Below, piece by piece: positions 1-64,000 of a stretch of DNA of 64,000 nucleotides. Location: the sequence record OQ990039; one strand, given 5' to 3'. Both the position numbers and the translations under genes were made by a program. The stretch is from Escherichia phage SUT_E420. The stretch's first letter is position 1. Every line of letters begins with the position of its first letter. The notes under the pieces were generated by a model that did no database searches, was not told the DNA's origin, and saw nothing but the letters and a program-made list of their open reading frames with translations.

Positions 1-334
1 ATGTAGGATCTTGTGGTAAATCAACGTAGTATATCACTCTAGCTAAATTCTTAGCGGTTTGCCAAGCCTCATCAGTTTTATCAACTTTTGGTCTCTTAGA
101 TACCCAAGAGAACTGGTTAGACTGATATACTACTTTACAGTAGGAATCTGGGAATTTACCGGAGTTTACACGGTTTTTAGTAACATGTGCAATCGCCGTC
201 ATTCCCTTTATGCCCTCACCACGACTTTCGAAATAGATATTTTTAGCAATGCAATCTATTTCTTTTGCATCGTGCGATGCCTGACTACTAAAGCTGAAGG
301 TAAGGGCAGCTACTAAAAGCAAAGCTGCCTTCAT
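1..334 (-). CDS. Secreted SleB-like cell-wall hydrolase (partial; 3' end runs off the left window edge)
   Basis: Reverse-strand ATG at 334-332 with no stop before position 1. Signal-peptide-like N-terminus MKAALLLVAALTFSFSSQA, then IYFESRGEG...VTKNRV...VVYQSNQFSWV resembling the SleB/Hydrolase_2 motif. Absent from the ORF track because it is truncated. Confidence 0.5.
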   Translation of the reverse strand, partial: MKAALLLVAALTFSFSSQASHDAKEIDCIAKNIYFESRGEGIKGMTAIAHVTKNRVNSGKFPDSYCKVVYQSNQFSWVSKRPKVDKTDEAWQTAKNLARVIYYVDLPQDPT

Positions 335-339
335 TCTTT

Positions 340-657
340 TTACTCCTGCCAATCATATTCAACACGATTGGGATTTTCTTTATACCCTAAGTCAAGCAAA
401 TCATTACGCATATTTTGCTTAGCTACTGGGTTCGAGGTTACTAGTACCACTTTCTTTGGTCTCTGCCCAAATTCTAAGAGTAAACGAAGAATTTGATAAC
501 CTTCCATACCATCTACAGCCAAGTCATTATCCATATAAACGAAATGGCCGGTGGTATCAGTTTTATTCAGAAACTCTACAGCGGCTTCTGGGGTTCGAAT
601 GATAATGTCCATTCCGTGAAGATTACGCACATCATCAATCAAAATATGAAAAGTCAT
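340..657 (-). CDS. Stand-alone receiver (CheY-like REC) domain protein, function unknown
   Basis: 105 aa. ILIDD acidic pair, YMDNDL putative phospho-acceptor Asp, VVLVTSNP and LGY align to CheY receiver landmarks. SD-like GAGGCT upstream of ATG. Confidence 0.45.
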   Translation of the reverse strand: MTFHILIDDVRNLHGMDIIIRTPEAAVEFLNKTDTTGHFVYMDNDLAVDGMEGYQILRLLLEFGQRPKKVVLVTSNPVAKQNMRNDLLDLGYKENPNRVEYDWQE

Positions 658-1107
658 AATAGCCTCGTTTCATCAATTTAAAAATATATTATACAGATAA
701 CTTAGTAACTTAGTAAATTAGCAAATACATTTTTAAATTGTGAAACTAGTAAACCGATAAACAGCCTAGAGGCGCCACAGGCCATATCTTATGAGCCATG
801 TACCTTTGATCTAGGGTTTGAATCATCAACGAATACTTTGCATCTTTTAGCTTTAGAAGTTTAGAAGTTTGAGTTCTTTAAACTTTTCAGCTTTCATACT
901 TAAATGTTGATCTTTGAAGTTGTGTCGGTAATATCAACGACGCTTTGTTCTTACGTGTCAGCTTAAAAGGCTGGTGTAATAAACATAATCTCCAATAGAT
1001 TATACTTTATAGTATGGTCAGCGGTCTTATTTAACCCCGTATTTCAACCGCTGCTGCGAGGTAAGATGCTTGGGCTTTCGTCTACCGATTTACTAGCTTT
1101 TAAATTA

Positions 1108-1746
1108 TTACTCTACTTCAATGAAGGTAGAGGCGTTAGACTCGGACAGAACAAAGTCAACATTTGTTGCAAAGTCCTGGTATTCCTCGTCATGCTGCTT
1201 AATCAACTTCTCCAGTTCCAGCGGATCAATCAAGAATGGAGTATTCTTGAGTTCCAGCAGGTTGAGTTGCATTTTAACTTCATCTTCGGAAGTTTTCTTA
1301 TCACGGGTAGCCATGCTATCCTGCAAACGCTCATATTTAGCATCAAACTGTGCTTTCTGCGTATTAAACTTAACCGTAGCGGCATGGAACTGCTTACGCA
1401 TGTTAGCCAGCAGTTGAGCTTTAAGCTCCATAGAACGCTTAGCTTCAATTGCTTCCGCAACAGTCATTTTACGAGAACCGATCTCAACGATTGTTTCTGC
1501 ATTGCTCTTAATCAGAGCAGATTTAATACGATCACGCTGAGACATCATATCCAGCAGAGACTGGAAATCAGTCTTAATACGAGTAGACAGATCAGCTACT
1601 TCGATTGCAGCGCCAACTACAACCTGGTTTTTATCCTTACCTTCACCAACAGCGATCAGAAGCTGCTGTTCAGTAGCTTTACGGATTTTAGCTTCCAGAG
1701 ATTTGATAGTTGCTAGAGCGCGAGTTTTAGAAATACGAGTAGTCAT
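1108..1746 (-). CDS. Hypothetical early protein, predicted coiled-coil, host-optimal codon usage
   Basis: 212-aa ORF with AAGGAAAC SD before ATG. Strong bias for ctg/cgt/gct/ggt codons suggests high expression. No recognisable catalytic motif. Confidence 0.5.
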   Translation of the reverse strand: MTTRISKTRALATIKSLEAKIRKATEQQLLIAVGEGKDKNQVVVGAAIEVADLSTRIKTDFQSLLDMMSQRDRIKSALIKSNAETIVEIGSRKMTVAEAIEAKRSMELKAQLLANMRKQFHAATVKFNTQKAQFDAKYERLQDSMATRDKKTSEDEVKMQLNLLELKNTPFLIDPLELEKLIKQHDEEYQDFATNVDFVLSESNASTFIEVE

Positions 1747-1799
1747 TATTTGTTTCCTTATATGAGGTTTGAGATTTGAATTTGTTTAAAGTTGGTCTA

Positions 1800-1982
1800 T
1801 TACAGACCAATTGCCAGCAGAGTGCGCAGAACAGTATCGTTACTGTTATCAATTTTAGGATTAGCACGATTTAGCAGATCAAAGATTTTCTGGACACCTG
1901 ATTGACGTTCAGCCATACGACGGATACCCAGATTACGAGTAGCTTTCTTACCATTTTTACGAACATTTTTAGATACTGGCAT
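1800..1982 (-). CDS. Small basic hypothetical protein
   Basis: 60-aa ORF, AAGGAAA SD, directly downstream of a T5-type promoter at 2023-2051. Confidence 0.4.
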   Translation of the reverse strand: MPVSKNVRKNGKKATRNLGIRRMAERQSGVQKIFDLLNRANPKIDNSNDTVLRTLLAIGL

Positions 1983-2022
1983 ATTTGTTTTCCTTTTATT
2001 GTTTTCTCAAATTTATGAATAT

Positions 2023-2051
2023 ATTATACAGAATTTTGGAGCCGGAAGCAA
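2023..2051 (-). promoter_or_regulatory. T5-type early promoter (minus strand)
   Basis: On the reverse strand: -35 TTGCTT (2046-2051), 17-nt spacer, -10 TATAAT (2023-2028), followed by CATAAATTTGAGA-like element. Confidence 0.5.
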
Positions 2052-2052
2052 A

Positions 2053-2754
2053 TCAAATTTTCATTTTTTCGATCATAGCTGCAACACAATAGCTTTCAAC
2101 TAAGGCATCAAATGCAGGATCATGCTTAACCGGATAGATCCCATAACGAATGGTGTCCATCTTCTCCATTTTAGCTTTTGCCCAGCTAATACCTTCAGCC
2201 TCTAGATCTTTGTAACTATAATCAGCTTGCATCCAGAGATTACGAAGAGATCGAACATTGCCCAAATTCCAGAATTTCCACGGAACTACCTCTTCATTGG
2301 TTCCAGCATGGAATGTGTTTGCAGAGTAGATAGTCATATCAAACTCTGGGCCATTACCATAATACAAAGCATTTTCGCCTAGAGCCAACTCCATAATATT
2401 TTGAGCCATAGAGAAGGCAGCATAGTTTGAGCCAAATTTATTAGTGCAATGATGTTTACCATTTTGGAAGGCAATCAGTTTTGGATTACGTTCCTTCATA
2501 GCTTCCATAATGTGAATAGCAGACGGGCTATTTTTAGCTTGATCCATCCAGAATGCTAGAGTAGATGCTGTAACTTTAGCACCAGAATTAAGCTGATCTT
2601 GTACATCCAAAGTAACAAATACTAGATCAGGGTCTTTATCAATTCCATGCATAGCCACAAAAGCGAAAGAAGGCATTGCGATATGAGTAGTACCACAATC
2701 TCCTGGAGTTCCCAGAGATTCAATATCTAGCATACCAAATGGTTTTACTTTCAT
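2053..2754 (-). CDS. Putative DEDD-type 3'-5' exonuclease (Rv2179c-like)
   Basis: 233 aa. N-terminal MLDIESLG (Asp/Glu exo motif I) and downstream His/Asp-containing segments. Assignment from motif resemblance only. Confidence 0.45.
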   Translation of the reverse strand: MKVKPFGMLDIESLGTPGDCGTTHIAMPSFAFVAMHGIDKDPDLVFVTLDVQDQLNSGAKVTASTLAFWMDQAKNSPSAIHIMEAMKERNPKLIAFQNGKHHCTNKFGSNYAAFSMAQNIMELALGENALYYGNGPEFDMTIYSANTFHAGTNEEVVPWKFWNLGNVRSLRNLWMQADYSYKDLEAEGISWAKAKMEKMDTIRYGIYPVKHDPAFDALVESYCVAAMIEKMKI

Positions 2755-2782
2755 AAGTTATCCTTTATTGTGTAGAAAACTA

Positions 2783-3019
2783 TTAAAGAGCTGTCTCTTT
2801 AATAGACTCCCACTTCTTGGGGTCTTTAAAACCAGGGAGCATATCCTCACTGACATCCCAGTTCTCTTCCATAGAGAAGTCGGGCCATTCATCCCAACTA
2901 CCTTCCAACTCTTCATAACAGGTATCCATTACCTCATGACTAGAAAGTCGTGTATAATCCCTAGCTGACTTATGGGTGGTAGCACGGTTAAAATCATTCT
3001 TTGCCACAAAATTACGCAT
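2783..3019 (-). CDS. Hypothetical acidic small protein
   Basis: 78-aa ORF with GGAGA SD; Trp/acidic-rich C-terminal half. Confidence 0.4.
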   Translation of the reverse strand: MRNFVAKNDFNRATTHKSARDYTRLSSHEVMDTCYEELEGSWDEWPDFSMEENWDVSEDMLPGFKDPKKWESIKETAL

Positions 3020-3036
3020 AGTTTCTCCAAATAAGA

Positions 3037-3050
3037 GGGGCTTTCGCCCC
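3037..3050. terminator. GC hairpin (GGGGC-TTTC-GCCCC), candidate intrinsic terminator
   Basis: Perfect 5-bp GC stem with 4-nt loop and A/T-rich flanks, between two minus-strand genes. Confidence 0.4.
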
Positions 3051-3060
3051 CTGATTTAAA

Positions 3061-3276
3061 TCACTTGCCCAGCAGTTTAAGGATATTTTCCATAATAGTT
3101 TGGGCAGATTTTTCACTCTTGTTGGTTTCAGCCAACTTTAAAGCGAGTTCTTCCTGCTGTTTCTGAATATCAGCTGCGATTTTTTGATCAGCCTCAATAC
3201 GAGCTTGAAGCTCATCAGTGATAGTGGTAAAGGAAGCAACGATTTCAGTAACAGAACGTGGTTTCTTAGAGAACAT
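3061..3276 (-). CDS. Hypothetical coiled-coil small protein
   Basis: 71-aa ORF, AAGGAT SD, host-optimal codons. Confidence 0.45.
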   Translation of the reverse strand: MFSKKPRSVTEIVASFTTITDELQARIEADQKIAADIQKQQEELALKLAETNKSEKSAQTIMENILKLLGK

Positions 3277-3315
3277 AAAAAATATCCTTGATTAGTTAGA
3301 GAATTAGTGGATTGT

Positions 3316-3331
3316 AGGGGCTTCTGCCCCT
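3316..3331. terminator. GC hairpin (AGGGGC-TTCT-GCCCCT), candidate terminator
   Basis: Palindromic GC stem with T-rich tract on the plus side. Confidence 0.4.
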
Positions 3332-3340
3332 ATTTATCTA

Positions 3341-3856
3341 TTACTTCGCTTTACGCTTGCGAGCTGGTTTAGCAGATTTACGAGCAGAATCACCAGTGAA
3401 CTTAATGCCTACACCGTAACACAGAGCGCGAACATTATCTTTACTATACTCTACGCCAAAGATATTTGGCTTAACAGAACCAAACTGTCCACGAGTATCG
3501 CGCAATACATCTGCTGTTGGTTTACGCTTCTGGTTAACTGCCTTCTCGTAGTCTTTCATAGACATACCATTACGAGAGAACAATTCAGCCCCAGCGTTGA
3601 AACTCAAAGATACTGGGACAGATTTGTGGCCGTAATTTTCTACATACATAACCATTTTGTAGGATTTACGGGTGGCATTTTTAGCTTTAGGCTTCTTACG
3701 AATCGGAGCCGGATTATTCAATGCTTGCGCAGCCTGAGCATCGGTAGGATGCTTACGCAGGTGACGTTCCAGACGAGCTTTGCGATTAGCCTCGGTCTGC
3801 GGGAAAGTTTTAACTGCCGGGGCTGCTTGAGTTTTTGCGTTTTTCTGCTTAGCCAT
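3341..3856 (-). CDS. Hypothetical basic protein (Lys/Arg-rich termini)
   Basis: 171-aa ORF, AAGGAAAAC SD, basic N- and C-terminal tails suggesting nucleic-acid binding. Confidence 0.5.
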   Translation of the reverse strand: MAKQKNAKTQAAPAVKTFPQTEANRKARLERHLRKHPTDAQAAQALNNPAPIRKKPKAKNATRKSYKMVMYVENYGHKSVPVSLSFNAGAELFSRNGMSMKDYEKAVNQKRKPTADVLRDTRGQFGSVKPNIFGVEYSKDNVRALCYGVGIKFTGDSARKSAKPARKRKAK

Positions 3857-3894
3857 TATTTGTTTTCCTTTTTGTTTATCAATTTATGAAGTAT

Positions 3895-3923
3895 ATTATA
3901 CGAGAATTTGAAGCGTTTAGCAA
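3895..3923 (-). promoter_or_regulatory. T5-type early promoter (minus strand)
   Basis: Reverse strand: -35 TTGCTA (3918-3923), 17-nt spacer, -10 TATAAT (3895-3900). Confidence 0.5.
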
Positions 3924-3931
3924 ATGAATTT

Positions 3932-4381
3932 TTAATTTATTAACTGTAAGCTTCTTTTAATTTCAGACCTTACTTGCATCAAAAGGACTCCTAAAGTATT
4001 ATCCCCGATGCCTCGGCAAACACCCCAATATGTATCTCCCCAGGTATTTCCTTCGATCAAAGTTGCATTTTCTGTTGCTAACAGTTTATCTCTTAAATCA
4101 GGAATTGCAAACTTTAATCGTAAAAGCTCTAGCATTACATCATCTTTTACTTTATCCCAGTCAGAGCGTAGGGTTAATTTACGTCCTCTACGTTTAGCAA
4201 CTCCTGCATTTAGGGAGCGGAGTACATGAGCTACATCATCTTTTTGGTCGGATTTCATAGCCTGAAAAGCATGTTCTACAGTATCAGCATGCCATATCTC
4301 ATTTAGATATTCGAAAGTAATTGGTGATAAATAAAAGTTAGATAAGAAACTATAAGTACCTTTAAATTCAGTAATCTTCAT
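3932..4381 (-). CDS. NADAR (YbiA-like) domain protein, putative ADP-ribose-processing hydrolase
   Basis: 149 aa. FLSNFY...HAFQAMK...EGNTWGDTYWGV matches NADAR/DUF1768 landmarks. Start overlaps the stop of the upstream ORF. Confidence 0.65.
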   Translation of the reverse strand: MKITEFKGTYSFLSNFYLSPITFEYLNEIWHADTVEHAFQAMKSDQKDDVAHVLRSLNAGVAKRRGRKLTLRSDWDKVKDDVMLELLRLKFAIPDLRDKLLATENATLIEGNTWGDTYWGVCRGIGDNTLGVLLMQVRSEIKRSLQLIN

Positions 4382-4662
4382 TTTTTACGCCCCGCATCTT
4401 TAGCCTCCTCGGCTGTATAGATATACTGATAAGCCCCTTTGGAGTAGGCTGGAGCAGTACACATTTTCTTACGCTCAATCTCTTCTTGAGCTTTTCTTTC
4501 GCGTTCCGCTAATTCTTCGTCCAAATAAACTAAACGTTGTTCTGGAGGAGGTGGAAGACGTGTTTCTGGCTCGCCAATATTAGCCTTTCTTATTTGACGA
4601 GGTGATTGTGCACGTTTTCTCAATGGTTTAAATCCTAATGAATTTGAGTTATAGATCCGCAT
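4378..4662 (-). CDS. Hypothetical protein
   Basis: 94-aa ORF translationally coupled to the NADAR gene; Pro-rich segment and charged helix. Confidence 0.4.
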   Translation of the reverse strand: MRIYNSNSLGFKPLRKRAQSPRQIRKANIGEPETRLPPPPEQRLVYLDEELAERERKAQEEIERKKMCTAPAYSKGAYQYIYTAEEAKDAGRKK

Positions 4663-4689
4663 AAAGCCCTCCTCACTTTCAATACGAAT

Positions 4690-4718
4690 ATTATACTAAA
4701 TTATAGGGCTTTAAGCAA
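4690..4718 (-). promoter_or_regulatory. T5-type early promoter (minus strand)
   Basis: Reverse strand: -35 TTGCTT (4713-4718), 17-nt spacer, -10 TATAAT (4690-4695). Confidence 0.5.
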
Positions 4719-4739
4719 GAGAATTTTTTAATTTATTTA

Positions 4740-5216
4740 TCACATCTCAGCCATTTCAGCTTCAGTAATAACTGTATTACATAAGGCGTCTACAGCCTCA
4801 TTACCACTAATACCAGAATGTCCTTTAACCTTAATAAAGGTAGGGTTAGTATTATGAAAGTTGATATACTGCTGTGTTAATTTAAATGCTTCCTGCCAAA
4901 GTTCTAGATTAAGAGGAACTTCACCATCTGCTTTCTTCCAGCCTTTCCTTTGCCAAGAAAACATCCAACTTTCCATGCCATTTTTGCAATAAGCAGAGTC
5001 AGTATAGATAGCAATTGGTCTATTATCTTTTTTAACAGACCAACGTAGGGCTTCTACGATAGCTGTGAGTTCCATCTCATTATTTGTAGTTTTAGGATTA
5101 TAACCAGATTTAGAACCTAAACGATCGTCGTTATCATCATAGACAATAAAACCCCAAGCACCTGGACCTGGATTAGACTTACAAGCACCATCTGTGTAAA
5201 TGTGGAAAACCGACAT
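4740..5216 (-). CDS. rnhA: Ribonuclease H (RNase HI-like)
   Basis: Start taken at internal ATG (5216) overlapping the upstream stop. MSVFHIYTDGACKSNPGPGAWGF aligns to the RNase HI N-terminus; conserved acidic residues later. Confidence 0.85.
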   Translation of the reverse strand: MSVFHIYTDGACKSNPGPGAWGFIVYDDNDDRLGSKSGYNPKTTNNEMELTAIVEALRWSVKKDNRPIAIYTDSAYCKNGMESWMFSWQRKGWKKADGEVPLNLELWQEAFKLTQQYINFHNTNPTFIKVKGHSGISGNEAVDALCNTVITEAEMAEM

Positions 5217-5497
5217 TATACCTCCCAACTAATTTTAAGACCCATGTCTACAAAGGCGGCTTCTCGGTAGTATTGAGAGAGATGATACCCCTTATCCGAT
5301 AAGGTTTTTAGTACCGATTTAGCGGCTCCTGGCATTTCTCTAGGATTATATAGCCACCTAGCGTAAGGATTATCTCGAATAATTACTTCTGTATTTCCAG
5401 ACTTAGCAGCTTCTACAATCTTTTCTTCTATAAACTTTAGAAAAGCGGGTACTTCTGTTAATCCTGCAAGTTCTTGGGCTTCTTTGGCTGAAATCAT
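5216..5497 (-). CDS. Hypothetical protein
   Basis: 93-aa ORF in an operon-like overlap chain. Confidence 0.4.
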   Translation of the reverse strand: MISAKEAQELAGLTEVPAFLKFIEEKIVEAAKSGNTEVIIRDNPYARWLYNPREMPGAAKSVLKTLSDKGYHLSQYYREAAFVDMGLKISWEV

Positions 5498-5697
5498 GGC
5501 TTTTCACCTTCTGCTACACTTCTGGTTTTTGGTGGGATGGGAGGGTTAGGTTTTATAGCCGCTAATTCCCTATCTAAGAATTCCTCTATTGCTCTATCTA
5601 CAAAGTAGTCATAGGGTAAATGATAATGTTCTGATAGAGTAAGAAGTTTGTGCTCTTGGCTTTCTGTTAAATAAACTTTCTTTCTAAAGAGTCCCAT
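5494..5697 (-). CDS. Small protein, possible ribbon-helix-helix DNA-binding fold
   Basis: 67 aa; KKVYLTESQEHKLLTLSEHYH resembles an RHH beta-strand/helix pattern. Weak. Confidence 0.35.
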   Translation of the reverse strand: MGLFRKKVYLTESQEHKLLTLSEHYHLPYDYFVDRAIEEFLDRELAAIKPNPPIPPKTRSVAEGEKP

Positions 5698-5723
5698 ATG
5701 TGTATCTCCAATCTATAAAATAT

Positions 5724-5752
5724 ATTATATTTAAATTTCACTAAATAAGCAA
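5724..5752 (-). promoter_or_regulatory. T5-type early promoter (minus strand)
   Basis: Reverse strand: -35 TTGCTT (5747-5752), 17-nt spacer, -10 TATAAT (5724-5729). Confidence 0.5.
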
Positions 5753-5769
5753 ATGAAATTTAAATATAA

Positions 5770-5785
5770 TAGCCCCGAAGGGCTA
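5770..5785. terminator. Palindromic hairpin (TAGCCC-CGAA-GGGCTA), bidirectional terminator candidate
   Basis: 6-bp stem, A-run upstream and T-run downstream. Confidence 0.45.
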
Positions 5786-5791
5786 TTTAAA

Positions 5792-6646
5792 TTACACAGT
5801 GAATGGATATGCAATAGCAGGATGGTGTTCGTAACCACGAACAGTAAAATCATCCTTATTTACCCAGGTCAATACATCCTCCAGAGTTCGGATATTTGGA
5901 TTGATTTCTAGAGTAGGAGGTGCAAAGGGTTCACGATCAAATTGCTTATGCTCCATCAAAACATTATACTGATCCTCATAGATATGAAGATTGATAATCT
6001 TCTGGCGTGCAATCCCTGGTTTAAGGCCTGTAATCTGTGCCATTAATGCTAGAAGCGTATAGCACTGAACCATGTTAAATACTTGGCCTAACAGGAAGTC
6101 ATTAGATCTCTGGAAAGAGTTCAGATATAATGTATCTCCCAAAATAGAGAACTGATGAGTATGCATACATGGACGTAAGCAACCCTTTGAGAACTCCCCC
6201 GGATTCCAGAAGGTTAGAATTTCCCCACGATCATCAATGCCCTTTTTCAGATTATGATAAATCTTGGCTAGTTGGTCAAACATAAGACCATCGGAATTAG
6301 TCCACTGACGTCCTTGAACACCATAGACTCGTCCCATATCATCCTCACCTTTACGGTATGGATTGTCTAGCCAAGCTAAGTTTTCATTTGCATTAGCATT
6401 CCATGTGTTAACACCAATAGCGCGGAATTGTGCTGCTGAATCATACCCACGTAGATACCCAATCATTTCCATTATTGCTTGTTTTGCAAACGCCTTACGA
6501 GTAGTAATAAGTGGGAATTCACCTGCACCTACGTTAAAAGTAAAATCTGCATCAATAATGGTGAGGCAACGAACCCCTGTTCTGGGATTCGTTACCCACT
6601 GACCTTCTGATAGAATACGTTTTCCAACTTCTATATACTGATCCAT
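5792..6646 (-). CDS. thyA: Thymidylate synthase
   Basis: 284 aa with ThyA-family sequence character (e.g. FPLITTRK); stop overlaps the frd start. Confidence 0.9.
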
Positions 6647-7179
6647 TAATAAGTAACCAATTCCTGTACAAATCGCAGGCTGTTATCACTGTTTGCGCCA
6701 GTTGCGTAAACTAAACGAGTAGATTCATAGTTGTAATCTAGAATCGTATTATCCAGATATACATCTGCCTCTAGTTTTTGATTACTAAAGATTGTGGATA
6801 CAAAAGCACTTTCAATATGACCATATTGATACATTTCTAGAAGAAGGTTAGCACCACCTAGAACTACTGTCTGCTGATCTTTCAGAAATGTAGGTAAAGC
6901 ATCCCCAATCTTAGAAATTGGGGTGTAAATATCATGTGTAATATCATCTGGCAGTGGACGATCAGCACGAATAAATAGGTCAGAAGCTCCAATCATACGT
7001 TCTCTAACGGCGTATGGAAGAGCTAAATAAGTACCCGCACCAATGATGATGTTATCTGGATTCAACACGTCCAGTTGAGAATAGAAAGCATCTAGTTCTT
7101 CTTTGAAGGAACCCCATGGAAGTTTACCGCGGAGGCCGAACTCCCCATTCGGCCCAACTGCATACATTGCTGTAATCAT
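6646..7179 (-). CDS. frd: Dihydrofolate reductase
   Basis: 177 aa. GKLPW and IIGAGTY..LP motifs resemble phage DHFR; sits between thyA and nrdB as in T-even/T5-like phages. Confidence 0.75.
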
Positions 7180-8321
7180 AAGAAATCTCCAAATTCATTA
7201 CCCAGATCTTTCAGAGTATCAGTAGAGGTCTCAGTTACCTGACCTACACGGTAGGCTGCACCAATCTGGATTTCTTGTGGAGCAGGCTGTAGAGAAGTAG
7301 TATCCAACCAGTTCATAATCCACGGAATAGGGTTTTTGGTGATTACTGGTAAATGACTAGGCCATTCTACACCGATGTGCATAAATGCATTACGTCCCAC
7401 AAAATACAGATATTCTTCTAGAAGTTCTGCATTCAAGCCAATCAGACTACGACCTTTGAAAATGAAATGACCCCATTCAATTTCAGTTTTCAGAGTTTTC
7501 AGGAGCTGTGCTGGTGCTTTAGCCACTGCTTCATCTACCAGATCTTTGTCAAATTGCTGAAACATAATCTGGATGATTGCTTTGGACATCTGAGTGTGCA
7601 GAGCTTCATCTTTAGCGATTAATTGCAGATTTTTAGCAATACCTTGCAGAATATCGTTCTCTGCTAATGCAAAGGTACATGCAAAGGATGCGTAAAACTG
7701 CATTGCTTCCAGACCATAGATCGCAAAGTAAGCGTCTAATAGTTTAGCCTGAGTTTCACGTTTAACTTCAGGGAACTCAGTTTCTGGATATGTATTGTCG
7801 CCACGATGATCGCGTACTGCGATGAAATACTGACCTAACTGGTACAGTTCATCGAATAGTTCAACAGAATCAGCGATGCGCGCGAATGCTTCTTGGTTTT
7901 TGGTTACAGAATCAATAAATTCTGCTGGATCAGTCAGCACATTACGAATAATATTGCTATAAGCACGACTATGCAGGTCTTCAAAATAGCTCCACTGTTT
8001 GAGCATACCTTCCAATTCTGGACGACTTACAAGCGGCATAATAGCTGCTTCAGGGGCACGACTAATAAAGGAATCAGTTTGAGTTTGCCATGCTAAGTTC
8101 AGGAGTGTAATTTCCTGAATTTCTCGTGGGAGATTAGGCCATTGTTTCTTATCTGCTTCCAGACTGATTTCAGTTTCAGTCCAAAATTGAGAGCGCTGCA
8201 GAAGTGCCAGACGTTCTAGTTCTGGATGTGCTACACGTACATAATCTGCGATACCGAGAGAATCTCCCAGGAAAAGGTCGGCGTTAGTATGATCCCAATT
8301 CAGGTTTAGTAAAGTAGTCAT
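7176..8321 (-). CDS. nrdB: Ribonucleotide reductase class Ia beta subunit
   Basis: 381 aa, typical R2 length; adjacent to nrdA with a homing endonuclease gene in between. Confidence 0.9.
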   Translation of the reverse strand: MTTLLNLNWDHTNADLFLGDSLGIADYVRVAHPELERLALLQRSQFWTETEISLEADKKQWPNLPREIQEITLLNLAWQTQTDSFISRAPEAAIMPLVSRPELEGMLKQWSYFEDLHSRAYSNIIRNVLTDPAEFIDSVTKNQEAFARIADSVELFDELYQLGQYFIAVRDHRGDNTYPETEFPEVKRETQAKLLDAYFAIYGLEAMQFYASFACTFALAENDILQGIAKNLQLIAKDEALHTQMSKAIIQIMFQQFDKDLVDEAVAKAPAQLLKTLKTEIEWGHFIFKGRSLIGLNAELLEEYLYFVGRNAFMHIGVEWPSHLPVITKNPIPWIMNWLDTTSLQPAPQEIQIGAAYRVGQVTETSTDTLKDLGNEFGDFL

Positions 8322-8352
8322 TGATTTTCCTCTTTCTCACTATTTCAGGAAT

Positions 8353-8381
8353 ATTATAGCAAATCTGGTAGCGATTAGCAA
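8353..8381 (-). promoter_or_regulatory. T5-type early promoter (minus strand) upstream of nrdB
   Basis: Reverse strand: -35 TTGCTA (8376-8381), 17-nt spacer, -10 TATAAT (8353-8358). Confidence 0.5.
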
Positions 8382-8387
8382 GTAAAA

Positions 8388-8870
8388 TTATAAACTATCA
8401 AGCTCCAATAGTTTAGCATCGCGCCATTCTATAGCATCCTCTAATTCTTTGAATGTTTTAGTATGTTTTACACCTTTTCTAGCAATCTGGACTTGGTAAG
8501 ATCCGCTTGCTTTTTGGTGTATATTCTTAATACCTAACTTATTGTCTTTGTGCGCTCCGACATTCTTTCCATTGTTAAATCTATCAGATGCTAATAAATT
8601 AATTGCTCTATTATCATGACGTATTCTGTTGTCATGGTCTACTTCTTTTGGAATGTATCCATGAGTGATATAGAATGCTAGGATATGTGCATAGTATTTT
8701 TTACCCCTTACTTGCATTACTATATACCCTGAGCATTTTTCTAGAGAACCTGCTTCTTTGCCAGCAAACTTAGTATTAAAGGATTTATCTTCTCTAGGTT
8801 TGTGGGTAAAGATTCCAGTTTCTGGATTATAGTCAAATAACCCAGCTATTTCTTTATATTTTTCTTCCAT
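8388..8870 (-). CDS. HNH homing endonuclease (free-standing, between nrdA and nrdB)
   Basis: 160 aa. HGYIPKEVDHDNRIRHDNRAINL is a classic HNH motif; C-terminal AP2-like DNA-binding segment. Intergenic placement between functionally linked genes. Confidence 0.8.
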   Translation of the reverse strand: MEEKYKEIAGLFDYNPETGIFTHKPREDKSFNTKFAGKEAGSLEKCSGYIVMQVRGKKYYAHILAFYITHGYIPKEVDHDNRIRHDNRAINLLASDRFNNGKNVGAHKDNKLGIKNIHQKASGSYQVQIARKGVKHTKTFKELEDAIEWRDAKLLELDSL

Positions 8871-8902
8871 AATCTAAAATTACAGCTATGATAGGCCTAA
8901 TA

Positions 8903-8920
8903 AAGGGGCTTTCGCCCCTT
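8903..8920. terminator. GC hairpin (AAGGGGC-TTTC-GCCCCTT), bidirectional terminator candidate
   Basis: 7-bp stem with A-rich 5' and T-rich 3' flank; lies after nrdA on the minus strand. Confidence 0.5.
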
Positions 8921-8925
8921 ATTTA

Positions 8926-11259
8926 TTATAATTGACAACCACCGGATGCACATCCAGCAGCAGCTTCTTCACCTGCACCTCCACCATTTGCAGTATTGAA
9001 GTTTGCATAGTAGAAAGTTTTCCACCCATACTTAACAGCAGTCATGAAATCACGAACTACTACTGGGCCAGGAATGATTTCATTCTCAAACTTGGTGTAG
9101 TCATAGTACATATTCGTACTGATAGACTGACTGAAGAATTTCTGCATAGTTGCTACCCACTTGATCCACTCGATACGATCTACATCATAAGCCAGTTTAT
9201 AGCTCATTAACGTTTCCCAATCGGTTGCACCTGGAGCAATTGCAATTACTTTATTTACTGCACTACCCTTGATAGATACAATCTTACGAGGTGGTTCGAT
9301 AGAGTTAGTAACACCTAACAGAACAGAAGAACTTTCTCCCGGCATCTGAGCAGTCAGAACAGAGTTACGCATACCATATTTCAGAATATCTGCACGCAGA
9401 GACTCCCAATCCATTTCTAGACCTACGGATACCAGTTCATCAACAGTTTTCTTGTACGTGTCGATTACCAGAATTCCTTTAGATGGTTTAGTACGATCAA
9501 ACCACTCACATGCACCCTGTTCTTTAGCTAGGCGTACAGAGGCTTTATGCAGGAAGTAAGACAGTTTTTCAGCCTCACGGTGAATCCAGTTACGAGCTTC
9601 AATACCTTCATAAGCCAGACCTTCTGCTGCCATTGCACCTGCTGCGTTCATCAGGCCAATACCAACATTACGACGTTTCTTAGCCGTATATTCCATAGTT
9701 GGGAACGGATAATCCTGAATTTCAATAATTGTATCAACGAATTTCAGAAGGATGTAGCAAGTTTTTTCCCACTCAGCCAGAGATTCCATGCGTCCAAGTA
9801 CAACACCGCCTAAGTTACACAGAGATACTTCACCAATATCCTCCGGCTTCATTTGATCAAGTTGTTCTTTTGTTTTATACAGTTCCGTGATATGATGGAA
9901 CGGGCGTGTAGGCTGAGTAATTTCAACACAAAGGTTTGTCATACGGATCGGATCAAGGAAGTTACCGTGACGATTAGATTCCCCGATGTGATGAGCATAC
10001 ATACGTCCTGTTTCCATTCGGATACGTAGCCAAGTATCTAGGATTTCTTTTGCAGAGACTTTAGGAGCTGCTGGAACTGTTTTTCCTTCGTGGTCGATCT
10101 TTGTAAGAGATGCCACACGTTTCTCCGCTGCCACGTAGATTTCTTCAAATTTAGCCTCGTCATCACTATAAAACGCTTCATGAACTTCTGGAGCATAGAA
10201 GTATGACATTAGCGTAATATCTTCGTTTTTAAGATAACGTTTTAACAAAAGATTGTTAAAGCTCAGAGAATAGTCCATCTTATCGATTTTATTCTCATCT
10301 GTAGCACGTTGTTGCTTAACCTGCATCAATTGAATGATTTCAGGGTCGAAGTACGTATAAGACACTGTGGCAGAACCACCACGAGTTTGCTGAGTATTGG
10401 CCTTTACTGAGCGGTCAATGTGTCGATAATATGGCAGTTTTCCGGAATGCGGGAATGCCCCATTTCGCACCGGATCAGCAATTGATCGGCTTTCAAGATG
10501 ATACCCGATTCCCGCTCTGGCTGCGACCATTTTGAAGACGATGTGCTCGGCGGTGTCGATTGAATCCAACGTGTCAGTGGAATCCACGAGGCAGCAACTA
10601 GCAAATCCACGGTCACTAGAGCGCAGACCAACCAGTGGCGGCGTAGGAATGTTGATTTTGTGGAGTGACATTGCGTTGTAGAGGTCGATTGCATCTAGAA
10701 TTGTCCAGTTAGGTTGAGATAACATCGCCATTGCCATACCCATGTAGGCAAACTGCGGAGTTTCATAGATTTCACCAGTGGCTATGTTACGACGGGAATA
10801 CTTATCAAAGAACTGTTTCAGCCCACCACTAGTAAAAAGACGGTCACGATCATGGTCGATAACCTGATTCAGAGCTTCAAATTGCTCATCGGTAATCCAT
10901 GCACTCATGTCTTCCCATGCACCTACGCTAACCATATGGTCATGGAAGAAGCGCAGAGAAGGTGGTTCGAAGGAATCATAGAGGCGTTTACGCATTTGCG
11001 CAAGACGTAATTCCTTTGCTGGCACATCATATGCTGGATTATCTTTGATAAGACTTTCAGCAGCTTTAATTAATGCATCCATCAGAGTGTCGGAATCTAC
11101 AACCCCTTTAGGCAGAGTTTTTTGAGCAGCCATAGTAATGGCTGACCAACTTACATCAACTGTTTTGCAACCATACTCCGCCCAACCATTGAGTTTTTCA
11201 GGAGCAAAGTCTTCTACAGTACCGTCACGTTTAATTACTTTTTCAATGCGATGGCTCAT
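8926..11259 (-). CDS. nrdA: Ribonucleotide reductase class Ia alpha subunit
   Basis: Start moved to the ATG giving MSHRIEKVIKRDGTVEDF (ATP-cone) with AGGAAAG SD; the track ORF extends 35 codons further upstream. Cys-containing C-terminal tail. Confidence 0.9.
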   Translation of the reverse strand: MSHRIEKVIKRDGTVEDFAPEKLNGWAEYGCKTVDVSWSAITMAAQKTLPKGVVDSDTLMDALIKAAESLIKDNPAYDVPAKELRLAQMRKRLYDSFEPPSLRFFHDHMVSVGAWEDMSAWITDEQFEALNQVIDHDRDRLFTSGGLKQFFDKYSRRNIATGEIYETPQFAYMGMAMAMLSQPNWTILDAIDLYNAMSLHKINIPTPPLVGLRSSDRGFASCCLVDSTDTLDSIDTAEHIVFKMVAARAGIGYHLESRSIADPVRNGAFPHSGKLPYYRHIDRSVKANTQQTRGGSATVSYTYFDPEIIQLMQVKQQRATDENKIDKMDYSLSFNNLLLKRYLKNEDITLMSYFYAPEVHEAFYSDDEAKFEEIYVAAEKRVASLTKIDHEGKTVPAAPKVSAKEILDTWLRIRMETGRMYAHHIGESNRHGNFLDPIRMTNLCVEITQPTRPFHHITELYKTKEQLDQMKPEDIGEVSLCNLGGVVLGRMESLAEWEKTCYILLKFVDTIIEIQDYPFPTMEYTAKKRRNVGIGLMNAAGAMAAEGLAYEGIEARNWIHREAEKLSYFLHKASVRLAKEQGACEWFDRTKPSKGILVIDTYKKTVDELVSVGLEMDWESLRADILKYGMRNSVLTAQMPGESSSVLLGVTNSIEPPRKIVSIKGSAVNKVIAIAPGATDWETLMSYKLAYDVDRIEWIKWVATMQKFFSQSISTNMYYDYTKFENEIIPGPVVVRDFMTAVKYGWKTFYYANFNTANGGGAGEEAAAGCASGGCQL

Positions 11260-11401
11260 TTGGCTTTCCTTTTTATAGTTATCAGGATTTAAGGAATATT
11301 CTACTTTATTATCGGTCATTAGGCAAATAAAATTTTCTGATAGAAAAGGCCCGAGTATTTTCATACCCAGGCCCTGTATATTACCAGTCTAGCTTTTTAG
11401 C

Positions 11402-11623
11402 TTATTCAATTACTTTAGCTCTAGCTACTTCTTTTAATAGAATATCTATGGAGGTGCTCAGCTCGTTATAATTGAATGGTTTATTTGGATTTGAGGTTAC
11501 AATTTTCCACGCTAGGGTTGTCTTAGGACTTTCTTCCCCTTCCTTACGTGTAATCATATTAGCAGCACTCAGTGAAGTACGATGTATTTTAGTTTTACGG
11601 CTCAGATGAACGACGTTTCCCAT
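11402..11623 (-). CDS. Hypothetical small protein
   Basis: Start taken at internal ATG with GGAAGG SD; overlaps the phoH stop. Weak support. Confidence 0.3.
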   Translation of the reverse strand: MGNVVHLSRKTKIHRTSLSAANMITRKEGEESPKTTLAWKIVTSNPNKPFNYNELSTSIDILLKEVARAKVIE

Positions 11624-11624
11624 A

Positions 11625-12386
11625 TTACACCTTCCCCATGTCTTTAAAAATATCATAGAATGCTTTAGACTCAACAGAACGAACGTTATCAATCAATTCG
11701 ATCATTGAGAATGGGGCATTTTCGTATTTTTCATAGACTTCCATAAGGAGTGCTAGACCTGAGTCACCTTTAATGTCTTTCTGAGCTATATCTCCGCAGA
11801 TAATTAAACGGCAGTCTTGTCCTACACGAGTTAGGAGACAAATCATTGCCTCAACGGAAATATTCTGAGCTTCATCGACAATTACATAGGAGTTGTTGAA
11901 AGTTCTGCCACGAGCATGTTCGACAGCCAAAAATTTAATTTTCTGACGTTCGACATATCCTTTATACGCATGATCGCCGATGGCCCATTTCATACCATCA
12001 GCTATTGGCTCCAACCAAGGCTCTAGCTTTTCCGCTAGATCACCAGGAAGCATACCAAGAGACTTACCTAGAGGTTCATTAGGACGTACGAGAATCACTT
12101 GCTCAATATCTGAGTGAATGTCTGCGAGTTCCTGAGCTGCAAGAACGGACGGAATAAAGGTTTTACCAGTACCTGGCTCACCGATACCCACAGTCACTGT
12201 GTTGTTCTTGATCATATTGATATATGATTTTTGCTCGCGGTTTTTACCTACTAGGGATTTAGCAACTGGGTTAGCGTAATCATTAGAAAAATCAGCCTGA
12301 ATTACGTTATTCTCATATTTGTTGCCACGCTTTCTTGAACCATTACGGTTCTCTCTTTTTTGACGTGCTTTTCCCATAAATAACAC
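11625..12386 (-). CDS. phoH: PhoH-like ATPase
   Basis: 253 aa; Walker A GEPGTGKTF and Walker B VIVDEAQN typical of PhoH. Confidence 0.9.
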   Translation of the reverse strand: MLFMGKARQKRENRNGSRKRGNKYENNVIQADFSNDYANPVAKSLVGKNREQKSYINMIKNNTVTVGIGEPGTGKTFIPSVLAAQELADIHSDIEQVILVRPNEPLGKSLGMLPGDLAEKLEPWLEPIADGMKWAIGDHAYKGYVERQKIKFLAVEHARGRTFNNSYVIVDEAQNISVEAMICLLTRVGQDCRLIICGDIAQKDIKGDSGLALLMEVYEKYENAPFSMIELIDNVRSVESKAFYDIFKDMGKV

Positions 12387-12450
12387 TCCTATAGTGTACT
12401 TCGCTAACAGAGGATCAACAAAAAGATCTTGTTTATCAACTTACAAATAT

Positions 12451-12479
12451 ATTATACCAATATATACAGTAAAAAGCAA
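12451..12479 (-). promoter_or_regulatory. T5-type early promoter (minus strand) upstream of phoH
   Basis: Reverse strand: -35 TTGCTT (12474-12479), 17-nt spacer, -10 TATAAT (12451-12456). Confidence 0.5.
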
Positions 12480-12671
12480 CTACAATTTTAAATAAGCCTA
12501 TGATATTGCATTTAAATAAAAAATTTGCTTGCTTTTAACGTGAGATGTGTGATACTAGATAATCATTTTATATCGCGTGCACGAGTGTGTGATTATACAA
12601 TTTTTAATAGAGATTGGCAAATAAAATTTTTTGACTCAGATCATGTTACAGAACTTTATAGTAAAATATTG

Positions 12672-12700
12672 TTGACATCCGCCCTCGAATGAGTTATAAT
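12672..12700 (+). promoter_or_regulatory. Consensus sigma70 promoter upstream of nrdD
   Basis: TTGACA (12672-12677), 17-nt spacer, TATAAT (12695-12700); GAGAAGGAG SD before ATG at 12730. Confidence 0.65.
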
Positions 12701-12729
12701 AGTAGTCTTAGTTAGAGAAGGAGAGTATA

Positions 12730-14604
12730 ATGAATCGCAATGAAGAACTAAAGTATAAAGAAATGCAGGCGTTAATTAGAAACTGCAAAGAGATTATCGA
12801 AGGGTCAGCAGATGAAGAGCTGCTGTTTAATAATGCTAATAAACCCTCAGAACGTTTCCCTACACAAAGGGATATGCTTGCAGGTGAATTGAGTAAGTAT
12901 CTGATTCTAGAAGAAATGCCAATTCAGATTCGAAATGCTCATATGATTGGGGATATTCATTTCCATGATGCTGATTATGCTGCATTAGGCATGACTAACT
13001 GTTGTCTGGTAGCTTTGGAAGATATGTTGAAGAATGGTATGAAGGTTGGTAATGCTGAAATTAGCACTCCAAACTCTATCACTACTGCGGCGGCTATTAC
13101 TGCTCAGATTATCACTCAGGTTAGCTCCCATCAGTATGGTGGTACTTCTGTAGACCGCCTTGATGAAGTATTAGCCCCTTATGTTCGTAAATCATATGAC
13201 AAAAATCATGCGTTTGCAAAACGTTGGACTAAGGATGAAGCCAAAGCATCCGTAATGGCTACGGAGATGACTGAAAAGGAAGTCTATGACGCTTGTCAGG
13301 GTTTAGAATATGAAATCAATACCATGTTCAACTCTAACGGTCAGAGTCCATTTATTACCTTTGGTTTTGGTCTAGGAACTTCTTGGGAAGCACGTCTAGT
13401 ACAGAAAGCAATACTGAAAGTACGCATGGATGGTTTAGGTATCAATAAACGTACAGCTATCTTCCCGAAACTGGTATTTGTACTTCGTGATGGTGTTAAC
13501 ATGAAACCAGGAGATGTTAATTATGACATCAAGAAGTTAGCTATGAAATGTACTGCTGAACGTATGTATCCAGATTATATCAGCTATGACAAAGTTGTAG
13601 AAGTTACTGGAGACTATAAAGTTTCTATGGGCTGTCGTTCATTCCTAGCTGCTACAGAAGATGGTGAAACTGCCGGTCGTAATAACTTAGGTGTTGTTTC
13701 TGTAAACTTGCCTAGAATTGCTATCGAAGCTGAAGGAAATATTGACCTATTTTTTGATTTGCTTGAACTGCGTGTGGATACAGCGTTAAAAGCATTGGAG
13801 TGGAGAGTTGATCGCTTAAAATACATCCAAGCTAAAGCTGCACCCATCCTCTATATGTCAGGAGCCTTTGGGTTACGCTTGGAGCCTGATGAATATGTAT
13901 TCGATCATTTCTATAATCGTGCTTCTGTATCTCTAGGGTATATTGGCTGCCATGAAATGCTACAGTTCATGTTTGGCAAAGATATAGACACAATGTCCGA
14001 GACCTGCATCAAGTTTGTTCAGCGTGTATTGCAGTACATGCGGGATAGAGTCGATCAGAAGAAGGAAGAAACTAAGTTAGGTTATAGCCTGTATGCTACA
14101 CCATCAGAATCCCTATGTGATCGCTTTTGTCGTCTAGACCGTGAATATTTCCCGGAACATGAAGATATTCTGTCCAAAGGATACTACACTAACTCTCACC
14201 ACCTTGATGTGGAACGTAAAGTTGCTCCTAACGTGAAATTTGATTATGAATCTAACTTTACTCCGATTGCTTCTGGTGGGTGTATTTCCTACGTAGAATT
14301 ACCGGATATGAAACGATTCCCAGATGCACTGGAATGGGTTATTAATTATGCTGCTAGTAAGGTTCATTACTTCGGTATTAATACTCCAGTGGATTCTTGC
14401 GGTAAATGTGGATTCTTAGGTGAAACAATAGCATCCGAAGATGGATTTAAGTGCCCTATCTGTGGTAATCATGACCCCGAAACTCTTGAAGTAACTCGTC
14501 GAGTTTGTGGGTATCTTGGAAATCCGGGTGCTCGTCCATTTAACCCCGGCAAACAGCACGAGGTGATGGGCAGAGTGAAACATCAGGATATTCGAGCTAA
14601 ATAA
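12730..14604 (+). CDS. nrdD: Anaerobic ribonucleoside-triphosphate reductase (class III)
   Basis: 624 aa; C-terminal Zn-ribbon CGKCGF...CPICGN and a downstream Gly-containing segment typical of NrdD. Confidence 0.9.
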   Translation: MNRNEELKYKEMQALIRNCKEIIEGSADEELLFNNANKPSERFPTQRDMLAGELSKYLILEEMPIQIRNAHMIGDIHFHDADYAALGMTNCCLVALEDMLKNGMKVGNAEISTPNSITTAAAITAQIITQVSSHQYGGTSVDRLDEVLAPYVRKSYDKNHAFAKRWTKDEAKASVMATEMTEKEVYDACQGLEYEINTMFNSNGQSPFITFGFGLGTSWEARLVQKAILKVRMDGLGINKRTAIFPKLVFVLRDGVNMKPGDVNYDIKKLAMKCTAERMYPDYISYDKVVEVTGDYKVSMGCRSFLAATEDGETAGRNNLGVVSVNLPRIAIEAEGNIDLFFDLLELRVDTALKALEWRVDRLKYIQAKAAPILYMSGAFGLRLEPDEYVFDHFYNRASVSLGYIGCHEMLQFMFGKDIDTMSETCIKFVQRVLQYMRDRVDQKKEETKLGYSLYATPSESLCDRFCRLDREYFPEHEDILSKGYYTNSHHLDVERKVAPNVKFDYESNFTPIASGGCISYVELPDMKRFPDALEWVINYAASKVHYFGINTPVDSCGKCGFLGETIASEDGFKCPICGNHDPETLEVTRRVCGYLGNPGARPFNPGKQHEVMGRVKHQDIRAK

Positions 14605-14646
14605 GCTAATCAGCCGGGTTGCTAGTCGACCTGGCTTTTATTTTAT

Positions 14647-14675
14647 TTGCTTTCAGCCAAAAATTTATATATAAT
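14647..14675 (+). promoter_or_regulatory. T5-type early promoter driving the Sir2-containing operon
   Basis: -35 TTGCTT (14647-14652), 17-nt spacer, -10 TATAAT (14670-14675), then AGATTTATAAATTTGAGAGG. Confidence 0.55.
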
Positions 14676-14703
14676 AGATTTATAAATTTGAGAGGAGAAA
14701 GGT

Positions 14704-15084
14704 ATGGAATTAAAGCCCTATATAGTTGAGTCTACATGTGGTGGTTTCCATCTTGGCGTAGACGATCTTAGAGAAGCTATTTTTGCATCTACTGGAGATT
14801 ATTCCCATCTAGAGGGTATTGGATATTCATCAATTATTGGTGATTGGGTAGAAACAAATCTAGATGTATCACCATATAACTCAGATTGCTTGTTTGACGA
14901 GGATGAGGATGAAATAAAGTATGATATTGAATTTGTTTATAATAGAGTATTAAAAGTATACCAACGTAATCCCGAGGGATACGAAGATATTACTAAAGGT
15001 ATTAAACAGTATCTTAAAGATGTATACTATAATTTTTCTGATGAAGACCTAGAAACAGTTGCAGTGGAGTTTAATAATGGCTAA
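14704..15084 (+). CDS. Hypothetical acidic protein
   Basis: 126-aa ORF, GAGGAGAAAGG SD; first gene of the operon. Confidence 0.45.
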   Translation: MELKPYIVESTCGGFHLGVDDLREAIFASTGDYSHLEGIGYSSIIGDWVETNLDVSPYNSDCLFDEDEDEIKYDIEFVYNRVLKVYQRNPEGYEDITKGIKQYLKDVYYNFSDEDLETVAVEFNNG

Positions 15085-15283
15085 GAATGTAAAACATCTT
15101 AAATATCGCTTAATTTACAATGGACGTATGGAAACAGAAGACCTGGCCCAATTAGCTATTAATTCTAACGAGGTTACAGTGCGTGCGCTGGCAATTGAAA
15201 AGTTGCGTGCCTCTTATGAAAATCGTGTTATGGAACTAGAGGAGAAACTTTATGGCATTCTCGAAGCCGATGCTACCAGATAA
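15077..15283 (+). CDS. Hypothetical small protein
   Basis: Start taken at MAKNVKHLKY overlapping the previous stop. Confidence 0.35.
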   Translation: MAKNVKHLKYRLIYNGRMETEDLAQLAINSNEVTVRALAIEKLRASYENRVMELEEKLYGILEADATR

Positions 15284-15473
15284 GGGTTTAAACGCCGCTT
15301 TGGAAAACGCATTAATGCAGCACTGGGAAACTGGCTATAAGGATGGTGTTGAATCCTGCGCTACTATGCTAGAAGTTATTGCTAATACCTTAATGGAGAA
15401 AGGCAATAAAGAATTAGCTGAGCTATTAGACAGTATTGGGCAAAACTTCAGAGAACAGGTGAAAAATGCGTAG
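15252..15473 (+). CDS. Hypothetical small protein
   Basis: 73-aa ORF overlapping both neighbours. Confidence 0.4.
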   Translation: MAFSKPMLPDKGLNAALENALMQHWETGYKDGVESCATMLEVIANTLMEKGNKELAELLDSIGQNFREQVKNA

Positions 15474-16281
15474 ATTAATTGTTATTAGCGGTGCAGGTTT
15501 GAGTGTTGAAAGTGGTGTACGAGCTTTTCGTACTGATACTGCTAGTGGTAAAGCATTGTGGGATGATTATGATCTAGAAGAAGTATGTAATATTCATGCC
15601 TTTCGTGGTAATTTTTATCATAAAACCCATATGTTTTACAACAAGCGTCGTGAAGAGCTAAAAACTGTTGAACCCAATCTTGCGCATTTGCGTATCGGTG
15701 AATGGTATAAACAATATCCAGGTCAAGTAGTAAACTTGACTACCAACGTTGATGACCTTATTGAGCGTTCTGGCGTTCCACATAATGACATTCTACACAT
15801 TCATGGATATTTAAAAGAGGTTGTTGTAGCTGATAGCTACAATAGTAGCAATAAACGGATTATTGATGTAGGATACAATTCTATTGATCCAGATGATTAT
15901 AAATGGGTTAAACCTAATGTAATCTTCTTTGGAGAGCATGCTCCAGCATATGCGGAGATGTACAATGTTTTTGATGGTATTACCAGTCAAGATATGATCA
16001 TTGTGGTTGGTTGCTCTAACCAAGTAATTAACTTCTACTGGGAATTATTTCCTGTTCTTAATTTGACTGCTGCCAAGCTAATGGTTGTTAACTACTATGA
16101 TAGTGCCCTAGCGGCGGAACCGAGCTATCAAGGTATGACTCGTAGTGAGATGTACCAGCTGGAAGAACGCGGTATCCCTTACTGGGGTAAAGGTGCGGTA
16201 GATGCTTTCAGTGATCCTGATTTTATTGCTCGTGTAGAAGCTCATTTAGGGGGTAGACCTTATGTGTCAGGAAATAAGTAA
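15466..16281 (+). CDS. Sir2-family (sirtuin-like) NAD-dependent protein
   Basis: 271 aa. N-terminal ISGAGLSVESGVRAFR matches the sirtuin NAD-binding motif GAG(I/L)SxESG(I/V)xxFR; Rossmann-like remainder. Confidence 0.7.
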   Translation: MRRLIVISGAGLSVESGVRAFRTDTASGKALWDDYDLEEVCNIHAFRGNFYHKTHMFYNKRREELKTVEPNLAHLRIGEWYKQYPGQVVNLTTNVDDLIERSGVPHNDILHIHGYLKEVVVADSYNSSNKRIIDVGYNSIDPDDYKWVKPNVIFFGEHAPAYAEMYNVFDGITSQDMIIVVGCSNQVINFYWELFPVLNLTAAKLMVVNYYDSALAAEPSYQGMTRSEMYQLEERGIPYWGKGAVDAFSDPDFIARVEAHLGGRPYVSGNK

Positions 16282-16774
16282 TACTCCAATTATTTTTCTA
16301 GACATTGATGGGGTGCTCAATTCGAGCATCTCCCACTATCATGCACCTGATGATGAAAAGATTTTCTTTGGAAGTGATTGGGTTTTCAAACCGCTTCTCA
16401 AGGCTTTTCAGGACTTTATTCGTCCTTCTCCAATAATGATTGTTGGAGTATCATCTTGGTTCTCTGTCAGAAATGAGATGGAGAACGTTCAGATTATGAC
16501 CGGATTAGGCCTTATCGATCGTTTTCTTGGTACAACGGATTTTACTGGTGGTGGATTATCTAGGGGTAATTCTGTTCTTCGCTTCGTTGAAAAGCATAAG
16601 CTCAAACATTGGTGTGTGCTTGATGATGCGGGTGCTATGATGTATCAGTATCCAACGGTTATAGTCAACGGTAGGACTGGTATAAATCTTCAAGATTTAA
16701 AAGCTGTTAGCTATATGCTAGAATTTAGCCCAGATCTTGAAATGTGTAAATCCTTACAACAATTTAAGGTGTAA
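16262..16774 (+). CDS. HAD-superfamily phosphatase-like protein
   Basis: 170 aa; N-terminal IIFLDIDGVLNS is HAD motif I (DxDG); later VLDD-like acidic motif. Start overlaps the Sir2 gene end. Confidence 0.5.
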   Translation: MCQEISNTPIIFLDIDGVLNSSISHYHAPDDEKIFFGSDWVFKPLLKAFQDFIRPSPIMIVGVSSWFSVRNEMENVQIMTGLGLIDRFLGTTDFTGGGLSRGNSVLRFVEKHKLKHWCVLDDAGAMMYQYPTVIVNGRTGINLQDLKAVSYMLEFSPDLEMCKSLQQFKV

Positions 16775-16776
16775 AT

Positions 16777-17205
16777 ATGTTCAATAATGTATTCTCTAAA
16801 GAAGCTAACCCAATTTTGGTTAACTTTTGGCGTACTCTTCCAGCTAGCCTGTATAATGAGGCTATTAACTCTTTGAAAATATGGTGTGAGAATAACGAAA
16901 TCTACTTTGCTTTTAAAGATGATATTGATGAAGCCCCCTGTATTGGTTTAATTGTTCAGGTAGAGGAGGGTCTTGAAGAGATTGTCGGCTGGAAAGAGTT
17001 AGATGAAATGGGCTTAGTTTTTGCGTTAAACTATAAGCTGTTTATGCCTGCTAAGCATCGCCTCGTTGTTAACTATAAAACTAGTGAATCTCCTGGTTTT
17101 CAAGTTAATGAACGTTACGGTTGGTCTTACTCACCAGAAGAAGTGAATGATGGTATCCAAAAACTTCGCCGTTTCGGGTATATGATCCCAGGTTTAACTG
17201 CTTAA
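16777..17205 (+). CDS. Hypothetical protein, paralog A of a tandem pair
   Basis: 142 aa; shares PCIG...MGL(V/I)xALN...(I/V)PGL blocks with the adjacent downstream ORF. Confidence 0.5.
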   Translation: MFNNVFSKEANPILVNFWRTLPASLYNEAINSLKIWCENNEIYFAFKDDIDEAPCIGLIVQVEEGLEEIVGWKELDEMGLVFALNYKLFMPAKHRLVVNYKTSESPGFQVNERYGWSYSPEEVNDGIQKLRRFGYMIPGLTA

Positions 17206-17214
17206 GGAGGCAGA

Positions 17215-17604
17215 ATGGAACAAGTATATTGGCGTCAGATTGACCCTAGTTTGGTGAAACGTGCGGAGAAGCTGCTACAACGTTGGTTGGGGGTAAGACA
17301 AGCCTCCTTCACTTTTCCTGAGCAGCAAATAGATGATCCATGCATTGGCGTTTTCCTGTCTGGATACGCCAGGGAATGGGAACTGGATTGGAATGAGTTG
17401 TCTGCTATGGGTTTAATTGTTGCCCTAAATTTCTCTTTGTTCCATCCACGTGGTTTTGCCATATGTCGTGTGCCGGATGATGGTTGTTCGCCCCATCTTT
17501 TACAGGTGGAAAATGATATTTGGGAGTACACTCCAGATATTCTCAAAGAAGCTAAAGAACAATTAAACCGTGTTGGGATATATGTTCCGGGATTAAATGA
17601 CTAA
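17215..17604 (+). CDS. Hypothetical protein, paralog B of a tandem pair
   Basis: 129 aa; homologous to the upstream ORF over its conserved blocks; GGAGG SD. Confidence 0.5.
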   Translation: MEQVYWRQIDPSLVKRAEKLLQRWLGVRQASFTFPEQQIDDPCIGVFLSGYAREWELDWNELSAMGLIVALNFSLFHPRGFAICRVPDDGCSPHLLQVENDIWEYTPDILKEAKEQLNRVGIYVPGLND

Positions 17605-17630
17605 TGATTTTTATTAGCTGAACTCTGATT

Positions 17631-17656
17631 ACCGAGTCATTTTGGCTCGGTTTTAT
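17631..17656 (+). terminator. Intrinsic terminator candidate after the Sir2 operon
   Basis: 8-bp stem ACCGAGTC / GGCTCGGT followed by TTTT. Confidence 0.45.
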
Positions 17657-17698
17657 CCGTACTCAAGACCAATGATAGCACCATCCGGAAAATTTTAC

Positions 17699-17727
17699 TT
17701 GCAGGATGCTCAAAATCTTGATATAAT
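17699..17727 (+). promoter_or_regulatory. T5-type early promoter reading into the ORF-free region
   Basis: -35 TTGCAG (17699-17704), 17-nt spacer, -10 TATAAT (17722-17727). Confidence 0.5.
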
Positions 17728-18226
17728 ATTTATATTGAATTGAGAGATATTAGTAAAAATTGATTTTGCTAATTTTTCTTGTTTACAATCCGCGATACGG
17801 AACAGTTAGGCTGCCCAATTAAGGGTTGTTTTAACTGTTACGTGTTAGTTTTTAAACAAATAGTTAATAGAATACTTAGCGATCTGCGTCCCGTAGGAAC
17901 CCTGGTAAGGCCTCGAAGCAACCTAGATAGAGGTGGTTGTGAAGTGAGACGGGAGGAGTGAAAAACTCCGAGACGTGATTCTGTAAGTTATATTGCATCT
18001 AGTATGAGCTAGTACATGAAGCATTAGGTGAGCAAATCTGGCTTAGCGGCCATCCTCAAGGATTTGTGCGGTATAGCAAAGCAGCAGCGCAGCGTGAAAG
18101 TGGAAGTTGCCACCCCACTTCAGTATTTGCGATTAATTTGTTGAGAAATTGACAGTAACAGTTGTTCTATTCTTTCTGAATAGTCCTAAAGAAAACTTAT
18201 TTCATTTCCAACACAGGAGTATTGTT

Positions 18227-20641
18227 GTGTTCTCAATCCTACAAGGTCATGCAGGATTTCATCGCGATTTAGCCACAGGCAATTGGCGAGAAGTTAAAGC
18301 AGAAGACTATCTTTTTGCTAAAAGATTTTCCTCAAAGCATCCTGAAGGTAAACCAGCTTCAATGCCCTTCAAGTTTGATGTAATTGATGAAGTTGATCCT
18401 CAAACCCTAGTAGAAATGCTTCCTCTTATGAGACGTTTAACGTCTGACCCTCATATCGTTGCGGTACGAGGTCGATGTCTTACACCTAAAAATAATGTGC
18501 GACGTAAGAAGGGCAACTTTAATGTATCTAACCCAAGTCATATAATTGCAATGGACGTGGATGGTATTGTAGATACAGGTGGTTGCAACAAGTTTGATCT
18601 TGTTGGCATGGCTCGACATATTATTAGAATGTTAAATAGTATTAGTGAGGATATGTTTCCTCTTGATGCAGGGTTTATCGCTCATGCATCGTCTTCGGCT
18701 GGGCTNNNNNNNNNNNNNNNNNNNNNNNNNNNNNNNNNNNNNNNNNNNNNNNNNNNNNNNNNNNNNNNNNNNNNNNNNNNNNNNNNNNNNNNNNNNNNNN
18801 NNNNNATGTTAAATAGTATTAGTGAGGATATGTTTCCTCTTGATGCAGGGTTTATCGCTCATGCATCGTCTTCGGCTGGGCTAAAACCAGGTATCCGAAT
18901 GCACTTAATACTAGAATCTAATGTTAAAGTAACTCAGGGTCAAATCAAATTCTTATTTACATCTATCAACGAAAGTAGTAGACAAAAGTATGGCTTTGAT
19001 ATTGCCGACTTAGCTTATTACTCTTCCGTACAGCTCCACTATTTTGCAGATCCGTTATTTACCGATGGTATAGTAGATCCGTTTAAAGCGGAGGGTGCTT
19101 CACGTCTGGTATTTGTTAAGGGTTCTAAAGTAAATTTACCCAATAATCTGGTTGACTATGAAACAACTAGAGGTGAGTTTAAGGAGGAGTTTTACTCTTT
19201 ACTCGATCAAATTAAAGGTAAAAAAGCTGCCTCTGATAAAGTAGAGGAAACTATCAGCGAACTAGAAGAAGCTGAGGATGGAGTGTATCTACGTATCATA
19301 CCTAAACTCTATCACAGAGCCTTAGAGGATGGTGTTGATTTTGCATGGCTAGAAAAAGAAATCCGTCCAGCCTTATCAGAATATATTGCAACTAAAGATA
19401 ACAGTCGCAATATTCAAGATTACTTTAATAACGGTCGTAAACAGGCTCTGAAAGCATTTGTTAATAATTCTAAACGTGATATACCTGATGTTTTAAAGGG
19501 TATTCCACTTAAAAAGCTAGAAACTAATTCTCTAGAAACTGATAACTTCTTGAAATTAAATACTGTACCACCAGAAGGTTATATGACTTTTGTAAAAGCA
19601 AGTCTAGGTACAGGTAAAACTACAGCGGTTGTGCGTTGGTTAGATTCAGGAGTTATTAAAGGTAATTTCTTAGCAATTACCAATACTAGAGCACTGGTAT
19701 CTTCAAATGCCAAGAAATTTAGTGCAGGACAATATGATAAGTCTGTAGATATGCTTAATTTTAAGCGGGGTGCTATTGACCGTATGTCCACAACTATTCA
19801 CTCTTTGCATAAATTCAAGAGTTTTATTGGTCAAATTGATGCAATCTTTATCGATGAATGTGATGCAGTAATGAATGACCTATTATTCGCCCCGGTTGTT
19901 AAACAACGTCGCGAGTGTATTCAGGTTCTTCGGGATATTCTTGCAACTGCAAAAATCATTATATTATCTGATGGGGATATTAGTGCAGAAACAATTGAAG
20001 CATATGGTTCTTTGATTGAGTTTGATAAACCAGTAGCATTTTATAACCATCACCGTAAAATGCTATCAAAAGCTCATGCTTATGAGTTCCCGGATGAATC
20101 CAGTATTTGGGTTGCACTTCAGACTTCTCTAGAGATGGGTGAGAAATCTATCCTAGTATCTGACTGTGGGCCGGATGAACTGAATGAGAAGGGTATGGCA
20201 TTGCGTCGTAATACGGGTGCGTTAGTTAAGGAAATCCACTCAAANNNNNNNNNNNNNNNNNNNNNNNNNNNNNNNNNNNNNNNNNNNNNNNNNNNNNNNN
20301 NNNNNNNNNNNNNNNNNNNNNNNNNNNNNNNNNNNNNNNNNNNNGATATTAAGAAGTGTTCAAATGTCACTATCAAACCATTCATAGAAGCTCTGAAAGG
20401 TAAGAAGAAAGATTTCTTCCTTAAAACAGGTCAGAGTGCTAACCCAAAATATGCCAGAATGTATCTTGGTATGATGGGTATTGGTAAGGATATGAACACT
20501 GAAAATATTGTAGACTGGTACAGAACCTATTGTAAAATCGAGTGTATGCCAATCCCCTATAAGTTTATGACTGATGAGGAGAAACATATGCATGATGAAG
20601 CAATGGCAGAGCTAGGTGCTAGAAATGACAGTGAAGAATAA
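18227..20641 (+). CDS. Putative replication initiator / P-loop helicase-like ATPase, possible N-terminal primase-polymerase-like domain (interrupted by two assembly gaps)
   Basis: Start proposed at GTG 18227 with AGGAG SD. Walker A SLGTGKTT and Walker B IFIDECD. N-terminal IIAMDVDG and GIRMHLIL resemble AEP motifs (tentative). Contains gaps 18706-18805 and 20245-20344. Confidence 0.55.
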   Translation: MFSILQGHAGFHRDLATGNWREVKAEDYLFAKRFSSKHPEGKPASMPFKFDVIDEVDPQTLVEMLPLMRRLTSDPHIVAVRGRCLTPKNNVRRKKGNFNVSNPSHIIAMDVDGIVDTGGCNKFDLVGMARHIIRMLNSISEDMFPLDAGFIAHASSSAGXXXXXXXXXXXXXXXXXXXXXXXXXXXXXXXXXXMLNSISEDMFPLDAGFIAHASSSAGLKPGIRMHLILESNVKVTQGQIKFLFTSINESSRQKYGFDIADLAYYSSVQLHYFADPLFTDGIVDPFKAEGASRLVFVKGSKVNLPNNLVDYETTRGEFKEEFYSLLDQIKGKKAASDKVEETISELEEAEDGVYLRIIPKLYHRALEDGVDFAWLEKEIRPALSEYIATKDNSRNIQDYFNNGRKQALKAFVNNSKRDIPDVLKGIPLKKLETNSLETDNFLKLNTVPPEGYMTFVKASLGTGKTTAVVRWLDSGVIKGNFLAITNTRALVSSNAKKFSAGQYDKSVDMLNFKRGAIDRMSTTIHSLHKFKSFIGQIDAIFIDECDAVMNDLLFAPVVKQRRECIQVLRDILATAKIIILSDGDISAETIEAYGSLIEFDKPVAFYNHHRKMLSKAHAYEFPDESSIWVALQTSLEMGEKSILVSDCGPDELNEKGMALRRNTGALVKEIHSXXXXXXXXXXXXXXXXXXXXXXXXXXXXXXXXXXDIKKCSNVTIKPFIEALKGKKKDFFLKTGQSANPKYARMYLGMMGIGKDMNTENIVDWYRTYCKIECMPIPYKFMTDEEKHMHDEAMAELGARNDSEE
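18706..18805. other. Assembly gap (100 N) flanked by identical 77-bp copies
   Basis: The 77 bp before the N-run (18629-18705) are repeated exactly after it (18806-18882). Confidence 0.95.
20245..20344. other. Assembly gap (100 N) without flanking duplication
   Basis: No repeat of the flanking sequence across the gap; true gap content and length unknown. Confidence 0.95.
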
Positions 20642-20858
20642 AAAATGGGAAACAAGGAAGTTTCCAGTAAAAGAACGTAAAGTTCCTGTTTACGACACTT
20701 CGGAAAAGCTATGTAGGGTGGTACCGCATAGATTAGCTGGCATCCCTAACATATCCGAGTGGTTACTTAAACAACGGAAAACAAACGTGTCTCTTCGTAT
20801 CGGCTTTGAATTAGATAAAGTCTATGCTGAACTTGCTTCTTTACTCAAGGAATCGTAA
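20625..20858 (+). CDS. Hypothetical small basic protein
   Basis: ATG at 20625 within an ORF overlapping the end of the upstream gene. Weak. Confidence 0.3.
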   Translation: MTVKNKKWETRKFPVKERKVPVYDTSEKLCRVVPHRLAGIPNISEWLLKQRKTNVSLRIGFELDKVYAELASLLKES

Positions 20859-20866
20859 AAATTTAT

Positions 20867-20895
20867 TTGCATAGTGCAAAAAATTTCTGTATAAT
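20867..20895 (+). promoter_or_regulatory. T5 PN25-like early promoter
   Basis: AAAAATTTATTTGCAT...TTTCTGTATAATAGATTCATAAATTTGAGAGAGGAGTTTAAAT is nearly identical to the T5 PN25 promoter as I recall it. -35 TTGCAT (20867-20872), 17-nt spacer, -10 TATAAT (20890-20895). Confidence 0.7.
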
Positions 20896-20926
20896 AGATT
20901 CATAAATTTGAGAGAGGAGTTTAAAT

Positions 20927-21631
20927 ATGGCTGGTTCTCGTAGAAAGAAACATATCCATGAAATCCCGGATGAAGTCTTTAAAAAGGTTATAGAGCATCT
21001 GGAGAACGGTGGTACCAAGAAAGCAGCATGTGAAATGCTCGGCGTATCATCCAATCCAACTATGGAAAGGATGATTGAAGAATGGCAAGACCGCCAGATT
21101 CAAGTGGCTGAAATGAAGAAAAAGAAACGTGGCACACTCATTGAAGGCATTGAGTTAGCTAACGTTATTGAACAGTATTTGTCTGGTGATTCTTTTGAAG
21201 AAATTGCCGATCGTAATTACCGCTCTGTAGCAATGGTTAAATCTGTTCTGGAACGATATGGTGCTCTGCTTCGTTTGAATGATATTGTAGATCCATTGAA
21301 TCCTCCAATTATTCCTGATGATGCTGTAGCAGAAGAATTTGCAGTTGGTGAGCTTGTTTGGGTTCCTGGATACCAGTGTATCGGTGAAATCAAAAAAGCA
21401 ATGGATAACCCTGTTGGTTGTTACCGTGTATGGCTTCTATCAGAAGGCAAACAACAGAACGTTCATTATATGAATTACGAGCTGGCTTCTGTTAAACATC
21501 TGGAAAAGTTAGGGGTAGACGTAAAATCTCTAGGATATAAGTGGACTCGTGAAGAAATTATTACGTTGATTAACGAAGCTGTTAAGGCTGCCCTGAAACT
21601 TGATAAAGAAAAAGGAAAACGCCGTGAGTAA
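20927..21631 (+). CDS. Helix-turn-helix DNA-binding protein (possible regulator)
   Basis: 234 aa; N-terminal GGTKKAACEMLGVSSNPTMERMIEEW is a typical HTH; first gene after the PN25-like promoter. Confidence 0.5.
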   Translation: MAGSRRKKHIHEIPDEVFKKVIEHLENGGTKKAACEMLGVSSNPTMERMIEEWQDRQIQVAEMKKKKRGTLIEGIELANVIEQYLSGDSFEEIADRNYRSVAMVKSVLERYGALLRLNDIVDPLNPPIIPDDAVAEEFAVGELVWVPGYQCIGEIKKAMDNPVGCYRVWLLSEGKQQNVHYMNYELASVKHLEKLGVDVKSLGYKWTREEIITLINEAVKAALKLDKEKGKRRE

Positions 21632-21875
21632 GCTAACAGATTTGCTTAAAGATGGGGAAGTAAAAACTCTATATCGTAGAAGCTGGGATAATGACAATAA
21701 TGGCTTAGTGTTACTAACTTTAGACGCTGACTCAGATGTAGTTACCCAACATACCTGGGTAGCTGGTAATTATCCCTATAGTGAGGTTGTTACGTTAACA
21801 GTATGCGAAGCTATTGCTGACGATTGGGAGATTGCCAGCATTGATGATATGCTTGCTGTTGGCCTGGTGGAGTAA
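21624..21875 (+). CDS. Hypothetical small protein
   Basis: Proposed GTG start with AAGGAAAA SD overlapping the upstream stop. Confidence 0.35.
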   Translation: MSKLTDLLKDGEVKTLYRRSWDNDNNGLVLLTLDADSDVVTQHTWVAGNYPYSEVVTLTVCEAIADDWEIASIDDMLAVGLVE

Positions 21876-21892
21876 CTACAGAAAAATTTCAG

Positions 21893-21921
21893 TTGCTTAA
21901 TCCTATAATTCTTGATATAAT
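21893..21921 (+). promoter_or_regulatory. T5-type early promoter
   Basis: -35 TTGCTT (21893-21898), 17-nt spacer, -10 TATAAT (21916-21921). Confidence 0.5.
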
Positions 21922-21978
21922 ATTCTCATAGTTTGAAAGAACTATTCTGTTTAATTCTTAATTAAGGAAATATAAAAT

Positions 21979-22389
21979 ATGACTACTCCAACTCAGTGGA
22001 CTGATGAACTGTTCGAAAAAATGTCTTCCGAATACGTTGCTCGTATGGAGCAATTCCCAGAGGATGAACGTCCGGGTGTTAGCATGGAAATTGTTAGCGA
22101 AATTGCTCAGGAAAATGGTGTAACTCCGAACGGTTTTCGTATGAAGTTGACCAAAGCAGGTGTATATATCAAGAAAGCTGCTGGCTCTGCTTCTAAATCT
22201 AGTGCATCTACTGGAGAAAAAGCTTCTGGTGGTTCTCGCACTTCCAAAGCCCAAGCTCATGCCGATCTTCGTTCAGCATTCTCTGATGCTGGCCTAGCAC
22301 CAGATTTTCTGGATGATGCAATTATCGACAAACTGACCGGTAAAGCGGCTGCTCATCTGGCAGAAGCAATCCGAGCTATCACTAAGTAA
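21979..22389 (+). CDS. Hypothetical protein (Ser/Ala-rich linker)
   Basis: 136-aa ORF with host-optimal codons. Confidence 0.45.
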   Translation: MTTPTQWTDELFEKMSSEYVARMEQFPEDERPGVSMEIVSEIAQENGVTPNGFRMKLTKAGVYIKKAAGSASKSSASTGEKASGGSRTSKAQAHADLRSAFSDAGLAPDFLDDAIIDKLTGKAAAHLAEAIRAITK

Positions 22390-22425
22390 TTTTTAGATAA
22401 ATCCACCAACAAAAGGAACACAGTT

Positions 22426-22722
22426 ATGACCAAAGCTGAAATTATCGCACAATGTGAAAAATTTGGTGAGTTTTATCTTCATTACGAGAAACTTCGTCAG
22501 AAAGGAACCACGTACCTTCAGGGTACGATGGAATTTGATCCAGCCCAAGATAAATATCTGGCTGAGCGTATTAAACGTGAACGTATTCGTAAAGCGAAAG
22601 ATGATGAGATCCTTGTCTTCTCTCGTACTAATGATAGCTTCCGTTTTATTCCTGTCGAGAAAGTCCGTCGTGTGACTAGCCTCCAATCAGAGTTAGATCG
22701 TGCTTCTCCAGTAGGCCGATAA
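22426..22722 (+). CDS. Hypothetical protein
   Basis: 98-aa ORF with AAAGGAACA SD; followed by a terminator hairpin. Confidence 0.45.
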   Translation: MTKAEIIAQCEKFGEFYLHYEKLRQKGTTYLQGTMEFDPAQDKYLAERIKRERIRKAKDDEILVFSRTNDSFRFIPVEKVRRVTSLQSELDRASPVGR

Positions 22723-22732
22723 GAAACCAATT

Positions 22733-22753
22733 AGCCCCTATATGGGGCTTTTT
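22733..22753 (+). terminator. Intrinsic terminator (AGCCCC-TATAT-GGGGCT + T-run)
   Basis: 6-bp GC stem and TTTTT tract. Confidence 0.5.
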
Positions 22754-22772
22754 GTGTATTTGGGATATGTAA

Positions 22773-23081
22773 ATGAGCGAACAGGTAAATCAAAACTATG
22801 AAGGACACGTTGATGACCAGTCCATCATACTTTGGGAGAAGGAGGGGGAACAAGTAAGATTAACAGTATCTGAATTTCGTGGGAATCTATACATGGGTAT
22901 TCGTTACTGGCTTCTTGATATTAATGATGAATGGTTTCCAACGAAATCTGGCTTCTCTTTTCCTTACACCCTAGAAACAACATCACAGCTTTTCTATGCG
23001 TTTACACAGATTCTTAGCGAATCTGAGGTTTTACATGAAGTACAGAAACGAGCTGAAGAACTCAAAGCCAAGAATGCCTAG
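22773..23081 (+). CDS. PC4-like ssDNA-binding protein
   Basis: 102 aa; LTVSEFRGNLYMGIRYWLLDINDEWFPTKSGFSFPY matches the PC4/YdbC ssDNA-binding domain pattern. Confidence 0.55.
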   Translation: MSEQVNQNYEGHVDDQSIILWEKEGEQVRLTVSEFRGNLYMGIRYWLLDINDEWFPTKSGFSFPYTLETTSQLFYAFTQILSESEVLHEVQKRAEELKAKNA

Positions 23082-23108
23082 TTCTTGGCTTTTTCTTTAT
23101 AAATGTAT

Positions 23109-23137
23109 TTGCTTTCAACTCAGTTTTGTTATATAAT
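23109..23137 (+). promoter_or_regulatory. T5-type early promoter
   Basis: -35 TTGCTT (23109-23114), 17-nt spacer, -10 TATAAT (23132-23137). Confidence 0.5.
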
Positions 23138-23167
23138 ATTTATATAAATTAATGAGAGGGTTGCAAA

Positions 23168-23440
23168 GTGAAAAAGATAAGTATAAGTACACTTAAACCT
23201 TTCCCGTACATCGGACAGCCTCTTATACTTATGTGGGAGGGGAAGATTAATGGAGAAAAGTATACTAAAACTAGAAGTGGGTATAAGCTGATTTCACTTC
23301 ATTACGAAAAAGAAGTATTAGTAGCTGAAATATACTCTCCGTTGTCAGATAGGCTAGTAAAAACTACATATTTGCATCTTTGCAAAAATTATACATGGCA
23401 CGGATCCACTAGACAACCCACATACTATGAGGCAGAATAA
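23168..23440 (+). CDS. Hypothetical small protein
   Basis: 90-aa ORF with GTG start after GAGGG SD, immediately upstream of ligA. Confidence 0.4.
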   Translation: MKKISISTLKPFPYIGQPLILMWEGKINGEKYTKTRSGYKLISLHYEKEVLVAEIYSPLSDRLVKTTYLHLCKNYTWHGSTRQPTYYEAE

Positions 23441-24412
23441 ATGACCAATGTAAAAGACTTTATTAAACGTTGCCAAGAAGCATATTATCAAGGTATGTCT
23501 TTAATCTCTGATGAAGAGTATGATTGCCTGGTAAAACGCTTTCCGTTAGAAGAAGAGATCGGACCTAAGGGCGATATTCCACATCTGTATCGTATGTATT
23601 CTTTACAGAAAGTTTATTATAATCGTGGAGATAAACCTCCGTTTAACCCGTTAGGTCAAGTAGAAACTGATAAGTTAGATGGTTGTGCAATTTCTCTGTT
23701 ATATATTAATGGCGAATTTGTTCAAGCACTAACTCGTGGTAATGGTATTCTAGGGAATGATGTCACAAGCAACGTAAGATTGCTGAATATCCCTAAAAAG
23801 ATTTCCCAAAAAGTACCTACTCAAATCACTGGTGAAGTTCTAATTACAAAAGAAGTAGAAAATAAACGTAACTTTGCCTCTGGTGCTATTAACCTCAAAG
23901 ATAGTGATGATTTTGTACAACGTATCGGAGAAGGTGGTTTAATCTTCGTTGCATATGGTATCCAGTGTTCTGCTGAATCTGTAGGTATTACAGAAGCATA
24001 TTTAAAAGATATGCTTTGGCTGGAGAATGAGAACTTCTTAACAGTTGTTAATGTGCGTTCCTTCTTTAAATGGATTCCGACGGATGGTAAAGTTGTTCGT
24101 ATTAATGACAACAACAAATTCTTCCGTGAAGGCTGGACTAATAAATTCCCTCGTGGAGCATTCGCTATTAAAGAGGATGAAGAAGGCGAGGTTACAACTC
24201 TTACTAAAGTTGAATGGCAGGTAGGGGCTTCTGGTAAAGTAACTCCAGTTGGTTATTTCGAACCGGTAATTATTGATGATGCTACAATTGTTAAAGCGAC
24301 TCTTAATAACGTTGATTATATTAACTCTCTTGATCTAGAGATCGGTTGCCAGATTCGAGTGATTCGTGCTGGTGGTGTAATCCCGTGCATAGTAGAGCGA
24401 GTATACGAGTAA
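23441..24412 (+). CDS. ligA: NAD-dependent DNA ligase, N-terminal (adenylation/OB) fragment
   Basis: 323 aa; adenylation motif TDKLDGCA (KxDG) and OB-fold region; ORF ends where a full LigA would continue. Confidence 0.85.
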   Translation: MTNVKDFIKRCQEAYYQGMSLISDEEYDCLVKRFPLEEEIGPKGDIPHLYRMYSLQKVYYNRGDKPPFNPLGQVETDKLDGCAISLLYINGEFVQALTRGNGILGNDVTSNVRLLNIPKKISQKVPTQITGEVLITKEVENKRNFASGAINLKDSDDFVQRIGEGGLIFVAYGIQCSAESVGITEAYLKDMLWLENENFLTVVNVRSFFKWIPTDGKVVRINDNNKFFREGWTNKFPRGAFAIKEDEEGEVTTLTKVEWQVGASGKVTPVGYFEPVIIDDATIVKATLNNVDYINSLDLEIGCQIRVIRAGGVIPCIVERVYE

Positions 24413-24462
24413 TACATAACCCTTTGCTACCCATCTACCATATCGGAATTATAAAGTGGTTA

Positions 24463-24491
24463 TTGACATTTTCGCCGCTTAGGTATATACT
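24463..24491 (+). promoter_or_regulatory. Sigma70-like promoter inside the ligase split region
   Basis: TTGACA (24463-24468), 17-nt spacer, TATACT (24486-24491). Confidence 0.45.
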
Positions 24492-24555
24492 AGTATCATT
24501 CAGTTGAGGGATAGAAAGTTATGGCGAGGGTAAGCAAAGTTAGTTAAAATTGTAG

Positions 24556-24584
24556 TTGCTAAATGCTTAAATACTTGCTATAAT
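24556..24584 (+). promoter_or_regulatory. T5-type early promoter upstream of the ligase C-terminal fragment
   Basis: -35 TTGCTA (24556-24561), 17-nt spacer, -10 TATAAT (24579-24584), then TTTATATAAATTGA. Confidence 0.5.
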
Positions 24585-24611
24585 ATTTATATAAATTGAT
24601 AAGGAAGAAAT

Positions 24612-25385
24612 TTGATGAAAATCGAAATTCCAACACAATGTCCCTCTTGTGGTTCTAAGCTAGATCTTGTCAACGGACAATTATTTTGTCGGAATAAGTC
24701 CAACTGTCCAGCGCAATCAAGTAAGTTAATTGAGAACTTCTGTACAAAAATGAAGTTAAAGGGTTTTGGTCCAAAAACTATTGAGAAGCTGGAGCTGACG
24801 AAGATTTCAGAACTATTTTACCTAACCGAAGAAGATTTGGTTAGAGCCGTGGGTAGCAAGGTTGCCGCTAAGTTAATTAGCGAATTAAATACTAAAGTTC
24901 GCGGAGACATTGACTTTGGTTCAGTTCTCGGTTCTTTAGGAATCCCTCTAATTGGAGAGGTTGCAGCAAAGAAATTATCCCAAAATTGCACTAGCTTCCA
25001 CGATGTGAAGGCTGACGGCAAGGCTGGAGAAAATTATAAAGCCTGGCTAAATTCCCCACAAGGCAAGGATGTTATCGAATTACCGTGGAAATTCTCAACT
25101 GGTGCTAAAGCTAAAACCGTCGTTACTGATGATTTAGTTGCCCAGCCAAATGGAATCGCGGTATGTATTACCGGATCTTTGCAAGACTTTGCAAATCGAA
25201 CGGATGCAACAAACTATTTAGAAGGTCTAGGATATACGGTTAAGAAATCTGTTACCAAAGACGTCAAATACCTAATCTGTGAGGATGAATCGAAGCGTTC
25301 TTCCTCATCTTATAAGAAAGCCGAAACGAATGGGATAGAAATCCTGTCGATTAAAGAACTATTGGAGAAAAATAATAATGTCTAA
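24612..25385 (+). CDS. ligB: NAD-dependent DNA ligase, C-terminal (Zn-finger/HhH/BRCT) fragment
   Basis: 257 aa; Cys4 zinc finger CPSCGS...CRNKSNCP, then HhH-like and BRCT-like segments. Confidence 0.8.
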   Translation: MMKIEIPTQCPSCGSKLDLVNGQLFCRNKSNCPAQSSKLIENFCTKMKLKGFGPKTIEKLELTKISELFYLTEEDLVRAVGSKVAAKLISELNTKVRGDIDFGSVLGSLGIPLIGEVAAKKLSQNCTSFHDVKADGKAGENYKAWLNSPQGKDVIELPWKFSTGAKAKTVVTDDLVAQPNGIAVCITGSLQDFANRTDATNYLEGLGYTVKKSVTKDVKYLICEDESKRSSSSYKKAETNGIEILSIKELLEKNNNV

Positions 25386-26145
25386 ACTGAACTGGAACGT
25401 AGAAGGTGTAACCGAGTCTCTGAAAGCAAAAGCCACTGCTCTGGGTGTTTCTGTAATCTCTCAAGAACAAGTAGCCGCTATCGCCGCTGAACTGGCTGCT
25501 GAAACTGGCAAAGATGTTACCGCTCGCTCTGTTGGCTCTAAACTGCGTAAAGAAGGTTTTGAAGTACAGAAAGCTAACGAAGTACAGAAATCCCCGTGGA
25601 CTCCTGAGCAGGAAGCTGAACTGGTTGATTTCCTGAACGCTCATGCTGGTCAGTATACCTATGCTGAAATCGCTGCTGCTGTAGCTGGTGGTCAGTTCGG
25701 TGCTAAGCAGGTACAGGGTAAGATTCTGAGCCTGGAAATGACCGCTTCTGTTAAACCAACTGAAAAAGCTGCTGCTGTTCGTTCCTTTACTCCGGATGAA
25801 GAAACTGATTTTGTTAATCAGGTTGTTGCTGGTGCTACTATTGAAGCTATCGCTGCTCACTTCGGTCGCAATATTAAGCAGATCCGTGGTAAAGCTCTGA
25901 GTCTGCTTCGTGAAGGTCGTATCGCTGCTATGCCGGTACAGGAAACCTCAAGTGCTAAAACTCGTGAAGATCTGTTAGAAGGTCTGGATCTGGTTAACAT
26001 GACTGTTGCTGAGATCGCTGAGAAAACTGGTAAATCTGAGCGCGGTGTTAAATCTATGCTGTCTCGTCGTGGTCTGGTTGCTAAGGACTATGATGGTGCC
26101 GCTAAGCGTGCTAAACTGGATGCAAAAGCTGCGGCTGCTGAATAA
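25378..26145 (+). CDS. Abundant DNA-binding protein with tandem HTH-like repeats (T5 D5-like, tentative)
   Basis: 255 aa; four repeats of an A-I-A...G-K HTH-like unit; extreme host-optimal codon usage. Confidence 0.5.
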   Translation: MSKLNWNVEGVTESLKAKATALGVSVISQEQVAAIAAELAAETGKDVTARSVGSKLRKEGFEVQKANEVQKSPWTPEQEAELVDFLNAHAGQYTYAEIAAAVAGGQFGAKQVQGKILSLEMTASVKPTEKAAAVRSFTPDEETDFVNQVVAGATIEAIAAHFGRNIKQIRGKALSLLREGRIAAMPVQETSSAKTREDLLEGLDLVNMTVAEIAEKTGKSERGVKSMLSRRGLVAKDYDGAAKRAKLDAKAAAAE

Positions 26146-26162
26146 TCTGGTAAATTAAACCT

Positions 26163-26195
26163 AAGGGGAGGGGGCTATGCTCCTTCCCCTTTTTG
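26163..26195 (+). terminator. Strong intrinsic terminator after the D5-like gene
   Basis: 12-bp stem (with two G-U pairs), CTATG loop, TTTTT tract. Confidence 0.5.
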
Positions 26196-26230
26196 CATTT
26201 AGAAGGCACGAAAGCGTGCAAAGGAGAATG

Positions 26231-27700
26231 ACCTTGTTTAACGTGCAAGCTGTAGTGTTGAAGATGCTTCTAGCTTCCGAACAGAAGCAAATAGCATTGG
26301 AAACATTCTCAAAACTGCATAAAGATCATTTTAATGACGCTTTCTCCTCAATTTACCAAGCCGTCCAGAATTATTATAAAAAATATAACACAATGCCGTC
26401 CATTGACGCACTTATGCTTGAAGCTAATAGGAACGCCCGCCTTTCTCAAGCCCTAGTCGTCTTAGCTAACACTCAAATTCCAGAAGTGAGCATGGAACAG
26501 GCACTTGAAGTCCTAGAGGCCGAGTATACACAGGATTTATTCCTGAAGCTTCTAGAAACAGACGTGCTTCAAGATTTAACAATGCTGGATCAGGGAGAAA
26601 TTCTCAACCGAGTTGCCTCCCTTCACTTAAAATTAGAAGAGAAAGTAACGAATACTGGAAAAGTATTCAACGCAGATAACATGCGTATTTTCCAGAGAGA
26701 AGAAGATACCAAACTGAACTTAATCGCTCTTGGTATTTGTAATGAGTTCGATGCTCAAATTGGTTTAGCTCGCACAGAAACGTTACTGCTTGGTGGTTGG
26801 CGTGGTACTGGTAAATCCATTATCTGTTCAAACATACAGGTTCAGCAATATTTGAATGGAGATATTGCTCCATACTTCTCAATTGAGATGAAAGAACATG
26901 AAGTATTTAGACGTAATCTAGCCATGTTAGCCGGGGTATCAGCACTAGCAATGCGTAATAATACTCTAGAAGGTGCAGCTCTATTGAGATTAGCCAGAAC
27001 TAGAGCTAGAATGTTCAACGGGGGTGAAGAGCTTTTCGATAACTTCGTTAAACAGTATACAATGGCTAAGATGAGTGATTTCTACGATATGGAGAGTAAG
27101 CTAATAGAGGGGTATGAACTACATACTCCTATGATTATCGTTTATGACCCTGAACTGTCCATTACAACAGTTGACGTAGAATTAAATAAATTAGTTGCTA
27201 GATATGGTGATAAAGTTACAGTAGCTTTACTGGACTATATTAACCAAACCCGACTTCCAGATTCTAAAACCATTGATATGTATGACTGGAAGGAACAGAT
27301 GGTTGTTAGCTCGTCTTTCAAATCCATCTGCCAGAAACATAACGTGGCTGGCGTAGCTCCCTACCAGATCGATCAAGATGGTAGAACACGTATGTCAAAG
27401 GGGATTCTTGATTCCGCAGACATGGCTGCTAATCTTAATGCTGCTAAAGCTGATAATGGTCAAGGTGCTATTATGTTTGACTTTGTTAAGACTCGTTCTT
27501 CTGATAGCGTGAAGTTTATGCCTAAAATGAATTGGGAAACTCTGCGAATGGATAATACTACCAACCTAGCAATGGAAGATATATCTCAAATGGAAGCTGA
27601 GTTCGTTATCCCTATTGAGAAGGATAAGCCGGCTCAACCTAAACGTGCTAAGAAAGACAAAACTGAAAATTCAACAGGTGAACAGGCCAGCGATATATGA
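26231..27700 (+). CDS. Replicative helicase-like ATPase (RecA-fold, DnaB-like)
   Basis: Walker A GGWRGTGKS, Walker B-like IIVYDPE. Start uncertain: the track ATG at 26177 lies in the terminator loop, so 26231 (or TTG 26237) is preferred. Confidence 0.6.
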   Translation, partial: TLFNVQAVVLKMLLASEQKQIALETFSKLHKDHFNDAFSSIYQAVQNYYKKYNTMPSIDALMLEANRNARLSQALVVLANTQIPEVSMEQALEVLEAEYTQDLFLKLLETDVLQDLTMLDQGEILNRVASLHLKLEEKVTNTGKVFNADNMRIFQREEDTKLNLIALGICNEFDAQIGLARTETLLLGGWRGTGKSIICSNIQVQQYLNGDIAPYFSIEMKEHEVFRRNLAMLAGVSALAMRNNTLEGAALLRLARTRARMFNGGEELFDNFVKQYTMAKMSDFYDMESKLIEGYELHTPMIIVYDPELSITTVDVELNKLVARYGDKVTVALLDYINQTRLPDSKTIDMYDWKEQMVVSSSFKSICQKHNVAGVAPYQIDQDGRTRMSKGILDSADMAANLNAAKADNGQGAIMFDFVKTRSSDSVKFMPKMNWETLRMDNTTNLAMEDISQMEAEFVIPIEKDKPAQPKRAKKDKTENSTGEQASDI

Positions 27701-28587
27701 GTAGAATAACAGAACTACTTGATCTGAAAGGCATTGAATATAAAGACACAGGTGGGGACATCCTCATCTGTTGTCTCAATCCAGATCATGACGATAAACA
27801 CCCAAGTTTGCGTATTGATCCTGAAACAGGTATTATGCACTGCTTGAGTTGTGGCTTCGGTAAAGGTATACCGAGCATTTACCATTATTTTAATGAGACT
27901 CAGTACCGACAGTCTCCAAGACTATCGCAGGTACGTAAAAAGATTTCAGAGATTAGGAATGGATCTACAAATCTTGCAATTCCTGAATCTGCTTACCTTT
28001 TCGAAGGTGATTTCCGAGGTATAAGTTCTAAGACCTTGAAGAAATACTTTGCTTTCCAACACCAAGCAGACTGGGAAGGCAGAATTGTATTCCCAATCAC
28101 AGATGCTGTTGGACGCAATATCCTATTTTTGGGTCGTTCTATAAACAGTTCTGCCCCTCCTAAATACTTAGTAAAACCAAAACAAGTTTCACCACCGATT
28201 TTCCCTGTACGATATAATACTCCAGTTCTTATTCTAGTTGAAGGTATCTTTGATATGCTGAACCTAGAGGATAATGGTATAGACTATGCTTCTTGCTGCT
28301 TTGGTACACATCAGTTTACTTCAGATAACATTGCAGATAAGTTTAGCCCTTATATTATTGCTGGTGTAAAAGTTGTTGTTATCTTACTAGATAATGATGC
28401 TTCTGGTAATAAAGCTGCACAAGCGTTGGCCAAGCTAATTCGTACAAAAACGCGTTTAACACCTGTAGTGGCTAACTTTCTTCTACCCGAAGGTAAAGAC
28501 CCTGGTGACTTAAATAAAGAAGAAATTGATATGTTAGCAAAACGTATTGAAATTTTAGTTGCTGAATCGCTTAAAGATTTGGTATAA
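27697..28587 (+). CDS. DNA primase (DnaG-like, zinc-binding + TOPRIM)
   Basis: 296 aa; zinc motif CCLNPDHDDKHPS...CLSCGFG and TOPRIM acidic motif ILVEGIFDMLNLEDNG. Confidence 0.8.
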   Translation: MSRITELLDLKGIEYKDTGGDILICCLNPDHDDKHPSLRIDPETGIMHCLSCGFGKGIPSIYHYFNETQYRQSPRLSQVRKKISEIRNGSTNLAIPESAYLFEGDFRGISSKTLKKYFAFQHQADWEGRIVFPITDAVGRNILFLGRSINSSAPPKYLVKPKQVSPPIFPVRYNTPVLILVEGIFDMLNLEDNGIDYASCCFGTHQFTSDNIADKFSPYIIAGVKVVVILLDNDASGNKAAQALAKLIRTKTRLTPVVANFLLPEGKDPGDLNKEEIDMLAKRIEILVAESLKDLV

Positions 28588-28591
28588 TATA

Positions 28592-28636
28592 TTGGTAAGT
28601 TAGAGAAGAAACACTGAAGTTATACTTACTTACCAA
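28592..28636 (+). promoter_or_regulatory. 5'-UTR stem-loop adjacent to the DNA polymerase RBS (candidate translational operator)
   Basis: Perfect 9-bp inverted repeat TTGGTAAGT (28592-28600) / ACTTACCAA (28628-28636) with 27-nt loop, ending 1 nt before the SD GAGGAG. Confidence 0.4.
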
Positions 28637-28649
28637 GAGGAGATTAAAT

Positions 28650-30842
28650 TTGAAAATCGCAGTAGTTGATAAAGCTCTAAATAACACTCGTTACGATAAA
28701 CATTTCCAGCTATACGGCGAGGAAGTTGATGTATTTCATATGTGTAACGAGAAGTTATCTGGTCGTTTGCTTAAAAAGCACATTACTATTGGAACACCAG
28801 AAAATCCATTTGATCCGAATGATTACGATTTTGTTATACTAGTAGGTGCTGAACCTTTCCTGTATTTCGCAGGTAAGAAAGGCATTGGTGACTATACTGG
28901 TAAACGTGTAGAATATAATGGATATGCTAACTGGATTGCAAGTATCAGCCCAGCCCAGTTACACTTTAAGCCTGAAATGAAACCAGTTTTCGATGCAACA
29001 GTAGAGAATATCCACGATATTATCAATGGTCGTGAAAAGATTGCAAAAGCTGGTGATTACCGTCCTATTACTGACCCTGATGAGGCGGAAGAATATATCA
29101 AGATGGTGTATAATATGGTTATCGGACCTGTCGCATTCGACTCCGAAACCTCAGCACTATACTGTCGAGATGGTTATCTGCTTGGTGTTTCTATATCTCA
29201 CCAAGAGTATCAGGGTGTATATATCGATTCTGATTGTCTCACAGAGGTTGCAGTATATTATCTCCAGAAAATTCTGGATAGTGAAAACCACACTATTGTT
29301 TTTCACAACTTGAAGTTTGATATGCACTTTTATAAGTACCATCTGGGACTTACTTTTGATAAAGCACATAAAGAACGCAGGCTCCATGATACAATGTTGC
29401 AGCATTATGTTCTAGATGAGCGTCGTGGTACTCATGGCTTGAAATCTCTAGCAATGAAGTATACCGATATGGGTGACTATGACTTTGAACTAGATAAGTT
29501 CAAAGATGATTACTGCAAAGCACATAAAATCAAGAAAGAAGATTTCACCTATGATTTAATTCCGTTTGATATTATGTGGCCTTACGCTGCAAAAGATACC
29601 GATGCCACCATACGCTTGCACAACTTCTTCTTACCAAAAATTGAGAAGAATGAAAAACTTTGCAGTCTGTATTATGATGTTCTAATGCCTGGTTGTGTAT
29701 TTCTCCAGCGTGTTGAGGATCGTGGTGTACCNNNNNNNNNNNNNNNNNNNNNNNNNNNNNNNNNNNNNNNNNNNNNNNNNNNNNNNNNNNNNNNNNNNNN
29801 NNNNNNNNNNNNNNNNNNNNNNNNNNNNNNNGGGTATCGTGTAATCGCATGGGACTTAACAACTGCGGAAGTTTATTATGCTGCTGTTCTATCTGGGGAT
29901 AGAAATATGCAACAGGTATTTATCAATATGAGAAATGAACCTGATAAATACCCGGACTTCCACTCTAACATCGCACACATGGTATTTAAACTCCAATGCG
30001 AGCCTCGTGATGTTAAAAAGTTATTCCCAGCTCTGCGTCAGGCTGCTAAGGCAATTACCTTCGGTATTTTGTATGGTTCTGGCCCAGCTAAAGTAGCTCA
30101 TTCTGTTAACGAAGCTCTTCTGGAACAGGCTGCTAAGACAGGAGAACCGTTTGTTGAATGTACTGTTGCGGATGCGAAGGACTATATCGAAACTTACTTC
30201 GGTCAGTTCCCACAGCTTAAGCGTTGGATTGATAAGTGCCACGATCAGATTAAGAATCATGGATTTATCTATAGTCACTTTGGTCGTAAGCGTCGTCTGC
30301 ACAATATCCACTCCGAAGACCGTGGTGTTCAGGGTGAAGAAATTCGTTCTGGATTTAACGCAATCATTCAGTCTGCTTCCTCTGATAGCCTCCTTTTAGG
30401 TGCTGTAGATGCAGATAATGAGATCATTTCTCTTGGCCTAGAACAAGAGATGAAGATTGTTATGCTGGTTCATGACTCCGTGGTTGCTATTGTTCGTGAG
30501 GATTTGATCGACCAATACAATGAAATCCTGATTCGTAATATTCAGAAAGACCGTGGTATCAGTATTCCTGGCTGTCCGATTGGTATTGATTCAGATTCTG
30601 AAGCTGGAGGTTCTCGTGACTATTCTTGTGGTAAGATGAAGAAACAGCACCCATCAATCGCTTGTATTGATGATGATGAATATACTCGTTATGTCAAGAG
30701 TGTATTACTTGATGCAGAGTTCGAGTATAAGAAACTAGCTGCAATGGATAAAGAGCATCCAGATCATAGCAAATACAAGGATGATAAGTTTATTGCTGTA
30801 TGTAAAGATTTGGATAACGTAAGAAGGATTCTCGGTGCTTGA
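28650..30842 (+). CDS. DNA polymerase, family A with 3'-5' exonuclease domain (interrupted by an assembly gap)
   Basis: TTG start after AGAGGAG SD. Exo motif FDSETSALY, Pol motif B RQAAKAITFGILYGSG, motif C LVHDSV. Gap 29732-29831 has no flanking duplication. Confidence 0.9.
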   Translation: MKIAVVDKALNNTRYDKHFQLYGEEVDVFHMCNEKLSGRLLKKHITIGTPENPFDPNDYDFVILVGAEPFLYFAGKKGIGDYTGKRVEYNGYANWIASISPAQLHFKPEMKPVFDATVENIHDIINGREKIAKAGDYRPITDPDEAEEYIKMVYNMVIGPVAFDSETSALYCRDGYLLGVSISHQEYQGVYIDSDCLTEVAVYYLQKILDSENHTIVFHNLKFDMHFYKYHLGLTFDKAHKERRLHDTMLQHYVLDERRGTHGLKSLAMKYTDMGDYDFELDKFKDDYCKAHKIKKEDFTYDLIPFDIMWPYAAKDTDATIRLHNFFLPKIEKNEKLCSLYYDVLMPGCVFLQRVEDRGVXXXXXXXXXXXXXXXXXXXXXXXXXXXXXXXXXXGYRVIAWDLTTAEVYYAAVLSGDRNMQQVFINMRNEPDKYPDFHSNIAHMVFKLQCEPRDVKKLFPALRQAAKAITFGILYGSGPAKVAHSVNEALLEQAAKTGEPFVECTVADAKDYIETYFGQFPQLKRWIDKCHDQIKNHGFIYSHFGRKRRLHNIHSEDRGVQGEEIRSGFNAIIQSASSDSLLLGAVDADNEIISLGLEQEMKIVMLVHDSVVAIVREDLIDQYNEILIRNIQKDRGISIPGCPIGIDSDSEAGGSRDYSCGKMKKQHPSIACIDDDEYTRYVKSVLLDAEFEYKKLAAMDKEHPDHSKYKDDKFIAVCKDLDNVRRILGA
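29732..29831. other. Assembly gap (100 N) without flanking duplication, inside the polymerase gene
   Basis: No repeated flank; likely conceals real polymerase sequence. Confidence 0.95.
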
Positions 30843-31332
30843 TTTCAAATTGCCCGTCTATACGTTACGGGCGTTTGTATCAATTGAGCAAGAAGGTGAT
30901 TATTCCGTAATTACAACAAGATATAATAAATATGTGCTAGATAACAGGAAGTTGCCTGGCACGTTTTCTCAACGTAGGCTCATTCTATTTGAGAAACGGA
31001 AAGAATTACCGTACAAGCTCTATCCTATTAGAGGTAGAATATCAATGTTGTCCCAATTAGTTGGGTCAAAGCGTAGCCAATTTATAGATTCTGATGGAAA
31101 TCTTATTAATTGGAAGAAAACTACGTTCTATGATGTTGTTACCTCTAAAGTTTTGAATTCAGCTAGAATTTATAACGGAAAATACCAATGCTATGTAGCT
31201 AAAGTTCCATACCCATTTGTATTATCCTATGTTCCAGCTTATATAAGCTATATTCTGGTAAATAATAGCCCTGTTATTTATCAAGTCCATCAAGAGGAGC
31301 CTGAAATTCCTAGACTTAGAATAAAATTATGA
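30835..31332 (+). CDS. Hypothetical protein
   Basis: 165-aa ORF with GTG start overlapping the polymerase stop. Confidence 0.4.
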   Translation: MLDFKLPVYTLRAFVSIEQEGDYSVITTRYNKYVLDNRKLPGTFSQRRLILFEKRKELPYKLYPIRGRISMLSQLVGSKRSQFIDSDGNLINWKKTTFYDVVTSKVLNSARIYNGKYQCYVAKVPYPFVLSYVPAYISYILVNNSPVIYQVHQEEPEIPRLRIKL

Positions 31333-32681
31333 AGGTTGTTATATCTAATAAAGCCTATTTCAAGCCCGATGATGAACTTTGGGATTATTGTAGTAAGCAA
31401 ACCACTTATCACATAGAGACAATGACTAGTAAATACCCTATTATGTATAAGAATAGTGGTGTTGTTGCTAAAGAGATTAAGTGGATTCCTATCACGCGTC
31501 TGGATTTATTAGATGCTAAAGGAGTAAAATACGAATTAGTAGATAAACGTACATTAGCTCCGGTAGATATACCAAAACCTAAGTTCAAGCTGCGTGAAGA
31601 AGACCAGCTCCCAATATATGAAGAGTGCGATGATACCTGTATTATTAATGGTAAGCCTGGGTTTGGTAAAACTATCCTAGCCCTTGCACTTGCGTATAAA
31701 TTTGGCCAGAAAACTTTGGTAATCTGTACGAATACATCCATTCGTGAAATGTGGGCAGCAGAAGTTCGTAAATGGTTTGGGTTTGAACCGGGCATTATAG
31801 GTTCTGGGAAATACAATATTGATCCACCAATTGTAGTCAGTAATATTCAAACAGTGAATAAACATGCGAATAATCTTTCTAAAGTATTCGGTACTGTTAT
31901 AGTTGATGAAGTTCACCATTGTGTGGCTACAACTTTCACCAACTTCCTAGAAATATCATGTGCTCGCTATAAGATTGGACTATCTGGAACATTAAAACGG
32001 AAAGATGGTCTACAAGTTATGTTCAAAGATTTCTTTGGATATAAGATCTTTAGCCCACCGGTTAATAATACTGTTGCACCTACAATCCATAGGTACTCCG
32101 TGCCTGTTGAGTTATCAGGAAACCAAAACGTACCATGGGCATTACGTGCTAATGATGTGTATAACCATCCTGAATATCGAGAGACTATTATAAACTTAGC
32201 ACACTTATACGTGAATATGGGGCATAAAGTACTCATTGTAAGTGACAGAACAGAGTTAATCCAAACAGTACTAGAAGCTCTCGCACAGCGTGGTGTTACA
32301 ACATATGAAATTATAGGGGCAACCCACTTGGATGACCGATTAAAAATTCAGGAAAATATAGCAAAAGGTGGGCCTTGTGTACTTGCAGCAGCTCAAAGTA
32401 TCTTCTCTGAAGGTATTTCCCTTAATGAGCTATCTTGTTTAATAATGGGGAGTCTCATTAATAATGAATCTCTCATTGAACAGCTTGCAGGACGTGTTCA
32501 ACGTATTGTCGATGGTAAACTCGACCCTATTGTTGTAGATCTAATTATGAAAGGTGGCACTGGACTAAGACAGGCTTCTGGACGTATGGCAGTATATCGT
32601 AACAACGGGTGGAAAACTATTACCATGACTCCTGAGAAAGCAGTTCAATTAGCTAAAATTGCATTTGGCAACAGCTCATAA
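31329..32681 (+). CDS. SF2 DNA helicase (DEAH-type)
   Basis: 450 aa; Walker A NGKPGFGKT and Walker B VIVDEVHH, plus a C-terminal helicase domain. Confidence 0.75.
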   Translation: MKVVISNKAYFKPDDELWDYCSKQTTYHIETMTSKYPIMYKNSGVVAKEIKWIPITRLDLLDAKGVKYELVDKRTLAPVDIPKPKFKLREEDQLPIYEECDDTCIINGKPGFGKTILALALAYKFGQKTLVICTNTSIREMWAAEVRKWFGFEPGIIGSGKYNIDPPIVVSNIQTVNKHANNLSKVFGTVIVDEVHHCVATTFTNFLEISCARYKIGLSGTLKRKDGLQVMFKDFFGYKIFSPPVNNTVAPTIHRYSVPVELSGNQNVPWALRANDVYNHPEYRETIINLAHLYVNMGHKVLIVSDRTELIQTVLEALAQRGVTTYEIIGATHLDDRLKIQENIAKGGPCVLAAAQSIFSEGISLNELSCLIMGSLINNESLIEQLAGRVQRIVDGKLDPIVVDLIMKGGTGLRQASGRMAVYRNNGWKTITMTPEKAVQLAKIAFGNSS

Positions 32682-32764
32682 ATGATGTATAATATATACA
32701 TAAATTTGAGAGAGAAAGTTTCGGATTGATAAGAAAGTCCGAAGCAGAAAAATAAAAATTTTAG

Positions 32765-32794
32765 TTGCTAAATTCTCTCGAAATCTAGTATAAT
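32765..32794 (+). promoter_or_regulatory. T5-type early promoter
   Basis: -35 TTGCTA (32765-32770), 18-nt spacer, -10 TATAAT (32789-32794). A second TATAAT lies at 32688-32693. Confidence 0.45.
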
Positions 32795-33178
32795 ATATAC
32801 ATAAATTCGAGGAGAAAACAAAAATTAAATTCTTCGATTATGAAAAGCTATACTTACTAGCTAGAGGAAATTCCGACCTAATTATCAAGCTATTCAAAAG
32901 AATGCTTACAGAGCCTGATGCTCATCAATTATTGGTCGGTTCCTCATTCATTTTGAATGAATCAACAATAGTTGATAATCCAAATAAATTGTCTAATAGA
33001 CAACTGGCAGAATATCTAGGAATTTTAAGTCTACGAAATTATGCCGAATACAAGTTTACAAACGATCCTAGTTTGGACATACAATATGTTCCAGTATGGA
33101 TACCACGTTTAGTAATCGACACTAACCCACTAATCGCAATTAACAAATCGAAATTAATCTTTAAAGAGGAAATAAAAT

Positions 33179-33952
33179 ATGGCTAAGTCTTGGGGCGAAA
33201 CTACTGGCGGTTCTAACGATAAAATCGAATTCCTGAAGTTCAACAACGGTATCACTCGTGTTCGTATCGTTTCTGGTGTTCTTCCACGTTATGTCTATTG
33301 GCTGACTAATAAAGAGGGTAACGTAGCTCCTTTCGAATGTCTCCGTTTTAACCGTGACAAAGAGAGCTTTGTTCGTGGTAAAGCTGATCCGGTTCATGAG
33401 ATGGGCTTCTTCGAGAAAGAGCTGGATAAAGATGGTAATCGTGTTCCGCTGAAACCGAAGAAAAACTATATCGCTTTTGTTATCGACCGTTCTGATAACA
33501 AACTGAAAGTAATGGAAGTCAAGGCTACTATTCTGAAAGGCATCCAGTCTATCATGAAGCAGCTGAGCCTGGCAACTCCGTTTGATATTGATATTTCTAT
33601 CGAGAAAAAAGGTAAAGGTTTCGATACTGAGTATGATGTACAGCAGATTGCTGCTATGCAGTTCCAGATTAAGCTGCAAGATCCTAACAGTGCAGAATCT
33701 AAGCAATATGCTGCAGATGTAGATCTGATCGGTGAAGCTATGTGTGATGAAGATGGCGACATCATTAAGTTCGAAAAAGTTCCTTCTCTGGAACAAACCT
33801 ATCCGGTTCCTACCTATGAAGAGCAGAAAGAAGCAATTCTAGCCTTCATGGAAGGTCGTGAGAATAAAGATGATGATGCCAAATCTGGTAATAGCAATGC
33901 AGGCTCCCAGAAAGGTATTGACACAGAAGCTGCAAGCGATCTGGATGACTAA
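33179..33952 (+). CDS. Putative ssDNA-binding protein with acidic C-terminal tail
   Basis: 257 aa; host-optimal codons; acidic C-terminus (DDDAKSG...ASDLDD) reminiscent of SSB tails. Assignment is inference. Confidence 0.45.
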   Translation: MAKSWGETTGGSNDKIEFLKFNNGITRVRIVSGVLPRYVYWLTNKEGNVAPFECLRFNRDKESFVRGKADPVHEMGFFEKELDKDGNRVPLKPKKNYIAFVIDRSDNKLKVMEVKATILKGIQSIMKQLSLATPFDIDISIEKKGKGFDTEYDVQQIAAMQFQIKLQDPNSAESKQYAADVDLIGEAMCDEDGDIIKFEKVPSLEQTYPVPTYEEQKEAILAFMEGRENKDDDAKSGNSNAGSQKGIDTEAASDLDD

Positions 33953-33959
33953 TAAATAG

Positions 33960-33975
33960 AGGGGCTTCGGCCCCT
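33960..33975 (+). terminator. GC hairpin terminator (AGGGGC-TTCG-GCCCCT)
   Basis: Duplicated at 34139-34154 by the assembly artifact. Confidence 0.45.
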
Positions 33976-33977
33976 TT

Positions 33978-34077
33978 NNNNNNNNNNNNNNNNNNNNNNN
34001 NNNNNNNNNNNNNNNNNNNNNNNNNNNNNNNNNNNNNNNNNNNNNNNNNNNNNNNNNNNNNNNNNNNNNNNNNNNNN
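33978..34077. other. Assembly gap (100 N) flanked by identical 77-bp copies
   Basis: 77-bp flank (33901-33977) repeated exactly at 34078-34154. Confidence 0.95.
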
Positions 34078-34165
34078 AGGCTCCCAGAAAGGTATTGACA
34101 CAGAAGCTGCAAGCGATCTGGATGACTAATAAATAGAGGGGCTTCGGCCCCTTTCTTTTTAACCA

Positions 34166-35320
34166 ATGAGAATATTATTTAGTGCTGATCATCATATCAA
34201 ACTAGGACAAGATAAAGTTCCAAAGGAATGGCAGAAGCGTCGCTTCCTGATGCTAGGAGAACGGTTAAATGATATATTCCATAATCATAACTGTGATCTT
34301 CATATTGCTGGTGGTGATATACTTGATGTTGCCGACCCGTCGTCAGAAGAAATAGAACTGCTTGAACAGTTCATGTCAAGACTTGACCATCCAGGCAAAA
34401 TCTTTACTGGAAATCATGAAATGTTAACGAAAACCATTTCATGTCTATATCATTATGCAGGAGTTATTAATAAAGTAACGAGTGGTAAGTGGGAAGTAAT
34501 TACCAAACCATATCGTTCCCCTGAATTTGATATTGTTCCATATGACGAAATCCATAAATCTAAGTGGAAACCATCTGAATCAAAACTATGTTTCACGCAT
34601 GTTCGTGGTGAAATCCCTCCACATGTAAAACCAGANNNNNNNNNNNNNNNNNNNNNNNNNNNNNNNNNNNNNNNNNNNNNNNNNNNNNNNNNNNNNNNNN
34701 NNNNNNNNNNNNNNNNNNNNNNNNNNNNNNNNNNNTCTAAGTGGAAACCATCTGAATCAAAACTATGTTTCACGCATGTTCGTGGTGAAATCCCTCCACA
34801 TGTAAAACCAGAAATTGATCTAACTAAGTACAACTGTTATGATACTGTAATTGCTGGCGATTTACATTCTTATACTAATAGCCAGACTATCGGATCTACT
34901 AGACTCCTCTACCCAGGGTCTCCATTAACTACATCGTTCCATAGAGAACGCACAAAAGGTACAAATGGTTGCTTTATCGTTGATACCGACACATTAAAAG
35001 TAGAATGGATTGAACTCGGTGATTTACCACAACTGATTCGTAAAACAATCGGAGCTGGTGAAGAGATGGAACCTAGTGATTATGATCGTGTAGTCTATGA
35101 AGTTACTGGTGACGTTGTTCAATTAAAGTCTATCAAAGACTCTGATTTATTAGATAAGAAGATTAACCATCGAGTTACTAAAGACGCTAAGTTAAATCTT
35201 GTTGATCTTGATATGTTAGGCGAACTTGAACTTTACTTCCGTGAAGTTGAGAAGCTATCTCAAGGCGACATTGATAGAATCTTGGCTAGAGCTGCGAAAT
35301 ATGTCAAAGATTACAATTAA
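34166..35320 (+). CDS. sbcD: SbcD/Mre11-like nuclease (calcineurin-like phosphoesterase)
   Basis: N-terminal MRILFSADHHI metallophosphatase motif I. Contains artifact gap 34636-34735 with duplicated flank; true protein about 59 aa shorter. Confidence 0.85.
   Translation: MRILFSADHHIKLGQDKVPKEWQKRRFLMLGERLNDIFHNHNCDLHIAGGDILDVADPSSEEIELLEQFMSRLDHPGKIFTGNHEMLTKTISCLYHYAGVINKVTSGKWEVITKPYRSPEFDIVPYDEIHKSKWKPSESKLCFTHVRGEIPPHVKPXXXXXXXXXXXXXXXXXXXXXXXXXXXXXXXXXXSKWKPSESKLCFTHVRGEIPPHVKPEIDLTKYNCYDTVIAGDLHSYTNSQTIGSTRLLYPGSPLTTSFHRERTKGTNGCFIVDTDTLKVEWIELGDLPQLIRKTIGAGEEMEPSDYDRVVYEVTGDVVQLKSIKDSDLLDKKINHRVTKDAKLNLVDLDMLGELELYFREVEKLSQGDIDRILARAAKYVKDYN
34636..34735. other. Assembly gap (100 N) flanked by identical 77-bp copies
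   Basis: Exact 77-bp duplication either side. Confidence 0.95.
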
Positions 35321-35372
35321 GACACTAAAATTTAGTAACGTTATGTCTTACGGTAAGGACATCGTAATTCAT

Positions 35373-35472
35373 NNNNNNNNNNNNNNNNNNNNNNNNNNNN
35401 NNNNNNNNNNNNNNNNNNNNNNNNNNNNNNNNNNNNNNNNNNNNNNNNNNNNNNNNNNNNNNNNNNNNNNNN
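35373..35472. other. Assembly gap (100 N) flanked by identical 77-bp copies
   Basis: Exact 77-bp duplication either side; duplicates the sbcD stop / sbcC start junction. Confidence 0.95.
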
Positions 35473-35477
35473 GAAAT

Positions 35478-37670
35478 ATGTCAAAGATTACAATTAAGAC
35501 ACTAAAATTTAGTAACGTTATGTCTTACGGTAAGGACATCGTAATTCATCTCGATAAGAATCCCGTTACTCAACTAATCGGGGGCAATGGGCTAGGGAAA
35601 TCTACAATTGCTACTGTTATTGAAGAACTATTCTATAATAAGAACTCACGCGGTATTAAGAAAGATGCTCTGTTCTCTTGGTCTTCTCCGAAAAAAGAAT
35701 ACGATATGCACGCTTATTTCTCGAAAGATGAGGATGAGTATGAACTGCATAAAGTAGTTAAGTCAACTGCTAAAGTAACTCTTATTAAGAATGGGGAAGA
35801 TATTAGTGGACACACGGCAACCCAAACATACAAGATGATTGAAGAAATTATGGGTGGTGACTTCCAAACATTCACCAAACTGATTTATCAATCGGTGGGC
35901 TCCAATCTAGACTTTCTAAAAGCAACGGATGCAACACGTAAGGCTTTTCTTGTTAACTTGTTCAATCAAGAACAGTATAAAGAAATGTCAGAAACTATTA
36001 AGGCNNNNNNNNNNNNNNNNNNNNNNNNNNNNNNNNNNNNNNNNNNNNNNNNNNNNNNNNNNNNNNNNNNNNNNNNNNNNNNNNNNNNNNNNNNNNNNNN
36101 NNNNGATGCAACACGTAAGGCTTTTCTTGTTAACTTGTTCAATCAAGAACAGTATAAAGAAATGTCAGAAACTATTAAGGCTGACCGTAAAGAAATAGCA
36201 AATACCTTAAACAATTTGCAAGGCCAAATGGCTGTAATTACGAAAATCCTTAATGGAAAGAATAATCTAGGAACTCTACAGGAACCTGTAGAAGTACCGG
36301 AGTTTGATGAAGAACCATTAGCACAAGAACTTACTGAATCGAAAATTAAGGCGGCATTAGCCAAGTCTCAAGAGGCTAATATTACTAAATTGCGTAATTT
36401 GGACAAAGCTGTACAAGTTGCCGAACAATCTTTCGAACCTTTCAAAAATTTACCCGCGCCCACCGACCAAAACGAAGAGATCTCAAGTGTTACGCGTGAC
36501 CTAACGATTGTGACCTCACGTGCTGGTGAAGTTAAGAAACGTTATCAGAAGTTCAAGCAAGAGGCTTCAAATACTGAATGTCCTACTTGTGGTACTCATC
36601 TGGATACAACTGCCGCTCAAAAAGCAATGGATATGGCTAGAACAGAATATGATCCTCTGTTCAAAGAGAAGCAATCTCTTGAAGCTAAGCTAGAACAGTT
36701 GAGGAAAGAACAACTTGAGTACGTTGCGTATATTAGAGCAAAGGATGCCTTGGATAAAGCAGTGGTAGCTAGGGACGAGTTCAAAAATTCAATGAGTGAT
36801 GCTTCTTTTGAAGAACTCAATGTGCAAATCCTACAGGTGCAAATCCGACAATTAGAACAGGAAATCGCTGATGGNNNNNNNNNNNNNNNNNNNNNNNNNN
36901 NNNNNNNNNNNNNNNNNNNNNNNNNNNNNNNNNNNNNNNNNNNNNNNNNNNNNNNNNNNNNNNNNNNNNNNNNNGATGCTTCTTTTGAAGAACTCAATGT
37001 GCAAATCCTACAGGTGCAAATCCGACAATTAGAACAGGAAATCGCTGATGGACGTTCTAAGGTTGCAATTGCCAAAGAGCATAATGCAAATGTCGAATTA
37101 GCCAATGCAAAATATAAAGCGAAACTAGAACAGATTGAGAAAGCTGAAGCAGAAATGTCCGAGATTACTTCCAAATTAAATGAAGTATCAGAAGCTGTTG
37201 CTGATCTCGATATTCTGATTGCTGCATTGAAGAATTTAGTAGGATATAAACTAGAGCATAGTGTGAAAGTATTTGAAGAACTAATTAATAAATACCTTTC
37301 TATTATGACTGGCGGTAAATTCGCACTTGGATTTGAACTTGATGAAACAAAATTACAAGTAGTAATCTTCAATGATGGAAATCGTACCAGTATGGAGAAC
37401 TGCTCTACTGGTCAACAGAGTCGAATTAACCTAGCAACCCTGTTAGCTATTCGGATGCTGTTAACATCTATTAGTAAAGTTAATATTAATCTTCTATTCC
37501 TTGATGAAGTAATTAGCTTTATTGATACGAAAGGACTTGACACTCTTGTTGAATTATTAAACGAGGAAGAAAGTCTAAATTCTATCATTGTTTCTCATGG
37601 GCATACGCATCCACTAGCTCATAAGATTACTGTCAAAAAAGATGCAGAAGGATTTTCCTACTTAGAATAA
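35478..37670 (+). CDS. sbcC: SbcC/Rad50-like ATPase
   Basis: MSKITIKTLKFSNVMSYG start (second copy, after the gap; first copy at 35299); Walker A GGNGLGKST, long coiled-coil, Walker B LLFLDEVISFID. Contains gaps 36005-36104 and 36875-36974. Confidence 0.8.
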   Translation: MSKITIKTLKFSNVMSYGKDIVIHLDKNPVTQLIGGNGLGKSTIATVIEELFYNKNSRGIKKDALFSWSSPKKEYDMHAYFSKDEDEYELHKVVKSTAKVTLIKNGEDISGHTATQTYKMIEEIMGGDFQTFTKLIYQSVGSNLDFLKATDATRKAFLVNLFNQEQYKEMSETIKXXXXXXXXXXXXXXXXXXXXXXXXXXXXXXXXXXDATRKAFLVNLFNQEQYKEMSETIKADRKEIANTLNNLQGQMAVITKILNGKNNLGTLQEPVEVPEFDEEPLAQELTESKIKAALAKSQEANITKLRNLDKAVQVAEQSFEPFKNLPAPTDQNEEISSVTRDLTIVTSRAGEVKKRYQKFKQEASNTECPTCGTHLDTTAAQKAMDMARTEYDPLFKEKQSLEAKLEQLRKEQLEYVAYIRAKDALDKAVVARDEFKNSMSDASFEELNVQILQVQIRQLEQEIADXXXXXXXXXXXXXXXXXXXXXXXXXXXXXXXXXXDASFEELNVQILQVQIRQLEQEIADGRSKVAIAKEHNANVELANAKYKAKLEQIEKAEAEMSEITSKLNEVSEAVADLDILIAALKNLVGYKLEHSVKVFEELINKYLSIMTGGKFALGFELDETKLQVVIFNDGNRTSMENCSTGQQSRINLATLLAIRMLLTSISKVNINLLFLDEVISFIDTKGLDTLVELLNEEESLNSIIVSHGHTHPLAHKITVKKDAEGFSYLE
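36005..36104. other. Assembly gap (100 N) flanked by identical 77-bp copies
   Basis: Exact 77-bp duplication either side. Confidence 0.95.
36875..36974. other. Assembly gap (100 N) flanked by identical 77-bp copies
   Basis: Exact 77-bp duplication either side. Confidence 0.95.
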
Positions 37671-37673
37671 AAC

Positions 37674-38333
37674 ATGGCTGTAGATAGTAGAGAGAAAGGT
37701 AAACGTGGTGAATATCAGGTAAGAGATATTCTACGTGAGCGTACAGGTCTTGAGTGGGAACGTGTTCCTGGCTCTGGTGCTTTTGGCCAGAGCCACGGAC
37801 TGAAAGGTGACATCTACCTTCCACCACAAAGCGGACACATTAGTAAATACTGCTTCGAAGTTAAGTGGTANNNNNNNNNNNNNNNNNNNNNNNNNNNNNN
37901 NNNNNNNNNNNNNNNNNNNNNNNNNNNNNNNNNNNNNNNNNNNNNNNNNNNNNNNNNNNNNNNNNNNNNNCACGGACTGAAAGGTGACATCTACCTTCCA
38001 CCACAAAGCGGACACATTAGTAAATACTGCTTCGAAGTTAAGTGGTATAAAGATGATAATATATCAAGTAATTTATTTAATGTTGGTGAATCCACTCTAG
38101 AGAAGTGGTGGCAGCAGTGCTCACGTGAAGGTGAGCAGATGAACTCCAAACCTGCATTAATATTCAAAAAAGACAGAGGACAGTGGTTAATAGCTTTGGA
38201 TAGCTCAGACCCAATGGTTGACAACTTAATGAGTCGTACCCATATGGTGTTAAATAAGAAAGACATGGAAATCGTAATTGGTTTATTTGAACCGTGGCTA
38301 CATCATGCATCTGTTGAGGACTTAATTAAATAA
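37674..38333 (+). CDS. Putative Holliday-junction resolvase (Hjc-like PD-(D/E)xK nuclease)
   Basis: GKRGEYQVRDILRE...RVPGSG...GDIYL...FEVKW resembles the archaeal Hjc pattern. Contains artifact gap 37871-37970. Confidence 0.45.
   Translation: MAVDSREKGKRGEYQVRDILRERTGLEWERVPGSGAFGQSHGLKGDIYLPPQSGHISKYCFEVKWXXXXXXXXXXXXXXXXXXXXXXXXXXXXXXXXXXHGLKGDIYLPPQSGHISKYCFEVKWYKDDNISSNLFNVGESTLEKWWQQCSREGEQMNSKPALIFKKDRGQWLIALDSSDPMVDNLMSRTHMVLNKKDMEIVIGLFEPWLHHASVEDLIK
37871..37970. other. Assembly gap (100 N) flanked by identical 77-bp copies
   Basis: Exact 77-bp duplication either side. Confidence 0.95.
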
Positions 38334-39385
38334 TGAGTAAATCCTGGGGAAAATTTATTGAAGAAGAGGAAGCTGAAATGGCTTCCCGTCGTAACCTAAT
38401 GATTGTCGATGGAACTAACTTAGGCTTTCGCTTCAAACATAANNNNNNNNNNNNNNNNNNNNNNNNNNNNNNNNNNNNNNNNNNNNNNNNNNNNNNNNNN
38501 NNNNNNNNNNNNNNNNNNNNNNNNNNNNNNNNNNNNNNNNNNGAGGAAGCTGAAATGGCTTCCCGTCGTAACCTAATGATTGTCGATGGAACTAACTTAG
38601 GCTTTCGCTTCAAACATAACAACAGTAAAAAACCATTTGCCTCAAGTTATGTTTCCACTATTCAGTCTCTAGCAAAATCTTATTCTGCTAGAACTACAAT
38701 AGTTTTAGGAGATAAGGGGAAGTCTGCATTCCGCTTAGAGCATTTACCTGAGTATAAGGGTAATCGAGATGAGAAATACTCTCAGCGTACGGAAGAGGAG
38801 AAAGCGTTAGATGAGCAGTTCTTCGAGTATTTGAAAGATGCTTTCGAGTTATGTGAAACTACATTCCCAACTTTCACTATTCGGGGTGTAGAAGCAGATG
38901 ATATGGCAGCTTATATTGTTAAACTGATCGGGCATCTATATGATCACGTTTGGCTGATTTCTACTGATGGTGACTGGGATACTTTATTAACTGATAAAGT
39001 ATCTCGCTTCTCTTTCACAACACGTCGTGAATACCATCTTCGTGATATGTATGAGCATCATAATGTTGACGATGTAGAGCAGTTTATCTCCCTGAAAGCA
39101 ATTATGGGTGATTTAGGGGATAATATCCGAGGTGTTGAAGGTATTGGGGCAAAGCGCGGGTATAATATTATTCGTGAATTTGGTAACGTTCTGGATATTA
39201 TTGATCAGCTTCCACTGCCTGGAAAACAGAAATATATACAGAATTTAAATGCTTCGGAAGAATTGCTTTATCGAAACCTAATTCTGGTTGATTTACCTAC
39301 CTACTGTGTGGATGCTATTGCTGCTGTAGGTCAAGATGTATTAGATAAATTTACAAAAGATATTTTGGAGATTGCAGAACAATGA
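38333..39385 (+). CDS. Flap endonuclease / 5'-3' exonuclease (T5 D15-like)
   Basis: LMIVDGTNLGFRFKH and downstream acidic clusters typical of FEN. True length about 291 aa after removing artifact gap 38443-38542. Confidence 0.9.
   Translation: MSKSWGKFIEEEEAEMASRRNLMIVDGTNLGFRFKHXXXXXXXXXXXXXXXXXXXXXXXXXXXXXXXXXXEEAEMASRRNLMIVDGTNLGFRFKHNNSKKPFASSYVSTIQSLAKSYSARTTIVLGDKGKSAFRLEHLPEYKGNRDEKYSQRTEEEKALDEQFFEYLKDAFELCETTFPTFTIRGVEADDMAAYIVKLIGHLYDHVWLISTDGDWDTLLTDKVSRFSFTTRREYHLRDMYEHHNVDDVEQFISLKAIMGDLGDNIRGVEGIGAKRGYNIIREFGNVLDIIDQLPLPGKQKYIQNLNASEELLYRNLILVDLPTYCVDAIAAVGQDVLDKFTKDILEIAEQ
38443..38542. other. Assembly gap (100 N) flanked by identical 77-bp copies
   Basis: Exact 77-bp duplication either side. 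Confidence 0.95.
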
Positions 39386-39828
39386 TTAAAATTAAATTAA
39401 CTCATCCAGATTGTATGCCTAAGATTGGTTCCGAAGATGCCGCAGGTATGGATCTGCGAGCATTCTTTGGTACTAATCCTGCCGCAGACTTACGCGCTAT
39501 TGCACCAGGCAAATCTCTTATGATTGACACCGGTGTCGCGGTAGAAATTCCGCGAGGTTGGTTCGGTTTGGTAGTTCCTCGTAGTTCTTTAGGTAAACGC
39601 CATTTGATGATTGCAAATACCGCAGGAGTGATTGACTCAGACTATCGTGGAACTATTAAGATGAATCTGTTTAACTACGGTTCTGAAATTCAAACTCTGG
39701 AGAATTTTGAAAGACTTTGTCAGCTAGTAGTAGTACCACACTACTCAACTCATAATTTTGAAATCGTTGACGAACTAGGGGAGACTGATCGTGGGGAAGG
39801 TGGATTTGGAAGTTCAGGAAGCAAATAA
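39382..39828 (+). CDS. dut: dUTPase
   Basis: 148 aa; AGMDL, RSS, GVIDSDYRG and C-terminal RGEGGFGSSG motifs. Confidence 0.9.
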   Translation: MIKIKLTHPDCMPKIGSEDAAGMDLRAFFGTNPAADLRAIAPGKSLMIDTGVAVEIPRGWFGLVVPRSSLGKRHLMIANTAGVIDSDYRGTIKMNLFNYGSEIQTLENFERLCQLVVVPHYSTHNFEIVDELGETDRGEGGFGSSGSK

Positions 39829-39844
39829 TTTTACTGATCCTAAT

Positions 39845-40054
39845 ATGATAGGTATTGATACTAATATGTTAACTTATCAGATTAAAACTGCTGAACCAGA
39901 AACGTTTGTGCTAAAAACAGATAAAGAAGGTAATGTTACTTTCTGGGACCCTGAAGGTTTTGTAGAGCTTTGTACTAATACGGATAATGAGCATTTAAAA
40001 CTACTATTAGCTATTTATAATCTTGGTATTATAGAAGGTTGTAGAAGCAAGTAA
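39845..40054 (+). CDS. Hypothetical small protein
   Basis: Start taken at internal ATG (MIGIDT); no clear SD. Weak. Confidence 0.3.
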   Translation: MIGIDTNMLTYQIKTAEPETFVLKTDKEGNVTFWDPEGFVELCTNTDNEHLKLLLAIYNLGIIEGCRSK

Positions 40055-40057
40055 TAG

Positions 40058-40095
40058 AAAAACCCCGGTGGATTTTGTCCACCGGGGTTTCTTTG
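40058..40095. terminator. Bidirectional intrinsic terminator between converging early and late genes
   Basis: 10-bp stem CCCCGGTGGA / TCCACCGGGG flanked by an A-run and a T-run. Confidence 0.65.
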
Positions 40096-40110
40096 TACTA
40101 TGTATATGTA

Positions 40111-42879
40111 CTATGAGTTATCTGGCTTAATAAGCTCGCTAACAAGTTTCTTCAGTTCGGTTAATTCTTGCTCAAGTTTGTTAACTTTATCAGCTTGATA
40201 ACGAAATGCGCAAGCTAGATCTGCCATAATGACGTTGTTATCAAGTGCTAATGTGTCATCTGCTTTGTCAACAACAATTTGGCGGTCTACATATTCTTCA
40301 CCGTCATCGTTAACACCTATAACATCTGCAAAAATATCTCCACCAGGAATTAATTTTACATATTCCGGGTCTATTTTTAGAAGGTCTTGGGCTATTAAGC
40401 CAAATCGCTGTATGTTGCTTCCATTGTATTTAAACATTGTCGGAAGCCACTGCATAACGCGATCATAGCTTTCTTTTCCATCTGTATAGATTATATCGTG
40501 CTTTAAATCTCTGTCAGAGTTAGCGGCCTTTTGAAAAATGAAGTTTCCATTTGATGACCATGTGGTTATATCGTTTGAGGCTGGTTGAAACTGGAAGTTA
40601 CAGAAAAAATTACCATCACCACGAAGTCTTAACGAGCAAAAAGGCCAAGCATTATTTCCCTGTGGGATAAGACCCCAAGTTGCACGAATTGGATAACCAC
40701 CAGTTGATTGTGTACCCCATGAAAGGCCAGGCGCCCATCCACCATCATTGTTAGGAATAATCTCGCCCCAAACAAGAGCATTACCCCAATAGTTAGGATC
40801 ATCCCAGCCCATTTGTTGGGTTTTGCCAGTGTATTGAGCAGAATGAGTTCTGCCGTCAGGGTAAAACTTGTGCATATAGGACTGTATCCCTGCTTGATAC
40901 AATTCTATTCCAAAAGATTCAACGTGTGTGTCGCCTCTTCTGATTAAACCAGCGATAGCGTAATCGTCATACCAGTTGTAACGACTTACACCAGTCCATG
41001 TGTTTATTGGTGGATTCATGATTGAGAATAGTTGTGACGCATTGCGTTCATTCCCGTCTGCATAAATACCAGCCCCAGGAGCTAAGGAAATACTTTTCGC
41101 TCCCGAAAAAGTACCATTTTCATTAAACTGATAATACTGTGCTAACCCATTATGAAATACGCCTATTGTATGCTTTCCTACGCCTACTTGAGTCTCAAAA
41201 TACGACTGAGAAGAACCAATATCTTCGCCTTGGGTATTCTTTAGTTTTGAATGGTATATACCTGCGTTTGCAGTAACTGCATTTTCCGTTTCATTTTCAA
41301 CATTAAGACTAAGGAACTTTGGCGCATGTTTCTCACCAAGCCCTATATTATTTCTGATACCATTCGCATCCTTAGCACCTGTACCACCAAATTGAATACC
41401 TAGTGGTAGCCATTGATCGGTGGTAGCATCATAAACGCCCCAATGATCCCCGTCAGCTGGAATGGTTAGATACTTGTTTTTATTTGGAGAATATAAAACT
41501 GTTTCTACAGAATTCTGAAACAGCCTATCAACTCCTAAATTATATCTAGCACCTTCAGGAGTATCTGCTCCTGTACCCCCAGCCGCAGTTGATAATGGAA
41601 GAGTTTCCCATGAAATTCCGTCACCTGTTGCATTTCTCTGAAGTACAATAAGACCATCATCTCTAATAACAAATCTATATAATCTATTATGTGAATATAA
41701 AAAAGTATGAACCCCATCTTGCACAAGTGAGTCTATAAGGAGTGTCTGACGAGAAGCATTGATATCCAACAGATCTGAAAGATTATTTTCTTTTAATAAC
41801 GATTTACTAATGATACCTTCAGCTTTTCCAGCAGCCACTTCCGCGCGCCCAGCGTCTGTAGATGCGCTTTGTGCGCTACCAGCAGCATTGCTAGCTTGTT
41901 GTCCTGCTTCGATAGCGCTATTGCTTGCTTGTGCAGCGGAAGCAGCAGCAGCATCTTTTAGCGTGGTAGTTTCGGACACAGCAGCGTCCTTAATTCCCTG
42001 TGTGTCTATTTTTAGCTGCTCAACGTCTGATTTTAAAGCTACTGTCTCTGCTACTGCAGTATCCTTAATACCTTGTGTATCTATTTTTAGCTGTTCAACA
42101 TCTGATTTTAAGCCTTGAATAGTAGTTACTGATTGGCTAGCTGAGGCTGCGGAATGGGCTGCATTGGTTTCACTAGTTTTTGCATTGGTTTCACTAGTTT
42201 TTGCATTGGTTTCACTAGCTTTTGCATTAGTTTCCGAGGTTTTTGCAGCGGATGCTGATGCGGCGGCTTGTGCAGAGAATATTTCTGCCCCATCTCTATA
42301 GCCTTTAGAATCCGAAGCAGAAGCAGCAGCATTAGTTTCACTAGCCTTTGCCTTATCTTCACTAGTCTTTGCTGCAATAGCAGAAGCAGCAGCATTAGTT
42401 TCACTAGCCTTTGCCTTATCTTCGCTAGCCTTTGCATTAGTCTCACTAGTTTTTGCGTTAGTCTCACTAGTTTTTGCATTAGTTTCACTAGCCTTTGCCT
42501 TATCTTCGCTAGTTTTAGCATTAGTCTCAGATATTTTAGCTGCAGCTGCTGATTCCTCCGATTTAGTAGCTGATGCAGCAGATTGAGTAGCAGATGTAGC
42601 GGACTGAGTGGCAGAGGCTTCAGAAGCTCCAGCAGAAATAGCAGCTTCCTGTTCAGAGTTCTTAGCATTAAGCTCCGAAGTTTTAGCCGCTATCTCAGAA
42701 TCTTTTGCAGCTGCAGCAGACTTAGCTGCAGCCTCAATAGAAGATACTAACTCACTTGCAGTAATAGAGCTAATAGAATTACCTAGAGTTACTGTATATC
42801 TAGGAAACTTACTAGCAGTAGCTTTAGTATCATCAATATTTAATATTTGTTGTACAATAATTTTAGTAGTTACTGCCAT
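40111..42879 (-). CDS. Tail fibre protein with C-terminal intramolecular chaperone (peptidase S74-like) domain
   Basis: 922 aa; N-terminal heptad SETNAKT repeats and Ala/Ser-rich coiled coil; C-terminal SDRDLKHDI...GLIAQDL matches the S74 chaperone signature. Confidence 0.75.
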   Translation of the reverse strand: MAVTTKIIVQQILNIDDTKATASKFPRYTVTLGNSISSITASELVSSIEAAAKSAAAAKDSEIAAKTSELNAKNSEQEAAISAGASEASATQSATSATQSAASATKSEESAAAAKISETNAKTSEDKAKASETNAKTSETNAKTSETNAKASEDKAKASETNAAASAIAAKTSEDKAKASETNAAASASDSKGYRDGAEIFSAQAAASASAAKTSETNAKASETNAKTSETNAKTSETNAAHSAASASQSVTTIQGLKSDVEQLKIDTQGIKDTAVAETVALKSDVEQLKIDTQGIKDAAVSETTTLKDAAAASAAQASNSAIEAGQQASNAAGSAQSASTDAGRAEVAAGKAEGIISKSLLKENNLSDLLDINASRQTLLIDSLVQDGVHTFLYSHNRLYRFVIRDDGLIVLQRNATGDGISWETLPLSTAAGGTGADTPEGARYNLGVDRLFQNSVETVLYSPNKNKYLTIPADGDHWGVYDATTDQWLPLGIQFGGTGAKDANGIRNNIGLGEKHAPKFLSLNVENETENAVTANAGIYHSKLKNTQGEDIGSSQSYFETQVGVGKHTIGVFHNGLAQYYQFNENGTFSGAKSISLAPGAGIYADGNERNASQLFSIMNPPINTWTGVSRYNWYDDYAIAGLIRRGDTHVESFGIELYQAGIQSYMHKFYPDGRTHSAQYTGKTQQMGWDDPNYWGNALVWGEIIPNNDGGWAPGLSWGTQSTGGYPIRATWGLIPQGNNAWPFCSLRLRGDGNFFCNFQFQPASNDITTWSSNGNFIFQKAANSDRDLKHDIIYTDGKESYDRVMQWLPTMFKYNGSNIQRFGLIAQDLLKIDPEYVKLIPGGDIFADVIGVNDDGEEYVDRQIVVDKADDTLALDNNVIMADLACAFRYQADKVNKLEQELTELKKLVSELIKPDNS
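42150..42540. repeat. 21-bp tandem coding repeats (heptad TSETNAK) within the tail fibre gene
   Basis: Repeated GGTTTCACTAGTTTTTGCATT-type units on the plus strand in two blocks. Confidence 0.7.
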
Positions 42880-43301
42880 TATTTAGTTACCCCATCACTG
42901 ATAAATACTTTACCCTCCATTATACGAAAGGAGCTAATTGCAGATCCTATAACATCTCTAGTCATAATTATATCATAGTATCCTGCGAATCGCTGACGAG
43001 GGTTATATTTATCTCTATCTTTAGATGCTCTAGCCCCTATATTTTCCACAGATTCTACTGGCAAACTTATAGCTACAGCCCCTTGAGCAGCATCAATAAT
43101 ATTAGTAGTAAAGGATGCTAATATCTCCGCATTCTCATCTAGGCTATTTTTTATAGTACCCCTTAGAGAATACCCGGTTAAGTTAACGGGGGTATTTGTA
43201 GGTGGATAAGTACTATCATCAACATCTAAGAACTGCATCATTAAACCATATGGTACTTTCTCATCTATTACTAAATCTATAACTCTATTTTCAGTACTCA
43301 T
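42879..43301 (-). CDS. Tail collar-like protein (T5 p132-like, tentative)
   Basis: 140 aa; position between the fibre gene and the baseplate genes. Confidence 0.4.
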
Positions 43302-43304
43302 TAT

Positions 43305-45554
43305 TTACCTTATATGGATGTACCCGTTTTGCAGGTCTATCTTCATTCTGTAATAGGCTTCCGGATTATCAGATAATGCAGCGTTTCTATCATAAATAAC
43401 GTTAACACCGATCTGAGATAAGAAGGCATTATTTGCTACAATCTTACTGGCGGTTACCGTACCATTAACTATCATATCGCCATGCAGTACCATTGCTGGG
43501 TTAACCCAACCGGAACCATTCCATTGACGAGTAAATGCAGATTGCGGAGCATTACTATTAAACTCTGTCAATACATCATATCTAACTGGAGGACTACCAA
43601 AGTTATTCTGGAAGAAGGCATTAGCCTGCCCATCATCCCAACCACCAAGACCAGGAATACCTAAGGAATACATTCCAGGACCACGTTGTCCATCATGTCC
43701 TATAGTACCTTCAGTACCACTCCACTGAACTACATCAGACCAGCTAGTACCTGCAAGTAGCTTATTAGTAACTGGGTCAAGTGTACCCGTAGTCGCATAG
43801 ATATTTTGTGTCATATCTGTACGATTAGGTGGAGTTTTTGACCAACCAGGAGGCGGATAATCTTGTTCTAGTGGCTTTGCTGGAAGTGCAGTTGATATCT
43901 TATAAACAAATACTGTTTGCTTGCCCTGTATACCTGTTTGGATATCTACATCGCCATTTGGTGTTCCAATTACTACTCCACTAGAAATACGTAGTACATC
44001 ACCATCATAACGAATCCACTGTGTGGCATTACCAATGTCTAACTTAGCTTTGGCAGAGGTATTATCCATGCCCATCCAAATACCGGAGTTATTATCCCCC
44101 CAAGATTTACCTTGAGTGTAAATTGCTGGATTATCCTTACCGGATAAGTTAGTCATGATAAAATTCGCAGCATTAATATCTCTAGTAATTACTTTACCAT
44201 CAACGTTAACAACACGGTTTATAGGATCAAAAGAAATAGGTGCTTTTCCCTCTTCATCTAGCAGACCAATGTTAATAGCACCAGTAGCTGCATCGATTAA
44301 GAATGTCTGTCTCCAGATTTCTCCATCTTTCATGCTGCCCTTAATAAAGGCATAGTTAACATCAATACCAGTCTCATTGACAAAGCTGTTATCTAGAGGA
44401 GTATCTTCATTCAATATAAATGTTACAGGAGCTGATTCTGTTATATCTTGTTTATTTGGTCCCCAGGCAATTGATGATACCTTAAAGGTATGTTCAACTT
44501 TCCATGGGAATGATATAATTGTTGCAGCTCTGGCAGCACCAACGTTTATCTTTTGAGCTTTAGCCCAGCCAGTCTTAGCGTATTCTTCAGAATTTATATA
44601 TGTAACCAAGAACTCACGAACATTAGCACCACCACCGCGTTCCCAATCCCACTCAATTCTAACATCATATCGTTCTTTACCATCAGCAATTCGTGCAGCT
44701 TTAAAAACAATATTGATAGGTGCAGTAGGAGGAACAAAATTATAAGCTACTGTTAAAATATTAGGGAATTCATAGTACCCAGAAGAATCAACTGTAACAC
44801 CATCAGGCATAGTTACTTGACCAGATATTCTGATCTTATAATCTCCGATAGGAACTCCACCAAATTTAATAGTAGAACCTAAAGCCCCAATGTAATACTT
44901 AGTCCAAGGACTGTCTTCAGTAGCTGTACTTTTTAACTCAATAGTACAGTAGCTTGCTTCACCAGTTGTTTCTACGACAACTATCGGTGCACCTACCCCA
45001 ACATCCACAGGTTCTGATTCAGATCTTGCTGCAACAATTATTGGCTTCTCTTTTGTCCTAAAGTTAGTCTCATTAGAGAGATTGATACCAATCTTAGCCT
45101 CTAGCAGTTCAGAATCAATAATAGAGTCGTAGAAAGCCCCTTGAATCTCGTAAGAGGTTGAAGGGGTCAGGTTATTAATCATTATGAAGAAAGTATCTAT
45201 ACCAGTATAATCACGTCTATCTATACTTTCTCCTGTCTTTAACCAAAAAGATCTACCAATAANNNNNNNNNNNNNNNNNNNNNNNNNNNNNNNNNNNNNN
45301 NNNNNNNNNNNNNNNNNNNNNNNNNNNNNNNNNNNNNNNNNNNNNNNNNNNNNNNNNNNNNNGAAGAAAGTATCTATACCAGTATAATCACGTCTATCTA
45401 TACTTTCTCCTGTCTTTAACCAAAAAGATCTACCAATAACGTCATAGTCAGTATATATAGAGTGCTGGACATATGCCATTGTATATCCAGTCATTATACT
45501 ATTTAAGACCATTTTGGCTGGTGCATTATTCGAAATCATTAAATGGATGCCCAC
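43305..45554 (-). CDS. Baseplate/central fibre protein (T5 pb4-like, tentative)
   Basis: Large beta-rich ORF in the tail-tip module. Start uncertain (GTG 45554 or ATG 45539). Contains artifact gap 45263-45362. Confidence 0.45.
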   Translation of the reverse strand: MGIHLMISNNAPAKMVLNSIMTGYTMAYVQHSIYTDYDVIGRSFWLKTGESIDRRDYTGIDTFFXXXXXXXXXXXXXXXXXXXXXXXXXXXXXXXXXXIGRSFWLKTGESIDRRDYTGIDTFFIMINNLTPSTSYEIQGAFYDSIIDSELLEAKIGINLSNETNFRTKEKPIIVAARSESEPVDVGVGAPIVVVETTGEASYCTIELKSTATEDSPWTKYYIGALGSTIKFGGVPIGDYKIRISGQVTMPDGVTVDSSGYYEFPNILTVAYNFVPPTAPINIVFKAARIADGKERYDVRIEWDWERGGGANVREFLVTYINSEEYAKTGWAKAQKINVGAARAATIISFPWKVEHTFKVSSIAWGPNKQDITESAPVTFILNEDTPLDNSFVNETGIDVNYAFIKGSMKDGEIWRQTFLIDAATGAINIGLLDEEGKAPISFDPINRVVNVDGKVITRDINAANFIMTNLSGKDNPAIYTQGKSWGDNNSGIWMGMDNTSAKAKLDIGNATQWIRYDGDVLRISSGVVIGTPNGDVDIQTGIQGKQTVFVYKISTALPAKPLEQDYPPPGWSKTPPNRTDMTQNIYATTGTLDPVTNKLLAGTSWSDVVQWSGTEGTIGHDGQRGPGMYSLGIPGLGGWDDGQANAFFQNNFGSPPVRYDVLTEFNSNAPQSAFTRQWNGSGWVNPAMVLHGDMIVNGTVTASKIVANNAFLSQIGVNVIYDRNAALSDNPEAYYRMKIDLQNGYIHIR
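45263..45362. other. Assembly gap (100 N) flanked by identical 77-bp copies
   Basis: Exact 77-bp duplication either side. Confidence 0.95.
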
Positions 45555-48388
45555 TCCACAGACTGTTCTCCATCATCTCCTTCTGCTCTAATACGAAAAT
45601 ATAGTTTTCTATTTATTCCTAGAGCATCACTGTTATGAAGAGCAAAATCTGCCTTATTATACATTAATAAATAGTCATAAGTATACTGATTTTCAATACG
45701 TACACTTCTTAGCATTCTATTCTGGGAGTCATAGATTTCCAGAGTATAGAATATACTTTCTATTATATCTTCTTCTGGTATCCTATCCCAAGCTAGTTTT
45801 ACATCTGGGCCTACAAATTCAGTTACATCCCCAGAAGCCGTATTAGTTACCCTAAAATTAGATACTACACTTAGGTTTTTAGCAGAGTTAAGTTCTATAG
45901 ATAAGGTTACTGGAGAACTTCTTCTACCATTTATATCCACAGCCCTTATTTCAAATATCGCTAAGCCTGCAGGCTCTCCAATTATCTCTTGGATCATGCG
46001 TTCATTGGGATTTGTTTCTAGTTGCTGCACAATATAAGGCTCAGCATGCCCGGAATGCACGATAGAGTAATAAACTACGTTATTAGTTAAGCTTGGAAGC
46101 CAAGATAACTCACCATTTTTTCCTATAGAACCAACTAAACCACCGGGTGTAGGAGTATATTTAAAATCTCTAGGAGGAAGAACGTTGTTACTAATATCTG
46201 GTATATCATTACCACTATTATCTACTTGATCAGAGTTGATAAATACATCTTCCCCATACTCCTGTAGAGTAACATTTATCTTTCCTTCTCTAGAGTTTTC
46301 GACTTCATCTACTAAAAAGTACTTCTTATCCCATCCGTAACGGTCGTATGTAAATGCAATAGCATCGTTAGGCTCAATACCAATGAATTGATATGGTAAA
46401 GAAAATGAGAGGGTTCTAGAATACCTAGATTTCTTAAGTTCTCTGTCTGCAAAACTTCTAGCAGTATAGTAGTTAGTTATATTTGCAAAAGATAATTGTA
46501 ATTTTTTATCTAAATTTTTATCCTGCTCTTTATATTTAGAGTTATAAAAGGTAATAGAGTTAGTTTTCCAGCTAAGAGCTGGGTCTACTATGGATGCTTG
46601 AACTGAGTTGAATTTATTTCTACCAGTAGTATCTGATAGCTCTAAATCACCATAAGTATCCAGAAAATTAATCTCTAATGGAGTATTAGAATATTTTTCT
46701 ACAGTAATCCTATATTGACCAGATAAGTTGTTAATAGCCCCACCGTAGGATTCTAGTAAACCTTGCACATTTTTAAATACTGATTCAGATGTATCTAGAA
46801 TAGTATTCATTTGTACTATTTGTCTATTTTCTGCTAATGGATCAGTCCACCCAACATATCTCCAGTATGGCTGCCAGGATACTTGGTAAGATTCATCTAT
46901 AATATCTAAGATAGCAGCTTCTTGTACCAATTGTTGTAGGGGGAACTGATCAATAGCAATGTTTGCACCATACCTATCTGAAGTTAAGTAGTCAAGTGTT
47001 TGCCAAATACCATTTAAACTAGTACTATTAGCAGTTACTCTACCATCAGGATGATAGATTTTTATCTTCTTACCCTGAATCTCAGCACTAACTTCTGGAA
47101 TCTCAGTTCTATTTTCATTAATAGTAAAGCGTACTACCGCGTATGCAGTATCTAATAATTTATATCTAGTATCCCAGTACTCAGGCCCATTACCGTTCAT
47201 ATTTTGGAGATAGAACCCACGTTCCTTCGCTATATTTACTAATACTTCAGAAGCCGTTTGATCAGCTTTTCCATGATAAGTCCAAATCCTTATATCACCA
47301 TTACCATCATTATATTTATATTCCTGACCGTGCACAGAAGGACTACTAGAAGATATTCCTGATGCTATTCTTTGCATGGTGTCTCCTGCTACTTTTTTAA
47401 CACCGAAACAGGTTCTAGCAGAGCTATCATTAGAGTCCATACAAATCATAGGGTTATCCCCAAAGGAAAAGTCAAGAAAACCGTCTATCTCTCCTTCAGC
47501 AAAAGCGTATACTACGTAAACTATATTAGGATTGTGTAATTCCGTATCCGCAAAAATAGGTATTCCCGGTATTTTCTGTACACCATAAACTACTGGTATA
47601 TACTTAGCAGCAAGGTTAAAATCTATATCTACTTCTTTAGTAACAGTCTCATAATACTTTTTAAGACTATAACTTCTAGATAGTCCAAATAGCTTTTTCT
47701 TAGACTTTAGCTTGTATCTTTCTTCCTGTACCTGATACTTTGCTAGAATAGAGATACTTTTATTGGCATGAAAGAACCCATAATCTTCCTGGTATTCAAG
47801 TCTTTTAGCCCCGTTAGATGGAACTAATTGTCCTGCTACAACCTCAAGCCCTCTATGAGAAGCATCATCAGTAAACCTACCGTTAACCCTATCAAAATCA
47901 TAGAATTGGTTAGAACAATTCCAAGTAATTGTAGAGGTTCCAACCCCAGAAGTACTAATGTTGTCCTTAATACCTCCACCAGTAATTCTCCCTCTAAAGT
48001 ATAATAAAGGGCCATTTGTGTCTGGGTCTACAGGTAAAATAGAACCATCCTCTGTAATAATTGCTTGGTGGATTGATACTAGTCTATCTAAAAAGGATAC
48101 ACCATTCTGCACTAATTTCAGTACTTCATCCTGTGCTGTACCTGTAATAGTAAAAGATAGGCTGCCAATAGATAAATCTCTATTTTGTTTATGTGTGCTA
48201 ATAGACTTAACTTTACCGGCCTGGTACAAAATACCATTATATAGTACATCTCTAAAATAGTCAGTTAAGTAAATAAAAGCAGTACTAGTACCTGTAGAGC
48301 CGGGTAATTCTAGAGAAATTAGACTAGCAGTTTTTATTCTGCTATTATTTTTTAAGTAGTTTCTAGCACTATCTAATATTTTTTTCAT
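45539..48388 (-). CDS. Baseplate hub protein (T5 pb3-like, tentative)
   Basis: 949 aa, matching the recalled T5 pb3 length; sits between the distal tail protein and the pb4-like gene. Confidence 0.5.
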   Translation of the reverse strand: MKKILDSARNYLKNNSRIKTASLISLELPGSTGTSTAFIYLTDYFRDVLYNGILYQAGKVKSISTHKQNRDLSIGSLSFTITGTAQDEVLKLVQNGVSFLDRLVSIHQAIITEDGSILPVDPDTNGPLLYFRGRITGGGIKDNISTSGVGTSTITWNCSNQFYDFDRVNGRFTDDASHRGLEVVAGQLVPSNGAKRLEYQEDYGFFHANKSISILAKYQVQEERYKLKSKKKLFGLSRSYSLKKYYETVTKEVDIDFNLAAKYIPVVYGVQKIPGIPIFADTELHNPNIVYVVYAFAEGEIDGFLDFSFGDNPMICMDSNDSSARTCFGVKKVAGDTMQRIASGISSSSPSVHGQEYKYNDGNGDIRIWTYHGKADQTASEVLVNIAKERGFYLQNMNGNGPEYWDTRYKLLDTAYAVVRFTINENRTEIPEVSAEIQGKKIKIYHPDGRVTANSTSLNGIWQTLDYLTSDRYGANIAIDQFPLQQLVQEAAILDIIDESYQVSWQPYWRYVGWTDPLAENRQIVQMNTILDTSESVFKNVQGLLESYGGAINNLSGQYRITVEKYSNTPLEINFLDTYGDLELSDTTGRNKFNSVQASIVDPALSWKTNSITFYNSKYKEQDKNLDKKLQLSFANITNYYTARSFADRELKKSRYSRTLSFSLPYQFIGIEPNDAIAFTYDRYGWDKKYFLVDEVENSREGKINVTLQEYGEDVFINSDQVDNSGNDIPDISNNVLPPRDFKYTPTPGGLVGSIGKNGELSWLPSLTNNVVYYSIVHSGHAEPYIVQQLETNPNERMIQEIIGEPAGLAIFEIRAVDINGRRSSPVTLSIELNSAKNLSVVSNFRVTNTASGDVTEFVGPDVKLAWDRIPEEDIIESIFYTLEIYDSQNRMLRSVRIENQYTYDYLLMYNKADFALHNSDALGINRKLYFRIRAEGDDGEQSVEWASI

Positions 48389-48999
48389 AGACTTTCCCGT
48401 AAATTTAGTGAGATGTTGGAGTATGTTCCGTTATTATTTAGTGTAGATCCAAAAGCATCACCATTCATGAGTTTTGTTCTAAATAGGATTCCATTAAATA
48501 CTGGCTTCTCCGCTCCAGTAGTAGTTATAAATAAATCAGGGTATAAGTTTATAGACCATGTATTACCTGATTTGTTAAATGATGTTATTTTATATACTTT
48601 TGGGTGGTTAGACAGCTTAAATAGATCCCCCGGTTTTGGGGTACCTGTAAGAAACCCTTTTGTATCCATAGTTATATTAGAACCCTTCTGTCCAGCAGGT
48701 ATATTTACTAGACTAGTATTACCTCTAACTCTAAAAGCTTCGTATTGGGGTAATATAACATCTATATAACCACCAGTCCTTTTGTATTCTAGAATAAAAG
48801 CATCTAGAACACTATATTCATCTGGAAATAATTCTGGATAAGAAATATTTATACCCCAGTATTGAGCAGATACCTTAACTTCGTTAACTTTACCATTTGG
48901 TAACTCATCACGAATTACTGGGTCATTATCAATCAGGTTAACACTTTCGAATCCTAAGCCTGAAAGTTCTGGATTCGTGTATGGGTCTGGTAATCTCAT
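48385..48999 (-). CDS. Distal tail protein (Dit, T5 pb9-like, tentative)
   Basis: 204 aa, immediately downstream of the tape measure gene. Confidence 0.45.
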   Translation of the reverse strand: MRLPDPYTNPELSGLGFESVNLIDNDPVIRDELPNGKVNEVKVSAQYWGINISYPELFPDEYSVLDAFILEYKRTGGYIDVILPQYEAFRVRGNTSLVNIPAGQKGSNITMDTKGFLTGTPKPGDLFKLSNHPKVYKITSFNKSGNTWSINLYPDLFITTTGAEKPVFNGILFRTKLMNGDAFGSTLNNNGTYSNISLNLRESL

Positions 49000-49081
49000 A
49001 GTTAATTTCTCCTCTTTAATAACAATATTATAATAGTATTAGAAAATTTTATCAAGAAATTTTTATTTTTCCATAAAGAAA

Positions 49082-49103
49082 AGGAGGACTCAAAGTCCTC
49101 CTC
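49082..49103 (-). terminator. Hairpin terminator after the tape measure gene
   Basis: AGGAGGACT-CAAA-GTCCTCCT stem-loop with T-run on the minus strand. Confidence 0.45.
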
Positions 49104-49108
49104 CAGTT

Positions 49109-52100
49109 TTAAGAATTTCCTAATGTTTTCAGACTAGCACCGTTCTCATTCAGAGCTAATTCTACTGCGTCTCTTAGAGCACTACTATTACTAGAAGCAA
49201 ACTCTCTAAAACTTGCAGCATCCATAGCACTAATATTCAAGATGATAGGTCTTCCTGAAGTTGAGTTAGATGAAGTTTTTAGCTCATCATTAGGTGTAGC
49301 TTTCATAGGAATCATAGGGGTAACTACTTCTGTACCATGCTCACCCATTTGATAGCTAACCCCAGGGTACATATTACCACCCTCAGCACGAGGAACGAAA
49401 GAGTTAGCGCTACCTATACCTTGATCGCCACGAATATAAGACAGTTCACCTGCATTAGCAGACATGGACACATCTATATTCTTCTGACGTTCTCCTAAGG
49501 TTAGGTAACTAGTTGTATCCGCTCCAGAATCTGCAATACTTGACATACCAGATGCAGAAGATGCTTGAGCAAGAGCTAAGGCACCTGCCAAACCTGCCGC
49601 CACCATCAAAGGAATAGAGAACGGGTACGGTACAGCTGTCGCCGCTTGCATTACAGCTACTGCAGTTTGGATGATGATCTGCTTCTTAGCTGCGTCTTGT
49701 TGAATCTTCAACTTTTCAGCTTCTAGTTTCTTCAACTTAGCTTTAGATGCTTCTGATTTACCATCACGTTTCTGCTCTGCTGCAATAGCCTGATCAATTG
49801 CACTAACCTGTTGACTAGTACTATATTGAATCATAGAGGCCACAGTCTGCATACCTGCTGCGATCGTGGAAGTAGTGTCTAAAGACCCCATAGAGAACTG
49901 AATCATAGCATTGGTTAAATTACCCATGCTTTGAGCTACAGCAGTTGCTTCGGAATTTAACTCAGATAGTTTAGAAATTGCCTGATCATAAGAAGCCATT
50001 CTATTTCCCATATCAGCAAAATCTTTATCTTCTCCAGATAGTCCAGTTGTAGGAGTGTACACAGCACCTAAAGAAGATCCAACAGAAGCTTGCATCTCCG
50101 CATTTCTCTGTGCCCTTAAACCTGCTAGTTGTGCCCTAGTTTCAGCTATCTTTTTATTATATTCCGCTTGTGCCGCAGCATTACCTAATGTTTTCTGCTT
50201 TAAGTCTTCATATAATTTTAGCTGTTCCTGTAAGCGCTCCGCATTTCCCATTAATGGTTTAGCAGTAAATTGTCTTTGCTGTTCTTCCTCTCTACCAGCA
50301 GCCATTGAAGCAATCTGATCTTGGCGGAATTTCCAGATTTCACGTTCAATTTGGGCTTGAGCACGTCTAGACTGTTCCGCCTCTTTCTGTTTATCAGCTT
50401 GTTTTGTATACCATTCGTACTTCTCTTTTTCAATGGTCAATTCAAGATTTAACTGTGCTAAACGATACTGAGTATCTGTCATAGTACGGTTATTTAAGAG
50501 AGCTATCTCACGGTCTACACCCAGAATTTTATCTGTATAATCCTTAACTTTCTTCTGAGCTTCCATACCCTGATTGGTAAGCTTAAGTTTCTCCAGCTGA
50601 ATTTTTTCAATCTCTTTCTCAACAGCTTTATTTCCCTGATTAGTTTGAAGTACACGGCGTAAAGCAGCCTCTTGCTCTTCTAACTGTTGGAGTTCTAAAC
50701 GCCTACCGGCTTCCTGTGCTTTTTCTTTATCTTTAGTTTGGTTGTATACGTCAGCTATCTTCTGTTGAACTGCTAACTGGTTCTTAGTCTCATTACCGGT
50801 TAGTTTAACGTACTCAGATAAGGCCTGAGACGCAGTTTTCATTTCAGACAGAGTATTATAGCCTAGGTTAAGGTTTTTAACATACTCGTCTGCACTTTTA
50901 CCAGTACCTTGAGATAGTGATTCTATATTTTTTATAGCATCTGCTAAAGTAGCACTAGTCTTAGCAGCAGTATCTGTATTCTGAGCAACGTTCTGTATAT
51001 CATTAGCTAAGTCACTAGCAGTTTTCTTAGTCTGATTATATGCCTTTTGTTGTTCAGTTAGTCCTTTTAATACAGTAGAGTTAAAATCGTATACAGCATC
51101 AGGATCAGTAGTATCTCTCTGTAGATTAATCTGTTTCTGAAACTCTGGATTAGCTTTTGCAGCAGCAGCTCCAGCAGCCTGATAAGCTGATTTCCAAGCA
51201 TTGAGGTTCTCTGTAGAATCCTCTACTTCCTTACCGAGTCTAGTTACTTGTAGACCCATAGCTGCGGTTTCTTCTACAAACTTTTTATTAGCTTCGGAAG
51301 CACCCGCGGCTGCAATACCAACAGGAATACCTTCACCAACTTGACGTATAGCTAGTTTTGTATAGAAATCTGCTTGTTCCATTCGTTTATCGAACTCAGA
51401 TTTTAGCTTATTACGCTTATCAAGAGATTCCTTATACATATCTAGAGCTTTATTATAGCCTTCTTCAGAAGCAGCTAAACTTAAAGCAACAGCACCAACG
51501 TTGGTAGGGTCTATCTGTCTATTAGTTTTTTCTTGAGCTCTAGCTGCCTCAGCAGATATAGAAGCCTGAGATGTATAAAATACTGTGTTGATAGCATCAA
51601 TTACTGGCCCTAAATACTTAGCAGCAGCTTGTTGTATTTTTCTTAGTGCAGCATCTGCATTAGCAGCAAATTGCTCCCATGGAGTTGCACGTAGTACTTC
51701 ATCTAGATAGCCAAACCGTTTAGTAGATTCAGCAATTACTGCATTAGCATATGCTTGTTGCTTCTGGAAAGTGGTAAGACTATTAACATTATATGTTATA
51801 CCTGTGTTTGCAGCATTTAACTGTTTAACATAATCAGCGTATGCGTCATTAAGACGGATAGTGACACCAAGTTCATCCAGAAGTTCGATTTCTTGTTTAG
51901 ATACGCCCTTAATTACACGGTTAAGTGCATCAGTCATATCAACGCCAAGAACAGCAGCCGCACGACGAGCTACTAAACCAAATTTATTAAGTTGTTCAGC
52001 ATCAAATCCATAAGCAGATGCTGAAGATGCCTGTCTCATTGCTTCCTCAAAAGAAATAGCATATCCAGCAGCTTCTTGTAGTGATCTAGCAAGGGTCTGA

Positions 52101-52789
52101 ACAGGAGTACCTGTCTGAGTACCTACTATAACACCAAATTTTTCTAGACGATTTAGCTGATCACCTAGTTTAAGTTGTTCAAATGCTGATTGCAAAACGA
52201 AGATGTTGGAAGCAAGAGCTGCGTACATAATAGGTAGACTACCACCGATCTTAGCCATTGCCGCAAAATCACGAGTTGCACCACGTGCTGAACCAGAGGT
52301 ATTACCAATAGCTCTAGAAGCTCTACCAGCGGCACCAGCAGTGTCGTTAAAACCTCTAGCTGTACCACCTAATGCTCTATTAGTATCGTATAATCTATCC
52401 TGGACTTTTTCTGTTGCAGCTGCAACATCATTACCCATTGTTTTAACAGATCTAGAAACTCCATCAAATCCAATTTCTAGTTTATCTGTTACTTCAATAA
52501 GTTGGATAGCCAGGTAATCTAGCTTATCACCAATACCATCAATGGATTTAGTAATACCAGCCATACCCCTACTAGCTTGCATTTTAGTAAGACTTTTCGC
52601 TGCTCTGTCTGCTGCCCTCTCAATGGAATAAAGAGTTCTGGGCATTTTACCTAACTGCTCATTTGTCAGTTCGGAAGCAGCAGCAGCATTTTCCAACGCA
52701 TCAGATACGTTTTCAATAGACTTTGCAGTACGAGTTGCCCCCTTCTGTTTAACGTCTATTAGTAATTCTCGTATTAGCTTATCAGTCAT
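49109..52789 (-). CDS. Tail tape measure protein
   Basis: 1226 aa, largest ORF in the tail module; long helical/coiled-coil repeats; sits between chaperone-like genes and Dit. Confidence 0.8.
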   Translation of the reverse strand: MTDKLIRELLIDVKQKGATRTAKSIENVSDALENAAAASELTNEQLGKMPRTLYSIERAADRAAKSLTKMQASRGMAGITKSIDGIGDKLDYLAIQLIEVTDKLEIGFDGVSRSVKTMGNDVAAATEKVQDRLYDTNRALGGTARGFNDTAGAAGRASRAIGNTSGSARGATRDFAAMAKIGGSLPIMYAALASNIFVLQSAFEQLKLGDQLNRLEKFGVIVGTQTGTPVQTLARSLQEAAGYAISFEEAMRQASSASAYGFDAEQLNKFGLVARRAAAVLGVDMTDALNRVIKGVSKQEIELLDELGVTIRLNDAYADYVKQLNAANTGITYNVNSLTTFQKQQAYANAVIAESTKRFGYLDEVLRATPWEQFAANADAALRKIQQAAAKYLGPVIDAINTVFYTSQASISAEAARAQEKTNRQIDPTNVGAVALSLAASEEGYNKALDMYKESLDKRNKLKSEFDKRMEQADFYTKLAIRQVGEGIPVGIAAAGASEANKKFVEETAAMGLQVTRLGKEVEDSTENLNAWKSAYQAAGAAAAKANPEFQKQINLQRDTTDPDAVYDFNSTVLKGLTEQQKAYNQTKKTASDLANDIQNVAQNTDTAAKTSATLADAIKNIESLSQGTGKSADEYVKNLNLGYNTLSEMKTASQALSEYVKLTGNETKNQLAVQQKIADVYNQTKDKEKAQEAGRRLELQQLEEQEAALRRVLQTNQGNKAVEKEIEKIQLEKLKLTNQGMEAQKKVKDYTDKILGVDREIALLNNRTMTDTQYRLAQLNLELTIEKEKYEWYTKQADKQKEAEQSRRAQAQIEREIWKFRQDQIASMAAGREEEQQRQFTAKPLMGNAERLQEQLKLYEDLKQKTLGNAAAQAEYNKKIAETRAQLAGLRAQRNAEMQASVGSSLGAVYTPTTGLSGEDKDFADMGNRMASYDQAISKLSELNSEATAVAQSMGNLTNAMIQFSMGSLDTTSTIAAGMQTVASMIQYSTSQQVSAIDQAIAAEQKRDGKSEASKAKLKKLEAEKLKIQQDAAKKQIIIQTAVAVMQAATAVPYPFSIPLMVAAGLAGALALAQASSASGMSSIADSGADTTSYLTLGERQKNIDVSMSANAGELSYIRGDQGIGSANSFVPRAEGGNMYPGVSYQMGEHGTEVVTPMIPMKATPNDELKTSSNSTSGRPIILNISAMDAASFREFASSNSSALRDAVELALNENGASLKTLGNS

Positions 52790-52803
52790 GTTTTATTTTT
52801 CCC

Positions 52804-52837
52804 AATAAAAAAGGCTCTGGGCAAATCACCCAGAGCC
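52804..52837 (-). terminator. Hairpin with T-run immediately upstream of the tape measure gene
   Basis: 9-bp stem GGCTCTGGG / CCCAGAGCC, then TTTTTTATT on the minus strand; shares the CCCAATAAAAAAGG context with the capsid terminator. Confidence 0.45.
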
Positions 52838-52872
52838 AAGCCTCATCGTGGAACGCCCATTGGAGGAAACTT

Positions 52873-53241
52873 TTACCGTGCACGAGATCTAGCATGTGGC
52901 TTAACGTTAGGAATCCTTCCGTTTTGCGGTTTATGCTGCTCAGCACGCTTACGTGCAGCATCTACAGCTTTAGCATCAAATATATTGATAATGTGTAGAA
53001 CGAATTCTTTTTCTATAGGATCAGTAATCCCATAAATATCAAATAAAACACCTAATGCAGCCTTATCCTTACCTATAAAAATAGGGAAGTCACCCGGTAT
53101 GAAACAGTCAATTAGACTGTTATAAATATTCATACTAATAGATACAATAGGTGGAAAATCTTCGAGTTCAACGGGCATAGCCTTAGGATCAGGCTCTATA
53201 CCCATTGACTCGCAAAGTATTAAATATTGTTGTTTAGTCAT
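52873..53241 (-). CDS. Tail assembly chaperone candidate
   Basis: 122-aa ORF between the tail tube/collar genes and the tape measure gene. Positional inference only. Confidence 0.35.
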   Translation of the reverse strand: MTKQQYLILCESMGIEPDPKAMPVELEDFPPIVSISMNIYNSLIDCFIPGDFPIFIGKDKAALGVLFDIYGITDPIEKEFVLHIINIFDAKAVDAARKRAEQHKPQNGRIPNVKPHARSRAR

Positions 53242-53302
53242 TTTAGATGCTGAGCTTTTAATACATTTGTCTGCAAAATCAGCAACAGCATCTAGGAGTT
53301 CT

Positions 53303-53707
53303 TTACGCTTTTGGGCTACGAAAAGTGTCTAAGTGGAACACTGTTTGGTTGATCCAAGAATCAAACGCAGCAGAGTTCTGCATAAGCATTACAGCATTAT
53401 CGCGGCTAAAAGGAACTTCAGTAGCGGGATCAGCATCTGTTTCAATCAGCATCAGTTTTTCAACGTCACCTACAGTCAAACCAGTCCAACCTTTAATAGC
53501 TGCGTCAACAAATGCTTCAATGAACTTATCATCATCCTGCACTTGTATCAGTGTACCATTAACCCATTCGTCACGTTTAGCAGAAGAAATAACACGTTTA
53601 GAGGTAGCGCGAGACATATAGTTAAGTTCTAGTTTAAAGTTTGGCATACCTGGGTAGGAAAGAGTAATAGTACGAGTATCAAGAGTAATATCTTTTAAAT
53701 TAATCAT
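53303..53707 (-). CDS. Tail assembly chaperone or tail protein candidate
   Basis: 134-aa ORF; positional inference only. Confidence 0.35.
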   Translation of the reverse strand: MINLKDITLDTRTITLSYPGMPNFKLELNYMSRATSKRVISSAKRDEWVNGTLIQVQDDDKFIEAFVDAAIKGWTGLTVGDVEKLMLIETDADPATEVPFSRDNAVMLMQNSAAFDSWINQTVFHLDTFRSPKA

Positions 53708-54603
53708 TTTTTAATTTCTCCAAAGAAATCTATTCTCACTGGGTCTGAAGAAGCAGTAGGTATAATATCCCACTCAACTCTATACACATCTGAGAAATCT
53801 AGGCGTTTTGTAATACGTGCTGAAGGAAAATCTATAGAAATATTATTATTTCTTATATTTAAAGGTACATCTACCTCTGGTTCGACATTGTAAACCATAT
53901 CTCCTGCAAAACGTTTTAAGTAATATAGAGAAATAGTTGCCGAAGCATTCATTTCATTTACATAAGCTCTTTTATTATTATAGATTTTATTTATATCAAA
54001 AACACTCTTATCTTCTCTCCAAGAGCACTGCTGCTGGAAAGATAAAGAGGCAGAGATAAGACCTGGTAAGACGCTACCATTAGTAGAAGCTATTACTGGG
54101 CTATAAGACATTACTTCACCCTGTATAATAGAACCTGCTTCTCTATATGTAGATACTTCGGAAAATTTCCCCGATTCAATACCAACATTAAGAATTGGTA
54201 TGTTCTTATCTAAAGAAAAATCTACCGTAGATACATAACAGTTTTCAAAATATACACAGTTATTATCTTTATTTACTATATAGATATTGAACATAATAGG
54301 TTCAATATTATTACTATATAGTGGGAGTAAGAAAGTATTACCTTTTCTATCAAAACCTAACCATTCAAAGAAGTTAGCCTCAGTAAGAGTATTACTGAAA
54401 TTTACTGCTAGAGAGATAGAAGAGGGGGTTTGAGCATTTATAATAGAGTCTGCATAGTTAGTTCTACGATGAACAGTCCTACGAAGAGTCTTGAATTCCT
54501 CGTAGGAAGTCTGTATATCATAGTTTGATAGGGCATCAAAATGAAATGCCCTACCATCATACTCAACTATAACTTTTGACTCTCTCATTAGAGAGTAGTA
54601 CAT
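53704..54603 (-). CDS. Tail tip collar/terminator-like protein (T5 p140-like, tentative)
   Basis: 299-aa beta-rich ORF immediately downstream of the major tail tube gene. Confidence 0.4.
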   Translation of the reverse strand: MYYSLMRESKVIVEYDGRAFHFDALSNYDIQTSYEEFKTLRRTVHRRTNYADSIINAQTPSSISLAVNFSNTLTEANFFEWLGFDRKGNTFLLPLYSNNIEPIMFNIYIVNKDNNCVYFENCYVSTVDFSLDKNIPILNVGIESGKFSEVSTYREAGSIIQGEVMSYSPVIASTNGSVLPGLISASLSFQQQCSWREDKSVFDINKIYNNKRAYVNEMNASATISLYYLKRFAGDMVYNVEPEVDVPLNIRNNNISIDFPSARITKRLDFSDVYRVEWDIIPTASSDPVRIDFFGEIKK

Positions 54604-54607
54604 TTAA

Positions 54608-56014
54608 TTAGCCACCAGCAGTAACTGTAATGCTCTTAGTACCTTCTACACCAGAACCGTCTTTAGCTACAGCTTTGACAGTAACAGAACCTGTCTTAGT
54701 AGTGTCCGCAGTTAATAAACCAGATTCTGGATCAATTGTAGCTGCATCACCACTAGAAATAGACCAAGTTACAGCACTATTAGTAGCATCTGGCGGAGTT
54801 ACTTCAACAGACATCTGTAGAGTATTACTGTTCTGTACTGAAGTAGCATTACCAACAGATTTAACTGTGATTGATTCAACTAGTTTTGGTGGAGTTTTAG
54901 CTCCATCTCCTGTAGCAATCAGATTAGCCACAGTGGTTTTAGTATACTTGTTAGAGAAACCAAGATAACCTTCATCACCAGTATCCAAATCTGTAGGGAT
55001 AGCTTTAAACTCTACTGAAGTACCAAGTACATCATCAGTCTCAATAGTAGGAATGTTAACGTGAGCCTGTTTAGCAACCAGCACAGCTGCCGGACGTTCA
55101 TCATCGTATTCACCACCAAGGATAAGTGCGATTTCAAACTTGTTAACTACCTTCAAGGTTTTGATAAGATCTTTGTACAGTTCCATAGAACCAAGAGATT
55201 TATCATTTAGATAGGCAGTTAGTGAACCAGTTAATTCAAATGCACCAGTAAATGAACCGATCGGAATATTTACACGGGACATAATATTCGGGGTTAGGTA
55301 CGTGATGTTGTTATTAATGGTGAAAGTACCACCAGTAATAGGGATATCATATGCCTTATCAGAATCCATATCCTTAATTTTCAGGATAGTCAGTTTGTTC
55401 TTAATATAAGAACTCTGAATAGTCATATAAGTTTCATCATCAATACCTACAGTATCAGGATCAAATGGTTGCTCATCCAAAGGAATAAGCTGGTTACCAT
55501 TACCTGACCAAGTTACACGACCAATATCCTCAATATCAACGTTAACTTCTGCCTGGTTGATCTGGCAAGAGTCGATGTAACTCCATGCTTTGTCAGTCAG
55601 GATGTAGATATGCAGCATTGCCAGTTCGTGGTACGCGTTATCTTTAAAGTTAACCATAAAATTGGTTTCGTTATTATGTGCTCCTGTGTCACCTTCTAGG
55701 TTAAGAGCTTTACCACTAGAAAGAGCGTGCCATAACATATAGTCAGGAACAATCTGTTTGTTAGTAGTTTTATCTTTATACGGAAGGATATAAGTAGAGA
55801 AACTCCACTCAGCCGCGTTTAAAGAGTCATTAAAACGTTTAGAACCACGAGTTGGACGCGGACCAGCTTCATTAACAGTAATATCTGTTGAGTTACTGTC
55901 CTGACCCCAAGAAATATCATCCTGAACTAGAATCTCTTGCGTGTTGGTCTTATTATGACCAGTCTTAACCGTAGACACGAAGATTCGAGTATTACGTAAT
56001 AGTTGTAAAGACAT
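54608..56014 (-). CDS. Major tail tube protein with C-terminal Ig-like domain (T5 pb6-like)
   Basis: 468 aa; C-terminal Ig-like segment SVTVKAVAKDGSGVEGTKSITVTAGG. Confidence 0.6.
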   Translation of the reverse strand: MSLQLLRNTRIFVSTVKTGHNKTNTQEILVQDDISWGQDSNSTDITVNEAGPRPTRGSKRFNDSLNAAEWSFSTYILPYKDKTTNKQIVPDYMLWHALSSGKALNLEGDTGAHNNETNFMVNFKDNAYHELAMLHIYILTDKAWSYIDSCQINQAEVNVDIEDIGRVTWSGNGNQLIPLDEQPFDPDTVGIDDETYMTIQSSYIKNKLTILKIKDMDSDKAYDIPITGGTFTINNNITYLTPNIMSRVNIPIGSFTGAFELTGSLTAYLNDKSLGSMELYKDLIKTLKVVNKFEIALILGGEYDDERPAAVLVAKQAHVNIPTIETDDVLGTSVEFKAIPTDLDTGDEGYLGFSNKYTKTTVANLIATGDGAKTPPKLVESITVKSVGNATSVQNSNTLQMSVEVTPPDATNSAVTWSISSGDAATIDPESGLLTADTTKTGSVTVKAVAKDGSGVEGTKSITVTAGG

Positions 56015-56040
56015 TTAATTATTTTCTCCTAATCTGTAAC

Positions 56041-56526
56041 TTATCTGCGAAGTGACCTACGTGGAGGCTGATACCTCACTGTTACATTTATTTCTGCTAA
56101 ACCATATGGGGCCAGTAGACCCTCATCTGTACTAACTGATGTAATGATCATATCAGTTGCCTCACATGGGAAGGTCGATCCATTAGGTTTACTAACAGTA
56201 TATTCTAAATTTCCACCTGTGTCAATAACGGTTTTTATATCCGCTACGAGTTTTTCAAGTTGCTCTTGAATGTCTGTTTTCTCTTTATCGTACACCAGGA
56301 TTGGAAGTTCTAAAAACATCCACTGTTGGCCTGAAGGAAGATACTGCCCAGTTTCAGTTCCGATATGAACTGCCACATAAGGAAACTCTCGTATTTCCTC
56401 AAATTTATAAGTTTGACGAGAAACGTTTCCATATAGGTTATTAAAATATTCGTCAGGTTGAGAACCGTCCAACTGTTTAGATATACGGTCAACCAGAGCT
56501 TGTGCAATACTTGTTCTATGATCCAT
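56041..56526 (-). CDS. Tail completion / neck protein candidate
   Basis: 161-aa ORF between the capsid and tail-tube genes. Confidence 0.35.
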   Translation of the reverse strand: MDHRTSIAQALVDRISKQLDGSQPDEYFNNLYGNVSRQTYKFEEIREFPYVAVHIGTETGQYLPSGQQWMFLELPILVYDKEKTDIQEQLEKLVADIKTVIDTGGNLEYTVSKPNGSTFPCEATDMIITSVSTDEGLLAPYGLAEINVTVRYQPPRRSLRR

Positions 56527-56529
56527 TTA

Positions 56530-57297
56530 TTAGGTTCCTTGATTAACCTTGATTTTATATCTAGAGTGAATCAGGTCTCTTGCAGCTTTTGCTATAGCCT
56601 CACCAATAAGTTTTTGTGGGTTTCTAGCACCTGGGTAGGGTCGTAAAGATAATCTTCTATATGTAGATACTGCTGGATTAAATACAGAATATGGACGTAC
56701 CATATAATTATACGTCACGTTTAGTTCGGGGGCACCTTTACTAGTCTCTGCATCCCTAAGCATAACATCTTTAATTTTTAGAGAATTTGCAAATCTACCA
56801 GTTCTAAACTTTAATGGCGCTCCTGCCTTTTTCATATCTTTTATCAAATATTCCTTAGCAACTATTTCAAGAATAGTACGCATATTACTATTTGATACAA
56901 AACGACCGGAAGCACCTGTTACTGCACCAGAATAACCATCTTCCACATCTCTAGGATCACCGAAGTTTACCTGTACTCTACCTGTAGAACGTTTTTTACC
57001 TACAGCAGATTTTTTACCAGCGGTTGCTTGTATTAAGTTCTCTAGAGCACCTAAATCTCCCGAAAGATCTAAACTAGAGGATACCGCTTTTAGTATAGAG
57101 GCTGTTCTAACATCAAGAAGATCTTGTGATACGGGTTTTGAAAACTTAAAAGATACTTGAGCAACAGTACCATCTCTGGTAGGATCTTTTAACCCTGTCT
57201 CAACAGAGTACACAACAGTATTCTTATTATTTTCAGATCGTCCTGCAGTATCTAGCTGCTCTTTAATAATTTGTTTAGCTAGATCGGAAAGAGACAT
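56530..57297 (-). CDS. Head-tail joining protein candidate
   Basis: 255-aa ORF in the connector region. Confidence 0.35.
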   Translation of the reverse strand: MSLSDLAKQIIKEQLDTAGRSENNKNTVVYSVETGLKDPTRDGTVAQVSFKFSKPVSQDLLDVRTASILKAVSSSLDLSGDLGALENLIQATAGKKSAVGKKRSTGRVQVNFGDPRDVEDGYSGAVTGASGRFVSNSNMRTILEIVAKEYLIKDMKKAGAPLKFRTGRFANSLKIKDVMLRDAETSKGAPELNVTYNYMVRPYSVFNPAVSTYRRLSLRPYPGARNPQKLIGEAIAKAARDLIHSRYKIKVNQGT

Positions 57298-57809
57298 TAT
57301 ACTCTCCTGTATACTTCAATAATAGTACGAATATGCTCTGGAATACCAGACTTAGTGCTATTGAAGGTTACTGTTTCACCACCAATTGTTTTAGCTTGGC
57401 GATAATCTTGTTTATGCCAATGATCTACTAGCATACACGCTGCTAACTTAAGATCTTCAGGCACTGGGTTAAATCCACCTTGTGTATACGCTACGTCCAT
57501 ATAACCTTCTGGAGGATTAAATTTGAGAAGGATAATACCGTCAGAGTATAGTTTATACTGCTCTGGGTCAATCTCATTATCATTAATCGTCACTTTAGTT
57601 ACGGAGGTAGCAGATGGTGAACTCAGAAAATATTTCCTACGTGTAGGTTTTGTATTGATTAACTGGTCTACCGCATCAGCATCATCCATGCCTAGAAGGC
57701 TCGTAATCAGCGCATTGGCAGCAGTAATCATCATTTCTACACCGGATTCTAGTTCAGGTCGCTTTAAGCTACCATATAATCTATAATCTTCGGCTGTAAT
57801 GATTTGCAT
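57297..57809 (-). CDS. Head-tail connector/adaptor candidate
   Basis: 170-aa ORF directly downstream of the capsid gene terminator. Confidence 0.4.
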   Translation of the reverse strand: MQIITAEDYRLYGSLKRPELESGVEMMITAANALITSLLGMDDADAVDQLINTKPTRRKYFLSSPSATSVTKVTINDNEIDPEQYKLYSDGIILLKFNPPEGYMDVAYTQGGFNPVPEDLKLAACMLVDHWHKQDYRQAKTIGGETVTFNSTKSGIPEHIRTIIEVYRRV

Positions 57810-57818
57810 TTATTTTTC

Positions 57819-57848
57819 CCCAATAAAAAAGGAGAGCCGAAGCTCTCC
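57819..57848 (-). terminator. Intrinsic terminator after the major capsid gene
   Basis: Perfect 9-bp stem AAGGAGAGC / GCTCTCCTT, CGAA loop, TTTTTTATT on the minus strand. Confidence 0.6.
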
Positions 57849-57869
57849 TTATCGGCTGAAAAGCCTGTA

Positions 57870-59246
57870 TTAAGATGCAGCGTAAGCACCAGATACAACG
57901 CCGTTATTAAAGTAACGTTGCAGGTTAACACGCTGAGTAACGTAGTACGCATCACGCTGTTTACCAGCTTGGCGCTCACGTTCAACAGTAACAGCACGCT
58001 GACGCGGCATTACGAAGTTATCTTTATAAACAATAACTGCGAACTCTGCAGAGTTAGCTTTAGCCGGGAAGAACTCAGAAACTACAACCGGCAGACCGTA
58101 AATACGACCAACCTGACCTTGCAGTTTAACAGCATCATTACCAACTTGGGCAACATCCTGCCATTCTTCATCTTCCAGCAGATCGTAATAAGCATCCATA
58201 GATACAATCAGTACCAGTTTGCTCAGTTTCAGACCATGACGGCCCAGTTTACGGCGCAGTTTAGAGATAGTTTTAGCAGTTACCAGAACAGAACCATCAG
58301 CTTTAGCTTCAGTAATAACTTTAGCACTATCGCCTTCAGCCAGTTTCAGCAGACCCTTAGGCTTACCAGTACCGTCACCAGTCATGAAAGCTTCTTCGAT
58401 AGAAACAGCGTGTGCTTCAATCAGACGCTTACGCAGCAGCGGTAGCAGGGAGAAGATTGCATCTTCTTCAGTTTCATCAGTAATGAAGGACTTAGCAGCC
58501 AGTTTATAGGTTTTGAACTGAATTTCAGTCAGAGCACCTTTAACTTCGTCACCAGTAGTAGCATCAGTACCATATGCGCTAGCATCTACCCAAGTAGCTT
58601 TACCAGCATCTGGTTCAACCAGCATAGTAAGAATTTTGCTGGACATTGGCAGTTCTTCAAACAGAGCACCAACTACTAGTTCTTTCTGCAGGTCACGAAT
58701 AATACGCTGGGAGAAAATAGTTTCGTAGCTTTCACTAGAAACTTCTACTGAAGAGGACTGGTTTACAGTTTTCAGGTGTCTCTGGCCATGTTCGGTATCA
58801 AATACACCTTTTTCCATCACGTAAGACAGAAGAACCAGTTTTTCAACTTCATCTTCAAAGTTTTCCTGAGTACCGTACAGTGCTTTAGCTACGCTATCAC
58901 CAACGAAGGAACGACCTTCACGAGCTGCTAGCAGAGATTTGATTTCGTCCTGAAGACCAACAATAGTTTCCTGCTGTTTTTCTACAGTCTGTGCAAACAG
59001 TTCTGCGCTCTTCTTAGATTTCTCATCCAGGGATTTAACCAGTTCCAGAGCTTCTTCTAGCTTCTGACGATCTTCGCCAACTGCTTTAGAAACCAGGTCA
59101 TTCATACGAGCCAGTTCTTTTTCTTCCTGCTCTTTACGCATACGTTCAGCTTCAGCAGCTTTCTGAGCAGCGGTCAGACCTTCCAGAGATTTAGCCAGAT
59201 CACCCAGACCAAGTTCTTCTTTCAGCTTATTAATATCAATAGTCAT
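57870..59246 (-). CDS. Major capsid protein precursor (HK97-fold) with N-terminal scaffolding-like delta domain
   Basis: 458 aa; coiled-coil N-terminal region; host-optimal codons; follows the prohead protease gene. Confidence 0.8.
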   Translation of the reverse strand: MTIDINKLKEELGLGDLAKSLEGLTAAQKAAEAERMRKEQEEKELARMNDLVSKAVGEDRQKLEEALELVKSLDEKSKKSAELFAQTVEKQQETIVGLQDEIKSLLAAREGRSFVGDSVAKALYGTQENFEDEVEKLVLLSYVMEKGVFDTEHGQRHLKTVNQSSSVEVSSESYETIFSQRIIRDLQKELVVGALFEELPMSSKILTMLVEPDAGKATWVDASAYGTDATTGDEVKGALTEIQFKTYKLAAKSFITDETEEDAIFSLLPLLRKRLIEAHAVSIEEAFMTGDGTGKPKGLLKLAEGDSAKVITEAKADGSVLVTAKTISKLRRKLGRHGLKLSKLVLIVSMDAYYDLLEDEEWQDVAQVGNDAVKLQGQVGRIYGLPVVVSEFFPAKANSAEFAVIVYKDNFVMPRQRAVTVERERQAGKQRDAYYVTQRVNLQRYFNNGVVSGAYAAS

Positions 59247-59263
59247 TTTTAAATAATTCTCCG

Positions 59264-59896
59264 TTATTCTTTAACGTAGCCTAAAGCTATCGCAAGTTTT
59301 TCTAGTTCAGAAAGATTACGTTCTTGAGCTGGGACAGCTTTAGAACTTATTGCAGTAAAAGATTTACGCCATTCAGTATAATCATGACCATTCATACTCT
59401 TAGCGAGATTGAATGTTGAGTCCTGATTACAAGGTACAGAAACTACCGAAACTTCGTATAGTTCTAAATCTTTAATAATAAATATATCAGTAGCTTCATC
59501 CCACTCTGCATCTAGGCAGCGGAATCCGATACTAAAAGTTTTCAGTACACCGTTTTTAATTAGCGAAAAGATAGCCGGGTCAGAACTTTCATAGATCTCA
59601 CATTCGATTTCGAGACCCATTTCAGTAGGATTAAGATCAATACACTTGCCGATTGGACGACGATGGTCGTGTCCGAAAAGAATAATCGGGTTTTTCATGT
59701 AGTTAGCAAGTGCATTAGATGTTTTCCATGCAGAGGCAGGAATTACATCACCAGCGCGATCTTTACTAATTGTATTAGCGAATCCACGGATTTTTACAAC
59801 ACCCTCTTTGGATTCGCTATCAATAGATTTAATATAAGCATCTAAATGAACCGGTGCTGATTTTAACTTGTTATAGTCAATAGCAGCTTGTGTCAT
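59264..59896 (-). CDS. Prohead maturation protease (HK97 S78-like)
   Basis: 210 aa; KIRGFANT...AGDVIP...LFGHDH...PIG matches the HK97-protease pattern. Confidence 0.75.
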   Translation of the reverse strand: MTQAAIDYNKLKSAPVHLDAYIKSIDSESKEGVVKIRGFANTISKDRAGDVIPASAWKTSNALANYMKNPIILFGHDHRRPIGKCIDLNPTEMGLEIECEIYESSDPAIFSLIKNGVLKTFSIGFRCLDAEWDEATDIFIIKDLELYEVSVVSVPCNQDSTFNLAKSMNGHDYTEWRKSFTAISSKAVPAQERNLSELEKLAIALGYVKE

Positions 59897-59899
59897 TTA

Positions 59900-60382
59900 T
59901 TAGCCTCCAACACCGGGATTAACCGTTACTGTGCATGCAGTAGAAGGTTTACTAACTTTCTTGCTATCTGTAACCGTTACTTTATAGACTCCCGAATCAT
60001 CAGTAGCTGCTGCAGGCTTAGTATAGGTAGCTCCTGAAGCATCTGGAATAGGAGAACCATCTTTAGTCCATGCATAAGTATAAGGACCAGTTCCGCCGGT
60101 TGCAGTAACAGAAAGTGTTAATGCTGTACCTTCTGTAATAGACATACTAGCAGTTAAATCTTTAGAAAGAGTTAATGGTGGAGCAGGAGGAACTGCTTTA
60201 CCATAAGCCTCTACAAATTTCTTCCATACTTTACGGTTAGTATGCGCAGATGAAAGTCCTAGTTCTCTACGCAGAAAAGCATAGCTAGGAACATATTTAT
60301 GCGCAGCAACCGTAGCAAAGAAGATATGAGATTCTGGTAGTTTTTCACCAAAAATGGTCTTTAGACCATTATAATCAATCAT
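59900..60382 (-). CDS. Capsid decoration protein with Ig-like domain (T5 pb10-like, tentative)
   Basis: 160 aa; C-terminal Ig-like segment (TVTVNPGVGG). Confidence 0.5.
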   Translation of the reverse strand: MIDYNGLKTIFGEKLPESHIFFATVAAHKYVPSYAFLRRELGLSSAHTNRKVWKKFVEAYGKAVPPAPPLTLSKDLTASMSITEGTALTLSVTATGGTGPYTYAWTKDGSPIPDASGATYTKPAAATDDSGVYKVTVTDSKKVSKPSTACTVTVNPGVGG

Positions 60383-61950
60383 TCTTTATCTCCCTCGGTG
60401 GAACCTTGAGGTCTGCCACCTTCTTGACCAGATACACCTGTTACAGAACCAGCAACGTTAGCAGGAATACGAATCTTATCCATCTGCTCATCATCTAAAG
60501 GTTCAAGGTTCAGCTCTAAACGAGCTTCGTTACCAGTCATAATACCATTATTAACCAATGAGGTTAAATGTTTAGCCTCAGCTTCTTTATCTGGTGTTAA
60601 TGCAGCTACTTCCTTAGTATTAGGAGTAATCTTATAACCAAAAAAGAAAGTAAGAGAACTAGTCAGTTTGTTCAGCATAGGAATGATAGTCATATAATAG
60701 AACAGTTCGATATTTGGTCGAATGTTCGCATTATTACCACCATCAAGCAGTACTTGCGGAACACCAAAGGCTAGACAGATAGATTTATTAAATCCTTCAA
60801 TGTCTTCCTTGAAGTCTAGGTCTTTAAAAGAGGATATTTGGGAGTACGGTTTAGCTTTCATACCACCATCTAGAATCAGGACAGAGGACTGACCAGTACT
60901 AGGATTATAATCTAGTTGTAATTCTTCTTGTTTACGCTCACGCAATTTCTTGTTCAGGATTTCATCCGTCTCAAGAATAAGACCAATCACNNNNNNNNNN
61001 NNNNNNNNNNNNNNNNNNNNNNNNNNNNNNNNNNNNNNNNNNNNNNNNNNNNNNNNNNNNNNNNNNNNNNNNNNNNNNNNNNNNNNNNNNAGTTGTAATT
61101 CTTCTTGTTTACGCTCACGCAATTTCTTGTTCAGGATTTCATCCGTCTCAAGAATAAGACCAATCACAGTTCCATTATCGAGGAATTTCTCTTTAAAGTT
61201 AAGCATCTTAGAACGCTTCTCAAGAGAGTCAATAACAGTAGCAACACGAGATTGTCCAGAAATTTGAGAATTTGTGCCACACACGTAACTGTTATCCTTT
61301 ATAAAGATAATCTCATCTACGCGATAGTCTATCTGGTTATTAAATATAAATTTTTTGATAAACTTATTGGCATCTGCCTCTACTTGCATTAATGCAGCAG
61401 GGACATGGTAAAGTGCTGTGCCATCCCAATAGATGTATGCACAACCTTCAAAAAGTAGGTCAGTGACTACAAGTCTACGGAATGTGCTTATATNNNNNNN
61501 NNNNNNNNNNNNNNNNNNNNNNNNNNNNNNNNNNNNNNNNNNNNNNNNNNNNNNNNNNNNNNNNNNNNNNNNNNNNNNNNNNNNNNNNNNNNNTGTGCCA
61601 TCCCAATAGATGTATGCACAACCTTCAAAAAGTAGGTCAGTGACTACAAGTCTACGGAATGTGCTTATATCCATGAATGGATTAGGTCGTACATTTAAGA
61701 GAGTGTCTAGAGTCTTTGCCTTGATGCCATTGGCATACGTGACAATATTATATTTATCTCCGACAGTATAAGAACACTCCGCCGCACTATCTATAACCAT
61801 ATTAGCAGTTCTATTGAGAATCTCAATTTTACTGTAGGCTTGTCCAGTGGTAAAAGGCTTACGGTTAGTGCGATGACTAACTGGTTCCATGTCTCTTATA
61901 ATACGTTGACCCGGATTTAGCTTTTCAGTAATCCAGCTTTTAAAACCCAT
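60379..61950 (-). CDS. Portal protein
   Basis: Lies between the terminase-proximal HNH gene and the decoration/protease genes. Contains gaps 60991-61090 and 61494-61593; true length about 405 aa. Confidence 0.65.
   Translation of the reverse strand: MGFKSWITEKLNPGQRIIRDMEPVSHRTNRKPFTTGQAYSKIEILNRTANMVIDSAAECSYTVGDKYNIVTYANGIKAKTLDTLLNVRPNPFMDISTFRRLVVTDLLFEGCAYIYWDGTXXXXXXXXXXXXXXXXXXXXXXXXXXXXXXXXXXISTFRRLVVTDLLFEGCAYIYWDGTALYHVPAALMQVEADANKFIKKFIFNNQIDYRVDEIIFIKDNSYVCGTNSQISGQSRVATVIDSLEKRSKMLNFKEKFLDNGTVIGLILETDEILNKKLRERKQEELQXXXXXXXXXXXXXXXXXXXXXXXXXXXXXXXXXXVIGLILETDEILNKKLRERKQEELQLDYNPSTGQSSVLILDGGMKAKPYSQISSFKDLDFKEDIEGFNKSICLAFGVPQVLLDGGNNANIRPNIELFYYMTIIPMLNKLTSSLTFFFGYKITPNTKEVAALTPDKEAEAKHLTSLVNNGIMTGNEARLELNLEPLDDEQMDKIRIPANVAGSVTGVSGQEGGRPQGSTEGDKE
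60991..61090. other. Assembly gap (100 N) flanked by identical 77-bp copies
   Basis: Exact 77-bp duplication either side. Confidence 0.95.
61494..61593. other. Assembly gap (100 N) flanked by identical 77-bp copies
   Basis: Exact 77-bp duplication either side. Confidence 0.95.
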
Positions 61951-62564
61951 TATAAGAACCTTGCGAATCCTGATTTTGTTTCAGTCTTGACTTGTGTCTT
62001 TTCTTGAGGATTCTGTAATTTGTCTTTCTGCTTTTGAACCCACACTTTTTGCTTATTAGCAGAAAATAAAGGAGGTTCTTTTGTGTAAACCTTATGTAAT
62101 AATTGGTGATGGTGNNNNNNNNNNNNNNNNNNNNNNNNNNNNNNNNNNNNNNNNNNNNNNNNNNNNNNNNNNNNNNNNNNNNNNNNNNNNNNNNNNNNNN
62201 NNNNNNNNNNNNNNACCCACACTTTTTGCTTATTAGCAGAAAATAAAGGAGGTTCTTTTGTGTAAACCTTATGTAATAATTGGTGATGGTGTACACAAAG
62301 GGTAACAGTGTCTTCTACTAGCTCATGCCTATATCGATCATAGAATGCCGTCCTATTTGAAAGGACTATTTCTTCGTCAGTGAAATCCAATTGGAGTTCT
62401 TTAGCAAATTTTTTAACTAGTAGAGACACCGTATGGTAATGATGAAGCTCTAATTCTTCAGCACAACCGCAGATAGCACATTGAGAGTCTTTTTTATATT
62501 GACTTTTTATTCCGTCTCTCATAAGGGATATAGCATCGCGTTTATATTTTATATTGCTTGCCAT
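61950..62564 (-). CDS. HNH endonuclease adjacent to terminase
   Basis: Start at ATG 62564 with GAGGAG SD; Cys/His motif CAICGCAEELELHHYH...LCVHHHQLLH. Contains artifact gap 62115-62214. Confidence 0.65.
   Translation of the reverse strand: MASNIKYKRDAISLMRDGIKSQYKKDSQCAICGCAEELELHHYHTVSLLVKKFAKELQLDFTDEEIVLSNRTAFYDRYRHELVEDTVTLCVHHHQLLHKVYTKEPPLFSANKQKVWXXXXXXXXXXXXXXXXXXXXXXXXXXXXXXXXXXHHHQLLHKVYTKEPPLFSANKQKVWVQKQKDKLQNPQEKTQVKTETKSGFARFL
62115..62214. other. Assembly gap (100 N) flanked by identical 77-bp copies
   Basis: Exact 77-bp duplication either side. Confidence 0.95.
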
Positions 62565-62678
62565 AGTGTTCTCCTCAACTGTATGAATATAGTATACATA
62601 ATCGTATCGAATTTGTAAAGGGGATTTTAAAATGCAGGAATGGGATACCAACTGAGTAGTATCCCTTCCTATACTTAT

Positions 62679-63995
62679 TTATTTACCACGGGAAATAGAG
62701 TAAATTCCATAGCGCAGAGCATCACAGAGGTGAGAGTTAGCATCATGACGTGGTTTTTCACGTGATAATTTTTCTTCACCTTCTTGGAAATCCCACTTGT
62801 AATTCTGCAATGCGTGAATTAATGAGGAACATGAAGCATCCACAATAATCTTGCCTTGTTGGAATAGTGCTTGTAAACATGCTAATCCATCTAGGACAGA
62901 TTTTTTAGCTGGAGCCGATGCAATTTCATGTTCATAAGCTAAGTCCTGACGGAACTGAGCTGCGGCAGAGTCAACAAAAACACGATCAACTTTATAACGA
63001 TCTATACAGTGCTGAATATACGTAGCATGCTGAGCTGTGGTTTTCTCCGCCTGCTGGTACTCTTCTAATACATAGTAAGTATCCGTATCGTAATGATATT
63101 TAATAGTAAGAACTGCTGTAGGATCACGATAACCAACGTCAATACCAAGCAATGTTTCGAATGCTTCATCATCTTTAAAGAAGTGACGCATACCTTTAAG
63201 GTCTTTAACATGGTCTATAGCATTAAAGGTATCGAAGATCTGACCTTCGAATACAGAGAAGTCAGCCTCGTATTCTTGGCGAAAGTAGTTTTTACTAACT
63301 GTACGACGTGCTTCTTCGATATCATTCAGATCAGCACGTGGGTTATCACGATATGTACCATGAATAGATACCCAGTTAGGTAATGTATCATCAAATCCGT
63401 AGGCATAAAACTCTTTAAACCAGTTACCACCACGAGGAGTAGAGATAAATAGAGCCTTAGAGTTTGGTTTATCTAGGGTAGGACGCAACTGAACTCTAAA
63501 GGCATCACCACCCACATCGGAAATTGCCGCCTCATCAAAGATGATAAAGTCATATGAACGTCCAACTGCGGAGTCAGCCTGAGCTGCAGAAGCTAGTTTA
63601 AACAGTGAGCCGTTTGCCAGCTCAATCTCTTTATCTTTAGCATTCTCACGTTCGGTTTGTAGGCCATATTTTTTAATAAGACCCCGAATCTGAGACCATC
63701 CGATGTTGGCTAGTGAGTAGTTAGGGGCAACTACTAACACTTTCACATTAGGTTCCAACAATTTTAGGAACCCAAGTGTGTATGCGATGAAGGATTTACC
63801 TACACGGCGTGATACACACGCCGTTACAAAACGATGTCTAGGGTCCTCTAAAGCATTGATGATTGCTATTTGAGGACCATTAGGTGTAATACCTTCTTGT
63901 GCTAGTATTCCCGAAACAGGTAAACGAAAGAAACGTTTGTCTATTCCGAAATCAATAACATCTACTGTGTTAACGTAGGGTCTTGATACTTCCAT
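62679..63995 (-). CDS. Terminase large subunit
   Basis: 438 aa; N-terminal ATPase Walker A CVSRRVGKSF, Walker B-like IIFDEAA, C-terminal nuclease-like domain. Confidence 0.85.
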   Translation of the reverse strand: MEVSRPYVNTVDVIDFGIDKRFFRLPVSGILAQEGITPNGPQIAIINALEDPRHRFVTACVSRRVGKSFIAYTLGFLKLLEPNVKVLVVAPNYSLANIGWSQIRGLIKKYGLQTERENAKDKEIELANGSLFKLASAAQADSAVGRSYDFIIFDEAAISDVGGDAFRVQLRPTLDKPNSKALFISTPRGGNWFKEFYAYGFDDTLPNWVSIHGTYRDNPRADLNDIEEARRTVSKNYFRQEYEADFSVFEGQIFDTFNAIDHVKDLKGMRHFFKDDEAFETLLGIDVGYRDPTAVLTIKYHYDTDTYYVLEEYQQAEKTTAQHATYIQHCIDRYKVDRVFVDSAAAQFRQDLAYEHEIASAPAKKSVLDGLACLQALFQQGKIIVDASCSSLIHALQNYKWDFQEGEEKLSREKPRHDANSHLCDALRYGIYSISRGK

Positions 63996-64000
63996 TACTT

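Follow-up and report, generated by a model that had tools for sequence, protein, structure and literature searches.

Analysis of a 64,000-nt stretch of phage DNA, hereafter the window, identified the source phage as a Tequintavirus and positions 14647-17656 as the locus T5.100-T5.107. This well-conserved T5-like locus forms a single early transcription unit, in which a T5-type promoter, seven tightly packed open reading frames (ORFs) and a terminator follow each other on the plus strand. The 5' boundary of the unit is the intrinsic terminator of the upstream gene nrdD (14612-14646, plus strand), which consists of a 10-bp stem with six G-C pairs and a T-run (dG -15.4 kcal/mol, z -4.45 upon folding) and is annotated likewise in T5. 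It is followed by a T5-type sigma-70 early promoter, TTGCTT-17 nt-TATAAT (14647-14675, plus strand), which was overlooked by a generic scan because TTGCTT agrees with TTGACA at only three of six positions. The pattern TTGCT-N17-19-TATAAT is present in 12 copies in the window, as compared to 0.46 copies expected, a number that was reached in none of 100 shuffles. The promoter is nearly unchanged in T5, Lindwurm and DT57C, and is located at the same place as the annotated promoter in T5. The unit is closed by an intrinsic terminator (17631-17656, plus strand) with a 9-bp stem hairpin at 17631-17651 and a U-run (dG -13.2 kcal/mol, z -4.3); none of 200 shuffled sequences folded equally well, and a terminator is annotated at the same position in T5 and Lindwurm. 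The promoter, the tightly overlapping ORFs and the terminator that had been proposed in a sequence-only reading of this DNA are thereby confirmed by the ORFs, the pattern count, the folding and the T5 annotation.

The genes of the unit

The seven genes, here called g1 to g7, are all located on the plus strand and each is preceded by a purine-rich ribosome binding site. From g1 to g5, consecutive genes overlap by 8, 32, 8 and 20 nt, the last being the overlap between the end of g4 and the start of g5, while gaps of 2 nt and 9 nt separate g5 from g6 and g6 from g7. The product of g1 (T5.100; 14704-15084) is an acidic protein of 126 aa with a pI of 4.07, which matches phrog_11748 (1.8e-69) and has no match in Pfam, NCBIfam or PDB. 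Of about 440 T5-like records, only about 130 have a detectable g1, and a homolog sits between the HAD and Sir2 genes in the divergent contigs L016 and L018; g1 is a recurrent yet non-obligatory neighbour of Sir2 and HAD. Gene g2 (T5.101; 15077-15283) codes for 68 aa from an ATG, or 74 aa from a TTG at 15059. It matches phrog_5236 (1.3e-45) and was found in T5, DT57C and atrejo, but is missing from L016 and L018. Gene g3 (15252-15473; 73 aa), which matches phrog_5827 (7e-31), varies between phages, with 34% identity in atrejo and no counterpart detected in T5 or DT57C. All three (g1 to g3) are small accessory genes that vary between phages.

At the distal end, g6 (T5.106; 16777-17205; 142 aa) and g7 (T5.107; 17215-17604; 129 aa) both match DUF7415 (PF24187) in two stretches each, with scores of 125.1 bits (1.2e-36) and 109.6 bits, respectively, against a cut-off of 27 bits. 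They are 31% identical to each other (E 6e-19) and are the two tandem paralogs of the sequence-only reading. The DUF7415 paralogs are missing at divergent Sir2-HAD loci, and are kept in DT57C despite the destruction of both Sir2 and HAD in this phage. Elsewhere, DUF7415 is linked to nrdD/nrdG, a MazG-like pyrophosphatase and thymidylate kinase, and g6 and g7 probably represent a separate, non-catalytic adaptor tied to deoxynucleotide metabolism.

The sirtuin and the HAD protein

Gene g4 (T5.102; 15466-16281) encodes a sirtuin of 271 aa, which matches the Pfam family SIR2 (PF02146) over profile positions 1-178 of 180 (E 4e-24, 86 bits, cut-off 24). The only family matched in Pfam was Sir2 and the only matches in PDB were sirtuins, which places the protein outside the ART superfamily of Tpt1/KptA. 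The closest PDB match was CobB from E. coli (1s5p, 4e-17), and the solved structures most closely related to g4 are those of CobB, Sir2Af and SIRT5. We scored the conservation of motifs across 121 sequences of the g4 clade, aligned to the motifs of CobB. The motifs GAGxSxxSG..FR, FYNxRR, TNVDD, HG, FGE and GxS as well as N209 were invariant or nearly so, including the NAD-binding residues G9-A10-G11, S13, S16, G17, F21 and R22, residues N94, D96, H113 (the catalytic histidine of the HG motif) and G114, and residues F57, Y58, R61, R62, F155, E157 and S184. The class-III YxxR acyl-carboxylate pair (F57-Y58-N-x-R61-R62) was present as Y58 and R61 in all 121 sequences. The zinc cysteines 116, 135 and 137 of CobB (1s5p numbering) were replaced by V/Y/I, Y/F and W, likewise in 121 of 121 sequences, and g4 itself has no zinc-binding Cys4 small domain, with two cysteines in total and none in a CxxC motif.

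Although the database annotation of g4 is NAD-dependent deacetylase, the protein scores below the NCBIfam equivalog cut-offs (NF040867, 88.7 versus 320 bits; NF001753, 99 versus 243 bits). Comparison to the PADLOC models for defence Sir2 proteins (ThsA, DSR1/2, SIR2-HerA and similar) recovered no family at E <= 0.01. The sirtuins of the g4 clade are all acidic (pI 4.6-6.05, net charge -6 to -20), and the clade has a C-terminal extension of its own. As judged from these motifs, g4 is a class-III-like sirtuin of a phage clade with intact catalytic residues and lost zinc cysteines. About 1,000 phage records match the clade, which occurs in hundreds of sequenced phages of the T5-like, rV5-like, phi92-like and jumbo types; our literature search found no experimental study on any phage sirtuin of this clade.

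Gene g5 (T5.105; 16262-16774; 170 aa) encodes a predicted phosphatase with a match to HAD_SAK_2 (PF18143) over profile positions 1-138 of 139 (9e-20, 71.9 bits, cut-off 27.5). It carries the sequence FLDIDGVLN, and 28 homologs showed little or no variation in the HAD motifs I (D14-x-D16-G-V-L-N), II (S64/S65) and IV (D121-D122) or in R101 of GGGxxRG, which by its position is the likely HAD motif III. The protein has the Rossmannoid HAD fold. Its closest folds are MDP-1 and the protein phosphatases Scp1/UBLCP1, with CTDNEP1 and Fcp1 also among the top matches, while T4 Pnkp was missing from the top 60 fold matches. We consider g5 to be a putative small capless HAD phosphatase with intact active-site motifs. 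The Sir2-like gene and the HAD motif-I gene named in the sequence-only reading thus both withstand scrutiny, including the Sir2 catalytic residues, the absence of which would have spoken against it.

Conservation and genomic neighbourhoods

Sir2 and HAD are the sole two genes common to all five intact loci compared, in agreement with the earlier suggestion that the two are coupled. In L016 and L018, the order is HAD, g1-like gene and Sir2, and these loci lack nrdD, g2, g3 and DUF7415. In atrejo, Sir2 is 52.5% and HAD 91% identical to the proteins studied here, and the Sir2-HAD pairing therefore outlasts allele exchange. Genes g4 and g5 are the conserved functional core of the unit, and the seven genes together do not make up one machine but a mosaic whose parts have separate functions. 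The proposal that the neighbours are partners in one module does not hold, since DUF7415 travels separately, g2 and g3 come and go, and g1 has a patchy distribution. In T5, knockdowns of T5.100-T5.106 were scored as "Not Fit", with no fitness effect. Dispensability, which in combination with a lack of NAD-related phenotype and with matches to characterised housekeeping functions had been named as a finding against the earlier proposal, is hence shown for T5.100-T5.106 on the laboratory host, but it also fits a conditional accessory role in repair or counter-defence.

Relatives of the two core genes are located in other neighbourhoods in more distant phages. In the Vequintavirinae (rV5-like phages), Sir2 orthologs with 56-62% identity to g4 belong to operons with RNA_lig_T4_1, cREC_REC, an AAA_33 kinase and a calcineurin-like phosphoesterase. 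A Sir2 homolog with 44% identity in a jumbo phage is located between a Nudix-cREC fusion and a 2H phosphoesterase, which passes the Pfam model for Acb1. Homologs of the HAD gene are also located near rnlA in Aeh1 (about 1 kb) and near an RNA ligase in L011 (3 kb). A HAD_SAK_2 protein with 37-40% identity to g5 is encoded in ChuuTotoro, ABPH49, Kashira and one metagenomic contig, where its gene overlaps the start of a Prs-like gene, which is followed by a NAPRTase-like gene; NARP1 is recognised by such an adjacent gene pair. This HAD-NARP1 junction is confined to one lineage (three isolates and one contig). A Prs-like gene is also located about 5 kb from Sir2 in BIS47, and a NAMPT gene 2.5 kb from Sir2 in fHe-Yen9-04. 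Tblastn searches with Adps and Namat from ChuuTotoro against the window and positions 1-50 kb of T5 gave no match at E <= 0.1. The RNA ligase, cREC and polynucleotide kinase that are partners in rV5-like phages were not found in T5-like phages. The common denominator of all contexts found supports an NAD/ADP-ribose-centred role in phage-host conflict. This part of the host-takeover or counter-defence module previously put forward is retained, while its extension to all seven genes is not.

Predicted functions of the Sir2-HAD pair

[quoted passage not shown] Our locus is identical to their type 3 sirtuin-centred neighbourhood, exemplified by Escherichia phage SP15 (PMC9503650), which is a Tequintavirus: the phage-clade sirtuin adjoins HAD_SAK_2, there is no Macro domain in the operon, and no difference in kind was observed. 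Their type 2, with an RNA ligase context, houses the g4 orthologs with 56-62% identity. PMC9503650 does not cover g1 to g3, g6 and g7, nor the inverted HAD-g1-Sir2 order, the loss in DT57C or the HAD-NARP1 junction. The Sir2-HAD pairing is accordingly real and already known in silico, with a mechanism that is predicted only. The earlier claim of an unassigned function is true for experiments, but not for predictions, and with the T5 locus long annotated and the pairing published, the discovery value of the observation is modest.

We tentatively favour a reading in which the unit is a mosaic with g4 and g5 as its core, and in which this pair would use NAD+ to clear phosphates from cleaved RNA. 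The substrate would be RNA cut by host ribonucleases, most likely tRNA; T5 carries 25 tRNA genes. In the proposed reaction, an oxygen of the RNA 2'-phosphate would attack C1'' of NAD+ in the active site of the sirtuin, with nicotinamide leaving, whereafter the His-activated 2''-OH would attack the phosphorus to yield RNA 2'-OH and ADP-ribose (ADPR) 1'',2''-cyclic phosphate. Such chemistry would parallel both that of Tpt1/KptA and ordinary sirtuin deacylation. The HAD protein might then strip the RNA of its remaining terminal 2'/3' phosphomonoester, or dephosphorylate the ADP-ribose-phosphate by-product. The RNA ligase, kinase and cREC context of the Sir2 orthologs and the HAD homologs near RNA ligases argue for RNA repair. 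Since T5-like phages lack the ligase, the kinase and cREC, the phage-encoded part of the pathway would be incomplete, and sealing would presumably be left to host enzymes such as RtcB.

The resemblance to Tpt1/KptA lies in the proposed chemistry, whereby an RNA 2'-phosphate would be removed at the expense of NAD+ via an ADP-ribosylated intermediate, and in the gene neighbours in related phages, which include an RNA ligase, a kinase and cyclic-phosphate enzymes. It is a predicted functional analogy, in that g4 is a Rossmann-fold sirtuin with no sequence homology to Tpt1 of the ART superfamily. Known Tpt1 enzymes are also basic, whereas g4 and its whole clade are acidic, an unusual property for enzymes that bind RNA. 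For g5, the proposed end-healing role resembles tRNA repair by T4 Pnkp and Rnl1, and g5 shares the HAD superfamily and the DxD nucleophile motif with the phosphatase domain of Pnkp (a DxDxT HAD 3'-phosphatase); the nearest folds being MDP-1 and Scp1/UBLCP1, and not T4 Pnkp, speaks against such a role.

The retained YxxR, FGE and His of g4 would be equally needed by a desuccinylase, and the pair could instead erase protein modifications, with g4 as a CobB-like deacylase (deacetylase or desuccinylase) or ADP-ribosyltransferase and g5 as a protein phosphatase that together reset host or phage proteins early in infection. We regard this as unlikely. The relatedness to CobB, Sir2Af and SIRT5, the conserved succinyl-lysine-binding Tyr/Arg pair, catalytic histidine and FGE peptide-binding loop, the Scp1, UBLCP1, CTDNEP1 and Fcp1 phosphatases among the top fold matches of g5, acidic surfaces that suit protein rather than RNA partners, and the deacetylase label all point in this direction. 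But characterised protein deacylase sirtuins retain the zinc module, which is part of the peptide cleft, and all four zinc cysteines of CobB are gone throughout the g4 clade, which also differs from CobB and SIRT5 in its sub-equivalog score (far below the CobB cut-off), C-terminal extension and genomic context. No acetyltransferase, kinase-substrate pair or Macro domain was present in any neighbourhood, and the neighbours conserved in other phages encode enzymes that process RNA and nucleotides. Defence-type Sir2 NADases likewise have lost the zinc module, and a Sir2 domain consumes NAD+ by definition, so that g4 might drain host NAD+, unregulated or upon a trigger, and thereby halt metabolism or exclude superinfecting phages. 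This is very improbable given that g4 matches no PADLOC defence-Sir2 model and clusters with class-III deacylases, with the substrate-pocket residues kept. NAD+ salvage genes adjoin Sir2 in other phages, and the phage's own DNA ligase is itself NAD-dependent, which makes NAD+ depletion look counter-productive.

The HAD gene before NARP1-like genes and the 2H neighbour matching the Acb1 model are also readable as signs of signal or metabolite processing. The sirtuin might make or consume a phosphorylated ADPR that is dephosphorylated by the HAD protein, so that NAD-based host immunity is blunted or toxic ADPR-phosphates are cleared; candidate substrates are ADPR-1''-phosphate, the product of opened ADPR cyclic phosphate, and 2'-phospho-ADPR. 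The HAD protein would then be a non-homologous analogue of the Macro-domain proteins Adpp/Poa1p. We consider this explanation to be rather unlikely, albeit with several observations in its favour. MDP-1, which capless g5 resembles the most, acts on sugar phosphates, NAD-salvage genes are located near Sir2 in BIS47 and fHe-Yen9-04, and the position of HAD directly before the NARP1-like pair in the ChuuTotoro lineage makes an ADPR-phosphate substrate conceivable. There are also two experimental precedents for NARP1-associated enzymes that turn ADPR derivatives into ADPR, namely the Macro protein Adpp against aRES and the RyDEP glycosidase. NARP1-AP consists of Adps, Namat and Adpp, a Macro-domain ADPR-1''P phosphatase (Osterman et al., 2026, preprint), and thus resembles the HAD-NARP1 arrangement in that a phosphatase is joined to an NAD-centred phage module, but differs in that g5 is a HAD protein. 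With no Adps or Namat homolog in T5-like phages, dephosphorylation of ADPR-phosphate could not restore NAD+ there. Moreover, the junction is limited to a single lineage, neither a HAD nor a sirtuin is mentioned in the two papers on NARP1 accessory enzymes, and in the strongest contexts of the Sir2 orthologs, an RNA ligase is accompanied by a polynucleotide-type kinase.

Returning to RNA repair, we know of no sirtuin that acts on a nucleic-acid phosphate. It is doubtful, yet conceivable, that zinc-less g4 is the first such sirtuin, a convergent Tpt1-like 2'-phosphotransferase, and HAD_SAK_2 a new ADP-ribose-phosphate phosphatase. The latter activity would explain why HAD accompanies the sirtuin in phages related to T5 and directly precedes the NARP1-like genes in ChuuTotoro-like phages, where HAD would provide a second route around the RES-type NAD+ phosphorolysis defence. 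If g4 removes RNA 2'-phosphates, sirtuin chemistry would reach beyond proteins and NAD hydrolysis, and the arms race over tRNA, to which T5 already contributes its own tRNA genes, would gain a repair arm. Should HAD instead act on ADP-ribose phosphates, it would represent a third enzyme class in the phage toolkit for NAD+ reconstitution.

Architecture and setting of the operon

The promoter, the seven open reading frames and the terminator that the sequence-only reading had described between positions 14647 and 17656 were all confirmed, and the arrangement goes far beyond chance. The promoter (TTGCTT-17-TATAAT, 14647-14675, plus strand) was not picked up by a generic promoter scan. It is nearly invariant in the phages T5, Lindwurm and DT57C, and the T5-type pattern to which it belongs has 12 occurrences in the window versus 0.46 expected by chance. 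All seven genes (here g1 to g7) are located on the plus strand and each start is preceded by a purine-rich ribosome binding site. The junctions from g1 to g5 are overlaps of 8, 32, 8 and 20 nucleotides, and gaps of 2 and 9 nucleotides separate g5 from g6 and g6 from g7. The operon ends in a plus-strand terminator hairpin (17631-17651, -13.2 kcal/mol, z -4.3) with a U-run. A second plus-strand terminator is located at the end of nrdD (14612-14646), and a further promoter, TTGCAG-17-TATAAT, was read from the sequence directly past the operon terminator (17699-17727).

The T5 counterparts are T5.100 to T5.107, which are located between nrdD (T5.099) and the gene for the replication-origin-binding protein (T5.108), and a promoter and terminators are annotated in T5 at the matching positions. 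The 3.1-kb region is 100% identical in the Escherichia phages SUT_E1520 and SUT_E520, and 94-97% identical in many Tequintavirus genomes. The operon itself is not new: its T5 version was annotated long ago, and the association of its Sir2 and HAD genes was published with a predicted function in 2022.

The twelve promoters in the window (TTGCT-N17-19-TATAAT) are on the minus strand at 2023-12479 and on the plus strand at 14647-32794, and the strand switch between 12479 and 14647 marks a divergent early-transcription point near the PhoH/nrdD junction. The window also contains fourteen runs of exactly 100 N (18706-18805, 20245-20344, 29732-29831, 33978-34077, 34636-34735, 35373-35472, 36005-36104, 36875-36974, 37871-37970, 38443-38542, 45263-45362, 60991-61090, 61494-61593 and 62115-62214), most of which have about 77 nucleotides of identical sequence duplicated on either side. 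The runs have the appearance of overlapping contigs joined during scaffolding and duplicate peptide stretches artificially, as in the open reading frame for the origin-binding protein (18149-20641); the operon is untouched by all fourteen.

A Sir2-HAD core in a mosaic operon

The gene content was compared gene by gene at six loci, five with an intact Sir2-HAD pair (g4 and g5) and DT57C as the sixth. Lindwurm has all seven genes. In T5, g3 is missing and the small open reading frames T5.103 and T5.104 sit between Sir2 and HAD, whereas in the window phage Sir2 and HAD overlap directly without inserts. The inserted frames belong to phrog_5116 and are found in T5 (comparison locus L005, 5244-5602) and many relatives, and also at 4330-4670 of locus L023. 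In atrejo, an Epseptimavirus, the first gene is a different one, the HAD protein is 91% identical and Sir2 only 52.5%. Two divergent Demerecviridae-like contigs have the inverted order HAD (40-42% identical), g1 homolog and Sir2 (61-63%), and neither nrdD, g2, g3 nor DUF7415, the family of g6 and g7, was found near the pair in them. In DT57C, Sir2 and HAD have collapsed to a 273-bp chimeric remnant, while g2, g6 and g7 are kept.

Of all the genes compared, only Sir2 and HAD thus occur at every one of the five intact loci, and DT57C has lost the two of them. A single functional module of seven genes is ruled out, since DUF7415, g2 and g3 are missing at the divergent loci and DT57C retains g2, g6 and g7 without the pair; treating all seven genes as partners was wrong, and around its Sir2-HAD core the operon is mosaic. 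The three small genes g1 to g3 matched only PHROG families of unknown function, and no solved relatives of g1 were found by sequence. We also considered whether the pair has an obligatory third member in g1, which recurs beside it and would have been lost with it in DT57C. This idea was dropped because g1 is detectable in just 130 phage records, as compared to roughly 440 T5-like phages with both HAD and Sir2, and because alternative first genes occur in atrejo and in phages where the DT57C-type gene apparently stands beside an intact pair.

Three lineages have a gene for a PhoH-like ATPase in the vicinity of Sir2/HAD. This gene lies directly upstream of HAD-g1-Sir2, on the minus strand and divergent, in the one divergent contig that reaches that far (L018, 1339-2115). 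In Tequintavirus it is also on the minus strand, with nrdD intervening (L001, 26-778), and in the Yersinia jumbo phage fHe-Yen9-04 it is on the plus strand, two genes downstream of Sir2 (L021, 5546-7000).

The Sir2 and HAD proteins and their predicted role

The g4 protein matches the Pfam SIR2 model (86 bits), and E. coli CobB is the solved structure that it matches best. The g4 score lies far short of what the NCBIfam CobB equivalog models require. In an alignment of the window protein with 120 homologs, the motifs GAGxSxxSG..FR, TNVDD, HG, K-P-x-V-x-FFGE and GxS, as well as N209, are invariant or nearly so, and the class-III pair Y58/R61 (FYNxRR) is invariant. The positions of the CobB zinc cysteines are occupied by V/Y/I, Y/F and W in every aligned member. 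The g5 protein matches HAD_SAK_2 (71.9 bits), and its motifs DxDGVLN, VGVSSW, GGGxxRG and DD are retained across 28 homologs with identities down to 27%; no solved relatives of the family were found by sequence.

T5.105 (L005, 5589-6095) and many of its orthologs carry the label "Sir2 (NAD-dependent deacetylase)" although they are HAD proteins, and phrog_18062, which is named Sir2, represents the C-terminal part of the HAD (6e-58 for residues 79-170 of g5). An annotation error seems to have spread here, and its source may be chimeric Sir2(169-216)/HAD(130-170) remnants such as the "sir2" gene of DT57C (L002, 3980-4252).

[quoted passage not shown] The published contexts were reproduced independently here. 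In the Vequintavirinae, Sir2 proteins of 56-62% identity occur with RNA_lig_T4_1, cREC_REC, an AAA_33 kinase, a calcineurin-like phosphoesterase and a MazG-like protein; in fHe-Yen9-04, Sir2 has a 2H phosphoesterase gene on one side and a gene for a Nudix-cREC fusion on the other; and HAD homologs are located near RNA ligases in Aeh1 and contig L011. Homologs of RNA ligase, cREC, PNK-type kinase, NrdG, Adps and Namat were found neither in the window nor in T5 1-50 kb, so that any sealing in T5-like phages would need host enzymes. We tentatively favor as the best explanation that the Sir2-HAD pair would remove phosphates from RNA ends in an NAD-dependent manner with help from host enzymes.

A somewhat unlikely alternative is that the pair acts in ADPR-phosphate metabolism, with the HAD as an ADPR-phosphate phosphatase in a metabolite or counter-defense role. 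In the Serratia phages ChuuTotoro and Kashira, ABPH49 and one JGI metagenomic contig, a Prs-like gene and then a NAPRTase-like gene follow immediately after the gene for a HAD_SAK_2 homolog (L009, 6001-9217; L010, 6001-9222; L012, 6001-9569), and the Prs-like and NAPRTase-like genes look like the Adps-Namat pair of the NAD+-reconstitution pathway NARP1. According to two recent preprints, NARP1 operons recruit enzymes that convert ADPR derivatives to ADPR. In one case this is a Macro-domain phosphatase for ADPR-1''P that acts against aRES, in the other the RyDEP glycosidase. These neighbors and precedents point to the HAD as a possible ADPR-phosphate phosphatase, and the ChuuTotoro-type HAD may be the counterpart of the Macro-domain NARP1-AP phosphatase. 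However, neither preprint mentions a HAD, and the HAD-NARP1 junction is confined to one lineage. Such a phosphatase is also compatible with a Tpt1-like sirtuin reaction, of which ADPR cyclic phosphate is the by-product. With 63.3 bits, the 2H neighbor of Sir2 in the jumbo phage clears the Pfam cut-off of 27 for Acb1, an anti-CBASS protein; this 148-aa protein, encoded two genes upstream of Sir2 (L021, 2342-2788), is annotated as an RNA ligase.

That Sir2 and HAD are erasers of protein modifications is unlikely, and the YxxR, FGE and His residues retained in the g4 clade are also required for desuccinylase activity. The clade is uniformly acidic, but net charge discriminates only weakly between readings because the CobB fragment is acidic as well. 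The NARP1 junction, the Acb1-like 2H protein, the acidic Sir2 clade and the desuccinylase residues keep both the metabolite or counter-defense role and the protein-modification role in play. None of the PADLOC defense-type Sir2 models was matched by g4, and a role for Sir2 as an NADase is highly improbable.

In a CRISPRi-ART screen of T5, the calls for T5.100-T5.106 were "Not Fit"; beyond these calls, no biochemical or genetic work on phage sirtuins of this clade, T5.100-T5.107 or DUF7415 was found. T5.100-T5.106 are dispensable on the laboratory host, which matches the expectation for a conditional accessory function. The sequence-only reading, a host-takeover or counter-defense module directed at NAD or ADP-ribose, holds in part: an NAD-consuming enzyme is functionally coupled to a phosphatase, probably in phage-host conflict, without the seven-gene partnership.

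DUF7415 proteins and the phage NrdD

Both g6 and g7 belong to DUF7415 and are 31% identical to each other. An exhaustive profile search recovered 161 representatives with a conserved core module of about 55 amino acids, found in stand-alone small proteins and in fusions to dATP/dGTP pyrophosphohydrolase (two representatives) and thymidylate kinase (examples P0121, P0124 and P0126). In Jiaodavirus, DUF7415 is a small open reading frame between nrdD and nrdG (L007, 3980-4213), and in Aeh1 it immediately follows rnlA (L006, 8224-8526). AF2 models the fold with very high confidence (pLDDT 97), and no structural relatives were found outside the family, including in the PDB. The proteins are very acidic and have no catalytic-looking invariant residues. 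We infer that they are adaptor-like proteins tied to deoxynucleotide metabolism, which fits the operon position downstream of nrdD.

The phage nrdD gene (12730-14604) codes for the anaerobic ribonucleotide reductase NrdD. No open reading frame with the CX3CX2C motif of an NrdG-like activase was found in the window, nor any tblastn match in the window or in T5 1-50 kb, and the phage enzyme presumably relies on the NrdG of the host. T5.056 is annotated with a glycine-radical domain.

Follow-up and report, generated by a model that had tools for sequence, protein, structure and literature searches.

The DNA analyzed here is a window of 64,000 nt from Escherichia phage SUT_E420 (sequence record OQ990039). 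The gene of interest is D2/OBP at 18227..20641 on the + strand, whose product is a UL9-like SF2 helicase (PMC3632103) and presumed replication initiator. The gene was placed from the annotation of relatives and is broken here by two 100-N scaffold gaps; its Klebsiella orthologue matches Pfam Herpes_ori_bp. With the OBP start set at GTG 18227, as annotated in relatives, the noncoding stretch that precedes it covers 17605-18226 (622 nt). Neither strand of 17605-18148 carries an ORF of at least 70 aa, and at that threshold this is the largest such gap in the window. An earlier note had called the region the longest ORF-free stretch, which stands at 70 aa but not at 100 aa, where two other gaps are slightly longer. 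The same note placed the region after a terminator, and one does lie there: the upstream operon, with its DUF7415 paralogue genes, ends in an intrinsic terminator at 17631..17656 on the + strand, in which the hairpin CCGAGUCAUUUUGGCUCGG (17631-17651; -13.2 kcal/mol, z -4.2) is followed by the U-tract UUUUAU. It is nearly invariant in alignment A1 and is annotated at this place in phage Lindwurm; a simple terminator scan of the window did not list the hairpin.

Downstream of the terminator, on the + strand at 17686..17733, is a T5 early-type sigma-70 promoter, which consists of an A/T-rich upstream tract, a -35 element TTGCAG (17699-17704), a 17-nt spacer, a -10 element TATAAT (17722-17727), and the discriminator ATATT. 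All known T5 early promoters are reported to carry this discriminator as a signature (PMC7472727). The T5-type promoter that had been proposed at 17699-17727 thus has the early features in its sequence, and the same position is annotated as "putative promoter" in T5 and S114. A generic sigma-70 scan of the window did not pick up 17699-17727 because TTGCAG agrees with TTGACA at only three of six positions. Taken alone, the promoter stretch finds matches among other promoters in T5-like phages of Klebsiella, Proteus, and Providencia. Transcription is predicted to start near A17734, and the order of features is a terminator, an early-type promoter, and then no terminator before the OBP start. The region is best explained as the template for a conserved, highly structured RNA of ∼490 nt, the 5′ leader of the D2/OBP mRNA made from the predicted T5 early promoter.

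The leader stretch is present in 537 phage records, of which 272 are from Salmonella and 129 from Escherichia. A protein search with OBP returned 269 and 129 records for these two hosts, and the agreement of the counts indicates that essentially every such Salmonella or Escherichia phage carries the leader. An ORF-free gap of 0.6-1.1 kb before OBP is also found in Klebsiella, Providencia, Proteus, and Vibrio relatives, those from Vibrio being few and highly divergent in sequence. The leaders have two core types, A (this window) and B (T5 and Epseptimavirus), which are equal in length and have the same helices. The two types barely align over a 262-nt central segment, where invariant columns are sparse, though the adjacent OBP DNA is 78-89% identical between them and the leader flanks are nearly identical. 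Mean column identity over the 226-nt domain is 74% in an alignment of 25 distinct leaders.

RNAalifold, run on this sequence-only alignment of 25 leaders, returned 104 pairs, 23 with compensatory changes, and addition of two Pectobacterium phages gave 156 pairs, 51 with compensatory changes; these counts are inflated, because the covariation in the 25 leaders is largely one A-versus-B split counted repeatedly, the consensus structure is derived from the same sequences on which it is scored, and, in the cross-genus alignment (A6), the sequences were made to fit the model. Standard pairs occupy 99.4% of pair cells in the 25 leaders, versus 35.4-48.7% when the 3′ partners are slid. The covariation score is 0.251 versus 0.028-0.057 for the slid controls, and none of 500 shuffles reaches 0.251. 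Conservation of the fold across T5-like phages, which the earlier note had put forward as a check, is borne out by both the standard and the compensatory pairs. Searches with a covariance model of 17875-18100 gave full-length matches placed exactly upstream of OBP, in DU_PP_V at E 1.9e-7 and in Klebsiella phages at E about 1e-4. Covariance model R1, with filters off, gave no significant full-length match on the Proteus, My1, and Vibrio loci. My1 was handled by sequence alignment instead, and Providencia and Proteus were compared by inspection, anchored on a UUAGCG hairpin and on the flank ...UAGCA(A/U)U. We note that plain MAFFT across genera misplaced one Klebsiella helix arm (P2, below). Thermodynamic z-scores of the MFE are no better for the leaders than for neighboring coding sequence and were therefore left out of the evidence.

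The pattern of conservation bears on whether the region is simply a missed coding sequence or a functionless spacer. Three hypothetical proteins of 33, 60, and 38 aa are annotated here in Salmonella phage SCF and others, in favor of a coding role. All seven small ORFs in the region (25-60 aa) are broken by stops or frameshifts in relatives; none is intact in type B, and several are interrupted even among type A phages, so that the search for a conserved small ORF, which the earlier note had named as a finding that would overturn its reading, came up empty. Conservation runs by compensatory pairs and not by codons, and neutral drift is excluded by islands of invariant sequence and by a length and geometry that stay constant across genera. 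A coding or spacer function is hardly credible on this evidence.

The predicted + strand fold comprises two hairpins (H1 and H2), a multi-helix domain of ∼330 nt closed by helices P1 and P2, a hairpin P7, and a start-codon hairpin. H1 is the 5′-terminal hairpin of the transcript (17742..17780; arms GAGAGAUAUUAGUAAAA and UUUUGCUAAUUUUUCUU); from folding and the 25 leaders, its 16 pairs are 100% paired, with an energy of -12.7 kcal/mol and a z-score of -4.5. A counterpart with another sequence lies at the same place in Pectobacterium, Klebsiella, Providencia, and Proteus phages. H2 (17795..17820), identified by comparison across lineages, is the near-invariant motif AUACGGAACAGUUAGGCUGCCC, which forms the hairpin GG-AA-CAGU-UAG-GCUG-CC. 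The motif is invariant in Tequintavirus, Epseptimavirus, DU_PP_V, and My1, and in Klebsiella phages AG...CU replaces GG...CC, a compensatory change. It occurs only once in the 64-kb window. A metagenome scan with the H2 motif ACRGAACAGTNNGGCTGC gave 120 matches, mostly chance, and among the 80 loci listed one was a true T5-like leader.

P1, the long closing helix of the core domain, pairs 17832..17876 with 18122..18164 (inverted repeats I1 and I8). It has 22 pairs common to types A and B, with compensatory changes, and ∼38 predicted pairs in type A; against shuffles, the duplex has z-scores of -3.4 to -7.7 in nine of ten lineages and is weak in Klebsiella phages (z -1.1). Within it, the P2 arms at 17879..17889 (GCGAUCUGCGU) and 18087..18095 (GCGCAGCGU) form a helix of 6-9 bp. 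Between Tequintavirus, Epseptimavirus, and the phages of Pectobacterium, Klebsiella, Providencia, and Proteus, this helix takes six compensating forms: CUGCGU/GCGCAG, CUGUGU/GCACAG, CUACAC/GUGUAG, CUAGAA/UUCUAG, CUAGUU/GACUAG, and CUAACAG/CUGUUAG. In all six lineages the geometry is constant, with 200-218 nt between the arms. In the model-fitted alignment A6, P2 is 100% paired with changes on both sides in seven of nine pairs; one Providencia relative has a mismatch. The 17875-18100 core has a G+C content of 49%, versus 35-40% in neighboring 2-kb windows, in line with the GC-rich segment remarked on earlier.

The remaining elements of the domain were delineated by comparison. The P3 subdomain (17890..17953) has a CCCGU/ACGGG closing stem, which becomes CCCAU/AUGGG in leaders L018 and L024, and hairpins at 17901-17910 and 17913-17947; its pairs are kept in DU_PP_V and My1. 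P4 (17955..17969; -7.5 kcal/mol) corresponds to a hairpin that the earlier note wrote as GGAGT-GAAAAA-ACTCC. The stem is real (GGAGU at 17955-17959 and ACUCC at 17965-17969), and the loop, GAAAA, has five nucleotides rather than six. It changes to AGAGU/ACUCU in DaisyDussoix and L031, which is compensatory, and to GGGG/CCCU in Pectobacterium phages, and is absent as such from the type B core. Direct GAGACG repeats said to flank this hairpin do exist, at 17946-17951 and 17970-17975; the repeat search of the region did not report the pair, which as a 6-mer pair is at chance level, and other lineages conserve just the 3′ one (GAGAAGUG). We dropped the repeats as a functional feature. The P5 subdomain (17982..18083) includes stem P5b (18032-18038/18061-18067) with a 3′ internal loop and P5c (18039-18052), GGC-UUAGCG-GCC, with its invariant UUAGCG loop. 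The sequence CUUAGCGG is invariant in all enterobacterial lineages. The stem under UUAGCG is 100% paired with both-side changes in seven of eight pairs in the model-fitted A6, and model R1 recovers this hairpin in Providencia phages. P6 (18098..18120) is the hairpin AAGUGG-AAGUUGCCACC-CCACUU, whose loop motif GUUGCCACC is common to Pectobacterium phages and shared in part by Klebsiella phages, and whose stem is GUGG/CCAC in the window versus GAGG/CCUC in Klebsiella.

Two hairpins follow the domain. P7 (18167..18183), CUAUUC-UUUCU-GAAUAG followed by the invariant UCCUAAAGAAA, has six pairs without any variation in the 25 leaders and reads CUAUC/GAUAG in Klebsiella. The start-codon hairpin (18210..18231; AACACAG/UUGUGUU) encloses the Shine-Dalgarno sequence AGGAG (18215-18219) and buries the GUG start (18227-18229). 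Its pair that involves the start codon runs from C-G through U-G in Epseptimavirus to U-A in Klebsiella, tracking the change of the start from GUG to AUG. Its fold is weak (-5.8 kcal/mol, z -0.85), and Pectobacterium and Providencia phages show no evident counterpart.

The pairing is specific to one strand and forms no DNA palindrome. G-U pairs make up 18.2% of pair cells, and the mirrored structure on the opposite strand has only 81.4% standard pairs. The Alifold energy is -71.5 forward versus -50.5 reverse, and the mean MFE is -134.8 versus -105.2 kcal/mol. The 18% of G-U pairs in particular assigns the structure to the sense RNA and not to duplex DNA. Compensatory pairs beyond those of the controls and on one strand are what is generically expected of a structured RNA, and we conclude from this comparative evidence that the region very probably encodes a functional one. 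A rival to an RNA is structure at the DNA level, that is, hairpins or cruciforms in single-stranded or supercoiled origin DNA that are recognized by the UL9-like helicase, for which HSV oriS* is a proposed precedent. The UL9 family is reported to recognize structured single-stranded DNA at origins, and hairpins in + strand single-stranded DNA would also be preserved by compensatory changes. D2 itself binds structure-specific DNA substrates (PMC3632103). However, G-U (G-T) pairs at 18% become A-C mismatches on the complementary strand, which disfavors a duplex cruciform, helices that span 200-330 nt are implausible for extruded DNA, and the fold starts, with a 5′-terminal hairpin, a few bases past the predicted promoter start site. 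We consider a DNA-level structure very improbable.

The RNA matches no catalogued family. Rfam 15, which covers riboswitches, group I/II introns, GOLLD, ROOL, OLE, HEARO, 6S, tmRNA, RNase P, and the rest, gave four chance-level matches to 17400-18500 at E ≤ 10 (13-17 bits versus gathering thresholds of 34-70) and zero matches to the Klebsiella, Providencia, and Vibrio loci at E ≤ 1. ARAGORN found no tRNA or tmRNA gene in the whole window. The covariance-model scans suggested in the earlier note thus turned up no group I intron, tRNA, or tmRNA, and its remark that no tRNA cloverleaf was recognizable is upheld. With respect to riboswitches, Rfam detects no known aptamer, the start-codon hairpin is weak, and no conserved mutually exclusive pairing was found in the leader lineages compared. 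Several candidate interactions were rejected: an AACAGUU/AACUGUU alternative pairing switch (I3 versus I8) is absent from Pectobacterium phages and not conserved; a GGUGG/CCACC kissing pair between the P3b and P6 loops is not conserved across lineages; and an anti-Shine-Dalgarno mimic in the internal loop beside UUAGCG, CCUCCUUA, is found in DU_PP_V only. A lambda N/nut site was also discarded. The nutR boxB has a 5-bp stem, a U-A closing pair, and a GAAAA pentaloop, and the type A GGAGU-GAAAA-ACUCC hairpin has this form, but the pentaloop belongs to the type A core only and is not conserved in the type B, Pectobacterium, and Klebsiella versions, so the likeness is probably coincidental. The RNA also resembles in kind the large structured RNAs of phages and bacteria that have no known function (GOLLD, ROOL, OLE, HEARO, and raiA), which likewise exceed 300 nt, have many helices and invariant loops, are phage-borne, and were found by covariation. 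Unlike the T5-like RNA, which lies in an mRNA leader at a fixed gene position and has no Rfam match, these are free-standing near tRNA genes. We found no published description of the RNA in the literature on the T5 origin, transcriptome, ncRNA, and functional genomics; the supplement of a large screen for structured RNAs in phages (PMC10690425) may list it.

Of the three readings offered in the earlier note, a structured noncoding RNA and a long regulatory 5′ UTR are supported together by the position from promoter to OBP, the compensatory pairs, and the G-U content; an origin-like region gains no positive support. We favor RNA-level control or processing of the initiator mRNA, and give this explanation about an even chance. 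The element would act at the RNA level and in cis. The invariant loops, H2 and UUAGCG, may be binding sites for a phage or host factor, and the long P1 helix may be a double-strand-specific, RNase III-like processing stem. With P1 cut, the core would be released and the OBP mRNA left short, with P7 at its head, and P1 processing, the start-codon hairpin, and the weak GUG start would together set the amount and timing of initiator protein. This specific combination of factor-binding loops, P1 processing, and a start-codon hairpin is a tentative proposal, to which we assign somewhat less than an even chance. At about two or more turns of dsRNA, P1 is long enough for RNase III, and it is on helix length that the putative site is predicted.

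Known systems offer partial parallels to this cis-acting scheme. In RNase III stems (T7 R1.1-type sites, the lambda N leader, the 16S/23S flanks), a long imperfect helix similarly flanks a structured segment within an early polycistronic phage transcript, with downstream translation signals a short distance 3′ of the helix. The T7 and lambda sites are local hairpins, whereas P1 closes a conserved domain of 290 nt, the enclosed RNA is itself under strong structural selection, and cleavage is here only predicted. The leaders of plasmid initiators (IncI-alpha/IncB repZ-type, R1 repA) share a long folded leader, a sequestered start, and an initiator expected to be limiting. They differ in that the T5-like leader showed no antisense promoter, leader peptide, or activating pseudoknot, is several times larger, and belongs to a lytic phage. 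The 330-nt domain far exceeds the needs of simple translational control, which favors an additional or different function.

One such function would be that of an excised, trans-acting RNA: the P1-closed core is cut out, accumulates as a stable RNA of ∼300 nt, and has a target other than the mRNA it came from, perhaps sequestering a host protein or defense sensor or serving as a cofactor of a phage enzyme. Stable RNAs such as rRNAs are released from their precursors through long closing helices around a compact domain, and P1 has the length of such stems. RNAs that present binding sites typically combine invariant loops with fast-changing helices, and the divergence of the 262-nt core between types A and B, set against the similarity of OBP and of the flanks, points the same way. 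In Proteus phage PM135 a second promoter of consensus type seems, by eye, to lie between the RNA and OBP, which could uncouple the two in that phage. Nevertheless, no terminator lies between the early promoter and the OBP start, no matching target motif was found elsewhere in the window, the Rfam search showed no similarity to any known trans-acting RNA family, and the RNA sits immediately before OBP in every lineage, which argues that it is linked to that gene. We regard a trans-acting RNA as unlikely.

A second such function would be that of an origin or primer RNA, in which the promoter-driven structured transcript marks a replication origin and, as a persistent hybrid with the template or by hand-over to D2, primes or licenses the first round of DNA synthesis. 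ColE1 RNA II is comparable in size and complexity to the folded RNA of ∼490 nt. With ColE1 RNA II, T4 oriF/oriG, and the T7 primary origins the element shares a strong promoter, a transcript of ∼500 nt whose fold matters, and a place in the replication module beside the initiator. The T4 and T7 origins consist of a promoter plus an unwinding element, and here too the first 50 nt after a strong early promoter are A/T-rich; there is, however, no sequence or structural homology to any of these origins, and the T5-like case is known from a promoter and a predicted fold. The element lies directly upstream of the only UL9-like origin-binding-protein homologue, is universally retained, and falls about midway along full-length genomes (∼49%; in chee24, at 59.2 kb out of 120.6 kb). 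The type of the core and that of the first ∼1.5 kb of OBP go together without exception in 28 genomes, but adjacency alone predicts this linkage. DNA synthesis fails in D2 amber mutants, and no T5 origin has yet been mapped to sequence (PMC3632103). On the other side, EM work, as cited in that paper, describes multiple internal T5 origins and not one. No iterons, tandem arrays, or other repeated binding sites were found in 17550-18300, which has only two 2-copy direct repeats of 11-14 nt. GC skew, a weak test for phages, is uniformly positive from ∼12 to ∼40 kb with no inflection at the region, and its switches follow gene orientation. Nothing specific to hybrid formation or to RNase H processing is identifiable. 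An RNA-primed or R-loop origin would have just this appearance, but we think an origin RNA unlikely. Quite improbable, too, is that the leader represents a new class of large structured RNAs with a direct role in starting T5-like replication, excised or retained at its template beside the D2 gene and serving the helicase as origin-specifying RNA, primer, or RNA cofactor. If it were true, the long-unmapped T5 origin would be RNA-defined.

The favored reading, RNA-level control or processing of the initiator mRNA, concerns an RNA of ∼490 nt that is strictly conserved before OBP in enterobacterial T5-like phages from at least six host genera. To our knowledge, few structured RNAs have domains of more than 300 nt without a known role, and several such large orphan RNAs later showed unusual biochemistry. 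The element could join RNA family libraries, and many GenBank records carry spurious "hypothetical proteins" inside it. T5 is a founding model phage, and for its replication origin and for the control or recruitment of D2, an RNA before D2 provides a handle that can be mutated.

The earlier note had singled out this region as the longest in the window without a credible ORF, and 17605-18148 is the window's largest interval without any ORF of at least 70 aa; with the annotated OBP start it extends to 18226. Its left neighbor is a 129-aa DUF7415 gene that ends at 17604, and its right neighbor is D2 of T5, annotated as "replication origin binding protein" (OBP) in relatives, with a GTG start at 18227. 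The upstream terminator is a hairpin at 17631-17651 followed by a U-tract (-13.2 kcal/mol, z -4.2), in agreement with the Lindwurm annotation. The T5-type promoter (TTGCAG, 17 nt, TATAAT, ATATT; 17699-17730) is listed as a "putative promoter" in the annotation of T5 and S114, and its ATATT discriminator is a signature of T5 early promoters (PMC7472727). Generic promoter and terminator scans missed both signals owing to their thresholds. Within the query, the promoter alone has matches among other promoters of Klebsiella, Proteus, and Providencia relatives. ARAGORN finds no tRNA, as expected from the earlier note. Over the 631 bases around the feature, identity is 100% with Escherichia phage SUT_E1520 and 98% or more with many Tequintavirus genomes. 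We note that fourteen 100-N gaps (18706-18805, 20245-20344, and twelve others) interrupt the window, a T5-like phage genome in scaffold form. An identical copy of the ~77 nt ahead of the first gap (18629-18705) follows it (18806-18882), a contig overlap that was left unmerged and lengthens the OBP reading frame artificially. On the left, the genes at 16777-17205 and 17215-17604 are paralogues with two DUF7415 domains each (E 1e-36 and 9e-32), and one of them bears the implausible label "tail tube protein" in some GenBank records.

The region was found in 537 phage records, 272 of them from Salmonella and 129 from Escherichia phages; an OBP protein search gave 269 and 129, so essentially every Salmonella or Escherichia phage of this kind has it. 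The alignment is a mosaic. The first ~150 nt and last ~100 nt of the transcript are almost invariant, whereas the central 262 nt come in two hardly alignable forms of exactly equal length: type A (the window phage, DaisyDussoix, HildyBeyeler) and type B (T5, L6jm, all Epseptimavirus). An invariant island, GGCUUAGCGGCCA, is common to both. Comparison of A with B phages gives 78-89% identity over the first ~1500 nt of OBP and 96-97% over the last ~600 nt (loci L046-L079), and core type is linked perfectly to the type of OBP's first ~1.5 kb in 28 genomes. These comparisons suggest that the RNA core moves together with the initiator's N-terminal two-thirds as one variable module, although adjacency alone could suffice to explain the linkage. 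The core diverges much faster than its neighbors, which favors a serious alternative to a cis-acting leader, namely an excised RNA that acts in trans.

A ~97-nt insert with its own hairpin (GGAUUUACGG...CCGUAAAU) separates the 5' hairpins H1 and H2 in some phages of each core type (HildyBeyeler, L007 ~760-860; bastian, L008; L042; columns 350-445 of leader alignment A1), and in phage oselot the same place holds a tandem expansion of ATTTTGCTA; the H1-H2 junction thus tolerates insertions. Two Epseptimavirus genomes have an HNH homing-endonuclease gene between terminator and leader (S132, L010 743-1195; KKP_3831, L011 316-768). The RNA downstream is intact in these genomes, and in both the promoter region has been swapped for a different one.

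Types A and B, folded independently, give the same architecture. In the window, H1 (17742-17780) and the H2 motif (17795-17820) precede a core closed by the helices P1 (17832-17876 with 18122-18164) and P2 (17879-17889 with 18087-18095). Inside lie P3 (17890-17953), P4 (17955-17969), P5 (17982-18083, including a hairpin at 18039-18052 with an invariant UUAGCG loop), and P6 (18098-18120). P4 is the GGAGU-GAAAA-ACUCC hairpin of the earlier note, which is present, while the GAGACG copies said to flank it are a chance-level 6-mer pair. P7 (18167-18183) follows the core, and a start-codon hairpin (18210-18231) surrounds the Shine-Dalgarno sequence and sequesters the GUG start within its pairing. 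Its pair at the start codon's first base goes from C-G to U-G to U-A, tracking the shift from GUG to AUG (AUG in Klebsiella phages).

The fold is conserved across enterobacterial T5-like phages, with compensatory changes in shared pairs both among 25 distinct leaders and across genera. For the 25 leaders, aligned with MAFFT by sequence only and many so closely related that cells are not independent events, RNAalifold gives 104 pairs, of which 23 show compensatory changes and hardly any are broken. With consensus structures derived from the same sequences used for counting, standard pairs fill 99.4% of pair cells, versus 35.4-48.7% after a 1-3-column slide of the 3' partners. Double-change pairs number 23 versus 2-3 slid, and the covariation score is 0.251 versus 0.028-0.057 slid; 0 of 500 shuffles reach the observed score. 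P2 (GAUCUGCGU/GCGCAGC) varies independently within type A (CUACAC/GUGUAG) and within type B (CUGUGU/GCACAG), and one position in the stem beneath the UUAGCG loop has three pair types, so the covariation is not wholly due to the single A/B split. Ten type A leaders combined with Pectobacterium phages DU_PP_V and My1 yield 156 predicted pairs, 51 with compensatory changes; with these two phages included, P3, P4, P5a-c, and P6 become distinct elements of the type A core. Thermodynamic z-scores do not separate the leaders from coding sequence. G-U makes up 18.2% of pair cells, and the mirror structure on the other strand has only 81.4% standard pairs. The alifold energy is -71.5 forward versus -50.5 reverse, and the mean single-sequence MFE is -134.8 versus -105.2 kcal/mol. 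The structure is therefore that of the sense transcript, or formally of + strand single-stranded nucleic acid, and not of duplex DNA.

A covariance model built from 17875-18100 (227 positions, 34 pairs) gives full-length matches directly upstream of OBP in DU_PP_V (32.3 bits, E 1.9e-7) and in two Klebsiella Sugarlandvirus genomes (22.6-22.7 bits, E ~1e-4); in Providencia phages it recovers the UUAGCG hairpin alone (E ~0.4-0.5). In a nine-sequence alignment fitted to the model, which flatters the covariation counts, 96.7% of cells pair versus 34-47% slid, and 22 of 34 pairs have double changes versus 3-8 slid, including 7 of 9 in P2 and 7 of 8 in the stem beneath UUAGCG, both 100% paired. With P2 of Providencia and Proteus placed by inspection and without statistical control, using the UUAGCG loop and the conserved sequence that follows P2 as anchors, six compensating versions occur: CUGCGU/GCGCAG, CUGUGU/GCACAG, CUACAC/GUGUAG, CUAGAA/UUCUAG, CUAGUU/GACUAG, and CUAACAG/CUGUUAG. 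One Providencia relative has a single mismatch. The distance between the arms is 200-218 nt in all cases, and that from the predicted start to the UUAGCG loop is 298-351 nt. Compared with shuffled controls, the duplex of the sequences flanking P2 is much more stable in every lineage (z -3.4 to -7.7) except Klebsiella (-1.1).

Proteus phage PM135 (L072) has the CCUUAGC motif twice (2586 and 2925) and a consensus TTGACA-18-TATAAT promoter at ~2936-2970, downstream of the long non-coding region and ahead of the OBP start. In this lineage the RNA may be transcribed separately from OBP, and the seemingly separate downstream promoter is a further point for the trans-acting RNA. Vibrio T5-like phages also have 0.6-1.1 kb without ORFs before OBP, with its own promoter (L086-L093); in Vibrio phage phi 3 (L045/L091; L045 812-1916) this stretch is 49% G+C versus 40% in one coding segment of its OBP gene. 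These leaders have no Rfam match and no motif in common with the enterobacterial RNA, and the stretch may represent another large leader RNA, unrelated to the first.

A conserved small ORF could have explained the region, but in relatives, stops or frameshifts cut all seven of its ORFs of 25-60 aa, and a few of these are already broken between type A phages that are nearly identical. PP735124 (SCF), PV844355, PP407513, and other GenBank records place three or four "hypothetical protein" genes (33-60 aa) within the RNA; these look like annotation artefacts, as their frames are not conserved. Rfam 15 covariance models gave only chance-level matches to the feature and nothing in the equivalent Klebsiella, Providencia, and Vibrio phage regions. 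The RNA is without annotation in the GenBank records examined, and we found no description of it in the literature searched, where an unnamed listing in the supplement of a large phage-RNA screen is possible.

D2 is a UL9-like SF2 helicase whose amber mutants make no DNA; it is suspected, without demonstration, to be the initiator, and T5 origins have no sequence-level map (PMC3632103). An origin or primer RNA is a serious rival that fits the feature's place beside the initiator gene and its mid-genome position, with a strong promoter and an A/T-rich start. However, no iterons were found, and the GC skew, which switches sign at ~12 kb and ~40 kb of the window where the coding strand changes, does not change at the feature. 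Among the three readings first proposed, covariation bears out a structured RNA, and the origin-like one has so far found no such support.

The best reading of these sequence data is an RNA-level element that would work in cis on the initiator mRNA. We found no terminator between the RNA and D2, with which it would be transcribed, and its 3' end would place the start-codon hairpin ahead of a weak GUG start. The long closing helix resembles a double-strand-specific processing stem, in which cleavage would set the core free and yield a short D2 mRNA with P7 at its 5' end. The invariant loops upon fast-changing helices resemble binding sites and are candidates for such a role. Structured leaders and processing stems are both familiar; as a variant, a conserved closed domain of ~330 nt ahead of a phage initiator gene is unusual.

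Follow-up and report, generated by a model that had tools for sequence, protein, structure and literature searches.

Do the runs of N scattered through this stretch of DNA, most of them framed by identical sequences, mark real features of the phage genome, or were they made when the record was put together? The window (the whole stretch of 64,000 nt analysed here) contains 14 N-runs, each of exactly 100 N. At 12 of the 14, the 77 bases on the 5′ side are the same as the 77 bases on the 3′ side, and no match is seen at other overlap lengths; a first-pass annotation of the sequence had reported fourteen 100-N gaps, twelve with exact 77-bp duplicated flanks, and these counts match the window exactly. 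At the remaining two N-runs (20245–20344 and 29732–29831) a search that included shorter hidden overlaps found no flank overlap of at least 4 bases. In order along the window, the features are:

Junction 1: 77-mer 18629–18705, N 18706–18805, 77-mer 18806–18882; plus strand; inside the helicase/replication-origin-binding gene.
True gap with unduplicated flanks: N 20245–20344; in the helicase/origin-binding gene; 100 N replace 652 bp.
True gap with unduplicated flanks: N 29732–29831; in the DNA polymerase gene; 100 N replace 475 bp.
Junction 2: 33901–34154, N 33978–34077; 3′ end of D11 with its stop codon and terminator hairpin, upstream of sbcD.
Junction 3: 34559–34812, N 34636–34735; plus strand; inside the SbcD-like D12.
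Junction 4: 35296–35549, N 35373–35472; takes in both the SbcD stop and the start of the SbcC-like D13, which overlaps it.
Junction 5: 35928–36181, N 36005–36104; plus strand; inside the SbcC-like D13.
Junction 6: 36798–37051, N 36875–36974; plus strand; inside the SbcC-like D13; also duplicated in SUT_E520.
Junction 7: 37794–38047, N 37871–37970; plus strand; inside D14, a RusA-like resolvase.
Junction 8: 38366–38619, N 38443–38542; plus strand; inside the flap endonuclease (FEN) D15.
Junction 9: 45186–45439, N 45263–45362; minus strand; inside pb4, the central straight fibre; also duplicated in SUT_E520.
Junction 10: 60914–61167, N 60991–61090; minus strand; inside the portal gene; also duplicated in SUT_E520.
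Junction 11: 61417–61670, N 61494–61593; minus strand; inside the portal gene; also duplicated in SUT_E520.
Junction 12: 62038–62291, N 62115–62214; minus strand; inside the nicking (HNH-type) endonuclease gene.

Chance is excluded as the source of the duplicated flanks: the probability that 77 bp agree exactly at a given offset is about 4^-77. Across the whole window, the only exact direct repeats of at least 25 bp are the 12 junction pairs (77 bp, offset 177) and one genuine 21/63-bp tandem repeat at 42160–42512.

The sequence without gaps is available from a finished relative. Each of the 15 segments into which the N-runs divide the window aligns at 100.000% identity, with no alignment gaps, to Escherichia phage SUT_E1520 (OQ885479.1), a Tequintavirus with a gap-free genome near-identical to T5_ev212 and EC148, and every non-N base of the window is the same in that genome. 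Unlike the window, SUT_E1520 is a single contig with zero Ns and holds every junction 77-mer in a single copy. Placed on this genome, adjacent segments of the window overlap at each of the 12 duplicated junctions, always by exactly 77 bp. The repaired window, with duplicates collapsed and holes filled, is an exact 62,803-bp substring of the reverse complement of SUT_E1520. The flanks of the gap at 20245–20344 map to SUT_E1520 positions 84612 and 83959, so that 652 bp are absent, and an absence of equal size is found on T5_ev212 (61786–62437). The flanks of the gap at 29732–29831 map to SUT_E1520 positions 74573 and 74097, which leaves 475 bp absent. The spacer is thus arbitrary in length, being always 100 N where the true distances are −77 bp (12 times), +652 bp and +475 bp. 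T5_ev212 is likewise collinear across all 12 duplicated junctions, with one copy of each 77-mer and the same 77-bp overlaps. The collapsed D11–FEN region matches 452 T5-like records, 435 of which hold at least 80% of the region in one place, and it aligns as a single piece in 58 of 60 among the matches listed.

The fourteen N-runs are a problem of record quality, not biology. The window is almost certainly part of a draft of a T5-like coliphage (Tequintavirus) in which contigs were joined by hand, with k = 77 overlaps left unmerged and 100-N spacers set between them. The isolating laboratory worked with 150-bp MiniSeq reads, assembled them with SPAdes 3.15.3 and, where a phage came out as several contigs, joined these manually in SnapGene (PMC10668671), and identical 77-bp contig ends of phages have been described as a SPAdes product (PMC9409062). 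The first-pass reading of the N-runs as contigs overlapping by one 77-mer and joined with a fixed spacer is borne out by the single copies in SUT_E1520 and T5_ev212 and by this pipeline. The duplicated flank equals the assembler's final k (77) at all 12 junctions, and SUT_E1520 itself ends in an overlap of 77 bp, its first 77-mer being identical to its last. As in the familiar SPAdes end overlap, the redundancy in the window corresponds to the final k, which is 77 for 150-bp reads; it differs from the usual case in that the redundancy is kept untrimmed at twelve places, with 100 N set between the two copies at each. The spacer also resembles the convention for a ‘gap of unknown length’, in which a fixed 100 N is written whatever the real distance. 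Presumably it stems here from that convention or from the default of a scaffolding tool, the laboratory's paper being silent on its origin.

In the course of events that we propose, SPAdes run on 150-bp reads would have ended at k = 77 and delivered the genome as many contigs, any two neighbours in the de Bruijn graph having in common the 77-mer of the vertex that joins them. These contigs would then have been ordered against a relative and concatenated with 100 N, the shared 77-mer being left untrimmed. Twelve joins lack nothing and have each gained 177 spurious bases (100 N plus the redundant 77-mer). At the other two, one small contig each would have been omitted, and the 100 N stand for 652 and 475 real bases.

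A second record from the same laboratory and pipeline carries the same pattern. SUT_E520 (OQ990040.1, deposited as a ‘partial genome’) has an underlying sequence identical to that of the window and contains 18 runs of 100 N, 12 of them with 77-bp duplicated flanks. The two records have four junctions and one gap edge in common, the latter being the right edge of the gap at 29732–29831. SUT_E520 differs from the window in that most of its junctions lie elsewhere and its real holes are larger (4262 and 3794 bp). It contains no exact match to the window, which most probably belongs to the sibling record SUT_E420 (OQ990039) of that study.

The effect on predicted proteins follows from the size of the inserts. 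Each duplicated junction adds 100 + 77 = 177 bp, or 59 codons, and translation across the gaps confirms the kept frame, in agreement with the arithmetic of the first-pass annotation. That annotation had further held that the proteins of seven genes are overestimated in length, and on read-through each of the seven does grow by a multiple of 59 aa: SbcD (D12) to 384 aa against a true 325, SbcC (D13) to 789 or 730 aa against 612, D14 to 219 aa against 160, FEN (D15) to 350 aa against 291, pb4 to 744 aa against 685, the portal protein to 523 aa against 405 (+118) and the HNH nickase to 204 aa against 145. SbcC has two lengths (+177 or +118) depending on the copy of the start that is used, junction 4 having created two candidate starts at 35301 and 35478. 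SbcD carries only one in-frame insertion and SbcC two or three, because the junction at 35373 covers the stop of the former and the start of the latter. The junction at 33978 alters no protein, and D11 keeps its true length of 257 aa. When the duplicated 77-mers are collapsed and the Ns dropped, as had been proposed as a check, the genes regain their annotated SUT_E1520 lengths with the frame kept. Gene callers that mask N, however, shorten genes instead of lengthening them: in the Prokka annotation of SUT_E520, from the same pipeline, those next to gaps of this kind are cut short or absent, not over-long. The earlier list of affected genes had also omitted the 929-aa helicase/origin-binding gene, which is hit by the junction at 18706. 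In the record this protein falls from 929 to 804 aa, a net loss of 125, and the DNA polymerase likewise loses 125 aa (855 to 730). The frames of both survive only because 652, 475 and 100 all equal 1 modulo 3.

Why did the contigs break where they did? The likeliest reason, which we infer from the positions of the breaks, is that the lysates contained a second T5-like genotype, a close relative, which made the graph branch. Of 11 junction 77-mers in the D11–FEN cluster, six lie immediately next to a site found to vary in one or more of five T5-like relatives (PS3-1, ECOP18, AKFV33, MM-1 and SP15), against a null expectation of 0.107 per junction (binomial P = 4e-4) and 0–4 in shifted controls. 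Positions next to junction 77-mers include 38759, 39397, 39774 and 40545 on the reverse complement of SUT_E1520. The breaks also cluster in the same gene modules in two independent assemblies, those of the window and SUT_E520. We give roughly even chances to the more specific proposal that the break positions record a second T5-like genotype in supposedly pure stocks, mosaic in the helicase, polymerase, SbcCD–FEN, pb4 and portal–nickase modules. Such a genotype would give rise to extra edges at the 12 vertices. Any contaminant or variant must be specific to the library, since SUT_E1520, the same phage, gave one contig.

We sought the proposed second genotype among T5_ev212, the five T5-like relatives and SUT_E1620, and none fits. 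For a genotype like T5_ev212, only 2 of the 12 window junctions (at 22257 and 64646 on the reverse complement of SUT_E1520) coincide with the edge of a shared 77-mer run, and the sequence around both is locally divergent, which makes them weak support. For PS3-1, ECOP18, AKFV33, MM-1 and SP15, the required pattern of exact shared blocks is absent in all. Two causes of breakage of another kind were also considered. Genomic repeats are set aside because the junction 77-mers are unique in SUT_E1520, where none of their substrings of more than 16 bp recurs elsewhere. The single-strand nick sites of T5 are an unlikely cause, as overlaps of exactly k bp imply that the graph was connected and branching, not that coverage broke off.

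Error k-mers at very high coverage are a known cause of fragmentation in phage assemblies. The same joining artefact could accordingly have arisen from breaks at sequencing-error or chimeric k-mers rather than from a second genotype, which we regard as possible but on the whole doubtful. It would suit the 589x coverage given for one sibling phage (PMC10668671), the clean assembly of the same genome as SUT_E1520, the partly different junction positions in the two fragmented assemblies, and the failure of every database genome tested to reproduce the required variant pattern. Random errors would, however, be expected to scatter across the whole 108 kb, whereas it is the same few modules that are broken in the two assemblies, with base-exact agreement at five boundaries. 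The polymorphic sites that the junctions abut far more often than chance allows (P = 4e-4) are, moreover, natural and mostly of synonymous type.

Branching through cross-contamination with SUT_E1620 (Epseptimavirus), the fourth phage of the study, sequenced alongside in the same laboratory, is very improbable. The junction 77-mers at 61494 and 62115 do occur exactly in SUT_E1620. A de Bruijn graph of two genomes requires breaks at the boundaries of shared runs, however, and of the 24 junction 77-mers from the window and SUT_E520 together, not one begins or ends a 77-mer run shared with SUT_E1620. Many such shared runs at 25884–32223 of the SUT_E1520 reverse complement are, in addition, unbroken in both assemblies.

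There is next to no likelihood that the 77-bp repeats are true direct repeats of the phage, such as target-site duplications or scars of recombination, on either side of real inserts that went unsequenced: the bare fact that they are exact and border gaps, and the homing endonuclease genes that T5-like phages carry as free-standing units (the HNH_3 ORF at 8388–8870 of the window is one), stand against the single insert-free copy at all 12 sites in a 100%-identical finished genome, one copy per site in T5_ev212, the collinearity of the collapsed D11–FEN region in hundreds of T5-like records, the uniform 77 bp of the assembler's k and uniform 100 N of the spacers, the interruption of essential genes (SbcCD, FEN, pb4 and portal) that would result at ten junctions, and duplications of this type that lie elsewhere in SUT_E520, whose underlying sequence is identical. 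A repeat pair with an insert, looked for in the independent assemblies, was not found at 8 of the 12 window sites, which are single-copy in both SUT_E1520 and SUT_E520.

The importance of the joining artefact itself is one of data hygiene only. Used as it stands, the record yields seven proteins with runs of X and duplicated peptides of 25–26 residues, and leaves the helicase and the polymerase with internal stretches deleted. It also offers twelve false 77-bp direct repeats that risk being mistaken for target-site duplications or recombination sites. The genome length is wrong as well: the 12 duplicated junctions together contribute 2,124 spurious bases, and the two true gaps cost 927 real ones, net of spacers. 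With an identical finished genome to hand (OQ885479.1), an exact repair is trivial. At least one further public record (OQ990040.1) shares the defect, and OQ885479.1 has it in a milder form, as the 77-bp end redundancy. If the breaks do stem from a second genotype, the study's three ‘identical’ biocontrol phages would include two mixed populations, and the map of breaks would be a low-resolution picture of the recombination modules of T5-like phages.

A direct scan of the window bears out the gap count and coordinates of the first-pass annotation. There are 14 runs of N, every one exactly 100 N, and at 12 of them the left-flanking 77 bases are identical to the right-flanking 77 bases, with no other overlap length fitting. 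We refer to these 12 sites as junctions, named by the start of the N-run. The flanks of the other two runs, the true gaps at 20245–20344 (helicase gene) and 29732–29831 (DNA polymerase gene), were searched for an overlap of at least 4 bases and none was found. An exhaustive search of the window for exact repeats of at least 25 bp returned only the twelve 77-bp pairs, a genuine 21/63-bp tandem repeat at 42160–42512 inside the tail-fibre gene, and no inverted repeats. Chance is not a candidate for the origin of the pairs, as all are exactly 77 bp at an offset of 177. The tail-fibre repeats (period 21/42/63 bp, up to ~9 copies, at 42160–42615 of the L-shaped tail-fibre gene) are also present in the T5_ev212 genome and are the sole real exact repeats of this size in the window.

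The window belongs to a T5-like coliphage (Tequintavirus), most probably SUT_E420, one of four isolates described together: SUT_E420 (OQ990039), SUT_E520 (OQ990040), SUT_E1520 (OQ885479) and SUT_E1620 (OQ939939) (PMC10668671). Its best-known close relative, T5_ev212 (LR597659.1, free of Ns), matches most of it at 99.9%, and two records match at 100%: SUT_E1520 (OQ885479.1; "complete genome", 108,306 bp) and SUT_E520 (OQ990040.1; "partial genome"). We aligned each of the 15 segments between N-runs singly to T5_ev212 and to SUT_E1520. On T5_ev212, neighbouring segments overlap by exactly 77 bp at all 12 junctions, and the true gaps correspond to 652 bp (helicase; ref 61786–62437) and 475 bp (DNA polymerase; ref 71825–72299). 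SUT_E1520 gives the same overlaps and the same holes, and each of the 15 segments matches it at 100.000%, with zero mismatches and zero indels. Genuine 77-bp repeats flanking unsequenced inserts are thus refuted as far as sequence comparison goes. Every sequence-level defining feature of a contig-join artefact was tested and found, and the earlier reading, that contigs overlapping by one k-mer (k = 77) were joined unmerged, is upheld with minor corrections. The junctions are a textbook case, in which a k-mer overlap was left unmerged and a spacer of customary length was put in; they are not a biological feature.

Merging the duplicates and removing the Ns had been proposed as a check, and the record passes it fully. 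With one copy of each duplicated 77-mer and its Ns deleted and the two holes filled from SUT_E1520, the repaired window, now 62,803 bp, matches the SUT_E1520 reverse complement exactly from end to end (positions 3629–66431).

According to the paper on these isolates (PMC10668671), 150-bp reads were assembled with SPAdes 3.15.3, and phages that came out as several contigs were joined by hand in SnapGene. SPAdes stops at k = 77 for 150-bp reads. The first and last 77-mers of SUT_E1520 are identical (OQ885479.1 positions 1–77 and 108230–108306), and one SUT_E520 contig passes straight over the end-to-start join; in another phage paper, identical 77-bp contig ends were ascribed to the SPAdes algorithm (PMC9409062). 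Together these observations corroborate SPAdes at k = 77. The terminal 77-mer of SUT_E1520 is an untrimmed SPAdes circular-path overlap, and OQ885479.1 therefore exceeds the true length by 77 bp, with arbitrary ends in place of the physical T5-type termini. SUT_E520 has the same defect: of its 18 N-runs, each exactly 100 N long, 12 lie between duplicated 77-bp flanks. Its gaps are placed differently from those in the window, so the window is not SUT_E520; its real holes range from 82 to 4262 bp, and all its segments are 100% identical to SUT_E1520. SUT_E1520, SUT_E520 and the window's phage, which is probably the third of the set, are described as distinct isolates from more than one host (E. 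coli K12, O157:H7). Judged by their records, all three seem to share one genome, base for base, in every stretch that is sequenced.

Identity to T5_ev212 is mosaic: 99.9% for the most part, ~96.6% over 8922–20244, and 79–94% across the nickase/terminase end (62215–64000). The T5_ev212 gene "ACLAME 141" (ref ~103087–103824) is missing from the window, as is ref 57797–57987 near window position 16269. Between nrdA and nrdB, a 160-residue ORF with a Pfam HNH_3 domain (8388–8870, minus strand; E = 1.6e-8) lies at a locus of 533 bp in the window versus 35 bp in T5_ev212, and resembles an indel of a free-standing homing endonuclease.

Protein lengths in the window, true and on read-through (translation straight across the Ns)
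SbcD-like D12: true 325 aa; read-through 384 aa
SbcC-like D13: true 612 aa; read-through 789 aa (start in left copy) or 730 aa (start in right copy)
D14 resolvase: true 160 aa; read-through 219 aa
Flap endonuclease D15: true 291 aa; read-through 350 aa
pb4: true 685 aa; read-through 744 aa
Portal: true 405 aa; read-through 523 aa
Nicking (HNH-type) endonuclease: true 145 aa; read-through 204 aa
D11: true 257 aa; read-through 257 aa (unaffected)
Helicase/origin-binding protein: true 929 aa; read-through 804 aa
DNA polymerase: true 855 aa; read-through 730 aa

The expectation that proteins at junctions would be overlong holds for SbcD, SbcC, D14, the flap endonuclease, pb4, portal and the HNH nickase, but the helicase and polymerase are shortened and D11 is unchanged. 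D11 escapes because junction 33978 duplicates only its tail, stop codon and terminator. The helicase gene, absent from the first-pass list though junction 18706 falls inside it, is also struck by the 652-bp true gap, hence its net change of +59 −184 aa; the 475-bp gap costs the polymerase 125 aa. The reading frame survives the two true gaps for one reason only: 652, 475 and 100 each leave a remainder of 1 on division by 3. A gene caller that masks Ns in practice cuts such genes short and does not lengthen them. The deposited SUT_E520 annotation gives just short fragments of polymerase, SbcD, SbcC, D14, flap endonuclease and portal, and has no call for pb4 or D11.

An exact k-bp overlap means that two contigs adjoin as edges at a branching graph vertex, and does not point to a coverage hole. 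In the window and SUT_E520, the two fragmented assemblies, the breaks are concentrated in a common set of modules (helicase, polymerase, D11 to flap endonuclease, pb4, and portal–nickase), and five boundaries coincide to the base (34210, 40468, 48325, 63876 and 64202 in reverse-complement SUT_E1520 coordinates). We compared five T5-like genomes (PS3-1, ECOP18, AKFV33, MM-1 and SP15) over the D11-to-flap-endonuclease cluster, where 6 of 11 distinct junction 77-mers adjoin a site polymorphic in at least one of them (null rate 0.107 per junction; binomial P = 4.4e-4); when these positions were moved by 1–7 bases, 0–4 hits remained. Such adjacency is a prediction of a two-genotype de Bruijn graph, and our preferred explanation is accordingly another T5-like genotype, closely related to the first, which was probably present in the lysates or libraries behind both fragmented assemblies. 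The main alternative, error-driven branching at high coverage, is less likely, as random errors do not predict junctions beside polymorphic sites. As for the identity of a second genotype, a T5_ev212-like variant accounts for at most two junctions, and none of the five compared genomes fits over the cluster. Cross-contamination by SUT_E1620 fails: none of the junction 77-mers opens or closes a stretch of 77-mers shared with that phage, and many such stretches occur where there is no break. Repeats in the genome are ruled out as a cause, since every junction 77-mer is unique in the finished genome and holds no recurring internal substring longer than 16 bp.

The useful product is an exact repair recipe for the window, together with the flagging of two further public records, OQ990040.1 for the same defect and OQ885479.1 for its end redundancy.
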